NCBI GenBank assembly: GCA_964581935.1
Contig: CAZORN010000002.1
Span: 1 to 56,907, forward strand
Length of the DNA stretch: 56,907 bases
Direction: 5' to 3'
From: an uncultured Victivallales bacterium
GTDB taxonomy: Bacteria > Verrucomicrobiota > Lentisphaeria > Victivallales > UBA1829
The notes beneath the pieces are model-generated. The model saw only the letters and a list, made by a program, of their open reading frames with translations, ran no database searches and was not told where the DNA came from. Every line of letters begins with the position of its first letter. Positions within the stretch are counted from its first letter, which is position 1. The translations under genes and the position numbers were made by a program. Shown piece after piece: positions 1 to 56,907 of the stretch.

Positions 1-49
1 TGCCCAGAGATGATACCACACCGCCTGTAATGAAAATATGCTTCGTCAT
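1..49 (-). CDS. pyrG: CTP synthase, first 16 codons only (gene runs off the left edge)
   Basis: The reverse complement of 1-49 reads ATG ACG AAG CAT ATT TTC ATT ACA GGC GGT GTG GTA TCA TCT CTG GGC, giving MTKHIFITGGVVSSLG. This is the near-invariant PyrG N-terminus. It is absent from the ORF track because it is truncated. Confidence 0.75.
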   Translation of the reverse strand, partial: MTKHIFITGGVVSSLG

Positions 50-85
50 TTTCTAAGTGTCCTGCGTGTTGAACTCATTACGAAA

Positions 86-412
86 TTATGGATTGAGAAA
101 CATACCACGTTTTTTCCTTTTATCAAAGGAAGGGAGACAAAAAAAATCAAAAAACAGGAGGAGCGTGCCGTGGCAATCCCCTTCTTCCGCGGAGCGGATC
201 TTCTGTACCCGCTCCTCTTTTCCGTTGATTTTCAGGTTGATCTTCAGGAGGATGCCGTCCTGCTGGCTCAGGATGAAATCCTCGTGAGAGTTCAATTCGG
301 GCGTCCGGCCAAGTTTCGGAGAAATCCCGGGGACGCGGTTGAAAGGGACGTCCCGCCGTAGTATAGTAACGCATAGCATTGTTGAAAGACGGAGGTGCGT
401 TTTGCTTTTCAT
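86..412 (-). CDS. hypothetical small protein upstream of pyrG (alternative start ATG at 379)
   Basis: A 108-aa ORF in the track. This frame has a strong G/C third-position bias (gac gtc cct ttc aac cgc gtc ccc). It lies on the same strand 36 nt upstream of the pyrG start. No family recognised. Confidence 0.45.
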   Translation of the reverse strand: MKSKTHLRLSTMLCVTILRRDVPFNRVPGISPKLGRTPELNSHEDFILSQQDGILLKINLKINGKEERVQKIRSAEEGDCHGTLLLFFDFFCLPSFDKRKKRGMFLNP

Positions 413-1040
413 CCAGGTTCTTTTTACGAATCCGACTTACTTTCTGATGGTCTGCCTGATTGTTGTATTTTCGGTCTGCCTTCATGAATACTTTCATGCG
501 CAAATGGCTGTCATCGAAGGCGATTATACCCTGCGGGACCACCTGACGCTGAACCCCCTCAAGCAGATGGGGTTCATGTCCCTGCTGATGCTGGCGCTGA
601 TCGGAATCGCCTGGGGCAGCGTGCCTGTGGACCGGAGTCTTCTGCGTTCGCGCTGGAGCCTGCTGAAAATCTCCCTGGCGGGGCCTCTCGCCAATCTTCT
701 CCTCTTCCTGATGTCCTGGATTCTCTTCGGCGTCCTCCAGTTTCCGAAATTTTTCCGCGATACGCCCGAATATATCATGATTCTTCAATTCGTCATGCTT
801 TTCGGAGTCTACAATTTCGTGCTGCTTGCATTCAACCTGATCCCGGCTCCGGGGTTGGACGGCTGGGGCATCCTTTCGGAAATCTTCCCGAAACTCCAGG
901 AAATCAACTCTGAATTTGTCAAGGGAGCGATGGTTCTCCTGATGTTTCTTGCGTTCTTCGGGGTAGGAATCCTTTTCGGCGTCGGAGAGTGGATCATGAG
1001 GCTGAGCGGTCTTGTGATGCGGGGAATCGCCCATGTCTGA
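339..1040 (+). CDS. site-2 protease family (peptidase M50) membrane metalloprotease
   Basis: HEYFH (the HExxH motif) sits in a hydrophobic segment, and NLIPAPGLDGWGIL matches the NxxPxxxLDG motif. The protein has multiple TM helices. The start is uncertain: ATG 339, TTG 402 (preceded by GGAGG at 391-395), or ATG 447. Confidence 0.85.
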   Translation: MKGTSRRSIVTHSIVERRRCVLLFIQVLFTNPTYFLMVCLIVVFSVCLHEYFHAQMAVIEGDYTLRDHLTLNPLKQMGFMSLLMLALIGIAWGSVPVDRSLLRSRWSLLKISLAGPLANLLLFLMSWILFGVLQFPKFFRDTPEYIMILQFVMLFGVYNFVLLAFNLIPAPGLDGWGILSEIFPKLQEINSEFVKGAMVLLMFLAFFGVGILFGVGEWIMRLSGLVMRGIAHV

Positions 1041-2232
1041 GGAAAAAGTCTGGAGCGTATCCGAAGTCAACGCCGCGGTGCGCGAAATCATCGAGGGCAG
1101 CCTGATGCCCGTATGGGTCAGCGGCGAGGTCGGAAACCTGACGCTCCACCGCAGCGGACACGCCTATCTGACGCTCAAGGACGCCTCCTCCCAGATCCGC
1201 GCGGTATTTTTCGGCGGTGCGGAACAGTGCGCCCGCCTCAAGGTCCAGGAAGGCTCTCAGGTCGAGGCTTTCGGCAAACTTTCGGTATATATGCAGCGGG
1301 GCGAATACCAGCTGAACATCAAGTCGATCCGTCCCCTCGGACTCGGGGAGCTCCAGCGGCAGTTCGAGCTCCTGAAGCAGAAACTGGCCGACGAAGGACT
1401 TTTCGACGAATCGCGCAAGAAGTCCATCCCGTTTCTTCCGGCGCGCATCGGGGTCGTGACTTCTCCGGAAGGCGCGGCCCTTCAGGATTTTCTGAAAATT
1501 TCCATGGCGCGTTTTCCGGAACTGGAAATTTTGATTTATCCTTCGGCGGTTCAAGGCCGGGGAGCGGAAAAGCAGATCGCGGAAGGTGTGAAATACTTCA
1601 ACCGCCGCAAAAACGTGGACGTGATCGTCGTTACCCGGGGCGGGGGAAGCCTGGAGGACCTGTGGCCGTTCAACGAGGAGGTCGTCGCACGCGCCATAGC
1701 CGCGAGCCGGATTCCCGTGGTCAGCGCGGTCGGACACGAGATCGATTTCACCATCGCCGACTTCACGGCCGACTTGCGGGCTCCGACTCCGTCGGGTGCG
1801 GCGGAGCTCATCGTTCCGGAAAAGGCCGTCCTTGAAGAGACCCTGTCCTCCATGAACGCCCGAATCCTTTCCTCGGTTTCACTGGCGTACGAACGTTCCA
1901 GGCGCCGCCTCGAAACCTTGATCTCTTCCGAACCGCTGCGGCGTCCCGCCTTCTTCGTGATGGAAAAGAGCCAGCAGACGGACATGCTTCTTCGCGAGAT
2001 GTCCTCGCTTCTGGATACCGCGTTTCAAAATGCCGGTTCCCGCTATGAGGTCGCTTCCCAGAAACTCAACGCACACAGTCCCTTTGCCATCCTGAACCGG
2101 GGCTACGCCATGGTTTTCGGGCCCGACGGCAAAACGCCCCTCATCCGGGCCTCGGACGCCCCGGAAGGAACCTCGCTGACCGCCCGTCTGGCGCAAGGGG
2201 TTCTCCGCCTCAAATCCGAAGGGGAGGCCTGA
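1033..2232 (+). CDS. xseA: exodeoxyribonuclease VII large subunit
   Basis: The N-terminal OB-fold region (VSEVNAAVREIIEGSLMPVWVSGEVGNLTLHRSGHAYLTLKD) and the catalytic core (GVVTSPEGAALQDFL, VIVVTRGGGSLEDLWPFNEE, PVVSAVGHEIDFTIADF) are typical of XseA. It overlaps the M50 gene by 8 nt. Confidence 0.92.
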   Translation: MSEEKVWSVSEVNAAVREIIEGSLMPVWVSGEVGNLTLHRSGHAYLTLKDASSQIRAVFFGGAEQCARLKVQEGSQVEAFGKLSVYMQRGEYQLNIKSIRPLGLGELQRQFELLKQKLADEGLFDESRKKSIPFLPARIGVVTSPEGAALQDFLKISMARFPELEILIYPSAVQGRGAEKQIAEGVKYFNRRKNVDVIVVTRGGGSLEDLWPFNEEVVARAIAASRIPVVSAVGHEIDFTIADFTADLRAPTPSGAAELIVPEKAVLEETLSSMNARILSSVSLAYERSRRRLETLISSEPLRRPAFFVMEKSQQTDMLLREMSSLLDTAFQNAGSRYEVASQKLNAHSPFAILNRGYAMVFGPDGKTPLIRASDAPEGTSLTARLAQGVLRLKSEGEA

Positions 2233-2418
2233 ACCGGTCTTTTCCGGTTTTCCGTGTCATCTGGCATTCCGCTATATTTTTCCGGAAAAAAAGAAAAATG
2301 AGTATGCTTTCACCCTTTTTTCTTCCTGCGACCTTCCTTTTTTCCTGATCCGCTCTATTTTTCTGGAAAAAGGAAGGTTCCTCTTTCTGAAAATGCCGAA
2401 AAAACTCCCCCGGACTCA

Positions 2419-2447
2419 TTGACGAACCGGAAAAGGGCTGATATATT
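2419..2447 (+). promoter_or_regulatory. sigma70-like promoter candidate for the 2520 operon
   Basis: TTGACG (2419-2424), a 17-nt spacer, then TATATT (2442-2447), about 70 nt upstream of ATG 2520. Pattern match only. Confidence 0.35.
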
Positions 2448-2519
2448 TAACATTGTCGAGCGGAAACCTATGGTTTTCCGGCATTTTCACATAGAAATAT
2501 TTCGTCAGGGAGAATATCC

Positions 2520-3551
2520 ATGATTCTTGAGAAAATGAGAACTGCGGACCCTAAGGTCCATGCGCTCCGCTGTGCGGACGGCGCCGTTTACCTTTCGCCC
2601 GGACTTCAGGGCCGAATTTTCTGTTCCATCGGGGAGGAGCTGATCCACAAGCTCGACTTCGAATTGGCCGCCCATCCGACGGAATCCTTCAACAACATCG
2701 GCGGAAATTCTCTCTGGCCCGCGCCCGAAGGCGGTGCATTCGCCTACAATTACCCCCACGGAACCTGGTGCGTTCAGGACGGCATCAACAAGGTCTGCCC
2801 GATCCTTACGCCCAGATCCGAATCGGAAGCGGTCATGGTGAAGCACATCGCCATGCTCACCGCCAAGGGAATTCAAGTCAGGCTCGAGGCCAAGCGCGAA
2901 GTCAAAACCGCGGATATTTCCGCGACCGCCGCGAAGTTTCACCTCAAAGCCGTGGCTTACTCGGAAACCGATACCTTCACGCCCGGCGAAGCCTATTCGA
3001 CCGAGGAAGTGGTCCTCAACGCGTGGTCCCTGGAACAGTTCCCCGGAGCGGACGGCATCATCGCTTTCGGAGCTTTCGACAATGCGTCCGCAAAGCCCGC
3101 GCAGATCATCAATGACGACTTTTATGGCGATCCTCTCGCGCGGATCCGCTTCGCCGACAAGCTGTTCCTGTTCGATCTCGGCGGCCACAACCGCCTCCAG
3201 ATCGGATTCAAGAAAGATTGCCGTCCCCGTCTGATCGGCGCCTATGACGCGGCGCGCGGCGTCCTGATCCTCCGCAAGACCTCCATCTGCGAGGGAACCT
3301 ACGTGAACATCGCCGACAACGACCAGAAAAAAGGCCTTTATTCCACCGAAGACATCTACAGCATCTTCAACGGTGCGTCCGAACTCAATTTCTTCGAGCT
3401 GGAAACCATTGCGCCGATGACCGTCCGCGACGGACGCCTGCTCCGCTCCACGCTCGTCTCGAACACCTGCATTTTCAAGGGCTCCGGAGAAAACCTTTCC
3501 GCCCTGCTGGACAAAGAATACGGGATCAACCCCAAGGAGATTGTGAAATGA
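2520..3551 (+). CDS. hypothetical protein, translationally coupled to the downstream deacetylase
   Basis: A 343-aa ORF with a GGGAGA Shine-Dalgarno about 7 nt upstream. Its stop overlaps the next start (ATGA at 3548). Composition is protein-like. No family recognised with confidence. Confidence 0.75.
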   Translation: MILEKMRTADPKVHALRCADGAVYLSPGLQGRIFCSIGEELIHKLDFELAAHPTESFNNIGGNSLWPAPEGGAFAYNYPHGTWCVQDGINKVCPILTPRSESEAVMVKHIAMLTAKGIQVRLEAKREVKTADISATAAKFHLKAVAYSETDTFTPGEAYSTEEVVLNAWSLEQFPGADGIIAFGAFDNASAKPAQIINDDFYGDPLARIRFADKLFLFDLGGHNRLQIGFKKDCRPRLIGAYDAARGVLILRKTSICEGTYVNIADNDQKKGLYSTEDIYSIFNGASELNFFELETIAPMTVRDGRLLRSTLVSNTCIFKGSGENLSALLDKEYGINPKEIVK

Positions 3552-4426
3552 GCAAGATCAAGACCGTTCTCGGTTTCGACATGGAAACCGACATCGGAAG
3601 CTGGACGTCGGGCGACGAAGGCTTCAAGCACGGAACGCCGCTGATTCTGGACGTTCTCAAGAAGCACGACATCAAGGCGACTTTCTACTTTACCGGCAAC
3701 CTCGCGAAGAAGAACCCCCACATCGTCCACATGGTCCGCGACGCCGGACACGAAATCGGCTGCCATACCCTCTTCCACGAAACCATCGGAGATCCCCTGT
3801 TCGAGATTCCCGGCATGATTCCCATCCTTCCCGAGGAAGTCGATCACCGCATCGACCTCGCCACGCAGTGGGTCGAGGAAGTGGCCGGCGTCCGCCCGAC
3901 CTCCTTCCGCTGCCCGCGTCTCTGGGGCTCCAATTCCGTGGTCCACGCGCTCGAACGCCTCGGCTACAAGTCCGACGCCACCTATCCCATGTATTTCTAC
4001 CGCGAACGCCTTACTCCCTACCATCCTTCCCGCAAGGACTGGACCAAGGAAGGCGACATGAAGATCATCGAGCTTCCGAACTTCGCCGACCTCTCCATGG
4101 ATTCCAAAGACCAGTACGGACGCGACATGGACCAGTGGCCCCTCTGGCGCACGGAGTCCGCCGACGCCGTCATCCAGCACGTCAAGGGATACATGAAATA
4201 CTGCGAGAAGAAGGGCGTCGAGCCGTTCCTCTGCTTCTACATGCACCCGTGGGAATTCTGGCCGATGCCCGAAGGTCTGATCCACTCCGGCGAAGGCGCG
4301 GTCCTTCCCGATCCCTTCATCATCAAGAACTGCGGCAAGTATTCTCTCGAACAGTTCGATCTCCTGATCCAGAAACTCAAGGATCTCGGGTCGGTCTTCA
4401 CGACTGCTTCCGGCGCTCTGGAATGA
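3548..4426 (+). CDS. polysaccharide deacetylase (CE4/NodB-homology) family protein
   Basis: The motifs KATFYFTGNLA and DAGHEIGCHTLFH resemble the NodB-homology metal- and substrate-binding motifs. Confidence 0.8.
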   Translation: MSKIKTVLGFDMETDIGSWTSGDEGFKHGTPLILDVLKKHDIKATFYFTGNLAKKNPHIVHMVRDAGHEIGCHTLFHETIGDPLFEIPGMIPILPEEVDHRIDLATQWVEEVAGVRPTSFRCPRLWGSNSVVHALERLGYKSDATYPMYFYRERLTPYHPSRKDWTKEGDMKIIELPNFADLSMDSKDQYGRDMDQWPLWRTESADAVIQHVKGYMKYCEKKGVEPFLCFYMHPWEFWPMPEGLIHSGEGAVLPDPFIIKNCGKYSLEQFDLLIQKLKDLGSVFTTASGALE

Positions 4427-4567
4427 TTCCGGAAGCCTGAATTTCTCCTCGCTCCGCGGAACCGGATCTTCAAACCCGGTTTTGCGGCGCAAAATAAGGT
4501 TTTTTTTCAAATCGGGACTTGAAAAACAGAAAAAGTCCTATACATTACAAGGCATCGCAAGAGATGC

Positions 4568-4644
4568 GGGGACGTAGCTCAATTGGTTAGAGTGCCACCC
4601 TGTCACGGTGGATGTTGCGGGTTCGAGTCCCGTCGTTCCCGCCA
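4568..4644 (+). tRNA. tRNA-Asp (anticodon GUC)
   Basis: Manual cloverleaf. Acceptor stem: GGGGACG pairs with CGTTCCC. D arm: GCTC-AATTGGTTA-GAGT. Anticodon stem: CCACC pairs with GGTGG, with loop CTGTCAC and GTC at 4602-4604. T arm: GCGGG-TTCGAGT-CCCGT. Discriminator G and an encoded CCA. Confidence 0.95.
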
Positions 4645-4683
4645 TTTTTCTGTACCTCGCGGCTGAAAAATAACGGCGGAGCC

Positions 4684-5577
4684 ATGGAGCGCATTCTCGA
4701 ACATTTTCTCGGTTACCTTTCTCTGGAGCGAGGACTCGCCCGGAATTCCACGGAAGCCTACCGCTCCGATCTCCTCGATTTCATCGAATTTCTCCATTCC
4801 GCTTCCGTGCCGGATTTCCCGTCGGTTACCCGCGACATCATTCTGGATTATCTTTCGAACTGCAAGGATCGCGGAATGGAAGCCGCCACTCTTGCCCGCC
4901 GTCTTGTCGCGATCAAGGTTTTCTTCCGCTATCTGGCGCAGGAGCGCATCATCCGCGCGGACATCACCGGCGTGATGGATTCCCCGAAGCTCTGGCGAAT
5001 CCTCCCCGAATTCATGTCCGCCGCGGAAGTGGATGCCTTCCTCAACGCCTTTCCCGCCCATGCGAAAGATCCCCTGACCTTGCGCAACCGCTGCATTCTG
5101 GAAACCATGTACGCCTGCGGGCTGCGTGTTTCCGAAACCGCCTCCCTCAAGGTCAGCAGCCTGAATTTCGACGAAAATATCGTCCGCGCCTTCGGCAAGG
5201 GCTCCAAGGAGCGCATCGTCCCCATGGGCAGGACCGCCGTCTCCCTCCTGAAACGTTATCTGGAAACCGTACGTCCCGTTCTCCTCAAGGACTCCTCCGA
5301 AACCGCCCTCTTCCTCTCCAACCACGGAAAAAAAATGGACCGCGTCCGTCTCTGGGAAATCGTCAAGGAAGCGGCCCGGATCGCGAACATCCGCAAAAAC
5401 ATCCATCCGCACACCCTCCGGCATTCCTTCGCCAGCCATCTGCTGGAGAACGGCGCTGATCTTCGCGTCATTCAGGAGATGCTCGGACACGCGGACATCA
5501 GCACCACGCAGATTTACACCCACGTGGACCAGCGCCGCCTGATCGCGGTTCATAAACAATTTCACCCGAGGGCCTGA
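4684..5577 (+). CDS. xerD: site-specific tyrosine recombinase, XerD-like
   Basis: Starts MERILEHFLGYLSLERGLARNSTEAYRSDL, the XerD-type N-terminal core-binding domain. The catalytic region is ACGLRVSE...HTLRHSFASHLLENGADLRVIQEMLGHADISTTQIYTHV. The ORF-track start at 4612 lies inside the tRNA, so I used ATG 4684. Confidence 0.85.
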   Translation: MERILEHFLGYLSLERGLARNSTEAYRSDLLDFIEFLHSASVPDFPSVTRDIILDYLSNCKDRGMEAATLARRLVAIKVFFRYLAQERIIRADITGVMDSPKLWRILPEFMSAAEVDAFLNAFPAHAKDPLTLRNRCILETMYACGLRVSETASLKVSSLNFDENIVRAFGKGSKERIVPMGRTAVSLLKRYLETVRPVLLKDSSETALFLSNHGKKMDRVRLWEIVKEAARIANIRKNIHPHTLRHSFASHLLENGADLRVIQEMLGHADISTTQIYTHVDQRRLIAVHKQFHPRA

Positions 5578-5582
5578 TTGAA

Positions 5583-6608
5583 ATGCCTCCGAAACAGAAA
5601 ATCCTTTTCCTCCTCGGCCTTATGCTTGTCTTCTGCGGAGGAGTCCTGCTTCCGCTCTGGATGCGCTCCCGTCCGATACCCTCGCAGACTATCGATTTTC
5701 CTGTAATGGGAACCGTCGGCTCGATCACCGTATATGGACGCGACGCGAAAGCTCTCGAAAAAGCCCTCAATGAGGCGCAGAAAACCGTCCGCGAAATCGA
5801 AACCCGCTGCAACATCTTCAAGCCCGACAGCGAACTTTCGCGCTTGAACGCGTCCGCTTTCCGTGAAGAGGTCGTCTGCTCGCCCCTCCTCTGGGAGGTC
5901 CTCTGCGAAGCGCAGCGGTTCTGCAAGCTCAGCGACGGCGCGTTCGACGTCACGGTCAAGCCACTGATGTCCCTCTGGGGCTTCCACCGGAAACGTTCCA
6001 CGCTGCCCTCGGAAAAAGAAATCGCGGAAACCGGCAAGAAAGTCGGTTTCGATAAGGTGAAGCTGAATCCGGAAAAGCGTTCCGTCCGGTTTCTCTCCGA
6101 CGGCGTCGGCATCGATCTCGGCGGGATCGCCAAGGGGTTCGCGCTGGACAAGGCCGCCGAAACCCTGCGCAAAAACGGAATCGAAAACGCCGTCATCAAC
6201 CTCGGCGGCAATATTCGCTGTCTTACTGCCTCCGGCGCAAAAGACCGCGTGATCGGCGTCCGGGACCCGGTTCATACGGATCAGGTCATCGAGCGGATTC
6301 CCATGCGGAACAACTGCATCGCCACCAGCGGCGACTATGAACGATACGTGATCATCGACGGCAGACACTACACCCACATCATCAATCCGAAAACGGGACG
6401 TCCCGTTTCGGACATGCTTTCCGTGACGATTCTCACTCCGCGCGGAGTCGATTCCGATGCCTTGTCCACCTCGACTTTCATTCTCGGCGAATCCTTTGCG
6501 GAAAAGATCTGCCGCGAATTTCCCGACACCGGCGTCCTGATGGTCCGCCGCAATCCGGCCGACCCCGAAAAACCGGTCATCACCCGATACGGCGTTTTTC
6601 GCCGCTGA
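5583..6608 (+). CDS. apbE: FAD:protein FMN transferase (ApbE family), exported/lipoprotein-like
   Basis: DGAFDVTVKPLMSLWGF, GIDLGGIAKGFALDKAAE, NLGGNI and ATSGDYERY are characteristic ApbE motifs. The N-terminus is hydrophobic. Confidence 0.9.
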   Translation: MPPKQKILFLLGLMLVFCGGVLLPLWMRSRPIPSQTIDFPVMGTVGSITVYGRDAKALEKALNEAQKTVREIETRCNIFKPDSELSRLNASAFREEVVCSPLLWEVLCEAQRFCKLSDGAFDVTVKPLMSLWGFHRKRSTLPSEKEIAETGKKVGFDKVKLNPEKRSVRFLSDGVGIDLGGIAKGFALDKAAETLRKNGIENAVINLGGNIRCLTASGAKDRVIGVRDPVHTDQVIERIPMRNNCIATSGDYERYVIIDGRHYTHIINPKTGRPVSDMLSVTILTPRGVDSDALSTSTFILGESFAEKICREFPDTGVLMVRRNPADPEKPVITRYGVFRR

Positions 6609-7082
6609 TGGGTTCCGCCTCTCGTCACCCGACATTTTCAAAGACGGCAAACCCATTTGCCGGGGTGCAGGGAATTTTTCCCTGCCGCGGAGTTGGAGGG
6701 CGCGAAGCCCTCCTGCTCTTTGGGTTTGCGGCGGCGGGTTCCCCGCTGACGGACGAGCTCCGGGAGGAGCGAGAGCCGCCGCTCCCATGACGCTGTCTTC
6801 GGGAAGGCGCCCGGAGCTCTCGAACTTGAGGAATCAAGTTCTCGTCCTTGAGCGGTTGGAATCGCTCCGGGCGGGGATTTCGTGCTTTGCACGACCAGCT
6901 TTCGCGGCTGGACCGCGACAAGGCTGAGAGCCTTGCATGACATTTTTTCAGAAATCCAAGATACTCATGGACACATTCCATTGCCTCTTTAAAAAATAAG
7001 CATTTTTTATTTTCCGCTCTTGCAATGCATCGTTATTCGATGTATTATTTTTGATAGAGCATAAAACAACCGGAGGTGGAAT

Positions 7083-7409
7083 ATGGTGCAGAACAGCGAA
7101 CTGATGAGGGGAATTGCCGAGACCGTGATCCTGAAACTGCTCTCCGAACGGACCATGTACGGATATGAGATCATCAAGCTGGTCAACGAGCGCACCAACG
7201 GCGAATTCCAGTGGAAGGAAGGCACATTGTATCCGTGTCTTCACCGTCTGGAGGAAGCCGGGCTGATCGCGAGCTCCTGGGAACTGTCGTCCGGGAAGCC
7301 GCGCAAGTATTATTCCCTCACGAAACAAGGAGAATCCGCCGTGCCGGAAAAAGTCGGAGAGACCAGACGCTTCTGCGCGGCCCTCGGCGCCCTGTTGGCC
7401 AATGCCTGA
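7083..7409 (+). CDS. PadR family transcriptional regulator
   Basis: ETVILKLLSERTMYGYEIIKLV...EGTLYPCLHRLEEAGLI...RKYYSLTKQG is the PadR winged-helix signature. A GGAGGTGG Shine-Dalgarno precedes the ATG. Confidence 0.9.
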   Translation: MVQNSELMRGIAETVILKLLSERTMYGYEIIKLVNERTNGEFQWKEGTLYPCLHRLEEAGLIASSWELSSGKPRKYYSLTKQGESAVPEKVGETRRFCAALGALLANA

Positions 7410-7428
7410 CGCGGAAAGGAGGCTCCTT

Positions 7429-9339
7429 ATGGATTCCCGTCTTGAAAAAGTCGTATCCGAGTGTACGCGTCCGCTGTCCGACGACCGCGAACTGGAATTG
7501 GACATCGCGCAGGAACTCCGCTCCCATCTGGAGGACAAATGCGATGAACTGAAACGCAATGGCGCGTCCGAAGACAAAGCCGTTGAAGAAGCTGTAAAGG
7601 AGTTCGGGGACAGCGCGGCGATTTCCGAATCGTTGTATCGGGCGAATCTTCCGCGTTTTCAGTTCCGCGCCAAGCTCCGGCTCTTGCGGAAAATTCTCAT
7701 TTTCCCGCTTCTGCTGCTCGGCTTGTATTTCGCGCTGGATCTCCGCCTGATCCAAGTGGCTGGAGAAATAGATGAATTTGGAAATAATTTTTCCTCAGAA
7801 AGCGCTTCTTCCAATTTATTGAGAAACGTTTCCCGCTTTTTGAAAAAAGAGAAAAAGCTGACGCCGGATGAAAAGCTGATCGTATCCGGAGGCACGTCCA
7901 CGGCGAAGGATAAAATGGCCGCCGCAAGCGACCGTCAGCGCGCCATATGGGAACGGTTTCCCGAAAACGAAGTTTATCTTGCCAACTACATCAAAACCCT
8001 GATCGACGATCCCCGGAAGGAGTATGTCTATTCCGAAATAGAGAATGCGCGCAAACTCGAACCGGAGAACGCCGCTTACGACTATATTCTCTGCGGCCTT
8101 CTTCTGAAAGAGGCGCTGAAGCCGTCCGAGACCTGGAAAAAAGGCGGTCCGCCGGAAACGTTCTACACGGTACGCGACCGCCGCAAACTCGATCAGGCGA
8201 TGGCCGAACTGAAAAAAGGAATGCAGAAACCGTATTTCCGCCTTTATACTCAGGACATGGCGCTGGAACGGATAAAGATCATGAATTTCGGGCAGGATTA
8301 TGTCGGACAGTTTCACCGGATCGCGTTCAGCGCGGGAATTCTGCTTCAGACGCTGAGTCTGGAACGGGAAATTTTCCGGGCGATCCCCGTGTATGCCAAT
8401 CTCCTGATTTCCGAGGGAAAAGGGGCGGAAGCCGAATTCTATCTGGATGCCTGGAAGCGCATCATTCCGCAATTCAATGATGATTCTTTCACGCTCATCG
8501 ACCAGCTGATGATTGCCGCCTGCCTCAACACCCAGCATGAATATGCGGTCCGGCGGAATGATACGCGCCGGATCAAAGAGCTTGCAATCGCGGCCGAACC
8601 CATGAATACATGGCGTGCGAAAAGTTCAAAAACCGAAGGGGAAATGTTAAGGAAACATGCCGGAGTCTTGAGCAGAGTTTTGCTCCCGGTATTCAAAGAC
8701 GATGTACTGACTCCGGAAAGTCTGGCTCCGGAACGAAACCTGAACTATTCCCTGATAGACTCAATGGCTCTCGCGATTCAGGCGGCCTTGATCCTGGTCT
8801 TTCTTCTGGTCAACGCAATCCTTCTGTCCGTTATGTATCTGAAGGGACAGCGTCCGTTCCTGATTTTTCTGCCGTGGAAGACCGTGCTGAAGATCGTGCT
8901 GTTCGGAATTCTTCTTCCGCTGGGAATCTATCTTCTCTACAGCCGGATCGATTTTCTCGGCGGGCACAACTATAACTATCTGTATAATTTCTGGCGTTTC
9001 CTGCCGGGGATCCTTTTCTTCGTGCTGGCTCCGCCGCTGGCATTCGGCACCCTGTTCTGGCGCGCTCTGAAACGGCGCGGACGCGAACTCGGCTACCAGA
9101 AACTGCCGTTGGCGACGCATTGCCTGAATGTCCTTTTCGTGTGGGCGACGGCATTATTCCTGATCGGTGGGATCATGCGCCCGATTCTTACGTGGGAACA
9201 GGACTATTATGTGAAGGGCGACACCGTCACCTGCAACGGAAAATATTTCTCCGTCGTGGAAGAGCGCGTTGTGGAAGACCTCAACAAAAAACAGCGCGAG
9301 GCTCTGGAAAAGAGCCTCAAACTGAATTCCGTTCCCTGA
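7429..9339 (+). CDS. PadR-associated multi-pass membrane protein
   Basis: The ORF-track start is 7402, but ATG 7429 follows AGGAGG (7417-7422) and lies after the PadR stop. The N-terminal helical domain (LELDIAQELRSHLEDKCDELKRNG...AVKEFGD) resembles the domain usually found downstream of PadR genes. The C-terminal part has several TM helices. Confidence 0.8.
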   Translation: MDSRLEKVVSECTRPLSDDRELELDIAQELRSHLEDKCDELKRNGASEDKAVEEAVKEFGDSAAISESLYRANLPRFQFRAKLRLLRKILIFPLLLLGLYFALDLRLIQVAGEIDEFGNNFSSESASSNLLRNVSRFLKKEKKLTPDEKLIVSGGTSTAKDKMAAASDRQRAIWERFPENEVYLANYIKTLIDDPRKEYVYSEIENARKLEPENAAYDYILCGLLLKEALKPSETWKKGGPPETFYTVRDRRKLDQAMAELKKGMQKPYFRLYTQDMALERIKIMNFGQDYVGQFHRIAFSAGILLQTLSLEREIFRAIPVYANLLISEGKGAEAEFYLDAWKRIIPQFNDDSFTLIDQLMIAACLNTQHEYAVRRNDTRRIKELAIAAEPMNTWRAKSSKTEGEMLRKHAGVLSRVLLPVFKDDVLTPESLAPERNLNYSLIDSMALAIQAALILVFLLVNAILLSVMYLKGQRPFLIFLPWKTVLKIVLFGILLPLGIYLLYSRIDFLGGHNYNYLYNFWRFLPGILFFVLAPPLAFGTLFWRALKRRGRELGYQKLPLATHCLNVLFVWATALFLIGGIMRPILTWEQDYYVKGDTVTCNGKYFSVVEERVVEDLNKKQREALEKSLKLNSVP

Positions 9340-9387
9340 TTGGATTCCGTGCGGGGAAACGCCTTTCCGACGTTTTCCCCCGGAACC

Positions 9388-9993
9388 TTACCGGCGGACC
9401 AGAAGAATGCGGTCGAGGCTGATTCCATTTTCCTTTTTGGAATTCTTTACATAAGCGGGTCCGGTGAACTTCAGGGACACCAGCACTTCCACCTTGTTCC
9501 GGTCTCCGCCGTCTTCCCTGTACCAGCGGCTCAGGTCCTGCTGCAGATACCATGTCGGATGACCGTAGAACAGGGTTTTCGGCTCCAGAACGACTTTCCC
9601 AAGAGAATAGAAATGGTATTTTTCATCCTGCGGGATCTGGTCTTTCTTCAGCCGCAGAAAAGCCAATGTAGTGCGGGAGGTCCGCCCGGCAATGCCCATG
9701 GTGAATTCCTGCGCGTGGAACTTAGCGGTATCCTCCTCTTTCCGGAGAGTTCCGACCGACATGGCTTTTCCGCCCGCGGCCTCGGAATCATCGGCAATGG
9801 TCACACCGAATTTCTTCACTTCCCCCAGAGAGGTGAAATCATTTGAGACGATCTCAAACACTTCCTTTCCCGTGCAATTTTCCGGAACCGGATATTTCGC
9901 GCCGGGTTTTGGAGAAAGATCCACAATATCCTGTGCGAAAACGGCATAGGAAGCGCAGACGAGAATCAGACAACGGAAGAGTATGGCTTTCAT
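9388..9993 (-). CDS. secreted stand-alone copy of the C-terminal domain of the adjacent DUF4838-like protein
   Basis: It has a signal peptide (MKAILFRCLILVCASYAVFAQ). It shares KPGA[KR]YPVP, DD[SP]EAAG[GS]KAM, IPQDEKYHFY, TWYLQQ[DE]L, VSLKFTGPAYVK and DRILLVR with the last ~185 aa of the upstream gene. The start lies 1 nt after that gene's stop. Confidence 0.85.
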   Translation of the reverse strand: MKAILFRCLILVCASYAVFAQDIVDLSPKPGAKYPVPENCTGKEVFEIVSNDFTSLGEVKKFGVTIADDSEAAGGKAMSVGTLRKEEDTAKFHAQEFTMGIAGRTSRTTLAFLRLKKDQIPQDEKYHFYSLGKVVLEPKTLFYGHPTWYLQQDLSRWYREDGGDRNKVEVLVSLKFTGPAYVKNSKKENGISLDRILLVRR

Positions 9994-9994
9994 A

Positions 9995-12409
9995 TCATCG
10001 TTCCTTTCCTTTCAGGGATTGTTTTTCGGAGTCGGGGGTTTCCGTCCGCACCAGAAGAATCCGGTCCATCCAGAAAGCGTTTTCCTTTTGGGAGCCTTTC
10101 ACATAGGCGGGCCCGGTGAACTTCAGCGAAACGAATACCCGGTAGCGGTTTTCTTCCGGGTCATCCTTCCGGAAAAAACCGCCCAGCTCCTGCTGAAGGT
10201 ACCAGGTTTCATGCAGCCAGAGCAGGGCGGACGGTTCCAGTCTCACCGTGCCGAGCGGGTAAAAATGGTATTTTTCGTCCTGCGGGATACGGTCTTTCGG
10301 AATCACTGTGGAAAGAAGCATTCTGCCGTTGACGCGGTCCCGGATTCCCGCGGTAAACGCTTTGGCATGGAACGCCTCCGGATCGGCGATTCTCGGGGAC
10401 TTGTCCACGCCCATGGCCTTGCTTCCGGCCGCCTCGGGGTCATCGTTCATGCGGACGCCGTGAAATGTCAGGTCTCCGAACTTGTTGAAATCAGGGGCGG
10501 TGATTTCGTAAATTTCCTTTCCCGCAAGCTCACGCGGAACCGGATATCGAGCGCCCGGTTTGCGGACCCCGTTCTCGCGGAAAAATGCTTTGATCTGCGC
10601 CATGGATTTTTCAAGGGTTCCTCCCGCCAGTGTTTGACGGGCGGCGTCGGGCCAGTCTTTGGAAAGACGCGCGGCGACCTCGCCGGCATCCGGCTTGAAC
10701 CCGGGGATGTCGGGACAGCAGAGCAGTCGAGCGATGTCCAGCGGGACGCGTTCCCGGAGGACTCGCGAAGTCCTCTCCGGATCGTTCCGTACCGCATTCA
10801 GCGCGGACTGGATGAACCCTTCCGCCTTCCGGAAGAAATCAGGAGTAAGATATTTGCGCTCCAAAACGCCGCGGGTATCCAGCTCGGGTGCGGTCCGCTG
10901 AGCCTCGGCCAGCAGGTCGTAATACTCTCTCATGAAGGGCGCGGCCTCACCGTAACAGGCTTTCATGAAACGTCCGATCAGAGGCTCCAGTTCCTGACGC
11001 GGATCGCATTTGAGTTTGTATCCGGCCCACACCCGCAGCGCATGGAAGGTCGCGGTTTCCGGAAATTCGCATTCGCTGAAAACATAGTCGGCTCCGTTGT
11101 CGAGATATGTATTCAGATTTGAACGGATGGACTCCAGATTGACAAGGCATGCGTTCTTGTCCGGATTCGATCCGAAAAGAACCCAGTAATTCCATATCTG
11201 AATGGAACCGATGGAACTCCAGGTACGAAGCGATTCAAGGGTTTTCCGATTCCTCGGAAGCGTGAGCGGACGCATGGTGTCGAAGCCGCTGCCCCAGCGG
11301 CTCGGAGATACGCGGACCGTCACGTTCCGGCGCGGAACGATTCCTTCGGTCGGCGCTTTCTCGAAGGAAAGATAGGCGGACGTCTGAATCCGAACGTCGG
11401 GATACTTTTTTTCCACGGCCTCCGCGACGGCATTGACGAACTCCAGCATCCCTCCGGAAGGACTTCCGTATTTTTTCGTCCGGGCCGTGCATTCCGTACA
11501 GTGGCAGATATCCTTGATGTCATTGACCGAAAGATTGTAGAGCCGGGGCGGATTGTCCGGATTCAGCTTCCGGTCTTTTTCGATGTAGCCGATCATCTGG
11601 ACGGCAAATTTTTCTCTCGCGCGCGGACTCGAAAAACAAATCTGGCCGGGACCGAAAATATCAATGGGGCGAACCCGTTTTCCCGCCTCGTCGAGAGAAT
11701 AACAGTCCTCATACCCGTTTTCAGGCCATTCCTTCACGTAAAAAAACAGGGTGTTGAGCGGCTGTGGACTGCCGAACACCGGCGTATATCCGATTGCGGC
11801 GGACCGTTTTTCCGGAATTTTTTCCTCCCAGAAAATGTTCTCCCGACAGCGGGAAAGGAAGCGCATCCTGCGTTCGGGATCGTTGCTGTAACAGACATAG
11901 ATGCCGCGGTAAGCGAAGGCCGGTTTTCCGCGGAGATCGATTTTTTCCGGAAGAAGAATCGGGGCAGGCGGCGGAATATAGGTAAATCGTTCATCGACCC
12001 ATACGATTCCGGCAAATTTTTCGAGGAATTCATACGCGCCGTAAAGAGTCCCGCGGGGGTTGCCTCCGACGATTGCAACGCCGTCCGGAAAAGACCGGAT
12101 CAGCCACTCTTCCCGTCCCATGGAATCCGGGTCGATTTTTTTCGCGGCCGCAAAACGGGTCCGGCCCACGTAAATCGCATTTTTCAGGGCAGGCGAAGAG
12201 GATTCCTTCACACAGGGAATCTTGGTTCCCGATGCCTTGCCGAGATGTTCGGCAAGTTCCTGCGCAGCGTTCAATTCGGAAGGAGCGGGAGACTCCGGGC
12301 AAACCACAACGGAAATATCGCCGGGAATTGAAACGTTCACGGGAGCATCCCCGCGGACTATTCCAAAAGACATGAGGAAAAGGATCAGTGCAGAAATGAA
12401 AATTCGCAT
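9995..12409 (-). CDS. exported DUF4838-like putative glycoside hydrolase
   Basis: Start chosen at ATG 12409 (MRIFISALILFLMSFG signal peptide) with GGAGG 6 nt upstream. The N-terminal region (AAQELAEHLGKASG...IYVGRT...GNPRGTLYGAYEFLEKFAGIVW) is typical of DUF4838 and GH20/GH67-N-like proteins. Confidence 0.85.
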   Translation of the reverse strand: MRIFISALILFLMSFGIVRGDAPVNVSIPGDISVVVCPESPAPSELNAAQELAEHLGKASGTKIPCVKESSSPALKNAIYVGRTRFAAAKKIDPDSMGREEWLIRSFPDGVAIVGGNPRGTLYGAYEFLEKFAGIVWVDERFTYIPPPAPILLPEKIDLRGKPAFAYRGIYVCYSNDPERRMRFLSRCRENIFWEEKIPEKRSAAIGYTPVFGSPQPLNTLFFYVKEWPENGYEDCYSLDEAGKRVRPIDIFGPGQICFSSPRAREKFAVQMIGYIEKDRKLNPDNPPRLYNLSVNDIKDICHCTECTARTKKYGSPSGGMLEFVNAVAEAVEKKYPDVRIQTSAYLSFEKAPTEGIVPRRNVTVRVSPSRWGSGFDTMRPLTLPRNRKTLESLRTWSSIGSIQIWNYWVLFGSNPDKNACLVNLESIRSNLNTYLDNGADYVFSECEFPETATFHALRVWAGYKLKCDPRQELEPLIGRFMKACYGEAAPFMREYYDLLAEAQRTAPELDTRGVLERKYLTPDFFRKAEGFIQSALNAVRNDPERTSRVLRERVPLDIARLLCCPDIPGFKPDAGEVAARLSKDWPDAARQTLAGGTLEKSMAQIKAFFRENGVRKPGARYPVPRELAGKEIYEITAPDFNKFGDLTFHGVRMNDDPEAAGSKAMGVDKSPRIADPEAFHAKAFTAGIRDRVNGRMLLSTVIPKDRIPQDEKYHFYPLGTVRLEPSALLWLHETWYLQQELGGFFRKDDPEENRYRVFVSLKFTGPAYVKGSQKENAFWMDRILLVRTETPDSEKQSLKGKER

Positions 12410-12422
12410 TGGCAACCTCCGT

Positions 12423-13202
12423 TCAAGGCCTGTCTTTGATTCTGAACCAGTCACCGAGCACAGCCTGAGGCCGGGAGGGGTTCGTGTAATAATAACGGTA
12501 GCGGTTGGTCTCCTTGACCCATGTCATGGGATAAGAGTCGGCGCGTCCGTCGGCGGTCATCACCATTTTCTGCATGTTGTGCATGGCAAGGATTCCTTTC
12601 ATGGCGGTGTAAGCGGCATTCTCGGTGTCTAGGTGGTTTACCCAGTAGCCCTCGCCGCGAGCCCATTCGGAGGGCTGGATGCTGTCGCCGGGATTCAGAT
12701 ACAGGGAATCGGAACAGAAGACGGTGACGATCATGGAGTCGTATCTGGAGCGGCCCACACGGAAAATATAGGTGTATTTCGAGCTGTCGCGCTGGCCGAG
12801 CTGCTGTTCGATCATATAATTGATGTTGCGAGGAAGATTATTTTCATACCGCCACGCGGCGGCAGTGTAGTCCACGGTTTTGAGGGTCGTCGGGTCGGTC
12901 GGACAGGACAACGTTTTCAGTTGAATGTATTTTCCTTCCTTGAGCATTTGCCAGGAAGGCTTGTAGGTATTGGTATCCACCGTGCCTCCGTCGTAACGTC
13001 CGCAGGTGGGAAAATAATCGTTGCAGTCGCCGCTGTAGAGATGAATGGCCAGACCGCACTGTTTGAGGTTGCTCAAACAGGCTGTCCCCTGCGCCTTCTT
13101 TTTCGCGCTGTTCAGCGCGGGAAGCAGCATTCCCGCCAGAATGGCGATGATCGCAATCACGACCAGCAGTTCGATCATTGTAAAAAGCGTCTTTACCCGC
13201 AT
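12423..13202 (-). CDS. prepilin-type N-terminal cleavage/methylation domain protein with H-X9-DG motif (pseudopilin-like), copy 1
   Basis: N-terminus [49 protein letters not shown]-terminal [12 protein letters not shown] is H-X9-DG. It lies 13 nt upstream of the DUF4838-like gene. Confidence 0.9.
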
Positions 13203-13488
13203 TTTTCCGATCTCCTGTCCTGAAATGTTGTTGTGAAGCCGGCGGTCGGCCCGAAAAAGGTTCCTGCTTTTCTAAATGTATGGCGGCGTATGGAAAAAGC
13301 AAACGGAAGCCTTCTGAAAAATTTAGCAGAAGTGTTTTTTTATTTAGCAAAAAATATATCTTTTTCATCGTCCTTATCCGTCCGCCTGCAAAAATACTGG
13401 AGACAAGGATTATTCTCTGTTTTTTGTCATTCGTATTTGTTTATTCAGCAGGAGCGGAATATATTCCCGGGAAAGCCTGCCGGAAAAG

Positions 13489-14382
13489 ATGGAGTCCGAT
13501 TTAGCAATTATGATTAAAAATTTAACAAAAAGTTCCTGGGAGATGTTTGATTCCGGGAAAGGGAATTATGTAAATGAAGATTCCGCTTTGGGAGAATCAT
13601 TTCCGCATCATATCCAGTTATATTGCGCAAAGGGACTCCGGCCGGACTGCATCGATACGATCCACAACCGCTGGCTGCTCAGCGTCAATCTCGGCTGCGA
13701 GTGCGTCCTGGAACTGGACAACCTTCCGGTCCGCCTGAAAAAAGGATCGTGCATTCTGGTACATCCGTATCAGAGGCATCTCTTCAAGCACACCAACGCC
13801 GGAGTTTTCCGGCTTCAGCTGGCTTTTGACATGACGGTGAAAGAACCTCCGCTTCCGCCGGGGGAAAGCATTCCCATGGACAAAAAGCTGTTCGAGCTTC
13901 TGTGCATGATCGTGAACTATGCGCGGGACAGTGCTTCCGTGCGGGACATGGAGCTGCTGCTTTCGCTGATCCTGAGCCGCATGCAGCAGCTGAACGCCCA
14001 GTCGGTCATCCCGAATCCGGAACGGATTGTCGGCAACATTTCTCTGGCGGCTGAGGTTTACCGCTATGTTTCGGAAAACCTTGAAAAGGATTTGCGGCTG
14101 GAGTCCCTGACGAAAAAATTCGGGTGCTCCGCCTCGAAATTGCGCCGGATTTTCTTTGAGCAATCCGGTCTTGGAATTGGCAAATACATTACCCGGATCC
14201 GCATGCTCAAGGCTGTTTTCCATCTTTCCAAGGATGATAAAAACATCTCCGAGATCGCGGATCTTTGCGGCTATTCGTCCATACAGACTTTCAGCAGGGC
14301 TTTTCACGCATGGCAGAAGATGTCTCCGAACCGATTCCGCAAGGAGAGCCGTTACCTCAAATCCATGAAGAAACGGCGCTGA
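13489..14382 (+). CDS. AraC family transcriptional regulator
   Basis: C-terminal double helix-turn-helix: LESLTKKFGCSASKLRRIFFEQSGLGIGKYITRIRMLKAV...ISEIADLCGYSSIQTFSRAFHAWQKMSPNRFRK. It is divergent from pseudopilin copy 1. An alternative start is ATG 13510. Confidence 0.85.
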   Translation: MESDLAIMIKNLTKSSWEMFDSGKGNYVNEDSALGESFPHHIQLYCAKGLRPDCIDTIHNRWLLSVNLGCECVLELDNLPVRLKKGSCILVHPYQRHLFKHTNAGVFRLQLAFDMTVKEPPLPPGESIPMDKKLFELLCMIVNYARDSASVRDMELLLSLILSRMQQLNAQSVIPNPERIVGNISLAAEVYRYVSENLEKDLRLESLTKKFGCSASKLRRIFFEQSGLGIGKYITRIRMLKAVFHLSKDDKNISEIADLCGYSSIQTFSRAFHAWQKMSPNRFRKESRYLKSMKKRR

Positions 14383-14396
14383 CAGCGTTGTCTTGG

Positions 14397-16190
14397 TCAG
14401 CTTTGCGAGGACGCCGAAACCGTGAATGGAGGCGTTTCCGCAGAGCAGGGGAGGACGATGCGGAAGGAGCATCCCGCGTTGGGGACGCTCTCGAGCTCGG
14501 CGCGTCCGCCGTGAAGCTGGGCGATATGCTTGACGATCGCCAGCCCGAGTCCGGTTCCGCCGAGAGAACGGCTGCGTTCCTTGTGGACGCGGTAGAAGCG
14601 TTCGAAGATCCGCCCCTGGTGTTCCGGGGCAATCCCGATTCCGTAGTCGCGGACCTCGATTACGGCGGATTCGCCCTCCCGGTAGAGGGAAAGGTCGATG
14701 GTTTTGGAACCGCTGTATTTGATGGCGTTGTTGACGAGGTTGACGACCGCCTGTTCGAGGAGCTGACAATCGCCTTCGAGCTCAAGGGACTCCTGCTTTT
14801 TGACGGAAAGCGAGATTCCGTTCTGGACCGCTCTTTCCGAACAGAGGGAGATGGCGTTGGAAAGCATGGACTCCAGCTTCACGCGGGTGAACTCCTTTTT
14901 CGGGTCGAGCTGCTTGCGTTCCAGCGCGGAAAGGCTCAGGATGTCCTGCACCAGCATGTTCAGACGGTTGGTCTGGTCGAAGAGCATGGAGATGAGCTTG
15001 TCGAACTGTTCTTTGCTGAGGTCGGGTTCTTCGCGGATGGTTTCGACGGCGCCCACGATGCAGGTCAGCGGAGTCTTGATCTCATGGGAGACATTCGCGA
15101 TGAAGTCGCTGCGGAAGGATTCGAGCTTACGGAGATTCGTGAGGTCGGTGATCGTCAGGAGGAGGAACCGGGTATCGTTCTGGCGGATGGTGTTTCCCTT
15201 GATGAGAAGCGTGAGGGGGCCGTGATCCTTCTGGAGGGTGAACTCCTTTTCGAAGGAGTCGCCGGTCTGGAAGCTGTTGCGCGCCAGCGGGAGGAGCTCC
15301 GAAATGCCGGACCGTGCCAGGTTGAAACGGGCGTTCTGCTGGAGTCCGAAGAGCTTTCCCCCGGCATGATTGAATTTCTGGACATCCCCGTTGGAGGAGA
15401 AAAGGAGAACGGCTTCGGTCATGGCGTTGAGGATCGCTTCTTTCTCGTTGCGTTCGGCGGTCATCAGGGAAAGGTGTTCGCGGAGGCTTTCGGCCATTTC
15501 GGAGACGCCAAAGGCAAGCTCGCGGACGATTCCGCGCGGGGGAACGGGAATTGCGGTATCGAGCTCGCCGTTCGTAACGGATTCTACGGCGCTCTGGAGT
15601 TCGAGGAGCGGGCGTCGCACGTGAAGGATGATGTAGGCTGTCAGGAAGCCGACGAGGGTTGCGCCGAGGAGCAGGGCGAAAAGCATGTTTCTTTCGGCCA
15701 TGCGGAGGACCTGAAAGACATTGTCTGTGGAGACGGCCGAGCGGAGGACGAAATCGCCGTGATCGGTTTTGAGGAGTACGGCATGGTAGATCATCCACTG
15801 GTTGAGGCTTTCGCTGTAGCGGGTGACCGTGGCGGGGAGGCCCTGAAAGGCGTTCCGGATTTCCGGGCGGTTCAGGTGGTTGGAGAGGAGGGCGGCGTTT
15901 TCGGAAGAATCCGCACGGACTTTGCCGGAAGCGTCGATGAGGGTCAGGCGGAGAGTGTCCTTATCGAAATTGTCGCAGAATTTCCGGGCCTCGTCGAAAT
16001 GTCCGGTGTTGAGAATCGGGGTCAGGATCATGGAAACAAGGCGTGTTTCCTGCGCGATGTTGTTTTCGGCCTGCCGCATGTAGGCATTTTCGAAATAGGA
16101 AAGGTGCCAGAAAAGAAGGACCGCGGCAAGAGCCATGATCAACGCGGCGGAAACCGGAAGAAAAAAGAGAACTTTGTCGCGGTTCTTCAT
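14397..16190 (-). CDS. phoR: phosphate-regulon sensor histidine kinase
   Basis: H-box NVSHEIKTPLT, N-box NLVNNAIKYS, and G-boxes DYGIGI and GGTGLGLAIVKHI. The N-terminus has a TM segment. The gene lies 2 nt downstream of phoB in the pst-phoU cluster. Confidence 0.9.
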   Translation of the reverse strand: MKNRDKVLFFLPVSAALIMALAAVLLFWHLSYFENAYMRQAENNIAQETRLVSMILTPILNTGHFDEARKFCDNFDKDTLRLTLIDASGKVRADSSENAALLSNHLNRPEIRNAFQGLPATVTRYSESLNQWMIYHAVLLKTDHGDFVLRSAVSTDNVFQVLRMAERNMLFALLLGATLVGFLTAYIILHVRRPLLELQSAVESVTNGELDTAIPVPPRGIVRELAFGVSEMAESLREHLSLMTAERNEKEAILNAMTEAVLLFSSNGDVQKFNHAGGKLFGLQQNARFNLARSGISELLPLARNSFQTGDSFEKEFTLQKDHGPLTLLIKGNTIRQNDTRFLLLTITDLTNLRKLESFRSDFIANVSHEIKTPLTCIVGAVETIREEPDLSKEQFDKLISMLFDQTNRLNMLVQDILSLSALERKQLDPKKEFTRVKLESMLSNAISLCSERAVQNGISLSVKKQESLELEGDCQLLEQAVVNLVNNAIKYSGSKTIDLSLYREGESAVIEVRDYGIGIAPEHQGRIFERFYRVHKERSRSLGGTGLGLAIVKHIAQLHGGRAELESVPNAGCSFRIVLPCSAETPPFTVSASSQS

Positions 16191-16192
16191 GA

Positions 16193-16882
16193 TCAGAAAC
16201 CCTGTTTGAGGCGGTAGCCGACGCCGCGGACCGTTTCGATATTGATGCCCCAGTCGCCGAGTTTGCGGCGGAGGTTGACGATCTGTACGTCGATGGCGCG
16301 TTCCGTGACGGGGTAGTCTTCGCCCTTGATGCGGCTGATGATCTGGTTGCGGGTGTAGACGCGGCCCGGATGAGAGGCGAAGAGTTTCAGGATTTCGAAT
16401 TCGCTCAGGGTGAGGTCGAGTTCATTCCCCTGGAGCTTGGCGCTGTGGGTGTCGGAATTGATGACGAGTCCGGAGCAGCGGATTTCGGAACTGGTTTCCT
16501 GTTCGGCGAAGCCGCGGAGCTGAGCCCGGACGCGCGCAATGAGGATCTTGCGGCTGAAGGGTTTGGTGATGTAGTCGCACGCGCCCATTTCGAGTCCGAT
16601 GACGATGTCGGTCTCCTCGCTTTTGGCGGTGAGCATGATGACGGGAATGTTGCGGGTCTCTTCGCCTTCCTTGAGCTTTCGGCAGACGGTGAGGCCGTCG
16701 ATGCCGGGAAGCATGAGGTCGAGGAGGATGAGGTCGGGCAGGCGGAGCTGGGCCTGCCGCAGTCCGTCCTCGCCGTTTTCGGCGGTGTAGATGGTGGAGT
16801 ATCCGGCGGTTTCGAGAGTGAGTTTGACGAGGTCCCGGATCGGGGCTTCGTCTTCGATCAGCAGAATCTTTTCATTTGCCAT
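16193..16882 (-). CDS. phoB: phosphate-regulon response regulator (OmpR/PhoB family)
   Basis: Receiver domain (MANEKILLIEDEAPIRDLV...PDLILLDLMLPGIDG...MLTAK) plus a winged helix (LTLSEFEILKLF...VDVQIVNLRRKL...TVRGVGYRL). Start chosen at ATG 16882. The ORF track extends to 16960. Confidence 0.92.
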   Translation of the reverse strand: MANEKILLIEDEAPIRDLVKLTLETAGYSTIYTAENGEDGLRQAQLRLPDLILLDLMLPGIDGLTVCRKLKEGEETRNIPVIMLTAKSEETDIVIGLEMGACDYITKPFSRKILIARVRAQLRGFAEQETSSEIRCSGLVINSDTHSAKLQGNELDLTLSEFEILKLFASHPGRVYTRNQIISRIKGEDYPVTERAIDVQIVNLRRKLGDWGINIETVRGVGYRLKQGF

Positions 16883-17549
16883 GTCTGCGCCCTTCATGTT
16901 TGTGACGTACGATGTTTCCGCTTTCAAGATAGATGATGTCTTCGCAGATATTCGTCGCAATATCCGCGATGCGTTCCAGACATCGCGACACGGTCAGGCA
17001 ATCCATATAATAGCCAGACTCGTTCGGATGCTTCAGGATCATGTCCCGCACCCGGGAATAGTTTTCCCGGTGAATGTCGTCCACGGCATTGTCCATGCGG
17101 ATCACCTCGGTTGCGAGGACGACATCGTGGTAGGTCATGGAATCCAGAGATTTCCGGAACATCTCGCACGCACGGTTTACCATACACGAGAAATCGATTT
17201 TTTCAATCGGGGAATCCGCATAGTTGACCATATCCGGGACCCGTTCGGCGATGCTGGCCGCGAGATCTCCGGCGCGTTCAATTTCGTTATTGACTTTCAT
17301 GATGGTGACGACCTGCCGGAGATCGCCGGCCACCGGCTGGTAGAGCGCGAGGATCTTGAGGCATTCCTCCTCGATCTTGATTTCGGCGTCGTCGATGGCA
17401 TCGTCGCCCGCCTTGACTTTTGCGGCATCGTCCACCTGAAGCTTCTCCACCGCGTTGACCGAGAGAAGGATGGCCGCCTCGACCTGCGCCGCGACCTCGG
17501 AGATCATCTGGTTGAGTCCTTCGAGAGCCTGGATAAAATGGGCTTTCAT
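16872..17549 (-). CDS. phoU: phosphate signalling complex protein PhoU
   Basis: A two-repeat PhoU architecture with DDAIDDAEIKIEEEC...ERAGDLAASIAE and NAVDDIHREN...LERIADIATNICE. Confidence 0.92.
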   Translation of the reverse strand: MKAHFIQALEGLNQMISEVAAQVEAAILLSVNAVEKLQVDDAAKVKAGDDAIDDAEIKIEEECLKILALYQPVAGDLRQVVTIMKVNNEIERAGDLAASIAERVPDMVNYADSPIEKIDFSCMVNRACEMFRKSLDSMTYHDVVLATEVIRMDNAVDDIHRENYSRVRDMILKHPNESGYYMDCLTVSRCLERIADIATNICEDIIYLESGNIVRHKHEGRRHGK

Positions 17550-17567
17550 TGTTCCGAATCCTCCTTA

Positions 17568-18323
17568 TTAACCGAAGCGTCCGGTAATGTATTCTTCTGT
17601 TTTTTTGATTTTTGGATTGGTGAAAATCTGGCGGGTTTCTCCGAATTCGATGATTTCGCCCTTGAAGAAGAAGGCGGTGAAATCGCTGATCCGGGCGGCC
17701 TGCTGCATATTGTGCGTGACGATCACGATGGTGAACCGGCTTTTGAGATCAAACATGAGTTCCTCGATTTTGAGCGTGGCAACGGGGTCGATGGCGCTGG
17801 TGGGCTCGTCCATGAGAAGAACTTCCGGTTCGGTGGCGATGGCGCGTGCGATGCACAGCCGCTGCTGCTGTCCGCCCGACAGCGCAAGTCCGCTTGACTT
17901 GAGCTTGTCCTTGACCTCTTCCCAGATGGAGGCGCCGCGCAGGGCTTTTTCCACCCGTTCGGCAGTTTCCTTCGGGGAGAGCTTATAATGGAGCTTGAGC
18001 GGGTAGGCAACATTGTCGAATACGGACATGGGAAACGGGGTGGGTTTCTGGAAAATCATGCCGACCTTCCGGCGGAGTTCGAGCACATCGACGCCGGGGG
18101 CGAGGATATTTTCACCGTCGAGGAGGACTTCCCCCGTGACCTTCTGTTCGCGATAGAGCTCGAAAATGCGGTTGTAAATGCGTAAGTGGGTGGATTTTCC
18201 GCAACCGGAGGGTCCGATCACCGCCGTAATCCTGTTTTCCTCGACGCAGAGATTGTTGTTGAAAAGCGCCTGATGGCTTCCGTAGTGAAAATTGATATTT
18301 TTAGCCTCGATTTTAATGCTCAT
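17568..18323 (-). CDS. pstB: phosphate ABC transporter ATP-binding protein
   Basis: Walker [10 protein letters not shown], signature LSGGQQQRL, Walker [12 protein letters not shown], and the PstB-typical C-terminus YITGRFG. The true start is ATG 18323 (MSIKIEAKN). The 551-aa ORF-track entry reads on through pstA out of its proper frame. Confidence 0.95.
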
Positions 18324-19174
18324 GTTTTTTTCTCCCGGAAAATGATTCTTGTGGACAAATTGATCACCAGAACGAGCACCGTGACGACGAGGGCCGCGCC
18401 CCAGCCGGCCTGGTGCATGACCTCGAATGGAGAGTTGGTGGAGTATTCCGTGATGAGCACGGGCATGTTGGCGGTCGGACCGGTGAAGTAATTCTTCGGC
18501 CAGCCGTCGGAAAACAGGGCGGTGAACAGCAGGGGAGCGGTCTCCCCGCTGACGCGGGAAAGCGAAAGGAGGATTCCTGTGAGAAGTCCCTTGCGTGCAC
18601 TCAGACAGACGATGCAGAGGGTGGCGCGGGTCCGCGTCATGCCGAGGGCGAGGGCGGATTCGCGGAGGGCGTCCGGAACCATGCCGAGCATGTCTTCCGT
18701 GGTCCGCATGATGACCGGAAACATGATGATCGCCAGCGCGACGGAGGCCGCGAAGCCCGAGAAGTTGCCGGTCGGGAGAACCAGAATGATATAGGCGAAG
18801 AGCCCGACGAGCACGGAGGGAATTCCCATCATGACGTTGGCGGAGAAGCGGAGGATGTTGGAAACGGTTTTCCAGTCTTTGTATTCGGCGAGGAAGATGC
18901 CGGCGCAGAGGGCGGGCGGCACGGCGAGCACGGCGGCTCCGAACGTGATCATGACCGACCCGAGGAGGGCGTTTGCGATGCCGCCCCGGACGGCGCCGTA
19001 GGGCATGGTGGGCGTCGTGAAGAAGGAGAGGTTCATGGAGCGGAAACCGTAGCAGGCGACGGTGTAAAGGATCCAGAGCATGGCTCCGACCGCCAGCAGG
19101 ACCGCGGTGGTGGAGAAAATCTTCACGAATTGATTGGTCAGTTTCCGCCAGGTGAGGGGTCTTCGCTTCATCAT
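18320..19174 (-). CDS. pstA: phosphate ABC transporter permease PstA
   Basis: Multi-TM permease with ALGMTR...[15 protein letters not shown]. The start MMKRRPLTW at 19174 overlaps the pstC stop (ATGA), and the stop overlaps the pstB start. Confidence 0.9.
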
Positions 19175-20085
19175 CTTGCTTCTCCCCGTTTGGCTCCGGT
19201 CGCATGGAGATAGTATTGAGCAAGGACCTGGATGCCGAAGCTCATGACGAGGAGGACCAGTCCCAGCGCGAAAAGGGCGCTTCGCTGGAGGCCCTGCGCC
19301 TCGGCGAAGTGGTTGGCGAGGGTGGAGGCGATGGTGGCGGAACCGGAAAAGATGGAAGAGGGCATTTCCATGATGTTGCCGATCACGAACAGCACCGCCA
19401 TGGTTTCGCCGAGCGCGCGGCCGAGTCCGATGAAGACTCCGCCGAGGATTCCGCGGATTCCGTAGCGCAGGACGATATCCCGGGCGGTTTCCCACTTCGT
19501 GCATCCGACTCCGTAGGCGGACTCCCGCAGCATCGGCGGGGTCATGCGGAACACGTCCCGCATGATCGCGCAGATGTAGGGCAGGATCATGATCGAAAGG
19601 ATCAGTCCGGCGGTCAGGATTCCGAATCCGTTGAATTCGGTGCCGATGAGGGAAAAGCGTCCCAGTCCGAGAGTCTCCGACAGGAACGGCTGAACGTATC
19701 TTTGCATCAGGGGGGCGAGGACGAAGAGTCCCCACATGCCGTAAATCACACTGGGAATGGCGGCTAAGAGGTCGATCGAATGGCTGAGGACTTCGCCGAC
19801 GATGGGCCTTGCATCCACCAGATAGAGGGCGGCGGAGAAGGCCAGCGGCAGGGCGATGACCAGAGCGATCACGGTGGTGGAAAGGGTCCCGACAATGCTT
19901 GGCAGGGCGCCGTACTTGTCATTGACCGGATCCCACTCTCTCGACCACAGGAATGGAAGGCCGAATTCGCGCCAGGCCGAGAAGCTGCTGATGAAGAGCT
20001 GGATGAAGAACCCGAGCATCAGCACGCCGACCAGTCCGGCGCAAATCAGACAGAACCATTTGAAAGCCGTGTCATACCGGAACAT
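19171..20085 (-). CDS. pstC: phosphate ABC transporter permease PstC
   Basis: Multi-TM permease with the EAA-type loop [43 protein letters not shown]. Confidence 0.9.
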
Positions 20086-20094
20086 GAGGTCTCC

Positions 20095-20442
20095 TTATTC
20101 GAGGCCGTCGCGCTTGACCGCGATGACGGTCTTGGCTTTGTCGGACAGGACCAGGTTTCCCAGCTTGTCGAAAGCGATATCCGCGTTCCAGTCGGTTTTT
20201 TCGCTGATCCAGTGGATCACTTCGACGTTTTCCCACGGAATGATGCGGATCAGGGTGTCGCCGCAATGGATCTGGGAGCGGATCTGGTCGACGATCCGGC
20301 GGAAGTGGAAAGTTCTTCCCTTGACCACCACGTATTTGGCCGTTTCCTCGACCACGTTTCCGATGATGATGTGGGTATGCGCTTCCGGGTATTCCTTCTT
20401 GCAGCGCAGACGGATGTTTTTCCCTTTCAGATACTCTTTCAT
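20095..20442 (-). CDS. hypothetical 115-aa cytoplasmic protein embedded between pstS and pstC
   Basis: A clean ORF, 32 nt after the pstS stop and 9 nt before the pstC start. There is no signal peptide or TM segment. No family recognised. Confidence 0.7.
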   Translation of the reverse strand: MKEYLKGKNIRLRCKKEYPEAHTHIIIGNVVEETAKYVVVKGRTFHFRRIVDQIRSQIHCGDTLIRIIPWENVEVIHWISEKTDWNADIAFDKLGNLVLSDKAKTVIAVKRDGLE

Positions 20443-20474
20443 GTTCCTCCTTGATTCAGGATTTCAGAACCGGT

Positions 20475-21470
20475 TTACTTCAGGATTTCCTTGCGGATCA
20501 GAGCCACCACATTTTCCGGAATCGGAACATAGTTGAGCTTGGCCGCGGCGGTGCTCCCGGTGGTAAAGCACCACTCGAAATATTTCACCAGAGACTCTCT
20601 GACTTCTTTCTTGCAGTCCTTGCGGATCAGGATGTAGGTTACGCCGGTGATCGGCCAGGATTCGTCGCCGGGCTGGTCGGTCAGGACCATGTAGAATCCG
20701 GGGGCGTGCTCCCAGTCGGCGTTCATCGCGCTCGCGTTGAAATTCTTCACGGAAGGTTCCACGAACTTGCCGGCTTTGTTTTCAAGCAGGGTCATGGCGA
20801 GCTTTGCCTCCACGGCGTAGGTATATTCCGTGTAGCCGATGCTGCCGCGGATGCGTGCGACGTTGTTGCAGACGCCCGGGTTTTTCTGTCCGCCGATGCC
20901 CACGGGCCATTTGACGGCCGAGCCGGAGCCGACCTTGTCAGCCCATTCCTTGGAGATTTTCGAGAGATAGTTCGTGAAGATGAAGCTGGTGCCGCTGGCA
21001 TCGGCCCGGCGGACCACCGTGATTCTCATGCGGGGCAGGGTCAGGGACGGATTGGACGCCTTGAGCTTGGGATCGTCCCAGCTCGTGATCTTGCCGAGGA
21101 AAATGTCCGCAAGCGCTTCGCGGCTGAGGTTCAGTTCGGCATTCTTCACTCCGGGGAGGTTCACGATCACGACCACTCCGCCGGTCAGCATCGGAAACTG
21201 GAGGAGTCCGTGTTTCTGCTGGTCCTCAAGGGTCAGGGGATCGTCCGTGCCTGCGAAATCGATTGTTCTGGCCTTGATCTGGTTCACGCCCGCACCGGAA
21301 CCGATGCTCTGGTAGTTGACGCGGACGGAGGGAGTGCTCTGGCTGTAAGTATAGGTCCAGTTCTGGTAGACGGGAGCCGGGAAGCTGGCGCCGGCTCCGT
21401 TCAGGGTCTGTTCGGCTCCGACCGCTCCGAGGGAGGCCGCCGCGATGGCTGTTATCAGGATGTTCTTCAT
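20475..21470 (-). CDS. pstS: phosphate ABC transporter substrate-binding protein
   Basis: Signal peptide, then LNGAGASFPAPVYQNW...YQSIGSGAGVNQI...FAGTDDPL...GSIGYTEYTYA, which are typical PstS motifs. Confidence 0.92.
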   Translation of the reverse strand: MKNILITAIAAASLGAVGAEQTLNGAGASFPAPVYQNWTYTYSQSTPSVRVNYQSIGSGAGVNQIKARTIDFAGTDDPLTLEDQQKHGLLQFPMLTGGVVVIVNLPGVKNAELNLSREALADIFLGKITSWDDPKLKASNPSLTLPRMRITVVRRADASGTSFIFTNYLSKISKEWADKVGSGSAVKWPVGIGGQKNPGVCNNVARIRGSIGYTEYTYAVEAKLAMTLLENKAGKFVEPSVKNFNASAMNADWEHAPGFYMVLTDQPGDESWPITGVTYILIRKDCKKEVRESLVKYFEWCFTTGSTAAAKLNYVPIPENVVALIRKEILK

Positions 21471-21521
21471 GCTGTATTCTCCTTGTTCTGTTATTAATTT
21501 ACTTCCGTGGAATTCATTTCC

Positions 21522-21549
21522 GGTTGCGTGTTTGTTAGGATTGTGTCAG
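21522..21549 (-). promoter_or_regulatory. Pho-box-like array upstream of pstS
   Basis: The minus strand reads CTGACA caatc CTAACA aacac GCAACC, three hexamers with exact 11-bp phasing (plus-strand hexamer starts at 21544, 21533, 21522). The array lies 52-79 nt upstream of the pstS ATG. Confidence 0.4.
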
Positions 21550-21552
21550 GAA

Positions 21553-23160
21553 TCATTCTCCGCGTTCGCTGTCGATCAGATACTGATGATAGCCGTATTT
21601 GTTCCATTCGCCGGCGGTGTTCGTATCCTTCTTGATCAGCTTGATCTTTTCGAGGGATTTCTCGTCGATGATAGAGTTCGGCTGGATGATTTCGCATTCC
21701 GCGACAAGAACCAGATTGGATTTCTTCGTGGATTCGCGTTCCGTGGAGAAGAGGAATCCGACAAGCGGAAGGTCCTTGAGGAAGGGGACGCCGACCTGGT
21801 CGCTGACCACGTCCGTCTTTTCGATTCCGCCGAGATAGAGACGGTTCCGTCCGGTGCCGAGCATCACCTTCTGGCTCGAGTCCCATGCCGACGTCCGGAT
21901 CGTGCCGCTGGAATCGAAGCCGATCAGGGAAACGGTGCTGACATTCATCTGGACGGTGGCCGCCTTTTCGGTGATGGACGGGGTCACGTTCATCTGGAAC
22001 TTGAACTTGTCGTTGGCCGTCTTGACTTCCACGAAGTTGCCGGACTTGTCGGCGGCGGGAATCTTGGTCGATGCCGCGTACAGCGTGCCGCTCTTGCGGA
22101 GGACGTTCCCCGTGGCGCCGTTCCGGACCGCGATGTCGGCGGTGCTGAACACTTTGGCCTTGCCCTTTGACACAAGAAAGTCGAGGAACCGTGTGTTCCA
22201 TTTCGGTTCGAAGTTGAAGTAATGGGTGTTGATGGTTCCGCTGGGAGTGATCGGAACCGAGATGTTGTTGAGGTTGTAGTTGCGGCTCAGGTTCGCTCCG
22301 GTAGAGAAGAACTTCACGCCGTCGTTGTTCTTCCACGACTGGAAGTCGAGTCCGAGCATTCCGTCGTTTTCCGCACTCAGCTCGTAGACCGTGCACGAGA
22401 TGCGGATCTCGGGAAGCGCCACGTCATAGATCCGGAGCATCTCCTCGATGTTCTTCCGGGAGTAGAGCGCGGTGTTCATGAAGAGACAGTTCAGGTCTTC
22501 GTCCACTTCGATTTTGTCCTTGCCTCCGATCAGTTCGACGGTGTCGTTCGAGACGTTCGCGCCGACGAGCTTGATCATGGTCTGGAGCTCCTTTGCGCTG
22601 CGGTTCGCGGGAAAGTAGATGTATTTGGGCTGCCCCGAGGAGTTCATCAGGTTCGGCGCATCCAGTTTCTTGATCAGGGAGTCGATTCCCATTCCGTTGG
22701 TGCTGTCCTGAAAACGGTAATCTTCGGCGGCCACCATGATGACGCCGGTTCCGTCGGAAAACCGGATGCACTCCACCCCGGTCGGGACGAAGATTTTTTC
22801 CGTTCCGGCCAGGTTATCCTTATTATAGGTATTATAATAGGCAGGATTGCTTCTTCCCGCCGGGTTGTTGTAGTCCACCCGCAGGGCCTGCACCATTTCA
22901 CGGATATACGGACGCAGGGAATAGGGGTCCGCATGTTTCAGGACGTAGGTCTTGGTGATGATCTTGGGATCGTTGGTGTCGCGTATGAAGTGAACGGTGT
23001 CGGCGTCTTCGCGGATATTCAGGCGGAGGTGCGCCTGGACGTGGGACGGTGAATAAGCAGCATTTGCAGTGCTGGTCGGCTGTTCGTTCGCCAGAAGGCT
23101 CAATGTGCCGAAGGCCGCCATTCCGGCGAGGGAAATAATGCGTTTCATCTTGCGTTTCAT
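21553..23160 (-). CDS. secretin-family outer-membrane channel protein (copy B)
   Basis: It has a signal peptide and an N-terminal secretin-N-like module (KIITKTYVLKHADPYSLRPYIREMV). The secretin core begins at PEIRISCTVYELS and includes FLDFLVSKGKAKVFSTADIAVRNGATG. The C-terminal hallmark is VGVPFLKDLPLVGFLFS. Confidence 0.8.
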   Translation of the reverse strand: MKRKMKRIISLAGMAAFGTLSLLANEQPTSTANAAYSPSHVQAHLRLNIREDADTVHFIRDTNDPKIITKTYVLKHADPYSLRPYIREMVQALRVDYNNPAGRSNPAYYNTYNKDNLAGTEKIFVPTGVECIRFSDGTGVIMVAAEDYRFQDSTNGMGIDSLIKKLDAPNLMNSSGQPKYIYFPANRSAKELQTMIKLVGANVSNDTVELIGGKDKIEVDEDLNCLFMNTALYSRKNIEEMLRIYDVALPEIRISCTVYELSAENDGMLGLDFQSWKNNDGVKFFSTGANLSRNYNLNNISVPITPSGTINTHYFNFEPKWNTRFLDFLVSKGKAKVFSTADIAVRNGATGNVLRKSGTLYAASTKIPAADKSGNFVEVKTANDKFKFQMNVTPSITEKAATVQMNVSTVSLIGFDSSGTIRTSAWDSSQKVMLGTGRNRLYLGGIEKTDVVSDQVGVPFLKDLPLVGFLFSTERESTKKSNLVLVAECEIIQPNSIIDEKSLEKIKLIKKDTNTAGEWNKYGYHQYLIDSERGE

Positions 23161-23163
23161 CCT

Positions 23164-24627
23164 TTATTTTGCAAGGGTCTGGTTGACAAGTTCGGGTACG
23201 GGAACCAGTTTTCCCGTGATGGCCGCAATATCGGTGTCCGGGTGCAGGAGTTCCGCGCGGACCGAGAGGAAGTAGAAGTGTTTTTCCTTGATGCGCGTGG
23301 TGGTTCCGAAGATATATTTGAGGACCGGGAGTTCGCAGAGGAACGGAACGCCGATGGTCTGCTCCACTTCTTCATCCCGGGTCCAGCGGGAGAGCATCCG
23401 CTCACATCCGGTCTGGATCGTGACGGCGCTTTCATTCAGAGAATCCTCATAGAGCTCGTCGCCGAGGTTGTTGCGTTCGACCACGTTCTTCATGGCGAGC
23501 GAATAGGCGAAATTCAGGACCCCGATCTGTTCCGCGTAGTCCTTCGGGGAAAACTTCAGGCGTCCGTCCTTGTCCGTGTCTCCGGAAAGGGCGATTACCG
23601 GGTTTGTGACCGAGAGGACGAACCGGTCGTTGTCGGAGGTGACCACCGAACTGGCGAATTTATCGTTTTTCTTGAGGTTCTGAAAATTCGGGGAGAAAGC
23701 CAGCGAGGCGTTGTTTCCCGTGGAGATGGTCAGCGCTGCGCTGGTGGCCTGACGCGCTTTGCCCGCCTGCTGGAGAATCCGGATGAACGACATGTCAAAG
23801 CTCGGGGCGAACATGAAGAATCCGTAGGGGCCGAAGGCTTGCGCCAGGGCGGTGCTCTCCAGATACTTGGCACCGACATCGAACAGGTTCAGGCCGGGCC
23901 CGTTTTTCCAGGCCAGGTAGTCGATTCCCATGTCCAGCAGGTCGGCTTCCCGGATTTCATACACGTTCATGGAGAGGCTGAACTGCGGAACCATGCGGTC
24001 CAGCCATGCCAGATATTTCTTCAGGTCTTCGTCCTTCCGGGCGGAGTCTTTCCAGTAGATGCGGTTGGTCGCGCTGTCGAAGGCCACCGTCGCGTCCTGG
24101 TTGGCGCCTTCCGTGGCGTTCGAGGGAATTCCCGCCTTGATCATGATGTTCATCATCTTTTCAGTTCCGCGGTACTGCGGGACATAAACGCTGCGCGTAA
24201 TGCCGGTTCCGTCGATTCCGGAACCGTCTTTGCCCGTCACGTCCCGGTCCAGCTTTTCGATCATGTCGTCGATATAAGGCATCAGGGGAATCGGACAGCT
24301 GACCGCCACGAACTGCTTGTTTCCCGCCGGGTAGTTGATCCGGTCGGCGGAACCGTTGTTGGCATAGCGTCTGATCGCTCCCAGAATGAAGGGGACGATG
24401 TCGTTCGCCTTCTGGTGCTTCAGCTCATAGATTTTCGAAACCATGAAATTCTGGGCATCGTCTTCCACGAATCGGATCCGCTGGACTTTGCCGTTGATTT
24501 TTTCGACTTCGGTTTTTGCCTTCCAGCTTCCCGGGATTGTACCCTCCTGGCCCAACACCGGAACAACCATGCCTGACGCGCACAGAAAGAGCGCGGCGGT
24601 TGCTTGTGTCTTCTTCACGTTCATCAT
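23164..24627 (-). CDS. secretin-family outer-membrane channel protein (copy A)
   Basis: Start chosen at ATGATG 24627/24624 after AAGGAG. The ORF track extends to 24693. It has a signal peptide and an N-module (FMVSKIYELKHQKANDIVPFILGAI). The core is FSLSMNVYEIREADL...ILQQAGKARQATSAALTISTG, and the C-terminal hallmark is IGVPFLCELPVLKYIFG. The stop lies 3 nt before the copy B start. Confidence 0.8.
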   Translation of the reverse strand: MMNVKKTQATAALFLCASGMVVPVLGQEGTIPGSWKAKTEVEKINGKVQRIRFVEDDAQNFMVSKIYELKHQKANDIVPFILGAIRRYANNGSADRINYPAGNKQFVAVSCPIPLMPYIDDMIEKLDRDVTGKDGSGIDGTGITRSVYVPQYRGTEKMMNIMIKAGIPSNATEGANQDATVAFDSATNRIYWKDSARKDEDLKKYLAWLDRMVPQFSLSMNVYEIREADLLDMGIDYLAWKNGPGLNLFDVGAKYLESTALAQAFGPYGFFMFAPSFDMSFIRILQQAGKARQATSAALTISTGNNASLAFSPNFQNLKKNDKFASSVVTSDNDRFVLSVTNPVIALSGDTDKDGRLKFSPKDYAEQIGVLNFAYSLAMKNVVERNNLGDELYEDSLNESAVTIQTGCERMLSRWTRDEEVEQTIGVPFLCELPVLKYIFGTTTRIKEKHFYFLSVRAELLHPDTDIAAITGKLVPVPELVNQTLAK

Positions 24628-24710
24628 TTCTCCTTGTTTTTTCGCCGGTTCTTTTTTCCGGCGCAGCTGACAATTTTCCCCCTTGTCAAGCATCTAATTT
24701 AAATTCGGAT

Positions 24711-24749
24711 TGTTAGCGTATCGTGAAGAAATGGACAGCTCTTTGTGAA
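24711..24749 (-). promoter_or_regulatory. Pho-box-like array upstream of the first secretin gene
   Basis: The minus strand reads TTCACA aagag CTGTCC atttc TTCACG atacg CTAACA, four hexamers with exact 11-bp phasing (plus-strand hexamer starts at 24744, 24733, 24722, 24711). The array lies 84-122 nt upstream of the start codon. Confidence 0.45.
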
Positions 24750-24933
24750 TTTTTGGAAAATATTCGGATTTGGTTTGTACACGCTCGATTTCGACGCCGG
24801 GTTTTCGGCGTCTTACGGAACTCTAATGAAAATGACCGGAGCAAATCAAAGACAAAAAAAGGGCTTGCCGGGGGGTGACCCGTTTCAAACGGATCGAAAA
24901 CGGAACGTTAGCGGAATCGGGATGCGCGGAAGC

Positions 24934-25407
24934 TCAGAAAGCCGGGGAGGCTTCGGGGGAAAACAATCCGACCAGAATCCCGGGGCCTTCCGCTTTGCGG
25001 CAGATGGTCACGATCAGAGGTTTGGCGGAAGAAACGTCTCCCTCCCGCGGGGGCGTCTTGAGGGCATACGCCAGCAGGGCGTCCTCCTCGATCGCGGCGG
25101 CCACGCGGTTCAGCTTCTCAAGAGTCTCTTCCGGAATGCCGTAGGGGGCAAAGAATTCCTTGAACCGGGCGGCTTCGGTGAATTCATGTTCATCTCCGGA
25201 ATAGGGAGCCTCGAAAAATTCGGAAAGAAACGCCAGAAGAGCCGCCTTGTCGTCCATGCGGTCGGCGATCTCCTGCACCAGATTTCCCGGAAGCGACTGA
25301 ATCGGGGAATTCTTCGGTTTTGTCCAGCGCAGCATGCGCCAGGCCATGAGAAGGAGAAAGCCGGCGACCGCCATCGCGGTCAGTATTTTCAGCGCAAACC
25401 AGAACAT
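24934..25407 (-). CDS. hypothetical N-terminally membrane-anchored protein
   Basis: A 157-aa ORF with one N-terminal TM helix (FWFALKILTAMAVAGFLLLMAW) and an acidic soluble domain. No family recognised. Confidence 0.6.
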   Translation of the reverse strand: MFWFALKILTAMAVAGFLLLMAWRMLRWTKPKNSPIQSLPGNLVQEIADRMDDKAALLAFLSEFFEAPYSGDEHEFTEAARFKEFFAPYGIPEETLEKLNRVAAAIEEDALLAYALKTPPREGDVSSAKPLIVTICRKAEGPGILVGLFSPEASPAF

Positions 25408-25835
25408 GCGGAATCCTTGTCTTTTCGATTGTGAAACTCTTGAAATATATCCATAAGAAAAGCATTTTCAAATGGTTGAGGCAGCCGAAAAATGAGAAAA
25501 AAACAAGATTTTTTTGAAAAAACGGAGATTCCCTGTTTGCATTCCGCAAAATTTGGATATATTGTTTATTATTAATGCAAAAAGAAACTTTTTTTGTCGA
25601 GGATTTTCTTGATTCCTGTATCCCGGCCTTCTCTGTCACCCGCCCTGTCGCGGAAAATCCATCCTTTGCTCTTAAAGCCGATTCCCGGCTATAAGATATG
25701 CCCTGTTGCGGAATTCGTTTGCGCCGGTCACAACCCTCCCGGTTCAGCGAAATTTTTCGACGGCGGCTTCATGTCATTAACAAGTTGTATTAATTTGAGG
25801 GTAGAGGACAGACGACTGTCCGGAAAAGGTTTTCA

Positions 25836-26144
25836 ATGAACATCTACGTCGGTAACATGCCGTACTCCACCTCGGAGGAAGAACTCAACGCCCTGTTCGG
25901 AACTCATGGAAGCGTCAGCCGCGTCCACATCGTGATGGATCGCGAAACAGGTCGGGCCAAAGGATTTGCCTTCGTCGAAATGCCCAATGATGCGGAAGCC
26001 AAAGCCGCTCTGGAAGCAATCAACGGCATCTCGATGGGCGGACGTGCCCTCGTCGTTACGGAAGCCCGTCCCCGCGAGGAAAAGCCCCGCGGCGAACGTC
26101 GTCCCTTCCATCGCGGCGGCGATCGCGGCCCCCGCGGCGAATAA
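25836..26144 (+). CDS. RRM-type RNA-binding protein
   Basis: RNP2 is IYVGNM and RNP1 is KGFAFVEM. The C-terminal tail is Arg/Gly-rich. Confidence 0.9.
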   Translation: MNIYVGNMPYSTSEEELNALFGTHGSVSRVHIVMDRETGRAKGFAFVEMPNDAEAKAALEAINGISMGGRALVVTEARPREEKPRGERRPFHRGGDRGPRGE

Positions 26145-26357
26145 GCACGACGTTTTATTTCGGCCCGGCTCCCGTTCTTTCGGAGGCGATGCCGCTTCAA
26201 AAACGGCGGTTTCTGATCTATAGAGGCCGTCGTTTTTTTCTTGCCTGAAAAACACCTTATTTTTATTTCATGGAACGGATTTCCTTGCGGAGTCGTCCGT
26301 TCTTTTCACCCTTGAAACCTTCGCCGGTCTGTAATATAATAAACCATGGTATTATAT

Positions 26358-26640
26358 ATGAGACATGAAGCGAAGAAAAAATCCTCGGTGTCCGCTCTCG
26401 ACGCCGGGCTTGACATTCTGGTTCGACGATCATGAAATTTTTCCGGTCCGCATGAGACTCGCCGCGCCCGTCCTGAATTCCAGCGGACGGATCGTCGGAG
26501 CCGTCGGAACGTCCTGGACCCGCATTTCTGTCCCGCCGAAACGCTTCTCCGACTTCACCGCCGAACTGCTCCGCCATGCCGCCCTTCTTACTGGAAAAAT
26601 TACCTCCTTACTCGATCAGCAGAACCGCGGGCCAGACATG
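26358..26640 (+). pseudogene. IclR-family regulator remnant (N-terminal ~20 aa joined out of frame to the C-terminal ~55 aa)
   Basis: The frame from ATG 26358 gives MRHEAKKKSSVSALDAGLDILVRRS*, resembling an IclR N-terminal V-x-S/A-L-x-x-x-L-D-I-L. The next frame gives MRLAAPVLNSSGRIVGAVGTSWTRISVPPKRFSDFTAELLRHAALLTGKI, resembling the IclR C-terminal effector-domain end. The central ~180 aa are missing. The 3' part overlaps the convergent 1325-aa gene. Confidence 0.45.
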
Positions 26641-29600
26641 GGGCCGGTTGAAACATCCGCCGCCGTCCGAGGCCAGCGTGAGGGCGCTGGTGACCTTTCC
26701 CGGGACATTGGCATTCGGGACAAAAAGACCGAAGCCGAATACCGTGCTCTTCCGCAGCTGGATCGGCAGCAGAAATTTCGCGGGGAAGAAGACCCGGTAA
26801 GTCAACACGCCGTTTCGATTCGAGAAAGAACACGGAATGTCCGCAGCCACCGTGTTATCCGGGGGCGCCTGGGTCGCCAGCCCGAGCTGCTGTTCCACCG
26901 AACGGTTGCGGAAGACCAGTGCGGAATCTCCTTTCGCATTCGGGAAGAGGGCGTAATCGTAGTCATTTTCGTCGTATCCGTTCCGTTTGGAACGGGCGTC
27001 GGCCATGGAATCGATGTAAATCTGCAGACAGTCGTTGTTCCAGCGTTCGCTTGTTTTCGGATATTCGGTATGCACGAATTCAGAATCCTTTACCGTTACC
27101 TCGAGGAAAAGCCCGTTCCGGTTCCAGGCCATACGGAAGAACCCGGAGGTTTCTTTTGCCATGTAATTCCGGGAAAAGGCGATCGAAGGGATTTTCTCCC
27201 ATTGGATGTTTGAGAATGAAGTTTCACCGTCGATTCTTTTCGCTTCGAAAGCCTCGAACGGGAGGTTGTATTCATATTCAGCTCCAGAATCGGCGCGAAG
27301 ACGGAAACTCAGCGGTTCGGGCGTAACCGCATTGTCTTTGAGGGGCGCGGGAAGGGGAAGGATGACCGTCGCCGTCCCGGATCCGGGAACTTTCACCTGC
27401 GTTTTTCCGATGAAACCTTTGAAGTCGCTCGAGAGGAAATTCCGGAACGTGATTTGAGCTTCGCGTCCACTCAGCGGATTGACGATCACTTCCAGAGGGG
27501 AAACGCCTTCCCCGGAAACGATCACCGCTTTTTCGAGCGCGGAAACCATTTTTGTCAATGTTCCGGGTTTTCCGCGCAGAAAAATCGGGAAGGAAGAAAC
27601 CGGGAATCGGAATTTTCCCGCGGTGAACTTGCGGGGTGAATTCATCAAATCGAAAATACCCTCGAGCGAATCGCCGAAATCCGCCTCGGCCACGGGAGCG
27701 TCGGAGCGTCCGTCGTCCACTTTGTCCAGATAGCACCAGATGGCGGCGACCGGGCGTTTCAGTTCATCCTCGAACACATAGGCGCGGATGAACGGCGCAA
27801 AGCGGATGTCCTTTTGGAAACGCGAATTGCCCAGCAGAATTCCCAGCGTATTCGGAACCAGCTGAGCCGCGTAAGGAGTGAGCATCACGTCCATTGCAAA
27901 GTTGTTGTAGGTGTTCCCCGCAGTCGCGGTCACGATCCGGTCGGAATATTTGAGCGCAACCAGATACGCCCGTGCATACCAGGCGGCGCTGACTTTTTCG
28001 GTCCATCCCATATCATAGCTCAGCAGCGACCCCGGCCAGGTGCGAGGCACCCCGCTCCATGTGGACGGATCCACGTCCCATTGCGGGATACGGAATGGGC
28101 CCCAGTGCATCATTTCCGGCCACGACACCGGGGTTTTTCCGTAGCCATGCCTGTCGAGCATGTTGAAAAGCGTCTGCGTATCGGCATCGAGGTCGGGCGA
28201 TTCCGGGCTTTGACGGTAGGGATGGATCGCAATCATATCGAATTTCACACCGAACTGATTGCATTCCTTCAGCAGACGGTCGGTTTCGGCGATGCCGCCC
28301 TCGGGACGCATATTGCAGGGATCATCCTGGAATATTTTTGCATTCGGATTCCCTTCGCGCACGCCCTCGGCAAAAGCCTTCAGCAATTGAGCGTGAATTT
28401 TCGCACATTCTTCCTCCGAGCCGTTCGCACTCCACCATTCGGGAGGAAATTTGGCGATGAATTCTCCGGCCAGCCCCCACATCGGAACATGCGGATATTT
28501 GGCGGCAACGGTCTCGACCGCATTTTTGAATTTTTTCAGATATTCCGGGGTGATCTTTCCATTGGAATCGAAATGAAAATCGCGCACCAGCAGTCTCTTG
28601 TCGCCGGCAAGGACAAAGGATTCCGTTGCTTCCGCGTCCAGAATGCCGAACCCGACCAGCTTCCGGTTTTCATCGCGGAGCCAGCTCATCATGAAAGCGC
28701 TCAAGGGCGTTATTCCATAATTTTTTTCAATGTCCCAGACCTCTTTGCGGAAAGTGTGATGATGTGCTTTCATACCGATCCCGGTTTTTTTCCAGCGTTC
28801 AAGACAGCGGAAAAAATCATAGAATAATTCCGGGTTTCCATAGTCCGCGGAAAAAAGATTCTTGAGACGGTGTTTGTTTTCCAGAAATTCCACCTTTGAA
28901 TAGCGGTGGAAATCGTATGCCTTCGTGCCGTCTCCGAGCGCATAGTCGGCCCGCAGCATGAATACGCCGAGTCCCGGAAGATCCTCCAGCGGCAAGGCAA
29001 TCTCCGCCGTTCCTTTTTCATCGGTATTAAAGTCGAACTTCCGGTTGAGGAGTTCCTCTCCGAAAAAATTTTTTACCCGGATATTCGCCGTTCCCGGCAT
29101 ATTTTTCTTTTCCGTGACGATCGCGAGGCGTCCGTCAATCCGATTTTTTGCGGAAACGAAATTGTCCGGGTCGGAAGTCCGGAGCCATCCTTCGACGGGC
29201 TTCGGCTCGAATGCGGTAGCCTGACCACCGCGCTCGAGTTGAAGTGCGTCGACCCAGACCCGGGTCTCCTTGCCAGATGGACTCCAGACGTTGAAGTGCA
29301 TTTCCAAAGGCATGCCCTGCTTCACGTCGAAGGAGAAGGAATACCGTTTCCACTCCGGTGAAACGGTAAATCTCCCGACCGCTTCCTGACTGAGCGCCGC
29401 GTAAAGACTGCCGGAATGAAAATTCGGTATCCATGCATTGAGTTCCGCCGTTGCGCCCGCTTCGCATTTCGCATGCAGGCTTGCGGTGTATTTTCCCGGC
29501 GGAACCACCGCAACGGAAGTCGTCAGGTTGACGCCCCCCCGGAGACGCCGGTAATCGGTATCTTTCACTGTACGAGCATCCATTTTCAGCGAATGACTGC

Positions 29601-30585
29601 CGGAAAAAGACTCCTTCGCATCGAGCGCGAAAGGAGTCCAGTTCCACTGTCCGTCATGATTGGGATGTCTTACCCGGTATCCTTCGAGCCCGCGCTCGAA
29701 GGACGGATTGACGAAAAGGTTTTTCCCGGAACCGTCGGACAGTTCAATGTTTTCGATTGCCTTGAAGTCCACCCCTCCGCGGAGATCCGCCGACGTGCGC
29801 GCGGGCGGAGACTCGCGCAGATCGATAAAAAAGGCGCCCTCTCCGTTGTTGGCTTTGCTGAACTGCCAGGTCAGCCTGAAATGCTTATTGCCCGGATAAG
29901 GGAGCAGAGCCGTCGCATGGACATCCTGTTTGGAAGAATAAACCGAAAACATTTTGCCCGGATCATCGGCATAAAGCCGATATGCGAAGTTTTTCGAACG
30001 ATAATCCTGTTCAGGGCATTTCCCGTTGAGGTTCAGCACATATTCCGTTCCGTTGTAGACGATTTTACTTCCATCCGAGGGATCGGCCGGGAGGATTATC
30101 CACGCGTATTCCGCCCGCAGTTCCCAATCCGCGCTGGGCGATTTGTAAATCCGGGCGGAAAACTTCAACAGGCCTTCCGGAGTTATTTCCAGAGACTGGT
30201 CCGCCGCCTTCCAGACGGCTTGCGGAGTTTTTTTCATCAGAGTCCAGACGAATTTATTCCCGTCGCGTTTCACCGAACAGAGCGGTTCGGTGAAAGAACC
30301 CCAATCGATATTGCCGTTCTTCAGATTTTTAAGGGTATAGTAACAATACACCTCGGCCAGCAGCTTGCCGTCGGAGGAGATCCGGATTTTGCCGTCCGGA
30401 GTCATTTCAACCCGTTTGTTTCCGCAGACGATCGCCTCTCCTTCGATTTTCGGGACGGCCGGTTCCGTTTTCACGGCCACTTCTTCTTTTTTTTCTTTCC
30501 ACGCTTTTCCTGGAGCGATTTCCGGAGCCGCAAACACGGTCAGCGGCAGAACGGCCGACAAGACGAGACGGAATTTCCACTTCAT
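26608..30585 (-). CDS. exported 1325-aa multidomain glycan-active protein (CBM4/9-like module, TIM-barrel GH-like core, C-terminal CBM9-like module)
   Basis: It has a signal peptide (MKWKFRLVLSAVLPLTVFAAPE). NLFVNPSFERGLEGYRV...HSLKM...VWVDALQLERG resembles CBM_4_9. The central region looks like a GH TIM barrel. The C-terminus (WEKIPSIAF...FRMAWNRNGLFLEVTVKDSEFVH...NDCLQIYID) resembles CBM9. The specific activity is not assignable. Confidence 0.88.
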   Translation of the reverse strand: MKWKFRLVLSAVLPLTVFAAPEIAPGKAWKEKKEEVAVKTEPAVPKIEGEAIVCGNKRVEMTPDGKIRISSDGKLLAEVYCYYTLKNLKNGNIDWGSFTEPLCSVKRDGNKFVWTLMKKTPQAVWKAADQSLEITPEGLLKFSARIYKSPSADWELRAEYAWIILPADPSDGSKIVYNGTEYVLNLNGKCPEQDYRSKNFAYRLYADDPGKMFSVYSSKQDVHATALLPYPGNKHFRLTWQFSKANNGEGAFFIDLRESPPARTSADLRGGVDFKAIENIELSDGSGKNLFVNPSFERGLEGYRVRHPNHDGQWNWTPFALDAKESFSGSHSLKMDARTVKDTDYRRLRGGVNLTTSVAVVPPGKYTASLHAKCEAGATAELNAWIPNFHSGSLYAALSQEAVGRFTVSPEWKRYSFSFDVKQGMPLEMHFNVWSPSGKETRVWVDALQLERGGQATAFEPKPVEGWLRTSDPDNFVSAKNRIDGRLAIVTEKKNMPGTANIRVKNFFGEELLNRKFDFNTDEKGTAEIALPLEDLPGLGVFMLRADYALGDGTKAYDFHRYSKVEFLENKHRLKNLFSADYGNPELFYDFFRCLERWKKTGIGMKAHHHTFRKEVWDIEKNYGITPLSAFMMSWLRDENRKLVGFGILDAEATESFVLAGDKRLLVRDFHFDSNGKITPEYLKKFKNAVETVAAKYPHVPMWGLAGEFIAKFPPEWWSANGSEEECAKIHAQLLKAFAEGVREGNPNAKIFQDDPCNMRPEGGIAETDRLLKECNQFGVKFDMIAIHPYRQSPESPDLDADTQTLFNMLDRHGYGKTPVSWPEMMHWGPFRIPQWDVDPSTWSGVPRTWPGSLLSYDMGWTEKVSAAWYARAYLVALKYSDRIVTATAGNTYNNFAMDVMLTPYAAQLVPNTLGILLGNSRFQKDIRFAPFIRAYVFEDELKRPVAAIWCYLDKVDDGRSDAPVAEADFGDSLEGIFDLMNSPRKFTAGKFRFPVSSFPIFLRGKPGTLTKMVSALEKAVIVSGEGVSPLEVIVNPLSGREAQITFRNFLSSDFKGFIGKTQVKVPGSGTATVILPLPAPLKDNAVTPEPLSFRLRADSGAEYEYNLPFEAFEAKRIDGETSFSNIQWEKIPSIAFSRNYMAKETSGFFRMAWNRNGLFLEVTVKDSEFVHTEYPKTSERWNNDCLQIYIDSMADARSKRNGYDENDYDYALFPNAKGDSALVFRNRSVEQQLGLATQAPPDNTVAADIPCSFSNRNGVLTYRVFFPAKFLLPIQLRKSTVFGFGLFVPNANVPGKVTSALTLASDGGGCFNRPHVWPAVLLIE

Positions 30586-30604
30586 CGTTCAAATCCTTTC
30601 CTGT

Positions 30605-31411
30605 TCAATCATGATAAAGCGCATTGTAGTTTCTGGTCACGGCGGCGGATGTTTCCGGCCGGAGCATGAAAACTTCAAAACGCAGCTTTGTATAATAAAC
30701 GGATTCTACGTGCCCGTCGGAAAACAGCAGGTTCATCGAACCGTTATGCACGTCCGTGGCAAGCTTCCTCTGGATGGCGGAGGTGGACGGATTCACTTTG
30801 CAGGTCATCTGAAGGGCACGCAGGAGCATGTGCTGGGCCAAATTGACATCCTCGACTTCCATACATCCCATGACGGCAAATCTCGACGCGTCCCGGATGT
30901 GGGTGTTTTTGATGCCGTCGGTGCCATAAGCGTACCCGGAGGAGAAGGTTTGAAGGCTTCCGCCGCCGGAATACCAGCTCGGTTTGATCGAATTGATCAT
31001 ATAGGGAGGCATATTGTCTTCCGATGAAACGGTCCCGTAATATGCTTCCGGTCTGGCTTCCGAGCATACAAGGCTCAAACGCCATCTTCCGTTTTCATAG
31101 GTGCGGTAAGGCAGATATTTTCCATCCTTGAGCCGGACATGCCAGAGCAGGAGATTGTAGTCCGTGCTGTTTCCCGGGTTCTTGCAGTAAAACCAGTTTT
31201 CCCTGTTGTCGTCCACATACTGCTGAAATGCAATGCCGTATTGTTTCTGATTGGACTGGCATCCGGCGCGCCGCGCCGACGCCCGCGCCTTCTGCAGCGA
31301 CGGCAGGAGCATCGCCGCCAGAATGGCAATGATCGCAATCACAACCAGGAGTTCGATCAATGTGAAAAGAACCAAACGCTTTTTTCCCGGCAAGCACAGC
31401 AGTGTTTTCAT
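30605..31411 (-). CDS. prepilin-type N-terminal domain protein with H-X9-DG motif (pseudopilin-like), copy 2
   Basis: Start at ATG 31411 after GAGGAGG. N-terminus [58 protein letters not shown]-terminal [14 protein letters not shown] is H-X9-DG. It lies 19 nt upstream of the 1325-aa gene. Confidence 0.9.
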
Positions 31412-31424
31412 TGATCTATCCTCC

Positions 31425-32240
31425 TCAGATTTCAAGATCTCCATAAGTTTCAATCCATTCCTTCATCATGCCGACGGTTTCAAGTCCCACATCCGCGCAG
31501 CAGTTCGAACAGACGATCACTCCGTCCAGGTCTTTGTTTTTCAGGCCTTCGAGATAATAGTCGAGCTGCGTTTTCATGAGCCCGGAATCCAACGGTTTGG
31601 ACTCGCCGTAATTCCAGAGGTAGCATCCGGCCATTACGGGCGCTGCCGGAATCATGGCCTTGAATTTTTTCAAATTTTCCGGAAAAGCCGGAAGATCGCA
31701 GGCCTTCCATGTCCAGAGCGTGAAAACGTCGAACAGCTCAAGATACTCGAAAATCGGCAGTCCCAGCTGATACGTGTAGACCACCAGATGGAAATTCAAC
31801 CGGCGGGAAGGAAAATTATGGAGTTTTTCCCGCATGATCTTCACATTTTCAGTGCTGTGCCTCGCCACATTTCCGCAGGTTTCAAATCCTTCGACGGAAG
31901 CAAAGAAATCGTCGAGAATCGCTCCCGAAACATTGGGAAAAAGCTCTGCCTGACGCAGTACTTCCGGAAGATCCCCCAATCCTTCATTGCACCGTTCCAC
32001 GCTTCCCGCACCGACTGCCGACCAGACAACTTCCGGAAGATGGCGCAGTTTTTCGCTTTCAGCGTCGAACGGCGGAAAAGGGCCGGCTTTCATGCAGACC
32101 CGGTAACATTTCCGGATTCCGAAGAAATCGCATCCCGCGGCGGAATCCATCTTGTTCACTCCGGGAAGCCGGTAATGGCCCGACGCATGATGCGAGCCCG
32201 GATTCTGCCCCCACAACCAGAGTTTATCACGAAGTTTCAT
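31425..32240 (-). CDS. hypothetical cytoplasmic protein
   Basis: A 271-aa ORF tightly packed in the operon, 13 nt before pseudopilin copy 2. No family recognised. Confidence 0.75.
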
Positions 32241-32284
32241 CCTGAAATCCCTGTCCTTTGTGTTTGTTTGAAAAATCCTGTTTT

Positions 32285-32770
32285 TTATGAATGAGAAAGT
32301 TTCAGGTAATAGGTAACGGATTCCTTATGTTCCCGGAATCCGGCGCGTTCGTATGCCCTGCGGGCAGGAGCGTGAGCCTCGTCCAGCCCTGTCGTCACCT
32401 GGGCCAGACGCATTCCCTCGGAACGGAAGCGTTCCAGCACGGCGGCATACATTTCCTGTCCGACGCCTTTTTCTCCGGAATCGGGATCCGCCGCGTTGTT
32501 CGAAATGACTCCCACCCCGATGTTCCGGTTAAAACCGAACGTGATGAACCCGACGATTTTTCCATTGCGCTCCGCCACATAGCAGAAATCCGGGTAGGCG
32601 TTTACGTGATTTCGTATCTGGGCCGCCTTGCTCTCAAAGGAGTTCCGGCAGAGGATGGAAAAAATTTCTTCCCCCAGCCGTTCACGGAACCCTTCGTAAA
32701 TTTTCGCATACGCGCGGTTCGCGATGTCTACAAGAGTTTCATAGTCGCTTTCGATGTATTTCCGGATCAT
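32285..32770 (-). CDS. GNAT family N-acetyltransferase
   Basis: The acetyl-CoA motif is GEKGVGQEMYAAVLERF and the C-terminus is ARRAYERAGF. Confidence 0.85.
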   Translation of the reverse strand: MIRKYIESDYETLVDIANRAYAKIYEGFRERLGEEIFSILCRNSFESKAAQIRNHVNAYPDFCYVAERNGKIVGFITFGFNRNIGVGVISNNAADPDSGEKGVGQEMYAAVLERFRSEGMRLAQVTTGLDEAHAPARRAYERAGFREHKESVTYYLKLSHS

Positions 32771-33891
32771 TTTCTGCCTCCGTCTTTCCCGGTCAATTTT
32801 GTACCTTTTGCCAGAGGGCCTGGTTCAGATTCACATGAGCCGCAATATCTCGTGACGGTATCCCCGGGGATGAATTCAAAAGCGACGGCTTCCCTGAAGG
32901 TGTCCGGAGCGTTCCTCTGGAGCAGCTGCGAAAAGAGCCACCGTGTGGAGAGTTCCTTCAGAGATTTGTTGTAGTCGATGAAGGCCGGACGTCGTCCGCC
33001 GAAAAACACCGGCGAGGATTCGCCGTAAACCACGCAAGAAAGATCTTCGGGAATCCGGATTCCGCAATCGCTCAGAATACCCGTGACGGCGGGGATGACC
33101 ACTGAGGAGCAATAGATCAGAGAAAACTTCTTCCGGAAGTCGGAACGGGCGGCAAGCCGGGGCAGATCCTTGATCTGGCAAATGCCGCTCCGGTCGATTG
33201 TCCGGGAGTTTTCCGGAGCGCCCCGCAGTCCTTTCAAGCATTGGTAATACGTGCTTCCGGGCTGAAAATGAACGTCGAGAGAATTGTCCGCCGTCACGAA
33301 AAGCACCTTCGAGTGCCCATACTGCTTCATGCAATCCTGCAGAACGTCTCCGACGGCTTCCGGGGAAATCGTGATATTGTCGAACTCATCCTGTTCTCTC
33401 GGATAGGAAAGAGTCAACAGGGGAATGCCCGCTTCCCGGAGAGCCTTCCAGTAATCCAGCGGAAAGGTGTTGGTTGTCTGCCAGATAACGGCGTCCAGGT
33501 AACGGCATTGCTCGACCATCCGCTCTGTCCGGCCGGAATCGGGCACAAACAGAATTTCCGGATGGATTCCGCATATCTGGCAGGCCGAAAAAACCGTGGG
33601 AGAAAATTGATCGGCCGCGCATTCCCCGGATCCGACCAGCATGCCGGCCGCCTGGAATTTCAAGGACGAAGGGAACTCCGGATTCACAAAAGTCCCCATC
33701 CCGCGCCGGGAGAAAAGGAGTCGGTCGGACAGCAGGGCCTTCAGTGCGCCGCGCACCGTCACACGGCTGACGCCGAACATTGCGGCGAGTTCGTTTTCCG
33801 AAGGAATCTTGATGCATTCCCCACGATTCTTCATCGCAAAATTATAAAGGTAACTTCTTACTTTGATATATTCCGGAAGCGGATTCAGCAT
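32767..33891 (-). CDS. GntR-type HTH regulator fused to a periplasmic-binding-protein (LacI-like) sugar-sensor domain
   Basis: The N-terminal IPSENELAAMFGVSRVTVRGALKALLSDRLLFSRRGMGTFV is a GntR winged helix. The remaining ~300 aa resemble the PBP type-1 fold. The stop overlaps the GNAT start by 4 nt. Confidence 0.85.
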   Translation of the reverse strand: MLNPLPEYIKVRSYLYNFAMKNRGECIKIPSENELAAMFGVSRVTVRGALKALLSDRLLFSRRGMGTFVNPEFPSSLKFQAAGMLVGSGECAADQFSPTVFSACQICGIHPEILFVPDSGRTERMVEQCRYLDAVIWQTTNTFPLDYWKALREAGIPLLTLSYPREQDEFDNITISPEAVGDVLQDCMKQYGHSKVLFVTADNSLDVHFQPGSTYYQCLKGLRGAPENSRTIDRSGICQIKDLPRLAARSDFRKKFSLIYCSSVVIPAVTGILSDCGIRIPEDLSCVVYGESSPVFFGGRRPAFIDYNKSLKELSTRWLFSQLLQRNAPDTFREAVAFEFIPGDTVTRYCGSCESEPGPLAKGTKLTGKDGGRK

Positions 33892-33905
33892 GATTCATTA
33901 CTCCA

Positions 33906-33966
33906 TTGACAATACAACATAAACAAGTTGTGAGATAATGATACAACATAAACAAGCAATTGTCAA
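33906..33966. promoter_or_regulatory. promoter/operator region of the GntR-led operon with a 16-bp perfect direct repeat
   Basis: ATACAACATAAACAAG occurs at 33912-33927 and 33941-33956. On the minus strand, TTGACA (33961-33966), a 17-nt spacer, then TATCAT (33938-33943). One repeat copy lies in the spacer and the other in the 5' UTR. A plus-strand TTGACA lies at 33906-33911. Confidence 0.4.
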
Positions 33967-34177
33967 GGAGAGGATTGAAAAAATAATATTTATTGTTTAT
34001 TCCTATTGCTGCCAACCGGTTATGACGGATTGTCAGGCGGAGGCCGTCGGAGGAAAGAAGAGAATTCTGCCTGCCGACAAGGGAGGCGGCCTCCCTCTGA
34101 AGGGGAATTTATGCGGCTGTGGGTCCATCAGGTGTTCTTGCCGCAGAGTATGGTCCACCACGATTTCCGGTACACTC

Positions 34178-34947
34178 TCATATTACCTTCAGAATTTTGA
34201 CCGTCTCCTGAATCGAACCGAAACAGAGATCGATGAGACCCCCTTCATCCGTCACATGCAGCATGGAGAATCCGGCTCCGGGATAATATCGGCTGAGGTG
34301 AGTTATTTTTCCCTGAAAGTCTTTCCGCAGCGGCAATTTCAATGCTTTCTCTTGCATGATTGTGCCGACGGCAGACTTATACCCGCTCCGTATCGAAGCA
34401 TGAATATGGGCAGTCAGGACAATTGCATTCCTTGCCGCCGGCAAGTCCAGAAGCTCTGTTTCCGCGGGACCCCGGTATTCGTGGAGCCATACACGATCCA
34501 GGCCGCATTCGCGACTCGCTTGCCGGAAGAACGGACAGGGCCATCAGAAAAAAGACATGCCGTGTCTTCGGCCATTTCCTTCAAAATGCTGCGATAACGC
34601 TCTGGATTTTTCTGCCCGAGGATCGAAAGCAGTTCAAAGAGCTCAATGCCGTATGCGATGTTCTTCCACCGGTCCGTCCGCATGGGGATAAAGCAGATGG
34701 GTGTTTCCGTTGGTGTCCGCCCGACTCCCCCGGCAGTTCTGGAGACAGAACCGGCATCCGCCGGTGGTGCGCAAGGAACTTCTTTCCGGCAGGGTCAGGT
34801 CGAGAACTCTGCATTGCAGTGAACGGTGATGGAGCCCGTAAGGTTCATCGGCGGATCGGATGACGGATTGCACAGCACGAATTGACGACAGATGCGGGCC
34901 TTGCGCAGGACTCGGATGTCCTCATTTCCGGCGGGTGGAAATGACAT
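34178..34947 (-). pseudogene. disrupted gene of unknown family (in-frame TGA plus one frameshift)
   Basis: The frame from ATG 34947 stays open to 34417 except for a single TGA at 34795-34797 (MSFPPAGNEDIRVLRKARICRQF...HCNAEFST*PCRKEVPC...MRTDRWKNIAYGIELFELLSILGQ...). A second frame carries protein-like sequence from about 34543 to the stop at 34178 (...LHEYRGPAETELLDLPAARNAIVLTAHIHAS...). The two overlap around the GGGGTCCC run at 34462-34475. Confidence 0.45.
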
Positions 34948-34971
34948 CAATCGAAGTAAAAGCGGGATGAT

Positions 34972-35008
34972 GCGGAAGGACGGATGAAAATGGGATCCGT
35001 CCTTCCGC
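34972..35008 (-). terminator. hairpin terminator candidate downstream of the thioredoxin-like gene
   Basis: A 13-bp perfect stem: GCGGAAGGACGGA (34972-34984) pairs with TCCGTCCTTCCGC (34996-35008), with an 11-nt loop. It starts 6 nt after the stop. The downstream U-tract is weak. Confidence 0.55.
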
Positions 35009-35014
35009 AGATGT

Positions 35015-35461
35015 TTATTTATTCAGTGCCGCTTTGATGTAAGAAACATATTCTTCCGGAGTATAATTTTTGTAATCAAGGCGGGCCAATACCTTGCCGT
35101 CGCCGTTCAAAAGCAGAATGGTGGGAAATCCTTCAACGCCGTACTTGCGCATCAGAGCCTCATTCGCTTTTCTCTGGGCAGGCATCTGGACCTTGTTTTC
35201 CGGGAAGTCGACTTCGACCAGAACCAGATTGTCCTTCGCATAATCCAGAAACGCCTTTTTCGTCAGGACGTTTTCTTTCAGCCGGATGCACCAGCCGCAC
35301 CAGTCCGATCCGGTGAAGTCGACGAACATGACCTTATTGGTCTTTTTCGCCAGCTCTTTCGCGGCGTTGAAGTCTGTGGTCCATGCGGACTCCTGAGCAT
35401 TCACGGTCACAAATCCGGCAAGGACGATCACGGCAAATAACGTTGCAAACCACTTTATCAT
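35015..35461 (-). CDS. exported thioredoxin-fold protein
   Basis: It has a signal peptide. FVDFTGSDWCGWCIRL carries the WCxxC redox motif. GFPTILLL is the typical cis-Pro region. Confidence 0.85.
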   Translation of the reverse strand: MIKWFATLFAVIVLAGFVTVNAQESAWTTDFNAAKELAKKTNKVMFVDFTGSDWCGWCIRLKENVLTKKAFLDYAKDNLVLVEVDFPENKVQMPAQRKANEALMRKYGVEGFPTILLLNGDGKVLARLDYKNYTPEEYVSYIKAALNK

Positions 35462-35620
35462 TGAAACAACTCCTTCTTTGAGAAATCATACACTTTTTCG
35501 AGTCCCTTGGTTTCTGAGACAATTCAGAAAGGAAAAGGTTTCAAGACACGAAAAAAAATCGGTGTTTTTTCAAGGGACGGGTGTTTTATTTCTTTCCTCA
35601 ATCCGGGGAAGCCGGAAGCG

Positions 35621-36574
35621 TTATTCCGGGAAACGGACCTTCAGAGTGCCTTCGGAAATGATGGCGTCTTCCCCGCAGAGGAAAGAAAGGGAACGGGCGC
35701 AATGTCCGAAGGCAAGCCCGGAGTAAACCGGAATGGAATTTTCTTCCGCCAGCCGCACGGCAAGCGAGTGAATCTCTTCCGGCGGAGAACATTTTCTGAA
35801 GTTGGCGAAAATCACGGCGGCGCAGCCGCTGAAAACACCGTTCAACTGAAGTTGCGTCAAGGCGCGGTCCAGTTTCCGGACCGGTTCGGCGATGTCTTCC
35901 AGAATCAGGATCCGGTTCTCCATGGAAGGAAGATACGGGGTTCCGCAAAGCGATGAAAGCACCGTCAGGTTGGCGCAGACGAGGGGCGCGGAAACCGCCT
36001 CTTTTTCCGGAGCGGCCGCAGTCAGTCGAGCCGTTTTACGGAACGGACAATGTCTCCTGTCCTTTGCAAACGTCAACGAAAAAACGCGCCGCAGGGAACG
36101 GGCCGTGAAGGGGTTCCGCAAATCGCTTTCCAGCGTGGCGGCCATGCGGGTTGAGAGGGGAATTCCCGCTTTTCTTGCGAGCATGCCCATGTGAAGCGCC
36201 GTGATATCGCTGTATCCCGCCACCGGTAGACGGCGCGCCCGGAGGGTGTCCCAGTCTATGCCGCCGAGTAGATGGACCGAACCGAAACCGCCCCGCAGAC
36301 AGAGGATCAAATCCGTTGAGGAATTGCGGATGAATGAGTTCAGGTCGGCGATACGTTCTCCGGCGGGACCGGAAAGGTAGGAACATCCCTTTTCTCCGGA
36401 AACGGACTTCGGAAGAAGAACTTTCAGTCCCATGGATTTCAGAAAGGATGCCGCATGAAAAAAGGTTTCCGGATCGACCGGCCCGGCGGGAGCCGCCAGC
36501 GCAACCGTACGAACCGTTTCCGGAAAGAGAGATTCCGGATGAACTTCGGAAATGGGGTGTGTCGGCATCTTCAT
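35621..36574 (-). CDS. LD-carboxypeptidase (peptidase S66)
   Basis: GYSDITALH holds the nucleophile Ser. LILEDIAEP and GLAFGHC hold the Glu and His of the triad. ERIADLNSF...LILCLRGGFG is typical of S66. Confidence 0.85.
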   Translation of the reverse strand: MKMPTHPISEVHPESLFPETVRTVALAAPAGPVDPETFFHAASFLKSMGLKVLLPKSVSGEKGCSYLSGPAGERIADLNSFIRNSSTDLILCLRGGFGSVHLLGGIDWDTLRARRLPVAGYSDITALHMGMLARKAGIPLSTRMAATLESDLRNPFTARSLRRVFSLTFAKDRRHCPFRKTARLTAAAPEKEAVSAPLVCANLTVLSSLCGTPYLPSMENRILILEDIAEPVRKLDRALTQLQLNGVFSGCAAVIFANFRKCSPPEEIHSLAVRLAEENSIPVYSGLAFGHCARSLSFLCGEDAIISEGTLKVRFPE

Positions 36575-36767
36575 CGGTAAGAAAAACCCCGTTTATGACA
36601 TTCCTGTTTGGGCGGAAGTAAAACGGAAATGGGCCAGAGGGATTGCAGGGAACTTCCCCGCGATGCTCTGACTTTCCCATTTAAATGCAAGTATTCCTGT
36701 TTCCAGGAAAATTCTGCTGAAGAAACCCGGAATCAGGAATACCATGGATCCGCGAAAGCGGAGCGCC

Positions 36768-36857
36768 TTACTTGGTCTTGTGGCGCAAAGCCTTACGCAT
36801 TTTTTTGCGCTTGTGCTGTGCGATCTTCGTACGACGTTTTTTTCTCAGGTTTCCCAT
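36768..36857 (-). CDS. 29-aa highly basic micro-protein, bS22 / AURKAIP1-COX24-like
   Basis: The reverse complement reads ATG GGA AAC CTG AGA AAA AAA CGT CGT ACG AAG ATC GCA CAG CAC AAG CGC AAA AAA ATG CGT AAG GCT TTG CGC CAC AAG ACC AAG TAA, giving MGNLRKKRRTKIAQHKRKKMRKALRHKTK. It resembles the MGS-x-x-KKRR-x-x-M-x-K-x-KHRK pattern of ribosomal protein bS22. It is too short for the ORF track. Confidence 0.6.
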   Translation of the reverse strand: MGNLRKKRRTKIAQHKRKKMRKALRHKTK

Positions 36858-37126
36858 GAACAGATTTTCCTACAGTAAAAGTGTTGTTCAAAAAACAATG
36901 TCTTTTAATGTAACGCGAAAATTGAAAATGGCAAGTCCCATTCTCATGAAAATCTAAAAAAAACGCAAGGTGGAAATCAGTCAGCGCCATCGGAAAACCG
37001 GACGGACGGAGAAAAGCTTGCCAGGAAACAGGACCGATCAATCCCGGGACTCCCCTTGAAAACAGTGTCTTTCCTGAATCCGGAAACAAATATTGCAAAA
37101 ATCTTCGTTTTCGCGAAAAAACGCTA

Positions 37127-37184
37127 TTGACAAAGAAAAAGAAGAGACTATAATAAAGTGACATAAATAAATAAAAGTGACATA
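37127..37184 (+). promoter_or_regulatory. consensus sigma70-type promoter plus 11-bp direct-repeat operator candidate
   Basis: TTGACA (37127-37132), a 16-nt spacer, then TATAAT (37149-37154). AAAGTGACATA follows immediately at 37155-37165 and again at 37174-37184. The ATG of the GntR gene is at 37187. Confidence 0.55.
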
Positions 37185-37186
37185 CT

Positions 37187-38194
37187 ATGCCTGTTGCAAT
37201 CCCCAAAAAACCGTATGAACCCCAGAGCCGGGAATTGTCGCGTCTCCTGATTCATAAGATTCATAACGGCGAATACGCGCCGGGACAGCGCATGGAAAGC
37301 ATCCGTGTACTGGCGGAGCGTTACGGAGTCGGACGGCAGGTGGTGCTTTCGGCATTTTCGCTGATGGCGAAGTATAATTATATTTATACGGCACAGGGCA
37401 GCGGCACGTATGTGAATCCGTCCCTCAAACCCGGCATTTTCTACCGGCTCGGATGGTTCATCAATCAGCTGGCTCCTTTCAGTATGTTGGCGCAGCACGC
37501 GCATATTTACGCGGCGCGGCGGCATTTCAATGTGGTGCTGGGAAGTAATTATGAAGAAAATTTCACTCTTGCCGACTGGCTGATCCACAAGGGCGACCTC
37601 GACGGGGTGGTGGTCTACGGCATTGTGGAGGAAGAAATGCTCAAGTATCCGCGGTTGCACCGGATTCCGTATGTCGTGGTCGGAAACTACGATATTTCAC
37701 CGGAGCATCCGCAGATCAACTATGATGTGCGCGGAAGTTACTTCAGAACCATGTCGGAACTTTTCCGGGCGCATCAATGGGAATCTTTTGCGGTCATTGG
37801 CGGGACTCCGGACATGCGGGCGGACCGGGAAGCGATGGACGGCATCCGCGCTGCCGCCGTCGGGGCCGGACTGAATCCGGAACGGAGCTTTTTCGAATTT
37901 TCTTCCGACGACGGCTATAATGAAGTCGTCGCCGCGCTCAAACAGAAGCCGGAAGTGATCATATTCTGCGGTTCGCACTGGCTGGGACTCCTGAAATATT
38001 GCGAACTCCACCCCGAATTCAAGCGTCCGGCCGTCGTGATCAACAAAAATCAGGAACAGGAGGCCCCTGATTCCTTGTATGACTTTACCTTCGAGCACAA
38101 AGACTTGCCGACAGACAAGGAGATCGCGCATCAGGCGATAGATCAGCTGATTGACATATTAAATACAAACGGGAGGACACCGCATCATGGTTAG
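37187..38194 (+). CDS. GntR-type HTH regulator with PBP-like sensor domain
   Basis: The N-terminal [44 protein letters not shown] is a GntR winged helix. The C-terminal ~250 aa are PBP/LacI-like. The stop overlaps the next start by 8 nt. Confidence 0.85.
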
Positions 38195-39002
38195 ATTTAC
38201 GAAAAAGAATTTTACACTCATCGAACTTCTGGTCGTTATTGCAATTATCGCCATCCTTGCCTCAATGCTGCTGCCGGCGCTGAACAAAGCCAGGGAGCGG
38301 GCGAAAGTGTCGGCTTGCCAGAGCAATGTGAAACAGGTAGCCACGACTATGCTGATTTACGCCGGTGACTATGCCGACTGGGGACCGACTGGAACCAGGT
38401 CATACAGTCCGAATGACTACGGAATGCAATTGCTGGATTATTTTTCCCGCCCGAAAAACACCAGTTGGACACTAAGCGGAAAGAAAACGATCAAGCAGCT
38501 GGTTTGTCCGGGGCTTGGCGGTACATTCATCAGCGGCGGCGCATCCTGTTGGGCTGGAACATGGGGGACTCCCGGCGGGGCCGCGGCCTATATTTTTTCC
38601 GGATATTACCTGGCTTTCGGAGTCGCCGATTATGCGTCCACCCTGGCAAACGGCTATGGATGGATAGGCTATGCCAACAGCAATGGTTCCGGCTACAGTT
38701 CGTATCAGCCGATTCCCAGCCTCAGGTTCTTAAACAGTGTCATTCCCCGAATCGGCGGCGTCACCAACTGGAAGTATGATTCTCCCTCGGCAACGGCGAT
38801 GCTGGGGGATTGCGCGAATCCATTGCGTCAGCAAGGCGACAAGGTTGCAGGATATGGCCGTACCTCGCCGACTCCGCATCCGGCGAAGGCGAATACCGCT
38901 TTTATGGATGGTCACGTGCAGGGGACCGCAAAAGCCAAAGCGAAAAAGTATATCCGTTTCTATTCCGACGGAAACGGCGTCGACGAAATCTGGTGGGATT
39001 GA
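38187..39002 (+). CDS. prepilin-type N-terminal domain protein with H-X9-DG motif (pseudopilin-like), copy 3
   Basis: N-terminus [51 protein letters not shown]-terminal [14 protein letters not shown] is H-X9-DG. Confidence 0.9.
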
Positions 39003-39109
39003 AGAGAATCGAAAATGGGAAACGGGGCAGAATGCACGGTTGGATTGCTTCGTGTCTTCTCGCTCGGTATGGGCTGAAAATCAACTATCAAATATCATAA
39101 GGATTTGTC

Positions 39110-41959
39110 ATGATGAGGAAACTGGGATTTCTGTGTCTTTTTATGATGGTGGTATCGCTGTGCGCGGCATTGCCGGAAGGTTCCATCGTGTTCGAGGCGG
39201 AATCGCTGAAGCCTGAAAACAATGCGTGGAAGGTGAAGCCCCACTTTCCCAACATGTACGGGGGCAAACCGTCCGGAGATCAATTTCTGGACGGTTTCAG
39301 CGGTGCCATGGGCAAGGCGGAAACCACTGTGTCTTTGCCAAAGGACGGCAAATACCGCCTGTGGGTCCGTTATCTGGATATCGACCGTTTTCGCGGCGCC
39401 ACATTCAAGGTGACGGTTCTCCAGAAGGACAAGGTCATCGGCGAACATGAATTCGACCGTGAATCGATGCGTGTCTCCGCCGACGGCAAGAAAAAATGGG
39501 GGACGGGGTTCGGCCAGTTCGTCTGGGATGGAATGGAATTCACCGGGGAGGCGGGAAACGCGACTGTCCGGGTTTCCAAGGGACAGCCCAAAGCCGGAAC
39601 CGGTTCCGGCTCGCGCCATCTGGATGTTTTCGTGATTACGCCCGACCTTGCCTTTGAACCCCGGATTACCGATCTGTATCCTCTGTTTGTCAAAGTTCGC
39701 ACATTGCCGCAGCAGGACAAGCCGGTGGCGATCCATGTCTTCGGCCGGCGTTCGATGGAGCCGTGGTTCACCGGACACATGAACATCAACGGCAAAGGGA
39801 TTTTCCAAGGGACCAACAAAGGGGCGGCGGATATGAAAAACGCGTTCCTCAAGCCCGGCGAAGAGTCACCATGGATTGAGATTTCACAATATCTCAGTTA
39901 CAACGGCCGTGATTCCATTCTTTTTTACGCAATGGAAAATTACCATGCCGATCCGCTGCCGTCCTCCGCGTTTGAAGTCAGTTTTTCGAAAACGCCGGAT
40001 GACAAAGACATCTTCAAGAAAGAGTCGCGGAGCGGAAAAGGGAACGGCATGATCGTCAATATTGACCTTCACGGTAACTACGCTGCCCTTACCGACCGTG
40101 AAGGAAGCGAACAGTCGCTCAAATACGCGCAGGCGACAACCGATGTGAAAGGGCGCCGCCCGCTGGAATTCCCGTTCATCACCACCATGGCGCTGGACCC
40201 CGAGCTCGTGATGCCGGAATATGTGGACAATGAGCTGGAAGCCCTGAAGCTGATCGGAATCAGCGGGTTTTCCAAGCCGACTCCGCAGACGGTCAGCAAG
40301 AATTTCACCTGGTACATGGGGGGACGCTTTTTCTTCCATCTGCTCAAGAACGGATGTTTGAGTCAGCCGGAGACCGCCAGAATCGAAGCGCACATGAAAT
40401 CTCTTGCCGAACCTTACAAAAATGGAAAGACCCCGTGGTTCATGCTGAACCTGATGGATGAACCCGGCCTGGACATGAAACACATCACCACCTGCCCGGT
40501 TTGCATCGCGGGATTCGCTCCCTATCTGGAAAAACAGGGAGTAAAATTGACCGGTGCGCCGACCGCCGACCATAACGCGGGCTTGTTGTACTATTGGAGC
40601 AACCGCTACCGCAACCATGTCATGACGGAAGTGTTGCGGACCGGCACAACCGCCGCCCATAAATTCATGCCCGGAATCCCCACCACGGTCAATTTCGCCA
40701 CGGAAATCGTTTTCGACGGCAATATGATCAAACGCGGCTGCGACTGGTTCGAAATCCTCGGTTCCGGGGCTCTGACCATGGGCTGGCACGAAGACTGGGC
40801 GAATTACTCGGCGACCTATCAGGTGGCCGGGTTCCAATCCGACGTAATGCGCGCCGCCTGCCGTCCGAAGAACCTGAATTACGGCATTTACAACATCCTG
40901 GCCCGTCATCCGTGGGATATTCAGGCCAAGGGCTTCGCCGAAATCGGACACGGCAACAAGGCCATGCACTTTTTCTCCTACGGTCCGTATTATTCCCTGT
41001 CCAGCGACTCCAACAGCCAGCGTCCGGAAATCTATCAGGCGATCAAAAACATTACCATGGCTTCCGGCCTTGTGGATAAGGAACTTGCTTCCGCACGGGT
41101 GGCTCCCGGCGACGCGGCCATGCTTTTCAGTGTAACCGGAGACATCTGGAACGACGGAAAAGACAATCCGTTCGGACGTGAACGGACTTATCTGAGTCTG
41201 TTGCTGGCCCACTGCAATTACCGGCTGGACATCCTGAGCGAAGATGACTTGTCCGCCGAACTCAAGAAATATAAGATTCTGTTTGCCGTCGATTCACATC
41301 TGCGCCGTTCCCAGCTCCTCCCGCTGATTCAGTGGGTGAAGGACGGGGGCACACTGTATCTGGGCGCCGGAGCGCTGGAATTCGACGAGGCCAACCAGCC
41401 CCTCGGATTGGATCAGAATCTCGGACTGAAGAGGGAGAAGCTGACTGCGGGCGAAAAAGCCGGACGGCCCCAATATGAGATGCTGAAGCTGAAAAATCTC
41501 AAAGCGACGGAAAATCCGCCCGTTTTATGCGGTTTTCAGGAGCCCATGAAACAGGACTTGAAGGTCGGCAGGGGACGCGTGATTTTCAGCGGATTCTTCC
41601 CCGGAATAGGGTATCTCGGAACGTCCACTCAGGCAAAAGGAGAGGAAATCTACAGTGTCCGCGATTATTCCAAAGCATTCCGCGACTATATCGCGGGCTT
41701 GAAGCTGCCGTCCGTCCCGCGTCTGGCAACAGACAACTACCGGATCGAAGCCAATCTGCTGGAAAGCGACAAGGCCGACGTGATCGTCCTCTCCAACTGG
41801 ACCGGCAGGGAACAGACCGTGAAGGTGACCCTGAACGATGCGCCCGCTTACCGGAACATCGAAACTTCCGGAGAATTGTGCGACAGCAAAATTAAAAACA
41901 GAAACCTTACCGTTACCGTCAGAATCGGCGCCGGTGGTTATATCAAGTGTGAAAAATGA
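39110..41959 (+). CDS. exported 949-aa putative glycoside hydrolase, GH42-like core with an N-terminal CBM-like module
   Basis: It has a signal peptide (MMRKLGFLCLFMMVVSLCAA). The N-terminal IVFEAESL...DGKYRLWVRY resembles a binding module. The central LMDEPGL...CPVCIAGFAPYLEKQG...MGWHEDW and the later YKILFAVDSH...WVKDGGTLY resemble the GH42 catalytic and trimerisation domains (inference). Confidence 0.88.
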   Translation: MMRKLGFLCLFMMVVSLCAALPEGSIVFEAESLKPENNAWKVKPHFPNMYGGKPSGDQFLDGFSGAMGKAETTVSLPKDGKYRLWVRYLDIDRFRGATFKVTVLQKDKVIGEHEFDRESMRVSADGKKKWGTGFGQFVWDGMEFTGEAGNATVRVSKGQPKAGTGSGSRHLDVFVITPDLAFEPRITDLYPLFVKVRTLPQQDKPVAIHVFGRRSMEPWFTGHMNINGKGIFQGTNKGAADMKNAFLKPGEESPWIEISQYLSYNGRDSILFYAMENYHADPLPSSAFEVSFSKTPDDKDIFKKESRSGKGNGMIVNIDLHGNYAALTDREGSEQSLKYAQATTDVKGRRPLEFPFITTMALDPELVMPEYVDNELEALKLIGISGFSKPTPQTVSKNFTWYMGGRFFFHLLKNGCLSQPETARIEAHMKSLAEPYKNGKTPWFMLNLMDEPGLDMKHITTCPVCIAGFAPYLEKQGVKLTGAPTADHNAGLLYYWSNRYRNHVMTEVLRTGTTAAHKFMPGIPTTVNFATEIVFDGNMIKRGCDWFEILGSGALTMGWHEDWANYSATYQVAGFQSDVMRAACRPKNLNYGIYNILARHPWDIQAKGFAEIGHGNKAMHFFSYGPYYSLSSDSNSQRPEIYQAIKNITMASGLVDKELASARVAPGDAAMLFSVTGDIWNDGKDNPFGRERTYLSLLLAHCNYRLDILSEDDLSAELKKYKILFAVDSHLRRSQLLPLIQWVKDGGTLYLGAGALEFDEANQPLGLDQNLGLKREKLTAGEKAGRPQYEMLKLKNLKATENPPVLCGFQEPMKQDLKVGRGRVIFSGFFPGIGYLGTSTQAKGEEIYSVRDYSKAFRDYIAGLKLPSVPRLATDNYRIEANLLESDKADVIVLSNWTGREQTVKVTLNDAPAYRNIETSGELCDSKIKNRNLTVTVRIGAGGYIKCEK

Positions 41960-41973
41960 GGAGAGAGAGATCC

Positions 41974-44900
41974 ATGCACCCCTTGTCCAAATTCGCTTTT
42001 GTCGGCGCCGTGGCCGGATTGGTCGGATGTCATCAGGTCCCGCCGTCGCCGCAGTATGTGCCGACCAAGCCCGCCGCCTCTGTGAAAACGGAAGAAGGCA
42101 GAGTGATCAATACAGGAGACCGCCCCGCGGTTCTGGAACTGGATACGCCCGTTTGCGCCGGACGTCGGCTGGTCTTTCCGGTAAAACTTCCGGCAAATCG
42201 GGCGCTGATCGTGAAAACAGGCCGGGGCGAAGAGAACCTGACTGTCATCAACCGCGGTGATTTCATTCAATGGGACCATCGCGACTCTACCGGGCAGAGC
42301 ACGAAAAAAGTTTATCCGTGGGATACGGGGAATTATTATCCGAACGGAAGAATCCGCGAAAGTTTTGCCTATACGAAAAATATGCTGGACTGGAATAACT
42401 ATTTCATGAACACCTGCCGGCTTGACATCGCCAGGGATTTTTTTCCGGTGACGCTGGAAGTCCAGAATGGAAAATGCCGCTGGTATCTGAATCATGTCCT
42501 GCTGCAGGAATGCGATTCTTCCGCCGACTTGTATGGACGGAAGCTCCGGATCACCCTGCCGCCGGGAGGCGAAATGATGAAGCCGGAGGTTGCAGGACTC
42601 GCGGATTCCCGGGGACGTTTTCTGCCGGTGGATCTGGGAGGACGGTATAACGCGGTGAACGCCAGTCCCGGAAACAGCCGTGAAATCGACGGAATTCCCT
42701 TTGAGATATCTCCTGCAGGACCCGACGGACGCAACAGCATCGATGTGGGAAAGTCATGGTTCCGCGAAGGCTTCATGACAGACAATGAAATGTCGCATTC
42801 GGGCAGTTTCGGCGGACGCTGGAGCGGAGCGCTCGGAGGCAGTCCCGCACGGATTCAGTTCCGCGTGCCGAACCGACAGTTCACGGCGATTTATCTGCTG
42901 GCCTCCTGTGTCCGGAGTCCGGAACGCGTCCCGCGCGTGACAGCCCAATTTTTCCGGACAGGTTCCGGGTTCCCCAAGAATTTCCCCGCTGAAGTCATAT
43001 CTGAAAAAGATGGTCTTCAGGTTGTCAGGATTCCCGTTTCGCCGGGAATGCTTCAGGAATTCAGCGACCGCGACGTGATCGAACTTGAACTGACCGGAGA
43101 CGTGCATGTCTACCGCGCCTATCCGGATCCGCTGCACTACAGCATGCACGGAGGGGGAATCCCTTCGGGCGTCCAGATATATGCCATGACACTGGAAACC
43201 GCTCCTGTCGAAGTGTTTTTCGAACCGGAAGAGTTCGGCAATGTCTGGGTGGAACCGGTGAAGCCCTCCTACCGCGTGAAGCTCCGCAATACCACCGCAC
43301 AGCCGCGGAAGGTGAAGCTGACCTTGAACACGGAAAGCTTCGACCGTTCGGAAAAACAGAATCTATCGCAGACGCTGGAAGTTCCCGCCGACAGTGAAAT
43401 CATCACCCGTTTCGACCTGCCCCTGAACAAATTCGGCTGGCATCGGGTGTCACTGGATGCCGACGGGCAGAAGTTCGACCGTTCGCTCGCGTTTCTCCGC
43501 GGCCGTGAATACAGTGCGCGTCCGATCGACGCCAGAGGATTCATGTTCGGCTACTGGAACTGGCGCGGTTCACACCTGACGCTGAATAACCGGGACTCGC
43601 TTTTCCTGCTTGGAAAACTCGGCATGGAATCGGTTTCGCACAACGGTTCCACCATGCTGGGCCATGAGGTGGAAGATGTGGTCAGGCGCTTCGGTATGAA
43701 GAACTTCTGGGCTTACGAACGCGGCCCCCGCACGGCTACGCAAATCGGGGAAATTCCCGAGATGCTGCGCAACGGACTGCTGGGAAAATCCCAGGTCACC
43801 GAGCCGGCCTATGTGAATATCTTCGCCGAGCCCGGCGGAATCGGGACCGAAGGCAATCTGCCGGAATTCTTCGGCGAAAAAGAAAACGTCATGACGCCCG
43901 AACAGCAGGAGCGGTTCAATACCTATAAAAAGACCGTAATAGCGGCGGCCTCCGAAATCCGGAAACTGACTCCCGGAGTCAAAATCCTGATGCCCTGGGG
44001 CGATCCCATGTTCACGGTGCCTTTCCTGAAGGATCCCGAAACGCGCTATCTGTTCGACGGCATCGCATTCGACGCCGGATACTTCGACCGTCTGCCCGAA
44101 CAGCAGCTGCATCAGTGCTCGCTGAACCGCATGTATCAGTTTACCAGTTACTGGAACAAATACCGCAAGGACAAACCGTTCATGATTACGGTGGAGGGCC
44201 CCTGTCTGGCGCAGGTCGCGCCCGGCGCGCTGACAGAGGAGCAGTTCGCTTCCCACATGGTCCGCTCCGCCATGATTCTGGCCTCCTACGGCATCAACCG
44301 CCAGTTCTCGCTGACCGGTCCCTCCGATTGCGCTTCCTACTGGGGCGAACAGCACTACGGAGGCGGATTGTTCTCCCGGATCAGCGGCGTCAATCCCCAT
44401 GTGGCCTATGCCGCGGCGGGAACCATGATCCGGCATCTCCGGCACATGGAATTCGTCAAGTGGGTCCCCACCGGCTCCCTCAGCACATATTGTCTCCAGT
44501 TCAAGGATTCCCGCGACGGCAAAATCATGCACGTGCTGTGGACGGTTCGAGGCAAACGGCCGCTGTCGGTCAACGGCAGGAATGTTCAGGTGTATGATTC
44601 CATGGACAATCTGATGTCCAGTCCTGTGGTCAGTCAGATGCCGATCTATGTCTACGCCGGAGAAAACGCGCTCAAATTCGGTGCGCCGGATCATTCCGAT
44701 ACGGCACTGGGCAAACATCGCGTCCTGCTGGGAAATCCGGCGGAACTGTTTCCCCGCCAGAGTCAGGACACCGATCCCGAATATCTCGAATCGTTCCCGG
44801 ACGCCATCCGCCGTTTCCCCGCTGCCATGACTTTGGAGAAACGTCCGGACGGTCTCGCCGTGACATTGCCGCCGCAGGCGGTTGACCGTGGCACCATGCC

Positions 44901-45741
44901 TTATTATACGACGCTGACGCCCGGAAAGCCTGTCGTCATTCCCGGCAAGGCGAAATACCTCACCATGGAAGTCTCCGCCAATTCCGACTGGGGTCGGATC
45001 GTCTACGTCCTTCGCGACGCCAAGGGAGAAAAGTGGATCAGCGTAGGCGCAACGGGTGTCTGGAATTGCGACGATACTCCCGGCGCAAGTTCATTCAACT
45101 TCGACGGCAAACGGCTGGTGCGTTTTGAACTCCCCTCCAATCTGCCCTGGGACAACTTCCGCGAAATGGGCACCACCTGGTGGGGCGCCACCGGCGGAGA
45201 CCGTATCGTGAATCTGCCGCTGACTCTTGAGAAAATTTTCGTGGAACGCCGCGCCAAGGCGATCTATGTGAATTCCCTTGAACCAGCAAATCCGTCTCCG
45301 GTGATTCTGGGCAACCTTTATGCCGAATACGAATCGCCGGAAATGATGAAACCGCAGCCGACCGTGCAAATGCCTCCCCCTCCGGTCAGCGCCGCGCCTC
45401 TCAATCCGATCGCGGAACTGGCCGGAAAAGCCGTCCTGCCTCCCTCCGAAATCATCCGGGTGGATCCTCCGGATCACTATTACGACGGAACCAGAGGTGT
45501 TTTCCATTTCCGTGAAATGCCTCAGGCGGCTTTCTACGACGTCTATTTGAGCCGGTCGCCCGACGGCGCCAACGCGCTGAAGCTCGGTTCGCAGCTCCGG
45601 AAATCAGGCACGACGGTCAACGGATTCCTGCCCGACACGGATTTCTACGCGTTCGTGGTCTGGTATAACCGGAAGGGACAGTCTTCAACGCCGTCGAAAC
45701 CGTTCCGCTTCAAGCTCCAGGACAATTTCGGCAACAAATAA
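41974..45741 (+). CDS. large (~1255 aa) lipoprotein, putative glycoside hydrolase
   Basis: ATG 41974 follows AGGAG and gives MHPLSKFAFVGAVAGLVGC, a lipobox. The ORF track starts at 41956, overlapping the upstream stop. The central TIM-barrel-like region is similar in style to the 1325-aa protein. No specific family assigned. Confidence 0.88.
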   Translation: MHPLSKFAFVGAVAGLVGCHQVPPSPQYVPTKPAASVKTEEGRVINTGDRPAVLELDTPVCAGRRLVFPVKLPANRALIVKTGRGEENLTVINRGDFIQWDHRDSTGQSTKKVYPWDTGNYYPNGRIRESFAYTKNMLDWNNYFMNTCRLDIARDFFPVTLEVQNGKCRWYLNHVLLQECDSSADLYGRKLRITLPPGGEMMKPEVAGLADSRGRFLPVDLGGRYNAVNASPGNSREIDGIPFEISPAGPDGRNSIDVGKSWFREGFMTDNEMSHSGSFGGRWSGALGGSPARIQFRVPNRQFTAIYLLASCVRSPERVPRVTAQFFRTGSGFPKNFPAEVISEKDGLQVVRIPVSPGMLQEFSDRDVIELELTGDVHVYRAYPDPLHYSMHGGGIPSGVQIYAMTLETAPVEVFFEPEEFGNVWVEPVKPSYRVKLRNTTAQPRKVKLTLNTESFDRSEKQNLSQTLEVPADSEIITRFDLPLNKFGWHRVSLDADGQKFDRSLAFLRGREYSARPIDARGFMFGYWNWRGSHLTLNNRDSLFLLGKLGMESVSHNGSTMLGHEVEDVVRRFGMKNFWAYERGPRTATQIGEIPEMLRNGLLGKSQVTEPAYVNIFAEPGGIGTEGNLPEFFGEKENVMTPEQQERFNTYKKTVIAAASEIRKLTPGVKILMPWGDPMFTVPFLKDPETRYLFDGIAFDAGYFDRLPEQQLHQCSLNRMYQFTSYWNKYRKDKPFMITVEGPCLAQVAPGALTEEQFASHMVRSAMILASYGINRQFSLTGPSDCASYWGEQHYGGGLFSRISGVNPHVAYAAAGTMIRHLRHMEFVKWVPTGSLSTYCLQFKDSRDGKIMHVLWTVRGKRPLSVNGRNVQVYDSMDNLMSSPVVSQMPIYVYAGENALKFGAPDHSDTALGKHRVLLGNPAELFPRQSQDTDPEYLESFPDAIRRFPAAMTLEKRPDGLAVTLPPQAVDRGTMPYYTTLTPGKPVVIPGKAKYLTMEVSANSDWGRIVYVLRDAKGEKWISVGATGVWNCDDTPGASSFNFDGKRLVRFELPSNLPWDNFREMGTTWWGATGGDRIVNLPLTLEKIFVERRAKAIYVNSLEPANPSPVILGNLYAEYESPEMMKPQPTVQMPPPPVSAAPLNPIAELAGKAVLPPSEIIRVDPPDHYYDGTRGVFHFREMPQAAFYDVYLSRSPDGANALKLGSQLRKSGTTVNGFLPDTDFYAFVVWYNRKGQSSTPSKPFRFKLQDNFGNK

Positions 45742-45759
45742 GAAGTCTTTGAAAACATC

Positions 45760-45800
45760 GCCGCGGAATCCGGCAGAAAACGGATTCCGCGGCTTTTTCT
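45760..45800. terminator. bidirectional rho-independent terminator between convergent genes
   Basis: A 13-bp perfect stem: GCCGCGGAATCCG (45760-45772) pairs with CGGATTCCGCGGC (45781-45793), with loop GCAGAAAA. It is followed by TTTTTCTTT. An A-rich stretch lies upstream for the opposite direction. Confidence 0.7.
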
Positions 45801-45826
45801 TTCCCGTGAAACGGAAATATCCGATA

Positions 45827-47545
45827 TCAGCAGGGAATGAAGTCGAACTTGGCAACATCCACAAGCCCGCGGTCGGTCAGGCGCAGGAATGGAATCACCG
45901 GGAGCGGCAGAAACGCCAGCTGAAGGAAAGGATCGTGCAGCGTGCAGCCGGTTTCCAGCGCCGCTTCGTGGAGTTTCTTCAAATGGACCGCAACCTCTTC
46001 ATAACGGAGGTCGGAAAGCAGTCCGCCGATCGGCAGAGGCATCCTTTCCAGCAGTTTTCCGTTCACCGCGACCGCGAAGCCGCCCTGGGACTCTATCAGG
46101 GAATTGACCGCCAGCGCCATGTCTTCGTCGGAGACTCCGACCACACAGAGATTGTGGCTGTCGTGTCCCACGCTGGACGCGATGGCCCCGGCCCTCATTC
46201 CGAAGCCTTTCACAAAACCGTGCGAAATGTTGCCGTTCTTTCCATAGCGCTCCAACACGGCGATCTTGGCGACGTCCTGTTCCGGAGAAATCCCTTTTTC
46301 CCCGCCGTCGAAGGGCAGTTCCAGCTCCAGCTTCTGCGTGATGAGAGTGCCTTCCGTGACTCCGATGACCGGAGTCGATGCGCTCTTTGAAAATACCTTG
46401 AAGTCCGAGGCGGAAACGGGCGCGCGCCGGACGGAATTCCGGAATGCGGAAAAATCGGGTGCGGGAGAACGGGAGGCGAAGAGGGCTTCGTTGACCGTTT
46501 TGCCGTTCTTGAGGACTTTTTCGATTTTGCATTTTTCCAGATCGGAAAGCAGGACGATGTCGGCTTTGTAGCCCGGGGCAAGGAGCCCGCGCGCTCCCAG
46601 GGAAAAATGTCTGGCGGCGGACACGGACGCACAGCGGTACGCCGCAAGAGGTTCGACACCCAGTTCGATGGCCCGTGCAATGATGTAGTCGATATGCCCA
46701 TGCCGTTCGATGTCCAGCAGATTGCGGTCGTCGGTGCAGAAGGAGATGAACATGGAATTGGCCGGGGTAATCAGCGGCGCCAGCGCGTCCAGATTTCTTC
46801 CGACGCTTCCTTCCCGGATCATCAGATGCATACCCTTGCGGAGTTTTTCCAGCGCTTCCGCCGGGTCGCTGCTCTCGTGACAGTTCCGCACGCCCGCGGC
46901 AAGATAGGCATTGAGGTCCTTGCCGGAAAGCAGAGGGGAATGCCCGTCGATCCGTCCCTGAAAAAGCTCGATCTTTTCCAGCACGTCGGGAGACTGGAAA
47001 AGGACTCCCGGAACATTCATCAGCTCGGCAAGTCCGGAGGAATGCGGTTCGGAAACATAGCGCGCGATGTCTTTCGCCGAAAGGGAGGCTCCGGCGGTCT
47101 CAAGATGGGTGGCCGGGACGCAGGAACTGATCTGGACCCGGAGATCCATCCGCATTTTTCCGGCGCATTCCAGAAAATAGTCGATGGCGCGGGTTCCGGC
47201 GGTATTGGCCAGTTCGTGGGGATCGCAGACCGCCGTGGTCACGCCATGCGGGAGCGCCATGCGTTCAAATTCATACGGTGTGATCATGGAGGATTCCAGA
47301 TGTACATGGCTGTCGATGAAGCCGGGCACGGAGGTCAGCCCGGTTCCGTCGATGACGATATTTCCGTCATATTTTTCAGGTCCCGCGCCGAGAATGGTGT
47401 CGCCGCAGATGGCGATGTCCCCGACGGTGAAGGAGCCGTCCGTGAGATGGAATATCCGCACGTTCCGGATGACCGTATCCGCTTTTTCGACACCGCGCGC
47501 CTGGGCAATGATTTTTTTCAGTTTTTCGTGCATAAGCATCTCCAT
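45827..47545 (-). CDS. ade: adenine deaminase
   Basis: IRNVRIFHLTDG...VPGFIDSHVHLESSMITP...GVTTAVCDPHELANT are hallmark amidohydrolase and adenine deaminase motifs. The length is 572 aa. Confidence 0.92.
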   Translation of the reverse strand: MEMLMHEKLKKIIAQARGVEKADTVIRNVRIFHLTDGSFTVGDIAICGDTILGAGPEKYDGNIVIDGTGLTSVPGFIDSHVHLESSMITPYEFERMALPHGVTTAVCDPHELANTAGTRAIDYFLECAGKMRMDLRVQISSCVPATHLETAGASLSAKDIARYVSEPHSSGLAELMNVPGVLFQSPDVLEKIELFQGRIDGHSPLLSGKDLNAYLAAGVRNCHESSDPAEALEKLRKGMHLMIREGSVGRNLDALAPLITPANSMFISFCTDDRNLLDIERHGHIDYIIARAIELGVEPLAAYRCASVSAARHFSLGARGLLAPGYKADIVLLSDLEKCKIEKVLKNGKTVNEALFASRSPAPDFSAFRNSVRRAPVSASDFKVFSKSASTPVIGVTEGTLITQKLELELPFDGGEKGISPEQDVAKIAVLERYGKNGNISHGFVKGFGMRAGAIASSVGHDSHNLCVVGVSDEDMALAVNSLIESQGGFAVAVNGKLLERMPLPIGGLLSDLRYEEVAVHLKKLHEAALETGCTLHDPFLQLAFLPLPVIPFLRLTDRGLVDVAKFDFIPC

Positions 47546-47672
47546 GGTGTTTTCCGCAATTTAAATCGTGGAGCCAGGAAATGCAATCGGAAGAATAATA
47601 AAGAGTTGCATTTTCTCCGGATTCATGCTATTTTGAATGGAGACTATGTCAAATCAACAAAGGACATGAAAA

Positions 47673-49130
47673 ATGTGGTGGTTTCTCGGAGGGATTCTTC
47701 TTCTCGCGCTGGGGTATTTCACGTATGGGAAAATGGTGGAACGGATCATCGGTCCGGACGACCGCGAAACGCCGGCGAAAAAACATCCGGACGGCGTTGA
47801 CTTCGTGGTCCTTCCGAACTGGAAAAACATGCTGATCCAGCTGCTGAACATCGCCGGGGTGGGTCCGGTCATCGGAGTGATCCTCGGCATCAAGTTCGGA
47901 ATCGTCGTATTCTTGATCATCCCGATCGGAAACATCATCGGAGGGGCGGTGCACGACTTCACTTCGGGCATGATGTCGCTCCGTCACGACGGCGCAAATC
48001 TTCCGAAACTGGTGGAAATTTCGCTCGGGAAAAGAATTTCCCACATTTTTAGCGTTTTCATGATTCTTCTTCTGCTTCTGGTGGTGGCGGTTTTCATCAA
48101 CATCCCTGCAACGCTTTTCGACAAGCTCTTTCCTGAATACCAGCTTTTCTGGGCCGCGATTGTCGTCATTTTCCTGTATTACATCTGCGCCACGCTGTTT
48201 CCCGTGGATAAAATTATCGGTGCGATCTATCCGTTTTTCGGAGCGGTCCTTCTGATCGGTACTTTCGCGATTTTCTTCACGCTGGTGAAGGAAGGGTTCC
48301 GCCACCCGGAACTCCTGACCGAGACCGCCGCCTTCAAAGCGGGAATCATCCAGCAGCCGATCGTCCCGGCGCTCTTCGTCACGATTGCCTGCGGAATCCT
48401 TTCCGGGTTCCACGCGACACAGTCGCCGATCATTGCGCGGACCATGTCCTCCGAGCGTCACGGACGCAGCAATTTCTACGGGATGATGATTCTGGAAGGG
48501 ATCATCGCGATGATCTGGGCGGCGGGCGGCATGGCCATCTACAACATTTTCCCTGAACTCATGAAAGTCGATCCGAACACGGTCCTTGGAAAGATCACTT
48601 CCTATTTTCTCGGCTCCGGAATGGGAACCGTCACGATTCTGGCCGTCATCATCCTTGCGATCACTTCGGGCGACACCGCCATGCGGAGCATGAGGTTGAG
48701 CCTGGCCGAGATTTTTCACATTGATCAGGTCAAAACCATGAATCGGATTCTGCTCTGCCTTCCGTTGATCGTGATCATCACTTTTCTCCTCTGGTGGTCC
48801 AACATCAGCGCAAAAACGTTCGGCTACCTGTGGAATTATTTCGCATGGGGAAATCAGGTGCTGGCGGTCTTTACTCTCTTTTCGGCGTCCGTCTGGCTTT
48901 CCATGCAGAAGAAAAATTCCGTCATCACCATGGTGCCCGGCATCTTCATGATGTTTGTCGTCACGACTTTCATTCTGTGGACCTCTCCGGCGCACGGCGG
49001 ACCGTGGGGCTTCGGACTTCCCCTGGAAATGGCCTATTCATTTGCCGGCAACCTCACCGTCCTGACAGCCGGGCTTGTCTTCTACCGCGGCATTGTCATG
49101 CGGAGTGAAAACAAGCATCTGCTGAAGTAG
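47673..49130 (+). CDS. cstA: carbon starvation protein CstA family transporter
   Basis: The N-terminal LLALGYFTYGKMVERIIGPDD...PDGVDFVVLPNWKNMLIQLLNIAGVGPVIGVILG is typical of CstA. It is a multi-TM protein. Confidence 0.9.
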   Translation: MWWFLGGILLLALGYFTYGKMVERIIGPDDRETPAKKHPDGVDFVVLPNWKNMLIQLLNIAGVGPVIGVILGIKFGIVVFLIIPIGNIIGGAVHDFTSGMMSLRHDGANLPKLVEISLGKRISHIFSVFMILLLLLVVAVFINIPATLFDKLFPEYQLFWAAIVVIFLYYICATLFPVDKIIGAIYPFFGAVLLIGTFAIFFTLVKEGFRHPELLTETAAFKAGIIQQPIVPALFVTIACGILSGFHATQSPIIARTMSSERHGRSNFYGMMILEGIIAMIWAAGGMAIYNIFPELMKVDPNTVLGKITSYFLGSGMGTVTILAVIILAITSGDTAMRSMRLSLAEIFHIDQVKTMNRILLCLPLIVIITFLLWWSNISAKTFGYLWNYFAWGNQVLAVFTLFSASVWLSMQKKNSVITMVPGIFMMFVVTTFILWTSPAHGGPWGFGLPLEMAYSFAGNLTVLTAGLVFYRGIVMRSENKHLLK

Positions 49131-49533
49131 ACGACCGGGAAATACCGTTTCCGCCGGAAATCTCTTTCCTTGTTTTCAATGCGGCGGAAACGTCACCCGT
49201 GACGCACCGTTTTTGCCGATATGTCAAGATGGTATCAAAGAAAAATTAAAATTTTTTTTTGGTAATTCGACATGACATATCCGGTATTGTACCGTATATT
49301 TTTTATCAAAGGCACAATTTTTGTTCAAGATAAACGTTGTCCGTAACAAACATTTTCTTTTGCCGTAACAAGACACGGATGACAGAAATGACGATGGAGG
49401 AAAAATAATCGAATGATCATGGAAAAAATACGGCGTCTCCATTGAAATATTCCTGCTCCCGTATTATTGTCCGGTAACAATACGCTTCATTGGCTCAGCC
49501 TTCATCACCCTGCTGGAAAGCGGTACAAAAGAT

Positions 49534-51747
49534 TTGGATAAAATGGTCTCGTTCATTAAAAAATTCATCACGAAAAGGACCATTTTCACAGCAGCGGTCC
49601 TCCTGTATTCGTTTCTTCTCATAGGGTTCTGCATTTTTCGCTTCTGTTTCAGCAATCTGGAAGTCCTTATCGGAATTGAAGGCGAGTCCCCCTCTCTGGT
49701 TACGCTGGTTATAGACAAAGGGGAACGGCTTTCCTATACCCGTAAATATTTCTTTGCGAATTTTCAGGAAGTCATTACTTTCTACGTCAATGAAATAAAT
49801 GCTCCTCCGGAAAAACGGACCATCAATTTTGAAAGGATCCGTCACTATCAGGAAGATACCTATCCGCAGGATTATTCAGACATCCGGGATTATACAATCT
49901 CGCGGATCGTTTTCATGAAAAATTTCCGAAAACAGACGATTCCCGGGTACAGACTTTCCGAATTTTATACGCCGCATGACATGCTTATCCTGAAGACCGG
50001 AGAGGGAAAAAGCGTTATACAGACGACCGGGGTTCATCCTGAACTTCGTCCCATCGCCCGGAACTTCGACCGTCTGACAGCCGAATTCGCCTGGGATGAT
50101 TTCCGCCAGTTCGTCCTTTTTGTTCTCACGGTTTCCGTGGCGGTTGTGTTCCTGCTTTACGGGCTGATTCTCTACTACGGTCCGTTGTGTAATTCAATCG
50201 CCCGATTGTGGTCGCCGGTTCAGCGCCTATATACACGCTGGCCCAGAATTTCCGCTCTGGCGGTCCTCTCCGGAATGGTTCTTGTTTTTGTTCCCGGAGA
50301 ATCGGAACGCGCCTTCTGCGAACTTGTTCCACCGGAGCCAGCCGATGCGCGGGACGTCTTCTTTCTGTCGCGGGGCAGCAACTTCTGCGGACTGGAGTTC
50401 AAAGTCCCCGAAACAGCGGAAAAAGCCTTCGGGTCCATGACGCTTGAGCTGTATGAAAAAGGAAATCCCGTTCCTCTCCGGAAAACTGTTCTGCCGGAAG
50501 GGGAATGGAAAGGAAAGCCGTCCGCAAACTGGACCTTTTTCCCTGTTTTTGAATCCCGGTACAAGATGTTTTCGCTCAAGCTCAGTCTGCCGTCCGGTCA
50601 ACCGCTGGTTTTGAAGGCTCCCCCCGTGGCATCGTACCTTCTTATTTTCAGCCATGCGGCGATTATCGGAGCGCTTTCCCTGATTGCCGCCCTGACCTGG
50701 CTTCTGGAATGCTTGAAAAAGAGCCGTGAAAAGAAAGAAACGTCTTCTCCTGAACCCCGCCACCATCCGAAAAGAGCGTTCGACTACGGAATGCACTATT
50801 TCCGGGCCTTCGCCATCATCAGCATCGTCTTCGCCCATTTCTATCATACGGACCTGAGTTTTTCCATCTTCAACTGTTCCACAATTTTCTTCCTTTTCAT
50901 CTCCGGATACCTTCTGATCTATCTGGACCGGAATGATTTCCAGATCCTGACCTATTACCGCAAAAAATTCATGACCGTTCTTCTTCCCTACATCATCATT
51001 GCAGCTCTGATTTATGTTTACCGGATACAGAATATCGACGTGTCCTCCATTTTCTGGTACTATAAAAATCTCCCGATGGAAATCATCCTCGGCTATCGCA
51101 TCTGCGCACAATTCTGGTATATCCCCTTCATTGCGATTGTATTCCTTTTCACTCCGCTCCTGATGAAAATGCCGCGTTCGTGGCTGAGGAACATCACACT
51201 GGTGTCACTCTTCGTTCCTCTTTACGCGGTCCGCCGCGATTTCCTCACGGGGTTCCTCGATTCCGTTGAGGTTATGGCCTTTTTCGTGCCGATCTATCTG
51301 GCGGGCATGTGTTATGCGCTGGACAAGGAAAAAATCGACCCGGTGCTGCGGAAATACTGGATTCATCTGGCCGTGATCTCTGTGGCCCTGACCTTTTTCA
51401 TTTATTTCAGGAATACGAAGCTTCCCGTCAACACTGCCGCGCTGTATGTTCAGAAAATGTGTTTCACCGGACTTGTGGTTCTGGCCCTGAACCGCATCAG
51501 CCACAAGAAAATCCGGGTTCTGGACCTTTTCGCCAAATACAGTTTTTCCATTTACTTCCTGCACGTTTTCCTGGGGGAGCCGCTGATCACGTTTTTCGGC
51601 AGTTACATCGCACGTCTCGGCGTGCAGCAGGTCAACGATTTCATTACTTTTGTTGCCGGAATCTGTTCCTTGTTCACGGTTCTGTTCATCTGTCTCCTCC
51701 TGAAACAGATCACCGGACGTTATTCCAGAAACCTCTTCGGCGGATGA
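49534..51747 (+). CDS. membrane protein with an unknown ~390-aa N-terminal region fused to a C-terminal acyltransferase-3 (AT3) domain
   Basis: The AT3 entry motif FDYGMHYFRAFAIISIVFAH is followed by about 9 TM helices. The N-terminal part has TM segments and a soluble region with no recognised motif. An alternative start is ATG 49543. Confidence 0.85.
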   Translation: MDKMVSFIKKFITKRTIFTAAVLLYSFLLIGFCIFRFCFSNLEVLIGIEGESPSLVTLVIDKGERLSYTRKYFFANFQEVITFYVNEINAPPEKRTINFERIRHYQEDTYPQDYSDIRDYTISRIVFMKNFRKQTIPGYRLSEFYTPHDMLILKTGEGKSVIQTTGVHPELRPIARNFDRLTAEFAWDDFRQFVLFVLTVSVAVVFLLYGLILYYGPLCNSIARLWSPVQRLYTRWPRISALAVLSGMVLVFVPGESERAFCELVPPEPADARDVFFLSRGSNFCGLEFKVPETAEKAFGSMTLELYEKGNPVPLRKTVLPEGEWKGKPSANWTFFPVFESRYKMFSLKLSLPSGQPLVLKAPPVASYLLIFSHAAIIGALSLIAALTWLLECLKKSREKKETSSPEPRHHPKRAFDYGMHYFRAFAIISIVFAHFYHTDLSFSIFNCSTIFFLFISGYLLIYLDRNDFQILTYYRKKFMTVLLPYIIIAALIYVYRIQNIDVSSIFWYYKNLPMEIILGYRICAQFWYIPFIAIVFLFTPLLMKMPRSWLRNITLVSLFVPLYAVRRDFLTGFLDSVEVMAFFVPIYLAGMCYALDKEKIDPVLRKYWIHLAVISVALTFFIYFRNTKLPVNTAALYVQKMCFTGLVVLALNRISHKKIRVLDLFAKYSFSIYFLHVFLGEPLITFFGSYIARLGVQQVNDFITFVAGICSLFTVLFICLLLKQITGRYSRNLFGG

Positions 51748-51979
51748 AGCACGCGTTCTTCAGGAAGGACTGAAAGTCCCTTCCTGATGCGGGAGGTGTC
51801 CTCCGCATGGAAGCGATGATTCGCCCGCCGTATTCGTGGCGGTCCGCATCTCTCCGTCGTTTCCCGGCGGGGAAGAAGAGGTATTGTCCTGTTTCAGCTT
51901 TTTTCCGCAGCAGCAGGGGCCGTGCCTGCCGCAGCAGACTCCCGATTCGGATGCACTGCACATGGTCGTCTCCTGTTTT

Positions 51980-52477
51980 TCAGATGGCGTTTTTCAGCTG
52001 TTCCACCCATGCGACGATGCGCGCGGGCGTCTTGTCCGGGTCATTGTTGTCGTCCAGAGCAAGACCGCAGAATTGTCCGTCGGTTTCCGCCAGAGACCCC
52101 GTGTTGGAATATCCTTCGGCAGAGGTCTTTCCGACCAGTTCCGCGCCGCGTTCGGCGGCCTTTTTTGCGAGGATTCCGAGGGCATCGCAGTAGGTGTCCG
52201 AAAAACCGCTCTGATCGCCGGTTCCGAACACGGCGACCTTTTTGCCGGAGAGATCGGCGCTTTCCAGAAGGGAGAGTCCGGCGGCCCAGTCGTCCTGAAG
52301 TTCTCCGAGACCCCATGTCGAACATCCGAAAATCAGCAGATCGGCTTGAAAGTCGTCCGGAGTCGCGTTGACGATTGAGACCGCCTCCGTTCCAAACATT
52401 CCGGCGATCTGTTTTGCCGCGCTTTCCGTGTTTCCCGTGGTGCTTCCGTAGAGGACGTTCACTTTACCCATTTGCAA
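51980..52477 (-). CDS. long-chain flavodoxin
   Basis: VNVLYGSTTGNTE is the FMN phosphate-binding loop. Also present are LIFGCSTWGLGELQDDW and KKVAVFGTGDQ. An alternative start is ATG 52471. Confidence 0.9.
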   Translation of the reverse strand: MQMGKVNVLYGSTTGNTESAAKQIAGMFGTEAVSIVNATPDDFQADLLIFGCSTWGLGELQDDWAAGLSLLESADLSGKKVAVFGTGDQSGFSDTYCDALGILAKKAAERGAELVGKTSAEGYSNTGSLAETDGQFCGLALDDNNDPDKTPARIVAWVEQLKNAI

Positions 52478-53099
52478 TGCTCCTGTTCTCCGGGGTTCCC
52501 CGGAAGGTTGTCTGGTTGAAGAAAGTCTGCAAGCCGCCGCAGGCGTCCAGCAGATCGGACGCGATCCGTTCTGCCTGACGGTAGAGATTCATTCGCGAGA
52601 GCGATTCGGAGGCGTCGCCGAACACCTGCCAGTTTCCGTTCCGGATCGGAGTCCGGGGCTGCCGTTCAATGAATCCGGCGACATCCTTTGGCGGATACCC
52701 GATGAAGATTCCAACCTCGTGCGGGATATTGTCTCCGGCGCAGCGTTTCCGGAGGGACGCGAGGGCGTCTTGCGCCGCAGCGCCTTCGGGATATCCGCAG
52801 CGCGAGAGAAACGCGCGGGCTTCCGGGGCCGACAGCGTGTTTTCAAGACTCTCCCGGCGGAAGAAAAGAACAAGGGAACTGGAGAAATTGGAGTAGAGAA
52901 TATGATGGTCCAGCCGGAGGATTTCAAAGATTTCGGTACAGGAGAGAGAGTCGGACATCGGACTTGAATCCCTTTCCTCATAGCGATGGCGGACCCTGAG
53001 AAGTTCCCCCGGCTTCACGCCTTCCCTGACCGCCGCCGTCTTCAGCCAGAAAAAGCGGAGCCATTTCTCCCTGACGCTTCCGGAAATCATGCTCGACAT
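52464..53099 (-). CDS. DUF3793-like protein, overlapping the flavodoxin gene
   Basis: GVKPGELLRV...CPHEVGIFLGYP-type motif, here IPHEVGIFIGYPPKDVAGFI. From memory, DUF3793 is frequently paired with flavodoxin. Confidence 0.7.
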   Translation of the reverse strand: MSSMISGSVREKWLRFFWLKTAAVREGVKPGELLRVRHRYEERDSSPMSDSLSCTEIFEILRLDHHILYSNFSSSLVLFFRRESLENTLSAPEARAFLSRCGYPEGAAAQDALASLRKRCAGDNIPHEVGIFIGYPPKDVAGFIERQPRTPIRNGNWQVFGDASESLSRMNLYRQAERIASDLLDACGGLQTFFNQTTFRGTPENRSIANG

Positions 53100-53350
53100 C
53101 TTGTTCCTCCGTATTTTTATTAGTCTTGTCTAATTCGTTTCTTCTGAAAAAGCACGCCCTCTTCCGAAAAAGAGAAGCATGCGTGTTTTTATCCGTTATT
53201 TTTTAATATAACAGATGTTTTTCGCTTTTCAATTAGGCATGGCTAATTATTTTGAAATTTATATCCGCCCGATGGTTTATCCTGCCGGTTTTAATTCTTT
53301 CACGGACGAATTGGCGGATGAACGAACTCCTCCGGATTCAAGAACCCGTG

Positions 53351-54214
53351 TCAGGAGCTTTTCATTTTCCGGAAAGCTCCGGGAGAGATCCCATAGCGTC
53401 TGGAAAAGTGCCGGATCAGATGGTTGGAGTCACAGAATCCGCAGTGATAGGCTATATAATCAAGCCTCTCGCCGGTAGTGCGGAGCAGAGATTCAGCCAA
53501 TTCCAGCCGCTTCTGACGTTGATATTCCAGAGGAGAACAGCCCGCGAGTTCATGGAACCGGCGGAAGAAATTGGTCCGGGAAAGACAGCAGAGCCGCGCC
53601 AGCTGGCCGACCGAAATATTTTCCCGGCAGTGGAGATTGAGATAATGGAGCGCCGGCACTGCGGCGGATACGTATTCCGATTGGCTCGCCCGGCCTCCGG
53701 CGCGGCAGAGCCGCACGAGGACAGCAACGAAAAGACCGAATGCGCAAAGGTGTTTTCCGGGCGCATCCCCGTTCAGTTCGTGTTCCAGCTGGGCAATCAG
53801 GGATTCCACGGAAGAGAGGGCTTCTTCATCAAGGTGAACGATCGGTTTTTCCGGAGATGCTTCGCGGCAGGTCGGATCGAGAAAAGAACAGAAGCAGCGA
53901 AGTTCGCCGCCGTCGAGATGGGGGAGCGGAAGTTGATCGGCATTGTAAATCAGGTTGATGAGTGCAAGATGTCTGGTATCCTCATAGGCGTGGATGCTTC
54001 CCGGATGCATGAGAATGACGTCTCCGCGCGTCAGGGGGGCGGAGCGGCCATCCGCCCAATGTACGGTATCGGTCGAGTTCAGGATGATCGCGGCTTCTGA
54101 AAATTTGTGCTCGTGAAAATTCATGTCGCGGTTTTTTCCGTAACCGATCCGGGTCAAAGCAATTTTGAGTTTTTCCAGATGCAGAGGTTGTTCCTGAAAG
54201 AAATATGTTTTCAT
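53351..54214 (-). CDS. AraC family transcriptional regulator (cupin N-terminal domain)
   Basis: The N-terminal cupin-like region is FHEHKFSEAAIILNSTDTVHWADG...GDVILMHPGSIHAY. The C-terminal helix-turn-helix is VGQLARLCCLSRTNFFRRFHELAGCSPLEYQRQKRLELA...IAYHCGFCDSNHLIRHFSRRYGISPGAFRK. Confidence 0.85.
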   Translation of the reverse strand: MKTYFFQEQPLHLEKLKIALTRIGYGKNRDMNFHEHKFSEAAIILNSTDTVHWADGRSAPLTRGDVILMHPGSIHAYEDTRHLALINLIYNADQLPLPHLDGGELRCFCSFLDPTCREASPEKPIVHLDEEALSSVESLIAQLEHELNGDAPGKHLCAFGLFVAVLVRLCRAGGRASQSEYVSAAVPALHYLNLHCRENISVGQLARLCCLSRTNFFRRFHELAGCSPLEYQRQKRLELAESLLRTTGERLDYIAYHCGFCDSNHLIRHFSRRYGISPGAFRKMKSS

Positions 54215-54610
54215 ATAGCGTCTTTTTTCTTTTGGTTTCTCACGCGCTTGTTCCGGTTTCCGTCCCGCTTTCAGGACCGCATGAACCCGTATCTGGAATA
54301 CACCGTATTGATGTGTGATATTTTTCCGGGAATACCTTCGTCCCCATATAGATTTTTCATTTTGGAACCAATATAATATTATTTGGTATTTCTGTCAAGG
54401 TGTTTCGTATTTTCAGGAGTATAATAATTCAGTGACATAGGACTTGCCAAAAAAATATGTTGGGGTGGAATTAAAAAAAACACGGATATGGAAGCAGGGA
54501 GAATCAGCTTCGATATGTGACACTTCACAGAAAAGATCCCTGATCGGCGACATCATCCGGTTTCGTTCTGAGAGAACCATGAAAAATCAACTATCATAGA
54601 AACAGGAGGA

Positions 54611-55375
54611 ATGAAGATGAAAAGGATACGCCCGGAAAGAAACCTCATGAATTTTACATTAATCGAATTGCTGATCGTCATTGCGATCATCGCGATTCTG
54701 GCGGGAATGCTGTTCCCGGCTCTTCAAAACGCCCGGGAAAGGGCGCGTGCGATTACCTGTACTTCCAATTTGAAACAGCTTGCATTGTCCATGCTGCAAT
54801 ACGTCATGGACAACAAAGACGCCTTCCCGCTCCGCATGGCGGCAGATGAGATTGGCGAAGTTTCTTGGTCCCTGACGATGATCAAAAACAAATATGCCAC
54901 CGGGAAAATGTTTCTCTGTCCGAACGGAAAAGCGTACAGCACCGCCACAAACTGGGGAGCGGACATCATAAAGAAATGGGAAACCGTTGCCGATCAGGAA
55001 TCTTTTTATGACGCGAATCCAACGAACAGGAACAAACCTTACGTTTATTCTTCCTACGGCATTACCGAATGGCTGTATCCGGATGGGGTGGATTACAGTC
55101 GCAGTCAATTCATCAAACGTTACAACCATCCTTCGCGGAAGCTCATGTTCGCCGATACGAAGGACCGCGCCAACTGGGAATTGTCTCCGCCCCGCTACAT
55201 CGGCAGCTCAACTTGCGGATATGCGGCAACCCGGACCGGCGTAATTTCTCCATGCCACACTGGAAACAAAAGTACAAATATCGCCTGGATGGACGGTCAC
55301 GTCACGACAATGACCTTTGTCAATCCTATATTCCCCTACGTTTATTTGACGACTGATTTTTTTACAACGAAATAG
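54611..55375 (+). CDS. prepilin-type N-terminal domain protein (HX9DG-like), pseudopilin-like copy 4
   Basis: N-terminus [56 protein letters not shown]. The C-terminal [16 protein letters not shown] has the DGHV motif with an 11-residue spacer. ATG 54617 is better spaced from the GGAGG. Confidence 0.9.
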
Positions 55376-55403
55376 AGCCGCTTTCAGCAGAAAGAGAGAA
55401 CCC

Positions 55404-56907
55404 ATGAAAAAAACAATCCTCCTCCTTTTCGCCTTCGCGATGTCCGTTTCCGCCGCCGAAACGCCGGTCTGGAACGGCGCCAATCAATTTTCCGGCTGGA
55501 AAGCCCTGAAAAACGTCAAATGCGAGACAACCGTCGAGCATATGGCAATAACGGAAATCGGCAAGGACTCCCAGCTGGTCCTTTCCGGGATGGCGCTTGA
55601 TCCCGCACGATGCAGAACCTTCATCTACCATTACCGGGCCGAAGGAACCGGAACAGCGGGCGGTCAGCTCTATTACACGCATGACAAGGAGAATTTTTCG
55701 GATCGGCAGAAATGGATTCTTCCCCCGCTTCAGGCCGATGGAAAGTGGCATGCCGTCACGGTAACGGAAAAGAATCTGGTCAATCCTGCGAGCTGGTTTG
55801 AAGGAGGACTGATTACTCAGCTTCGCTTCGATCCCACCGACAGCGCGGGAGGGAAGATTGAAATTTCCGAACTCCGTTTCGAGTCCGGCGCCGCTCCGCT
55901 CCCTCCGGTCACCTGGAAGCTGGATGCTCCGGAGTGGCCTGCTGTCAAAGCGGAATTCCAGAACCTCCCGGAGCCCGTTGCCAAAGGCGCTTATTTTCAG
56001 GGAAAAATGATCCGGTCCCCGAAGGATCGGATCGTGGACGGTAAACACGGCAATTTCTTTTTGCGCCGTAATTTCAGTCTGAAAGAAAAACCGGTTCAAG
56101 GCTGGCTGTTGTATACCGCCGACGACAATGCGGAAGCATTCGTCAACGGAGTATCCGTTGCGAATGCGGACAACTGGAAACGAACCATTTTCGCTGAGGT
56201 CTCCGACTGTCTTACGGCCGGGAAAAATGTTCTTGCTTTTCACTACCTGAATACACGTTCCCCGGGGGGCGTTATCGGAGAGCTTTTTGTCAAATATGCC
56301 GACGGTTCCTTTGAGCGGATCAACACCGACGAGGAATTCGTCTCCTCGGTCGAAAAGAAGACCGGCTGGAACAAGAGCGGATTTGATGATTCCAACTGGG
56401 AACGCATTGTCGGGCAGCCCGGTCCTCCCGCCAATCCATGGATAGAGAAACTGGAATACCGCGATTTTTCAAAGCCGCAGAAACTGACAGGGGCCTCGGC
56501 TTCTCCCGCCACGGTCGAAGCGGGAAAGAAAATCAGGCTCCGTTTTGATTTCGAGGGACGAATGCCGGAGCTCCCGCTTTACGCGACCCTCAAGCTGAAA
56601 AAAGGAGATTCCCTGCTCTGGAGCGAAGATATGACACTTGGCGGGGAGGCGATACGGCCTCTGGAGAATGGACGATGGCAAATAGAATTTACCTATGAGG
56701 TGCCGCTTTACCTGAACTCAGTGAAAGCGGTACTCCGTCTCGAAACGGAACTTTTCCACAAATCCGGCGGTTTTCCGGAAACGGAAATTGAGATAATCCG
56801 GGCAAAGAGTATTCCCGGTTATGGGAAAGCGCCCGTTTCCGCGGTGACAAAGACCGCTTACGGGCCCACCCTCATGGTCAACGGGAAACCGTTTTTTCCT
56901 GTTTGGG
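55404..56907 (+). CDS. exported putative glycoside hydrolase, N-terminal 501 codons (runs off the right edge)
   Basis: My own translation gives MKKTILLLFAFAMSVSAAETPVWNGANQFSGW... (signal peptide). A galactose-binding-like module follows (FFLRRNFSLKEKPVQGWLLYTADDNAEAFVNGVSV...GKNVLAFHY). The translation ends ...PTLMVNGKPFFPVW, typical of entry into a GH catalytic barrel. The gene is absent from the ORF track because it is open-ended. The track's 55362..56243 minus ORF is its shadow. Confidence 0.85.
   Translation, partial: MKKTILLLFAFAMSVSAAETPVWNGANQFSGWKALKNVKCETTVEHMAITEIGKDSQLVLSGMALDPARCRTFIYHYRAEGTGTAGGQLYYTHDKENFSDRQKWILPPLQADGKWHAVTVTEKNLVNPASWFEGGLITQLRFDPTDSAGGKIEISELRFESGAAPLPPVTWKLDAPEWPAVKAEFQNLPEPVAKGAYFQGKMIRSPKDRIVDGKHGNFFLRRNFSLKEKPVQGWLLYTADDNAEAFVNGVSVANADNWKRTIFAEVSDCLTAGKNVLAFHYLNTRSPGGVIGELFVKYADGSFERINTDEEFVSSVEKKTGWNKSGFDDSNWERIVGQPGPPANPWIEKLEYRDFSKPQKLTGASASPATVEAGKKIRLRFDFEGRMPELPLYATLKLKKGDSLLWSEDMTLGGEAIRPLENGRWQIEFTYEVPLYLNSVKAVLRLETELFHKSGGFPETEIEIIRAKSIPGYGKAPVSAVTKTAYGPTLMVNGKPFFPVW

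Follow-up and report, generated by a model that had tools for sequence, protein, structure and literature searches.

The DUF1559/HX9DG family counts among the most strongly expanded ones in Planctomycetota, Verrucomicrobiota, and Lentisphaerota (PVC). Members of these expansions (DUF1559, PF07596, SBP_bac_10; H-X9-DG, TIGR04294) have the N-terminus [24 protein letters not shown]....C.SN.KQ, about 240 aa in the mature protein, and a C-terminal H-X9-DG motif. The initial annotation of the locus considered here knew of no established role for such proteins, and the literature searched likewise reports no function for the family. Related at the N-terminus are the pseudopilins GspG-K of type II secretion systems (T2SS) and type IV pilins, in which a short basic leader precedes F1, E5, and a hydrophobic alpha1 helix, and which are encoded in the operon of their machine. 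Cargo-specific T2SS chaperones that are adjacent to their cargo and N-terminally anchored, such as LipB/Lif and CpaB, form an established class (Harding et al. 2016, PMC4713064). As for glycan use, Bacteroidota rely on SusC/SusD loci, and in several other bacteria type IV components are experimentally tied to polysaccharide binding or uptake. In Planctomycetes, pili-like fibres bind gold-labelled dextran, the players being still unknown (PMC5394234, PMC12673574), pili genes are needed for mucin uptake (MUL) by Akkermansia (PMC12418764), xylan-induced PilA of C. bescii binds xylan (10.1101/614800), and a minor-pilin complex of S. sanguinis (PilA/PilC) binds glycan (PMC9934059).

The locus lies in a 56,907-nt stretch of a contig of an uncultured Victivallales bacterium (Lentisphaerota), referred to below as the window. 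Its four pilin-like proteins, pp1 to pp4, share the N-terminus, mature length, and C-terminal motif of the DUF1559/H-X9-DG expansions. Unlike the copies of other phyla, which are typically followed by a lipoprotein of 100-200 aa, Lentisphaerota copies mostly have no Gly/Ala at position -1, match PF07596 only over its first 56 of 268 positions, and stand between a sugar regulator and a giant CAZyme-type protein. They resemble GspG-K and type IV pilins in leader, F1, E5, alpha1, and TIGR02532 score, but have low equivalog scores, a head with no structural match, and no Gly(-1), and their genes lie dispersed, with a single one in each enzyme operon. In common with LipB/Lif and CpaB they are adjacent to the putative cargo (13-107 nt here, 22-132 nt there), have an N-terminal transmembrane helix with a probably periplasmic remainder, are proposed to be cargo-specific, and are unrelated in sequence outside the anchor; co-regulation with the cargo, a feature of those chaperones, is suggested here by operon signals. 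LipB/Lif and CpaB have ordinary transmembrane anchors and Lif or SRPBCC domains, in contrast to the invariant pilin alpha1 helix found here, which by extrapolation may be common to about 100 paralogues per genome. The resemblance to SusC/SusD loci consists in a single non-catalytic, locus-specific, fast-diverging exported protein, apparent co-regulation with glycan enzymes by a local sugar-responsive regulator, and a layout repeated many times per genome. However, there is neither a TonB-dependent transporter nor a SusD (TPR-like) fold, and glycan binding is hypothetical here. Finally, in genomes with glycan-linked pili a single pilus locus carries the machine genes as well, whereas here every enzyme operon includes a pilin-like gene of its own.

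Four cassettes and their gene order

A six-frame scan of the window finds exactly 4 occurrences of the FT[LM]IELL motif and places the four prepilin-like genes where the initial annotation had put them. All of them pass the TIGR02532 cut-off of 16.3 bits (20.6, 21.5, 22.0, and 21.7 for pp1 to pp4, respectively). The features of the cassettes are as follows.

Cassette 1
13489..14382, (+): AraC-family regulator, divergent from pp1 (PF12833, E=7e-18)
12423-13202, (-): pilin-like gene pp1
9995..12409, (-): E1, exported 804-aa DUF4838 protein with a signal peptide (PF16126, E=1e-47), starting 13 nt past pp1
9388..9993, (-): E1b, exported 201-aa protein with a signal peptide
Cassette 2
33938..33966, (-): near-consensus sigma-70 promoter (TTGACA-17-TATCAT, 11/12 positions)
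32767..33891, (-): regulator with GntR HTH (PF00392, E=2e-12)
32285..32770, (-): GNAT acetyltransferase without signal peptide (PF00583, E=3e-12)
31425..32240, (-): 271-aa protein without signal peptide
30605-31411, (-): pilin-like gene pp2
26608..30585, (-): E2, exported 1325-aa protein with a signal peptide (CBM9, PF06452, E=2e-8; CBM4_9, PF02018, E=2e-4)
Cassette 3
37127..37154, (+): perfect sigma-70 consensus promoter (TTGACA-16-TATAAT, 12/12 positions)
37187..38194, (+): GntR-family regulator (PF00392, E=7e-10)
38187-39002, (+): pilin-like gene pp3
39110..41959, (+): E3a, exported protein of 949 aa with a signal peptide, glycoside-hydrolase-like by AF2 and Foldseek
41974..45741, (+): E3b, 1255-aa lipoprotein with a signal peptide and lipobox LVGC
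45760..45793, (+): strong intrinsic terminator at the end of the cassette (13-bp stem with 10 G-C pairs, then a T run)
Cassette 4
53351..54214, (-): AraC-family regulator, divergent (PF12833, E=3e-19; AraC_binding)
54611-55375, (+): pilin-like gene pp4
55404..56907, (+): E4, exported protein with a signal peptide, incomplete at the window end (NF041573 rhamnosidase-like segment, E=2e-15)
Outside all four cassettes
21553..24693, (-): two tandem secretin genes (PF00263, E=4e-18 and 5e-5; partial GspD/PilQ matches)

The gaps reported earlier between each pilin-like gene and its partner are also reproduced: in cassettes 1-4 a co-directional protein longer than 800 aa and with a signal peptide follows after 13, 19, 107, and 28 nt, respectively, and signal peptides are found in 6 of the 6 partner proteins. 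Of the 49 genes called in the window, 7 are followed on the same strand by a signal-peptide protein of 500 aa or more, and the chance that all four pilin-like genes fall among those 7 is 35/211,876, or about 1.7e-4. An AraC or GntR regulator adjoins each pilin-like gene. Pfam matches support the AraC, GntR, and GNAT calls; regarding the regulators described as GntR/PBP, the GntR part holds, but in the window copies the PBP part gives a weak match or none (for cassette 2, a weak PBP-like C-terminal part reaching Peripla_BP_3 at E=0.03 only).

As for the partners, the DUF4838 call for E1 and the CBM call for the 1325-aa protein are correct. The N-terminus of E1 is GH67N/GH20b/GH115-like, with a weak GH115 match in PDB, and E1b repeats the C-terminal domain of E1 as a protein of its own (residues 616-788, E=3e-57); a terminator-like hairpin lies at 9319-9297. 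No family is assigned to the central part of E2 alongside its CBM4_9 and CBM9 modules, and the 271-aa protein of cassette 2 has no match in Pfam or NCBIfam. The protein called GH42-like, E3a, has no Pfam match, yet its AF2 model (pLDDT 90.8) shows a three-domain fold of GH42/GH35/GH164 type with an additional N-terminal beta region of ~320 aa, and Foldseek matches it to GH35, GH42, and GH164 enzymes at E~1e-20. E3a has 29 homologues among 5.8e9 proteins. E3b gives no match in Pfam, NCBIfam, or PDB searches, and its orthologues, 72-38% identical, adjoin those of E3a. E4 is 79% identical to a 1189-aa protein of locus L099, where a GH78-type rhamnosidase then follows. The identifiable partners are glycan enzymes (DUF4838, CBM9/CBM4_9, GH42/GH35/GH164-like fold, rhamnosidase-like).

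Because of the 13-107 nt gaps, the 8-nt overlap between the regulator stop and the pp3 start in cassette 3, the consensus promoters of cassettes 2 and 3, and the terminator after E3b, the cassettes are read as operons. Each of them is thus probably a sugar-regulated operon comparable to a PUL, with a cassette-specific DUF1559/HX9DG pilin-like gene as its first structural gene. According to a Pfam scan of the main ORFs (~150 aa or more), the window contains no TonB-dependent receptor (SusC-like) or SusD family and the cassettes contain no transporter of any kind. The same scan finds no prepilin peptidase, ATPase, or platform gene in the window, as had been noted; however, secretion/pilus hardware is present in the form of the two tandem secretins, overlooked in the initial annotation, which may belong to a shared machine.

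The pilin-like proteins and the residue at -1

PF07596 scores exceed the gathering cut-off of 23.3 bits for pp4 (33.0), pp2 (31.8), and pp1 (24.9), but not for pp3 (19.9). The highest TIGR04294 score (cut-off 19) belongs to pp3 (19.7), followed by pp2 (16.2), and pp1 and pp4 have no match at E<=0.01. The C-terminal H-X9(11)-DG motif was described correctly, being H-X9-DG in pp1-pp3 and H-X11-DG in pp4, and its residues H231, D241, and G242 show no variation across 39 homologues. Scores for the GspG, ComGC, and PilA equivalog models are all far under the cut-offs; for GspG (TIGR01710) they amount to 26-35 bits, from the N-terminus only, versus 88.85.

Residues F1-L24 are ~100% invariant in 119 homologues, F1 and E5 included. 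The near-identical N-terminus of ~45 aa reported earlier holds for the first ~24 residues, but not for all 45, over which pairwise identity is 64-71%. The N-terminal DNA of the four paralogues is only 64-70% identical, so conservation acts on the protein; in all paralogues the first ~24 residues appear to be kept invariant, and the next ~20 strongly conserved, through purifying selection. Leaders have 6-14 aa with K/R in the window copies and a median of 7 aa in the 119 homologues, with mostly K/R at -2 and -3. The leader is followed by one hydrophobic helix and a hydrophilic, beta-rich remainder that is probably exposed to the periplasm. The AF2 model of pp3 (overall pLDDT 71) has a helix at 11-61 (pLDDT >90) and a beta-rich head, and profile alignment places F1 at residue 1 of mature PDB pilins, with PilA4, geopilin, PilE, and GspG matched over alpha1. 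Heads are rich in W+Y (10.1% vs 5.3%), G, S, and N, and show no lectin, CBM, SusD, or GspG similarity in Pfam, Foldseek, and profile searches, the model used being of moderate confidence.

Prepilin peptidase requires Gly (rarely Ala) at -1, as known from PilD studies. In the window this residue is L in pp1 and pp2 and N in pp3 and pp4. G/A is found in 4 of 40 Lentisphaerota copies and 4 of 119 pp3 homologues, versus 59 of 62 copies in Verrucomicrobiota and Planctomycetota, and even the orthologues of one cassette vary at this position (N, K, I, V, F, S). The absence of Gly(-1) from Lentisphaerota copies despite invariant F1-L24 is new here; it makes it doubtful whether these proteins are processed as pilins, and its loss beside an invariant mature N-terminus is a separate question on processing.

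Both the counts and the variation at -1 would suit an uncleaved bitopic inner-membrane protein, anchored by its N-terminal helix, that acts as a periplasmic folding chaperone or oligosaccharide binder/sensor and never enters a filament. Three of the 4 sequence-level characters of T2SS chaperones (PMC4713064) agree with it, namely adjacency, N-terminal transmembrane helix, and periplasmic C-terminus, and Tuwongella proteins with N_methyl and SBP_bac_10 domains fractionate with membranes (PMC8567305). However, a plain anchor does not need invariant F1, T2, E5, and 20 more residues across hundreds of paralogues, the proteins retain the short basic leader that marks class III signal peptides, F1 coincides with the first residue of mature pilins, and a peptidase with relaxed -1 specificity would explain the data equally. 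Such a protein is thus considered improbable.

Recurrence across loci

For comparison, 80 loci were picked by similarity to the shared pilin-like N-terminus. The initial annotation had proposed comparing the adjacency of HX9DG genes to downstream signal-peptide CAZymes with chance; by a crude ORF caller, in the 32 Lentisphaerota loci the next ORF has at least 600 aa after 16 of 35 pilin-like genes vs 27 of 261 others, which is above chance (OR 7.3, p=1.5e-6). Verrucomicrobiota/Planctomycetota loci show no enrichment of large followers (6/51 vs 36/382); a follower of 100-200 aa occurs there in 12/50 vs 38/378 cases (p=0.007), with a lipobox in 9 of the 12. Upstream neighbors, 36 in total, include Peripla_BP_3 (11), GntR (9), and AraC (4), and downstream ones include CBM9, DUF4838, sulfatase, GH78, and lyases.

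Cassettes 1, 3, and 4 recur as whole blocks in other contigs, with pilin identity down to 28-48% and differing flanks: cassette 3 in L081-86, L093, and L091, cassette 1 in L097, and cassette 4 in L099-101. A full-length pp1 orthologue (39.5% identical) lies upstream of the E1 orthologue in L097, which also has a divergent AraC gene. Orthologues of pp4, 69% and 48% identical, keep their position, and divergent AraC genes are present in L099 and L100 as well. Orthologues of the cassette 3 regulator occupy the same position in L081 (65% identity), L093 (40%), and L084 (37%). An arrangement analogous to cassette 2 (GntR, pilin-like gene, 1210-aa protein) is seen in L049. The gene-order rule formulated for the window thus extends beyond it; gene order is a phylum-level rule in Lentisphaerota and the module is inherited as a block. 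The recurrent arrangement points to an undescribed route of enzyme export or glycan capture.

The family is very large (of 8000 candidates scored, 7947 passed E<=1e-5). The flanks of the 32 Lentisphaerota loci hold about 10 further copies and the 57-kb window holds 4, and head similarity is not always paired with enzyme similarity. These facts would fit co-location without specific partnership, owing either to sheer number or to heads that diversify for another reason (phage/predator evasion) and sit in induced operons only for timing with a secretion machine. This is very unlikely given the enrichment against genes of the same loci and inside the window (~2e-4), the fixed strand and place (regulator, pilin-like gene, exported proteins), and three cassettes that keep pilin-like and enzyme orthologues together at such low identity in differing flanks. 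In addition, similar enzymes are more frequent among pairs with similar heads (OR 14, p=2e-7), partly as a result of the sampling design.

Enzyme export or glycan capture

With moderate confidence, the pilin-like protein is regarded as a plug-in subunit of a shared T2SS/type IV filament machine, serving enzymes or glycan. It would combine an invariant N-terminal helix with a variable head that serves the cassette: the N-terminal segment (~24 + ~20 residues) would enter the inner membrane and dock into the machine, encoded elsewhere in the genome, and the fast-evolving head of ~190 aa, directed toward the periplasm or exterior, would confer cassette specificity on it. Since Gly(-1) is missing, the protein may act either cleaved and polymerised or as an uncleaved membrane anchor. 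Regarding the machine, secretins and GspD/E/F are polysaccharide-induced in cultured Lentisphaerae, and in strain zth2 tandem secretins and a T2SS cluster respond to laminarin by induction (PMC11361711, supplementary file 2).

The initial annotation had suggested a cassette-specific component of either glycan capture or enzyme export. Gene order, sugar regulators, and CAZyme-type neighbors agree with such a component, but the evidence makes no choice between the two options. We tentatively favor a protein with the shape of a pilin but a role like that of the membrane-anchored, cargo-specific T2SS chaperones, whose head would recognise the co-encoded exported protein or proteins and escort these to the secretin, to be exported or displayed at the surface. 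Small lipobox followers in other phyla, together with the signal-peptide genes that flank family members in a planctomycete (PMC8567305), suggest that pairing with an exported partner is family-wide. Enzyme orthologues without a pilin-like gene in some other contigs (L092, L094, L095, and L098) would fit a lineage-specific export or display service. Several observations, however, speak against escort. Operons with a single pilin-like gene hold one to five differing enzymes; an enzyme-specific binder is expected to track its enzyme more tightly, but 32 head-similar pairs sit beside dissimilar enzymes (in L087, for instance, a pp3-like head accompanies CBM9 and DUF4838 enzymes); and the partner enzymes, compared with each other, share no common docking module. 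The abundance of W+Y, G, S, and N in the head suits carbohydrate binding equally, and the head model has neither high pLDDT (71) nor a known structural match. Moreover, no T2SS is known to require a dedicated pseudopilin for each of its cargoes.

A single pilin-like gene in every operon, irrespective of the number or kind of enzymes, and similar heads beside different enzyme sets would be expected of a SusD-like "fishing" pilin, cleaved and polymerised or placed at a fibre tip, whose head binds polysaccharide for the co-expressed enzymes, at the surface or by retraction. A head rich in aromatics, Gly, Ser, and Asn and a first place in the operon, suitable for an abundant structural subunit, also agree with this role, as do the precedents published for Planctomycetes, Akkermansia, C. 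bescii, and S. sanguinis. We nevertheless regard it as somewhat unlikely: the head lacks lectin, CBM, or SusD similarity, Gly(-1), normally needed for filament assembly, is absent, and coupling to the regulator in several cassettes (8-nt overlap) argues against very high expression. Moreover, the family pairs in other phyla with small lipoproteins and not with enzymes, which makes a protein partner the more general theme.

Returning to the plug-in subunit, its broadest form is put forward with some reserve: in Lentisphaerota one machine could be reprogrammed by perhaps 100 or more glycan-inducible pilin-like paralogues, each wired to one enzyme operon and conferring its own export, display, or capture specificity, and processed, or purposely kept unprocessed, along a route past the canonical Gly(-1). 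In the cassettes each paralogue goes with its own defined regulator and set of enzymes, which opens the way to single-operon experiments in cultivable Victivallis, WC36, and zth2. The gene order also provides an annotation rule for glycan-degrading operons, including those with Pfam-less enzymes, for example E3a and E3b. In PVC bacteria, the export of giant glycan enzymes, or the uptake of whole polysaccharides, in the absence of SusC/D still awaits an explanation, and a 2025 review calls the players unknown (PMC12673574). If true, the plug-in pilin logic would correspond in function to the SusC/D paradigm, and would do so across an entire phylum.

Pilin-like genes and exported partners in the window

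The motif FT[LM]IELL occurs exactly four times in a six-frame scan of the window, each time at one of the genes that the initial annotation had called prepilin-like (pp1-pp4, of cassettes 1-4). A cassette here is a regulator, a pilin-like gene and the exported glycan enzyme or enzymes encoded downstream (E1-E4, numbered by cassette). The relevant features are as follows.

12423-13202, minus: pp1
30605-31411, minus: pp2
38187-39002, plus: pp3
54611-55375, plus: pp4
9995-12409, minus: E1
9388-9993, minus: E1b, with signal peptide; a separately encoded copy of the E1 C-terminal domain (residues 616-788, E = 3e-57)
39110-45741, plus: E3a and E3b
21553-24693, minus: two tandem secretins (535 and 509 aa), each with a signal peptide
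4612-5577, plus: XerC/D-type tyrosine recombinase, apparently unrelated to the cassettes
25836-26144, plus: small RRM-type RNA-binding protein, apparently unrelated to the cassettes
39076-39090 and 54582-54596, plus: near-identical 15-nt motif (G/A)AAAATCAACTATCA, 15-20 nt 5' of the E3a and pp4 start codons

According to profile searches, all four proteins pass the NCBIfam prepilin N-terminal model TIGR02532, three of four pass Pfam PF07596 (DUF1559/SBP_bac_10) over model positions 1-56 of 268 only, and pp3 passes TIGR04294 (H-X9-DG). The C-terminal motif is present as described, being H-X9-DG in pp1-pp3 and H-X11-DG in pp4, and an alignment of 39 homologues shows no variation at C44, C107, H231, D241 or G242. 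As for the N-terminus, said to be nearly identical over 45 aa, this holds for the first ~24 residues, but identity over the whole 45 aa is 64-71% in pairwise comparison. Residues F1-L24, F1 being the first residue of the FT[LM]IELL motif, are ~100% invariant in 119 homologues and are followed by NKARE.AK...C.SN.KQ. The DNA of the N-terminal segment is only 64-70% identical among the four window copies, so the conservation reflects selection on the protein; gene conversion is ruled out by this value and by the different codons used at 37-53% of conserved residues.

A profile of the 39 homologues matches the pilins PilA4, geopilin, PilE and GspG in the PDB over the N-terminal helix (alpha1) only, with F1 as mature residue 1. 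The AF2 model of pp3 (overall pLDDT 71) consists of a helix (residues 11-61, pLDDT >90) and a beta-rich head, the variable C-terminal part. Foldseek gives it no match at all at E <= 0.001, the best being PilA4 (E = 0.25, via the helix), and the idea of a GspG-, lectin- or SusD-like head was rejected. Neither pp3 nor the window protein P0150 has an exact-sequence match on record.

As initially reported, a same-strand signal-peptide protein follows each pilin-like gene after 13, 19, 107 or 28 nt, and the AraC genes of cassettes 1 and 4 are divergent. In cassettes 2 and 3 the operon opens with GntR. Of the proposed GntR/PBP architecture, the GntR part stands, and the PBP domain is weak or undetected in both proteins. 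Cassette 3 has a perfect TTGACA-16-TATAAT promoter at one end and a terminator with a 13-bp stem at the other, and the pp3 start overlaps the GntR stop by 8 nt; cassette 2 has an 11/12 promoter 5' of GntR and tightly packed genes. The 15-nt motif was judged to be chance: none of 90 related loci has it, and its 4 window matches at <=3 mismatches are equalled in 9/100 shuffles.

Regarding the partners, E1 belongs to DUF4838 (E = 1e-47), its N-terminus resembles GH67N/GH20b, and it matches GH115 weakly; E1 orthologues at loci L094-L098 end in the same domain as E1b. E2 carries CBM4_9 and CBM9, and E3b is a 1255-aa lipoprotein with a lipobox and no detectable family; sequence-level PDB searches gave nothing useful for either. 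For E3a, neither Pfam, NCBIfam nor PDB gave a match by sequence, and just 29 homologues exist in a set of 5.8 billion (5.8e9) proteins. Its earlier description as GH42-like proves right at fold level, the AF2 model (pLDDT 90.8) matching GH35, GH42 and GH164 enzymes with E~1e-20. E3a and E3b form a rare couple, always paired and nearly confined to Lentisphaerota-type contigs. E4 contains a rhamnosidase-like segment, and the gene next after that of its 1189-aa orthologue encodes a GH78-type rhamnosidase. No dockerin-like module common to the partner enzymes was found, domain sharing being limited to E1/E1b.

The tandem secretin pair listed, missed by the initial annotation, is secretion or pilus hardware within the window. 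Directly 3' of these genes, at 14397-21470, come those for a PstS-like binding protein, a permease and an ABC ATPase, together with a histidine kinase/response regulator pair.

Recurrence and inheritance of the gene order

The best matches of the window sequences place it in Lentisphaerota, probably Victivallales. Species-representative genomes, those returned not including the window's own, were scanned with the common N-terminus. This gave 80 loci, which belong to Lentisphaerota, Verrucomicrobiota and Planctomycetota apart from a few others. The loci are selected by likeness to that N-terminus, their genes were called with a crude, home-made, composition-scored ORF caller, and taxon labels come from record titles.

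Table. Genes with a large same-strand follower (pilin-like genes vs other genes).
Lentisphaerota (32 loci), >=600 aa: 16/35 vs 27/261; OR 7.3, p=1.5e-6
Lentisphaerota (32 loci), >=800 aa: 7/33 vs 11/258; p=0.0017
Other phyla, >=600 aa: 6/51 vs 36/382; no enrichment

Within the window, 7/49 called genes are followed on the same strand by a signal-peptide protein of >=500 aa, and the probability that all four pilin-like genes fall among them is 35/211,876 (~1.7e-4). Chance adjacency is ruled out by this count (~2e-4) together with the locus-level control.

In Lentisphaerota the upstream neighbours include Peripla_BP_3 (11/36), GntR (9/36) and AraC (4/36), and the downstream Pfam domains are CBM9, DUF4838, Laminin_G_3, CBM4_9, beta-helix, sulfatase and GH78, as well as polysaccharide lyase, heparinase, GH123, GH2 and GH20. 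The loci show an operon module, conserved at phylum level, in which a regulator and a pilin-like gene accompany exported glycan enzymes. In other phyla, a 100-200-aa follower is found after 12/50 pilin-like genes vs 38/378 other genes (p=0.007). Since 9/12 of these short followers have a lipobox, pairing of a pilin-like gene with an exported partner looks family-wide, while an enzyme as partner looks Lentisphaerota-specific, with single cases in Phycisphaerae-type loci. DUF1559 genes of Verrucomicrobiota and Planctomycetota often precede 120-180-aa lipoproteins of two recurring families, for example:

L018:10687-11127
L024:10727-11101
L068:11203-11661
L071:10952-11449

Cassette 3 recurs elsewhere with GntR first, then a pilin-like gene, then proteins of ~950 and ~1250 aa; the blocks at 60% and 38% pilin identity have unrelated flanks. 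In one variant, GH78 and then two pilin-like genes stand between GntR and the large genes (948 and 1279), and another, at 28% pilin identity, has the large genes in swapped order. According to the identities in four loci, the pilin-like gene evolves slightly faster than E3a and E3b.

Table. Identity to cassette 3 (pilin-like gene, E3a, E3b).
L081: 60%, 71%, 72%
L084: 38%, 47%, 53%
L093: 37%, 43%, 51%
L091: 28%, 33%, 38%

Cassette 1 is found in L097 with a divergent AraC gene, a full-length pp1 orthologue (39.5%) and E1 (43%), and cassette 4 was found again at pilin identities of 69% and 48%. Loci L092, L094, L095 and L098 have enzyme orthologues without any pilin-like gene. Enzyme-similar pairs are overrepresented among head-similar pairs (OR 14, p=2e-7), yet 32 head-similar pairs have different enzymes; loci with orthologues cannot be counted as independent samples. 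That pilin-like genes and enzymes are merely co-located, non-specifically, seems to us very improbable.

The window also contains DUF6786 and polysaccharide deacetylase genes (2520-4426, plus), which lack signal peptides and lie 50 kb from cassette 4. Such genes stand within the pp4-orthologue operon at L101:4948-6763, and this location suggests a functional tie to the rhamnosidase cassette.

The residue before F1

Residue -1, the one before F1, is normally Gly for prepilin peptidase. Among the scanned loci and the window, G/A occupies it in 59/62 Verrucomicrobiota and Planctomycetota copies vs 4/40 Lentisphaerota copies, and in 4/119 homologues of pp3. It is N, L, L and N in pp1-pp4 (sites 13184, 31366, 38211 and 54653, respectively) and differs even between orthologues. 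The loss of Gly/Ala and the enzyme pairing both occur in Lentisphaerota, where F1-L24 remains invariant. The missing Gly would point either to a peptidase of relaxed specificity or to proteins left uncleaved as membrane anchors; that the pilin-like protein is an uncleaved periplasmic helper appears unlikely.

At L091, the pilin-like genes retain Gly(-1), and proteins encoded just 5' of two of them (L091:2299-3237 and L091:12224-12874) have PEP-CTERM-like sorting tails (…IPEPSAAALLLASAALLWRRRTG).

Possible roles of the pilin-like protein

No paper describing this arrangement was found in the searchable literature on DUF1559, HX9DG, SBP_bac_10 or prepilin with Lentisphaerae, Victivallis or glycoside hydrolase. 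Adjacent, membrane-anchored, cargo-specific T2SS chaperones are an established class (PMC4713064). Because the partner pairing is family-wide and fits the pattern of these chaperones, we tentatively favour a role as escort or adaptor of the exported proteins encoded alongside.

Capture of the glycan by the pilin-like protein on a fibre is nearly as well supported, and we regard it as possible, if somewhat doubtful. It is favoured by multi-enzyme operons with one pilin-like gene and by the composition of the heads (W+Y content of 10.1% vs 5.3% in other proteins from the same loci). Elsewhere, C. bescii PilA is induced by xylan and binds it (10.1101/614800), pili genes are required for mucin uptake in Akkermansia (PMC12418764), and pili-like fibres of Planctomycetes bind dextran, the players remaining unknown (PMC5394234, PMC12673574).

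As for the mechanism, the invariant helix would plug the pilin-like protein into a common secretion or filament machine, and the variable head would confer cassette specificity. In Lentisphaerae strain zth2, a T2SS cluster and four secretin genes in tandem are up-regulated by laminarin (PMC11361711, supplementary file 2). Lentisphaerae cultures form 0.4-8 um filaments, read as filamentous phages, only with polysaccharide added (PMC11361711). Given the link of pilin-like genes to polysaccharide, one may speculate that some of these filaments could be pilin filaments.

Follow-up and report, generated by a model that had tools for sequence, protein, structure and literature searches.

A tandem secretin gene pair joined to the pst–pho genes of a Victivallales bacterium: conserved linkage and predicted Pho-box control

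Why should two secretin genes stand at the head of a complete set of phosphate uptake and regulatory genes? The known Pho-regulon outer-membrane channels coupled functionally to Pst uptake are OprP and OprO in Pseudomonas and PhoE in E. coli. Secretins are giant gated rings of 12–15 subunits, the periplasmic gates of which are closed and are normally opened by a pilus, a needle, a phage or cargo. The question is raised by a 56,907-nt stretch of DNA (the window) from a Victivallales bacterium of gut or digester habitat, with the locus itself placed in the Victivallaceae.

Locus layout and identity of the secretin pair

Ten genes, rather than the eleven counted in the first-pass annotation, lie on the minus strand in the order secA, secB, pstS, orf115, pstC, pstA, pstB, phoU, phoB and phoR (secA and secB are used here for the two secretin genes). 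The distances between them, from secA to phoR, are 3, 82, 32, 9, −4, −4, 18, −11 and 2 nt; on recomputed coordinates, the single strand and all of the spacings first described were reproduced exactly. The pstS gene (20475–21470) encodes a periplasmic phosphate-binding protein (376 bits with TIGR00975, cut-off 205). The pstC (19171–20085), pstA (18320–19174) and pstB (17568–18323) genes, assigned from the Pfam annotation of orthologues, overlap successively by 4 nt. They are followed by phoU (16872–17549; Pfam PhoU), phoB (16193–16882; Response_reg and Trans_reg_C in orthologues) and phoR (14397–16190; Pfam HisKA/HATPase_c, HAMP and PAS). This layout supports the earlier description of a complete pstSCAB-phoU-phoBR set joined to secretin genes. 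The further description of the locus as one super-operon agrees with the 82-nt secB–pstS spacer, in which no terminator was found, but pstS has a strong Pho-box promoter of its own. The locus may therefore consist of two co-regulated units with read-through.

The secB gene (21553–23160) encodes 535 amino acids, as first annotated. The secA open reading frame (23164–24693) spans 509 amino acids, but the ATG at 24627, served by an AAGGAG Shine-Dalgarno sequence, is probably the real start, giving a gene of 23164–24627 and a protein of 487 amino acids. SecB carries a signal peptide, two N-domains and a C-terminal helix as well as a complete Secretin domain, scored by Pfam at 66 bits (cut-off 27.5), and a PDB profile search with the protein returned GspD (E 2e-17). 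The divergent SecA combines a signal peptide with two ring-building N-domains, a secretin barrel and the C-terminal motif IGVPFLCELPVLKYIFG, but scores 23.5 bits with the same Pfam profile, under the cut-off. The AF2 models of both proteins are of moderate confidence (pLDDT 73 for SecA and 65 for SecB). When they were compared with the PDB by Foldseek, secretins made up all of the top 40 matches for each (E down to 2e-20 and 1e-15 respectively), and the two proteins share 22% identity across 465 amino acids (E 1e-20). By these models both are secretins despite the sub-threshold score of SecA, and their first reading as short, paralogous members of the secretin family is upheld. None of the modelled N-domains is confidently an N0 domain. 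SecA was also considered as a lipoprotein, which was rejected because its N-terminal cysteine is not conserved in the alignment.

Like GspD, PilQ, pIV and RcpA (PF00263), the two proteins combine a signal peptide, ring-building N-domains and a C-terminal secretin barrel with a GVPxL...P motif, and GspD gives their best profile and fold matches. Unlike these, they are short, at about 460–510 mature residues, each has two N-domains, and both fail every T2SS, T4P and T3SS equivalog model, scoring 57.6 and 23.5 bits with the GspD model against a cut-off of 351. Also unlike these, they always occur as a heterologous tandem and never beside a cognate ATPase, platform, pilin or phage gene. No porin family match was obtained for either protein.

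Obligate pairing and linkage to pst in relatives

Across about 95 Victivallales loci, secB comes immediately after secA without exception, and the two are never apart. The gap between them has a median of 15.5 nt and is 25 nt or less in 64 of 78 loci; in the window, secB starts 3 nt past the secA stop, a spacing that may reflect translational coupling. The secA and secB trees show identical clades. Many genomes carry two paralogous secretin pairs, type I (to which the window pair belongs) and type II (e.g. loci L045–L087 and L089). The type II pair, which has the same secA–secB architecture within the same genomes, is taken to be an ancient duplicate of the whole pair, duplicated as a unit. 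The hetero-oligomeric secretin suggested in the first-pass annotation gains support from a pair that is never separated, is usually closely spaced and was duplicated together, and SecA and SecB may form such an assembly.

In about 25 Victivallales loci, counted at species level and with unrelated flanks, the type I pair immediately precedes pstS. The synteny is thus conserved in relatives; it persists down to about 42–50% protein identity and spans four separate subclades (the clade of the window, L029–33/41, L092 and L079). Type II pairs never adjoin pst, and a DUF3887-like lipoprotein gene of about 150 amino acids usually lies alongside them. About half of the type I/Ib lineages have pairs that do not adjoin pst; such orthologous pairs are found in V. 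vadensis, a Victivallis sp. Marseille-Q1083-like genome and others, and most of them retain a Pho box. One related pair adjoins feoAB, probably by chance.

The secretin module is also partly interleaved with the pst genes. The product of orf115 (20095–20442) is a small protein without a signal peptide and without a family match in Pfam, NCBIfam, PHROG or the PDB, and its homologues (37 clusters) are exclusively from Lentisphaeria. It accompanies the secretin pair as much as it does pst: an orf115 homologue lies upstream of lipoprotein-secA-secB in the pst-unlinked loci L005 and L028, and directly after secB in L010. Together with the DUF3887-like lipoprotein gene, orf115 accompanies secretin pairs without pst in L005/L028 and in type II loci, and in linked loci both genes are placed between pstS and pstC. 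Upstream of the secA promoter lies a membrane-anchored ORF of 157 amino acids (24934–25407, minus strand), without a family match and conserved in the closest relatives only, with the same place in L001 and L094. By family comparison it is not one of the pair-associated lipoproteins, and its membership of the secretin module is uncertain.

Pho boxes ahead of secA and pstS

The Pho-box-like repeats first noticed before secA and pstS were confirmed, both on the minus strand. The predicted PhoB-dependent secA promoter (24696–24777) contains repeats with an 11-bp period, TTCACA-N5-CTGTCC-N5-TTCACG-N5-CTAACA, followed after 10 nt by a −10-like TAAATT (24696–24749), and a further Pho-box matrix match, CAAACCAAATCCGAATA, lies at 24761–24777. 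The predicted Pho-box/−10 promoter (24696–24727) would begin the transcript at about the 24693 ATG. The Pho boxes of pstS (21522–21549) read CTGACA-N5-CTAACA-N5-GCAACC, with matrix scores of 24.2 and 10.3 bits. An equivalent of the secA site is kept in relatives, the pstS site is kept before pstS in at least 11 related genomes, and the independent loci L090 and L092 show the same Pho boxes. In the L029–L033/L041 clade the Pho box is found before secA only, with none before pstS, which fits a true single operon in that clade.

The matrix was trained on 11 pstS promoters only (consensus CTAACA-N5-CTAACA). Sites scoring 12 bits or more in the 260 nt ahead of secA were found in 22 of 43 type I loci against 0 of 32 type II loci, and a composite Pho-box-plus-(−10) pattern in 23 of 43 against 0 of 32 (Fisher 9e-8), the score threshold and the composite pattern having been picked after inspection of the data. 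By class, matrix sites occur in 11 of 21 linked type I, 7 of 15 unlinked type I and 4 of 7 Victivallis-type loci (binomial p 5e-20, 9e-13 and 3e-8 respectively, on a background of 56 matches in 2.65 M positions); the pst-unlinked V. vadensis is among the genomes with such a site, that of strain DSM 14823 scoring 18 bits at −99. The secA or pstS promoters account for 36 of the 56 matches, and in the whole window the matrix matches these two promoters only. Over both strands of the window, the composite pattern YTNAY-N6-YTNAY-N10-TANNNT has a single occurrence (expected 0.09), at secA. Predicted membership of the type I pair in the Pho regulon is well supported by this promoter architecture, and from the motifs alone we infer that secA and secB are induced by phosphate limitation.

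Entry channel or export portal

Taken together, this is very probably a PhoB/PhoR-controlled phosphate-acquisition locus in which an obligate type I secretin module has become joined to pstS-orf115-pstCAB-phoU-phoBR and in part interleaved with it. When phosphate is limiting, PhoB~P would bind the direct-repeat Pho boxes before secA and pstS, with CTAACA-like half-sites each 11 bp that end 9–11 nt ahead of the −10 element. One transcript with coupled translation would yield SecA and SecB, which would be exported by Sec and may co-assemble into a single outer-membrane ring that operates with no type II or type IV pilus machine dedicated to it. Such a ring could be a wide, starvation-induced channel by which the Pst route crosses the outer membrane. 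Phosphate, or bulky sources of phosphorus such as nucleic-acid fragments, polyphosphate or organophosphates, would pass into the periplasm, from which PstS and PstCAB would take up phosphate. The place of the pair ahead of pstS suggests a logical role equal to that of OprP, OprO and PhoE, although these porins are trimeric, anion-selective 16-strand barrels, unrelated to SecA and SecB in fold and size.

This pilus-independent entry channel feeding Pst is proposed tentatively, and we infer the cargo, the direction of transport and the pilus independence of the pair. To our knowledge, no natural secretin has such a role in passive import. If true, a secretin channel would serve phosphorus acquisition without the usual secretion machinery. 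The observation in the first-pass annotation has held, and its interpretation has held in part.

Export in the manner of the P. aeruginosa Hxc T2SS is doubtful, though the entry reading is only slightly favoured over it. Here the type I pair would be a phosphate-starvation-specific portal on a T2SS or pseudopilus machine encoded elsewhere, releasing phosphorus-scavenging proteins such as phosphatases or nucleases. All characterised secretins act as portals for exit or assembly, SecB is nearest to GspD by profile and fold, and one Pho-box pair plus one non-Pho pair per genome fits starvation and housekeeping portals. Pi limitation turns the Hxc proteins, including the secretin HxcQ, from OFF to ON, and they secrete LapA and LapB (PMC9769906), which weakens the entry-channel reading. 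HxcQ is thus a phosphate-limitation-induced secretin of a Pho response that serves phosphorus scavenging (PMC9769906; PMC4899797), as the pair is predicted to be. However, HxcQ is single and lipidated and lies within a complete hxc T2SS cluster by its cargo genes lapA and lapB. The pair consists of two non-lipidated paralogues with two N-domains each rather than four, has no T2SS or cargo neighbours and is fused to pstSCAB-phoU-phoBR.

No T2SS or T4P ATPase or platform gene lies beside the pair among the Pfam-annotated loci, and neighbour clustering of the remaining loci gave no conserved family except the pst genes and the lipoprotein. Nor does any of the roughly 95 pairs have a conserved neighbour that is GspC-like or encodes a phosphatase or nuclease as cargo. 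Against the export portal also stand the lack of a confident N0 docking domain, the failed GspD equivalog and the importer genes interleaved with the module. The earlier statement that assembly genes are absent nearby holds for ATPase and platform genes but not for pseudopilins, as three pseudopilin-like N_methyl/DUF1559 genes lie in the window. Such genes are abundant, so that the pair could be used by a pseudopilus machine whose genes lie elsewhere.

For the entry channel and the export portal alike, the pair would belong to the phosphate response. It is improbable that the pair is instead an all-purpose secretin serving pseudopili, pili or polysaccharide export that lies beside pst by chance of lineage, with upstream repeats that are not functional PhoB sites. 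The many pairs that do not adjoin pst, the feoAB neighbour and the fact that roughly half of the type I promoters fall short of the motif thresholds would fit this. However, a motif trained on pstS marks secA promoters, linked and unlinked, to the exclusion of type II and of the rest of the window, pst linkage recurs in four subclades with pair-associated genes among the pst genes, and one clade has a single Pho box for the entire block, ahead of secA. Least probable is PstS display, in which the pair would release the neighbouring PstS, or a PstS-like binding protein, or expose it at the cell surface, so that phosphate is captured beyond the outer membrane as by the secreted PstS-family LapA/DING proteins. 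In its favour, pstS immediately follows the pair in about 25 loci, and the Hxc-secreted LapA carries a PstS-family annotation (PMC4899797). Against it, PstS here is a canonical periplasmic protein at equivalog level whose own permease genes come next, pairs not linked to pst retain the Pho box although no pstS adjoins them, and the examined loci showed no second copy of pstS.

A precedent from the same lineage favours the entry channel. In a related genome a secretin lies inside a MacAB-type ABC pump operon, so that secretins do pair with ABC transporters in this lineage.

The secretin pair and its gene block

Ten closely spaced ORFs occupy the minus strand of the window at 14397-24693; the first-pass annotation had counted eleven genes while listing ten. 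When all boundaries were re-derived, the spacings from secA to phoR were 3, 82, 32, 9, -4, -4, 18, -11 and 2 nt, reproducing all nine intergenic distances it had given. The seven components of pstSCAB-phoU-phoBR are matched by family models and keep the operon order. PstS was identified by TIGR00975 (376 bits versus a cut-off of 205), PstC by Pfam BPD_transp_1, PhoU by its family model and PhoR by HAMP/PAS/HisKA/HATPase_c; pstA, pstB and phoB were named via annotated orthologues (ABC_tran; Response_reg/Trans_reg_C). No intrinsic-terminator-like site was found in any intergenic spacer of the block. The idea that a terminator or an RNA element separates secB from pstS was rejected, since their 82-nt spacer holds no terminator-like site, gains nothing in folding over shuffled versions of itself (z = 0.06) and has no Rfam match. 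The sole Rfam match in the window is one tRNA, a tRNA-Asp(GTC) at 4568-4644 (plus strand), which is overlapped by a tyrosine recombinase/integrase gene at 4612-5577 (plus strand); the region 4568-5577 may mark the edge of an integrated element.

The two leading genes, secA (23164-24627, with an ORF extending to 24693) and secB (21553-23160), are paralogous, as had been proposed, with 22% identity over the full length (E 1e-20). Both had also been read as secretins. For secB this is borne out by a complete Pfam Secretin domain (PF00263) at residues 329-492, scoring 66 bits against a cut-off of 27.5, and a profile of secB homologues has GspD as its best match among solved structures (E 2e-17). 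SecA reaches only 23.5 bits, under the same cut-off, and is a secretin by predicted fold, because the top Foldseek matches of its model are all secretins. The AlphaFold2 structures are monomer predictions (pLDDT 65 for secB and 73 for secA); in each, a signal-peptide region can be recognized together with two ring-building domains of the beta-alpha-beta-beta-alpha kind and a barrel subunit with long hairpins, the signal peptides themselves having been called by eye from the sequence. For each model the top 40 matches in the PDB are exclusively secretins, with E values to 1e-15 (secB) and 2e-20 (secA), and include GspD, InvG, PilQ, pIV, BfpB and RcpA; the secA model additionally matches the N-domains of XcpQ. 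Porin families are absent from the Pfam and NCBIfam matches of both proteins, and the fold matches are secretins only.

Secretins form outer-membrane rings of 12-15 subunits, composed of ring-building N-domains and a double-walled barrel, and the N-terminus of GspD is arranged N0-N1-N2-N3. With two N-domains each, the secA and secB models lack this GspD-like four-domain N-terminus, and no N0 docking domain could be assigned in either. Against the GspD model TIGR02517 (cut-off 351 bits) secB scores 57.6 and secA 23.5 bits; the two proteins score 51 and 28.6 bits with the PilQ model TIGR02515 (cut-off 284), and the score with Amuc_1098_fam is 23.9 bits (cut-off 750). Both fail the NCBIfam equivalog and subfamily models, including SctC, MshL and HofQ, by a wide margin. 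The gspC-M genes for the ATPase, platform and pseudopilins of a type II secretion system (T2SS) are likewise missing from the 57-kb window and from beside the pair in annotated loci, so that secA and secB differ from GspD in score, N-terminus and gene cluster alike. PilQ and Amuc_1098 belong to a pilMNOP neighbourhood. In a Victivallis vadensis-like genome, an Amuc_1098-1102-type pilus cluster of the Akkermansia kind (L007:1-5633, minus strand), with an 849-aa secretin, PilM_2, Amuc_1100-like and Amuc_1102-like genes, is situated upstream of the secretin pair, a few kb away and divergently oriented, and its secretin is separate from the pair. HxcQ has a lipid anchor and a T2SS cluster with cargo genes, whereas secA and secB have neither. 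A liposecretin was ruled out, because the signal-peptide Cys of secA is not conserved in the alignment; secB has no lipobox. In scores, domain sets, lipidation and neighbourhoods, the pair thus falls outside the GspD, PilQ, SctC and HxcQ-type families.

Two other identities were considered and rejected. A filamentous-phage secretin is contradicted by the lack of phage genes around the pair and by its chromosomal conservation across the order; in a PHROG search both proteins match only PHROG 1012 (M13 pIV), as expected for any secretin. A pilotin in the window was discounted, the 157-aa upstream ORF and orf115 both lying outside the lipoprotein family associated with the pair.

The earlier statement that no assembly genes lie nearby holds for secretion ATPase and platform genes; it does not hold for pseudopilin-like genes, three of which (N_methyl plus DUF1559, SBP_bac_10) are found at 12423-13202 (minus), 30605-31453 (minus) and 38187-39002 (plus). 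Their neighbours are regulators of the AraC/GntR types and large proteins with carbohydrate-binding or glycosidase-like features, such as a 1325-aa CBM9 protein (26608-30585) and an 819-aa DUF4838 protein (9995-12454), in an apparent cassette-type recurrence.

Distribution of the pair and its linkage to pst

Homologues of secA and secB come exclusively from Victivallaceae, Victivallales or Lentisphaeria; when the secA alignment was scanned against GTDB species representatives, 165 matched, and the 80 best matches were taken. In every locus with sufficient sequence, secA is immediately followed by secB, the gap having a median of 15.5 nt and being at most 25 nt in 64 of 78 cases. Neighbour-joining trees of the two proteins recover the same clades, namely type I (which includes the window), type Ib (Victivallis-type) and type II, a paralogous pair. 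The sequences indicate that the whole pair was duplicated as one unit, long ago, because 12-13 genomes hold one type I/Ib pair together with one type II pair and none was seen with two type I pairs. The nearest relatives (84-96% protein identity) include both GCA_037975395.1 and "Lentisphaerae bacterium ADurb.Bin242"; in GCA_037975395.1 the genes flanking the block, for the 157-aa and 1325-aa CBM9 proteins, are the same as in the window. These relatives place the window in an uncultured member of the Victivallaceae, of a type known from guts and anaerobic digesters. No T2SS or type IV pilus (T4P) ATPase, platform or pilMNOP gene lies beside the pair in any annotated locus. Clustering of flanking ORFs from the other loci yielded as conserved neighbours only pst genes, one small lipoprotein and a genus-level T4P synteny in Victivallis; no hxc-like or phosphatase neighbours appeared in the annotated loci or in this clustering.

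The first-pass annotation had suggested looking for the arrangement in relatives, and it recurs there: pstS is directly downstream of secB in about 25 distinct species-level loci whose outer flanks are wholly different, with a secB-pstS spacing of 17-362 nt (median 92). These linked loci occupy four tree positions, which are the Victivallaceae clade of the window, loci L029-L033 with L041, L092 and L079; L092 is sister to an unlinked locus, L084. Roughly as many type I/Ib pairs lie away from pst, for example in V. vadensis DSM 14823 (L052/L007), L024, L005 and L088, the last from a Victivallis sp. Marseille-Q1083-like genome with 73% identity. A type II pair was never seen adjoining pst. With linked loci in four positions and about as many unlinked pairs as linked ones, the linkage is no one-off; it is either ancestral with repeated loss or repeatedly gained. 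At L093:6562-12547, feoA-feoB come next after a type-I-like pair, on the same strand; the spacer contains a strong GC-rich hairpin. A link to iron uptake was set aside as chance, the hairpin separating the two and the next relative (L095) having no feoAB.

Two small genes accompany both the pair and pst. The first, orf115 (20095-20442, minus strand, between pstS and pstC in the window), has no signal peptide; its 37 homologue clusters are confined to Lentisphaeria, and no relatives were found in Pfam, NCBIfam, PHROG or PDB. Upstream of lipoprotein-secA-secB, the unlinked loci L005 and L028 have a homologue with 30% identity (E 4e-15; L005:4281-4625), and in L010 orf115 directly follows secB. 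The second encodes a lipoprotein of about 150 aa, weakly DUF3887-like, which adjoins 25 type II pairs; members of the same family lie between pstS/orf115 and pstC in L016, L022 and L026, and upstream of secA in L005/L028 and L092. The type II pairs (L045-L087 and L089; for example L054:7099-7554 and L060:13134-13577) share genomes with type I pairs and have no Pho box; almost all are flanked by this lipoprotein, a candidate pilotin.

Predicted Pho boxes

In 11 genomes the pstS promoters carry direct repeats of the form CTAACA-N5-CTAACA that recur every 11 bp, the architecture expected of the OmpR-family regulator PhoB. A matrix was built from these 11 pstS promoters only and then run on the regions upstream of secA, where a promoter was counted at 12 bits or more within 260 nt of the gene. 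With this threshold, which like the composite pattern below was fixed only after data inspection, matches were found in 11 of 21 linked type I loci (binomial p 5e-20), 7 of 15 unlinked type I loci (p 9e-13), 4 of 7 type Ib loci (p 3e-8) and none of 32 type II loci; about half of the type I secA promoters fall under it. The background is 56 matches in 2.65 million positions, 36 of them at secA or pstS promoters and the remainder mostly lying within coding sequence. The matrix has matches ahead of both secA and pstS, where repeats had been noted earlier: at 10 bits or more it marks pstS twice (21522-21549) and the region before secA once (24761-24777), and nothing else on either strand of the window.

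The composite Pho-box/-10 pattern, half-site-N6-half-site-N9-11-TANNNT, is present in 23 of 43 type I/Ib secA promoters versus 0 of 32 of type II (Fisher 9e-8), and has 36 matches in 2.65 Mb overall. Exactly one falls in the window (0.09 expected), at 24696-24727, where an array of four repeats (24696-24749) has its 3' end. This predicted promoter would start the transcript at about the 24693 ATG, and the true start codon of secA is therefore probably that at 24627, which has an AAGGAG Shine-Dalgarno sequence.

The unlinked secA of V. vadensis is preceded by CTCACG-N5-CTTACA-N5-CAAACA-N9-TATATT (18.3 bits, at -99). Two later, independent loci, L090 and L092, have boxes at both the secA and pstS promoters; the L090 protein occurs on more than 170 gut-metagenome contigs. 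In the L029-L033/L041 clade, one or two arrays precede secA only and no Pho box is recognizable before pstS. This may be a genuine single operon whose pst genes would depend on the secA promoter, which fits boxes that precede secA alone. The secB-pstS spacers of this clade are 100-362 nt long and hold GC-rich hairpins.

Function of the pair

Promoters and gene order point to secA and secB as likely members of the Pho regulon and as the likely two components of a secretin with a functional tie to phosphate acquisition. The pair resembles HxcQ in its secretin fold, and the predicted, conserved Pho-box promoters suggest that its expression may be under Pho control. It would resemble OprP/PhoE in logic only, as a Pho-regulated outer-membrane component; secA and secB are not porins.

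In the proposed mechanism the pair would act in entry, as the outer-membrane step ahead of Pst uptake. This direction is slightly, and tentatively, preferred over export, because the pair comes before pstS, matching the succession from outer membrane through periplasm to inner membrane; because its accessory genes are mixed in among those of the importer; because about 95 loci hold no machine or cargo genes; because the N-terminus is reduced; and because the lineage offers a precedent for a secretin with an ABC transporter. A heteromeric secretin without a pilus or secretion machine, serving as a phosphate-starvation-induced entry channel that partners the Pst ABC importer at the outer membrane, is conceivable, though far from assured.

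Secretins are textbook exit portals bound to dedicated machines; to our knowledge every characterized one is an exit portal, and HxcQ is the only phosphate-starvation secretin known. Pi limitation turns on the T2SS of HxcQ, through which LapA/LapB are secreted (PMC9769906), and LapA itself is of the PstS family (PMC4899797). These precedents, and the plentiful pseudopilin-like genes, speak for Hxc-like export of proteins through the type I pair, a reading somewhat less likely than entry. That the pair merely hitch-hikes beside pst is improbable, and less likely than either entry or export, since the interleaving of secretin-associated genes with pst genes argues against mere adjacency. Display of PstS by the pair is the least credible, again less likely than entry or export.

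The literature searched held nothing on Lentisphaerae or Victivallis secretins, hetero-oligomeric secretins or links between secretins and pst, Hxc being the only precedent. An obligate tandem-paralogue secretin, a stand-alone Pho-regulon secretin and a fusion to pst are all undescribed there; the Deinococcus radiodurans secretin complex (PDB 8co1) consists of a belt and a cap, not of two secretins. An order-conserved, stand-alone secretin pair wired into the Pho regulon and pst operon would broaden the known roles of secretins, and would be the first candidate hetero-oligomeric secretin. Were the entry and heteromer reading true, the pair would be the first nutrient-import (porin-like) secretin and the first obligate hetero-oligomeric one. 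It would also fill in the outer-membrane step so far lacking from phosphate acquisition in this little-studied PVC lineage, whose members are common in anaerobic digesters and in the guts of humans and animals. In V. vadensis DSM 14823, a cultivable strain that allows direct tests of the proposal, a strong predicted Pho box precedes the orthologous pair.

A further secretin of the lineage is encoded at L006:237-5309 (minus strand; ENA ERZ28564105 scaffold_68), where a Secretin gene (512 aa) is followed, in this order, by genes for a YknX-like periplasmic adaptor, an ABC ATPase and a MacB/FtsX permease. The operon encodes a tripartite pump of the MacAB type in which a secretin takes the place expected of TolC. 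Together with the type II pair and its lipoprotein it would, if this reading is true, make Victivallales secretins general outer-membrane ducts for ABC transporters.
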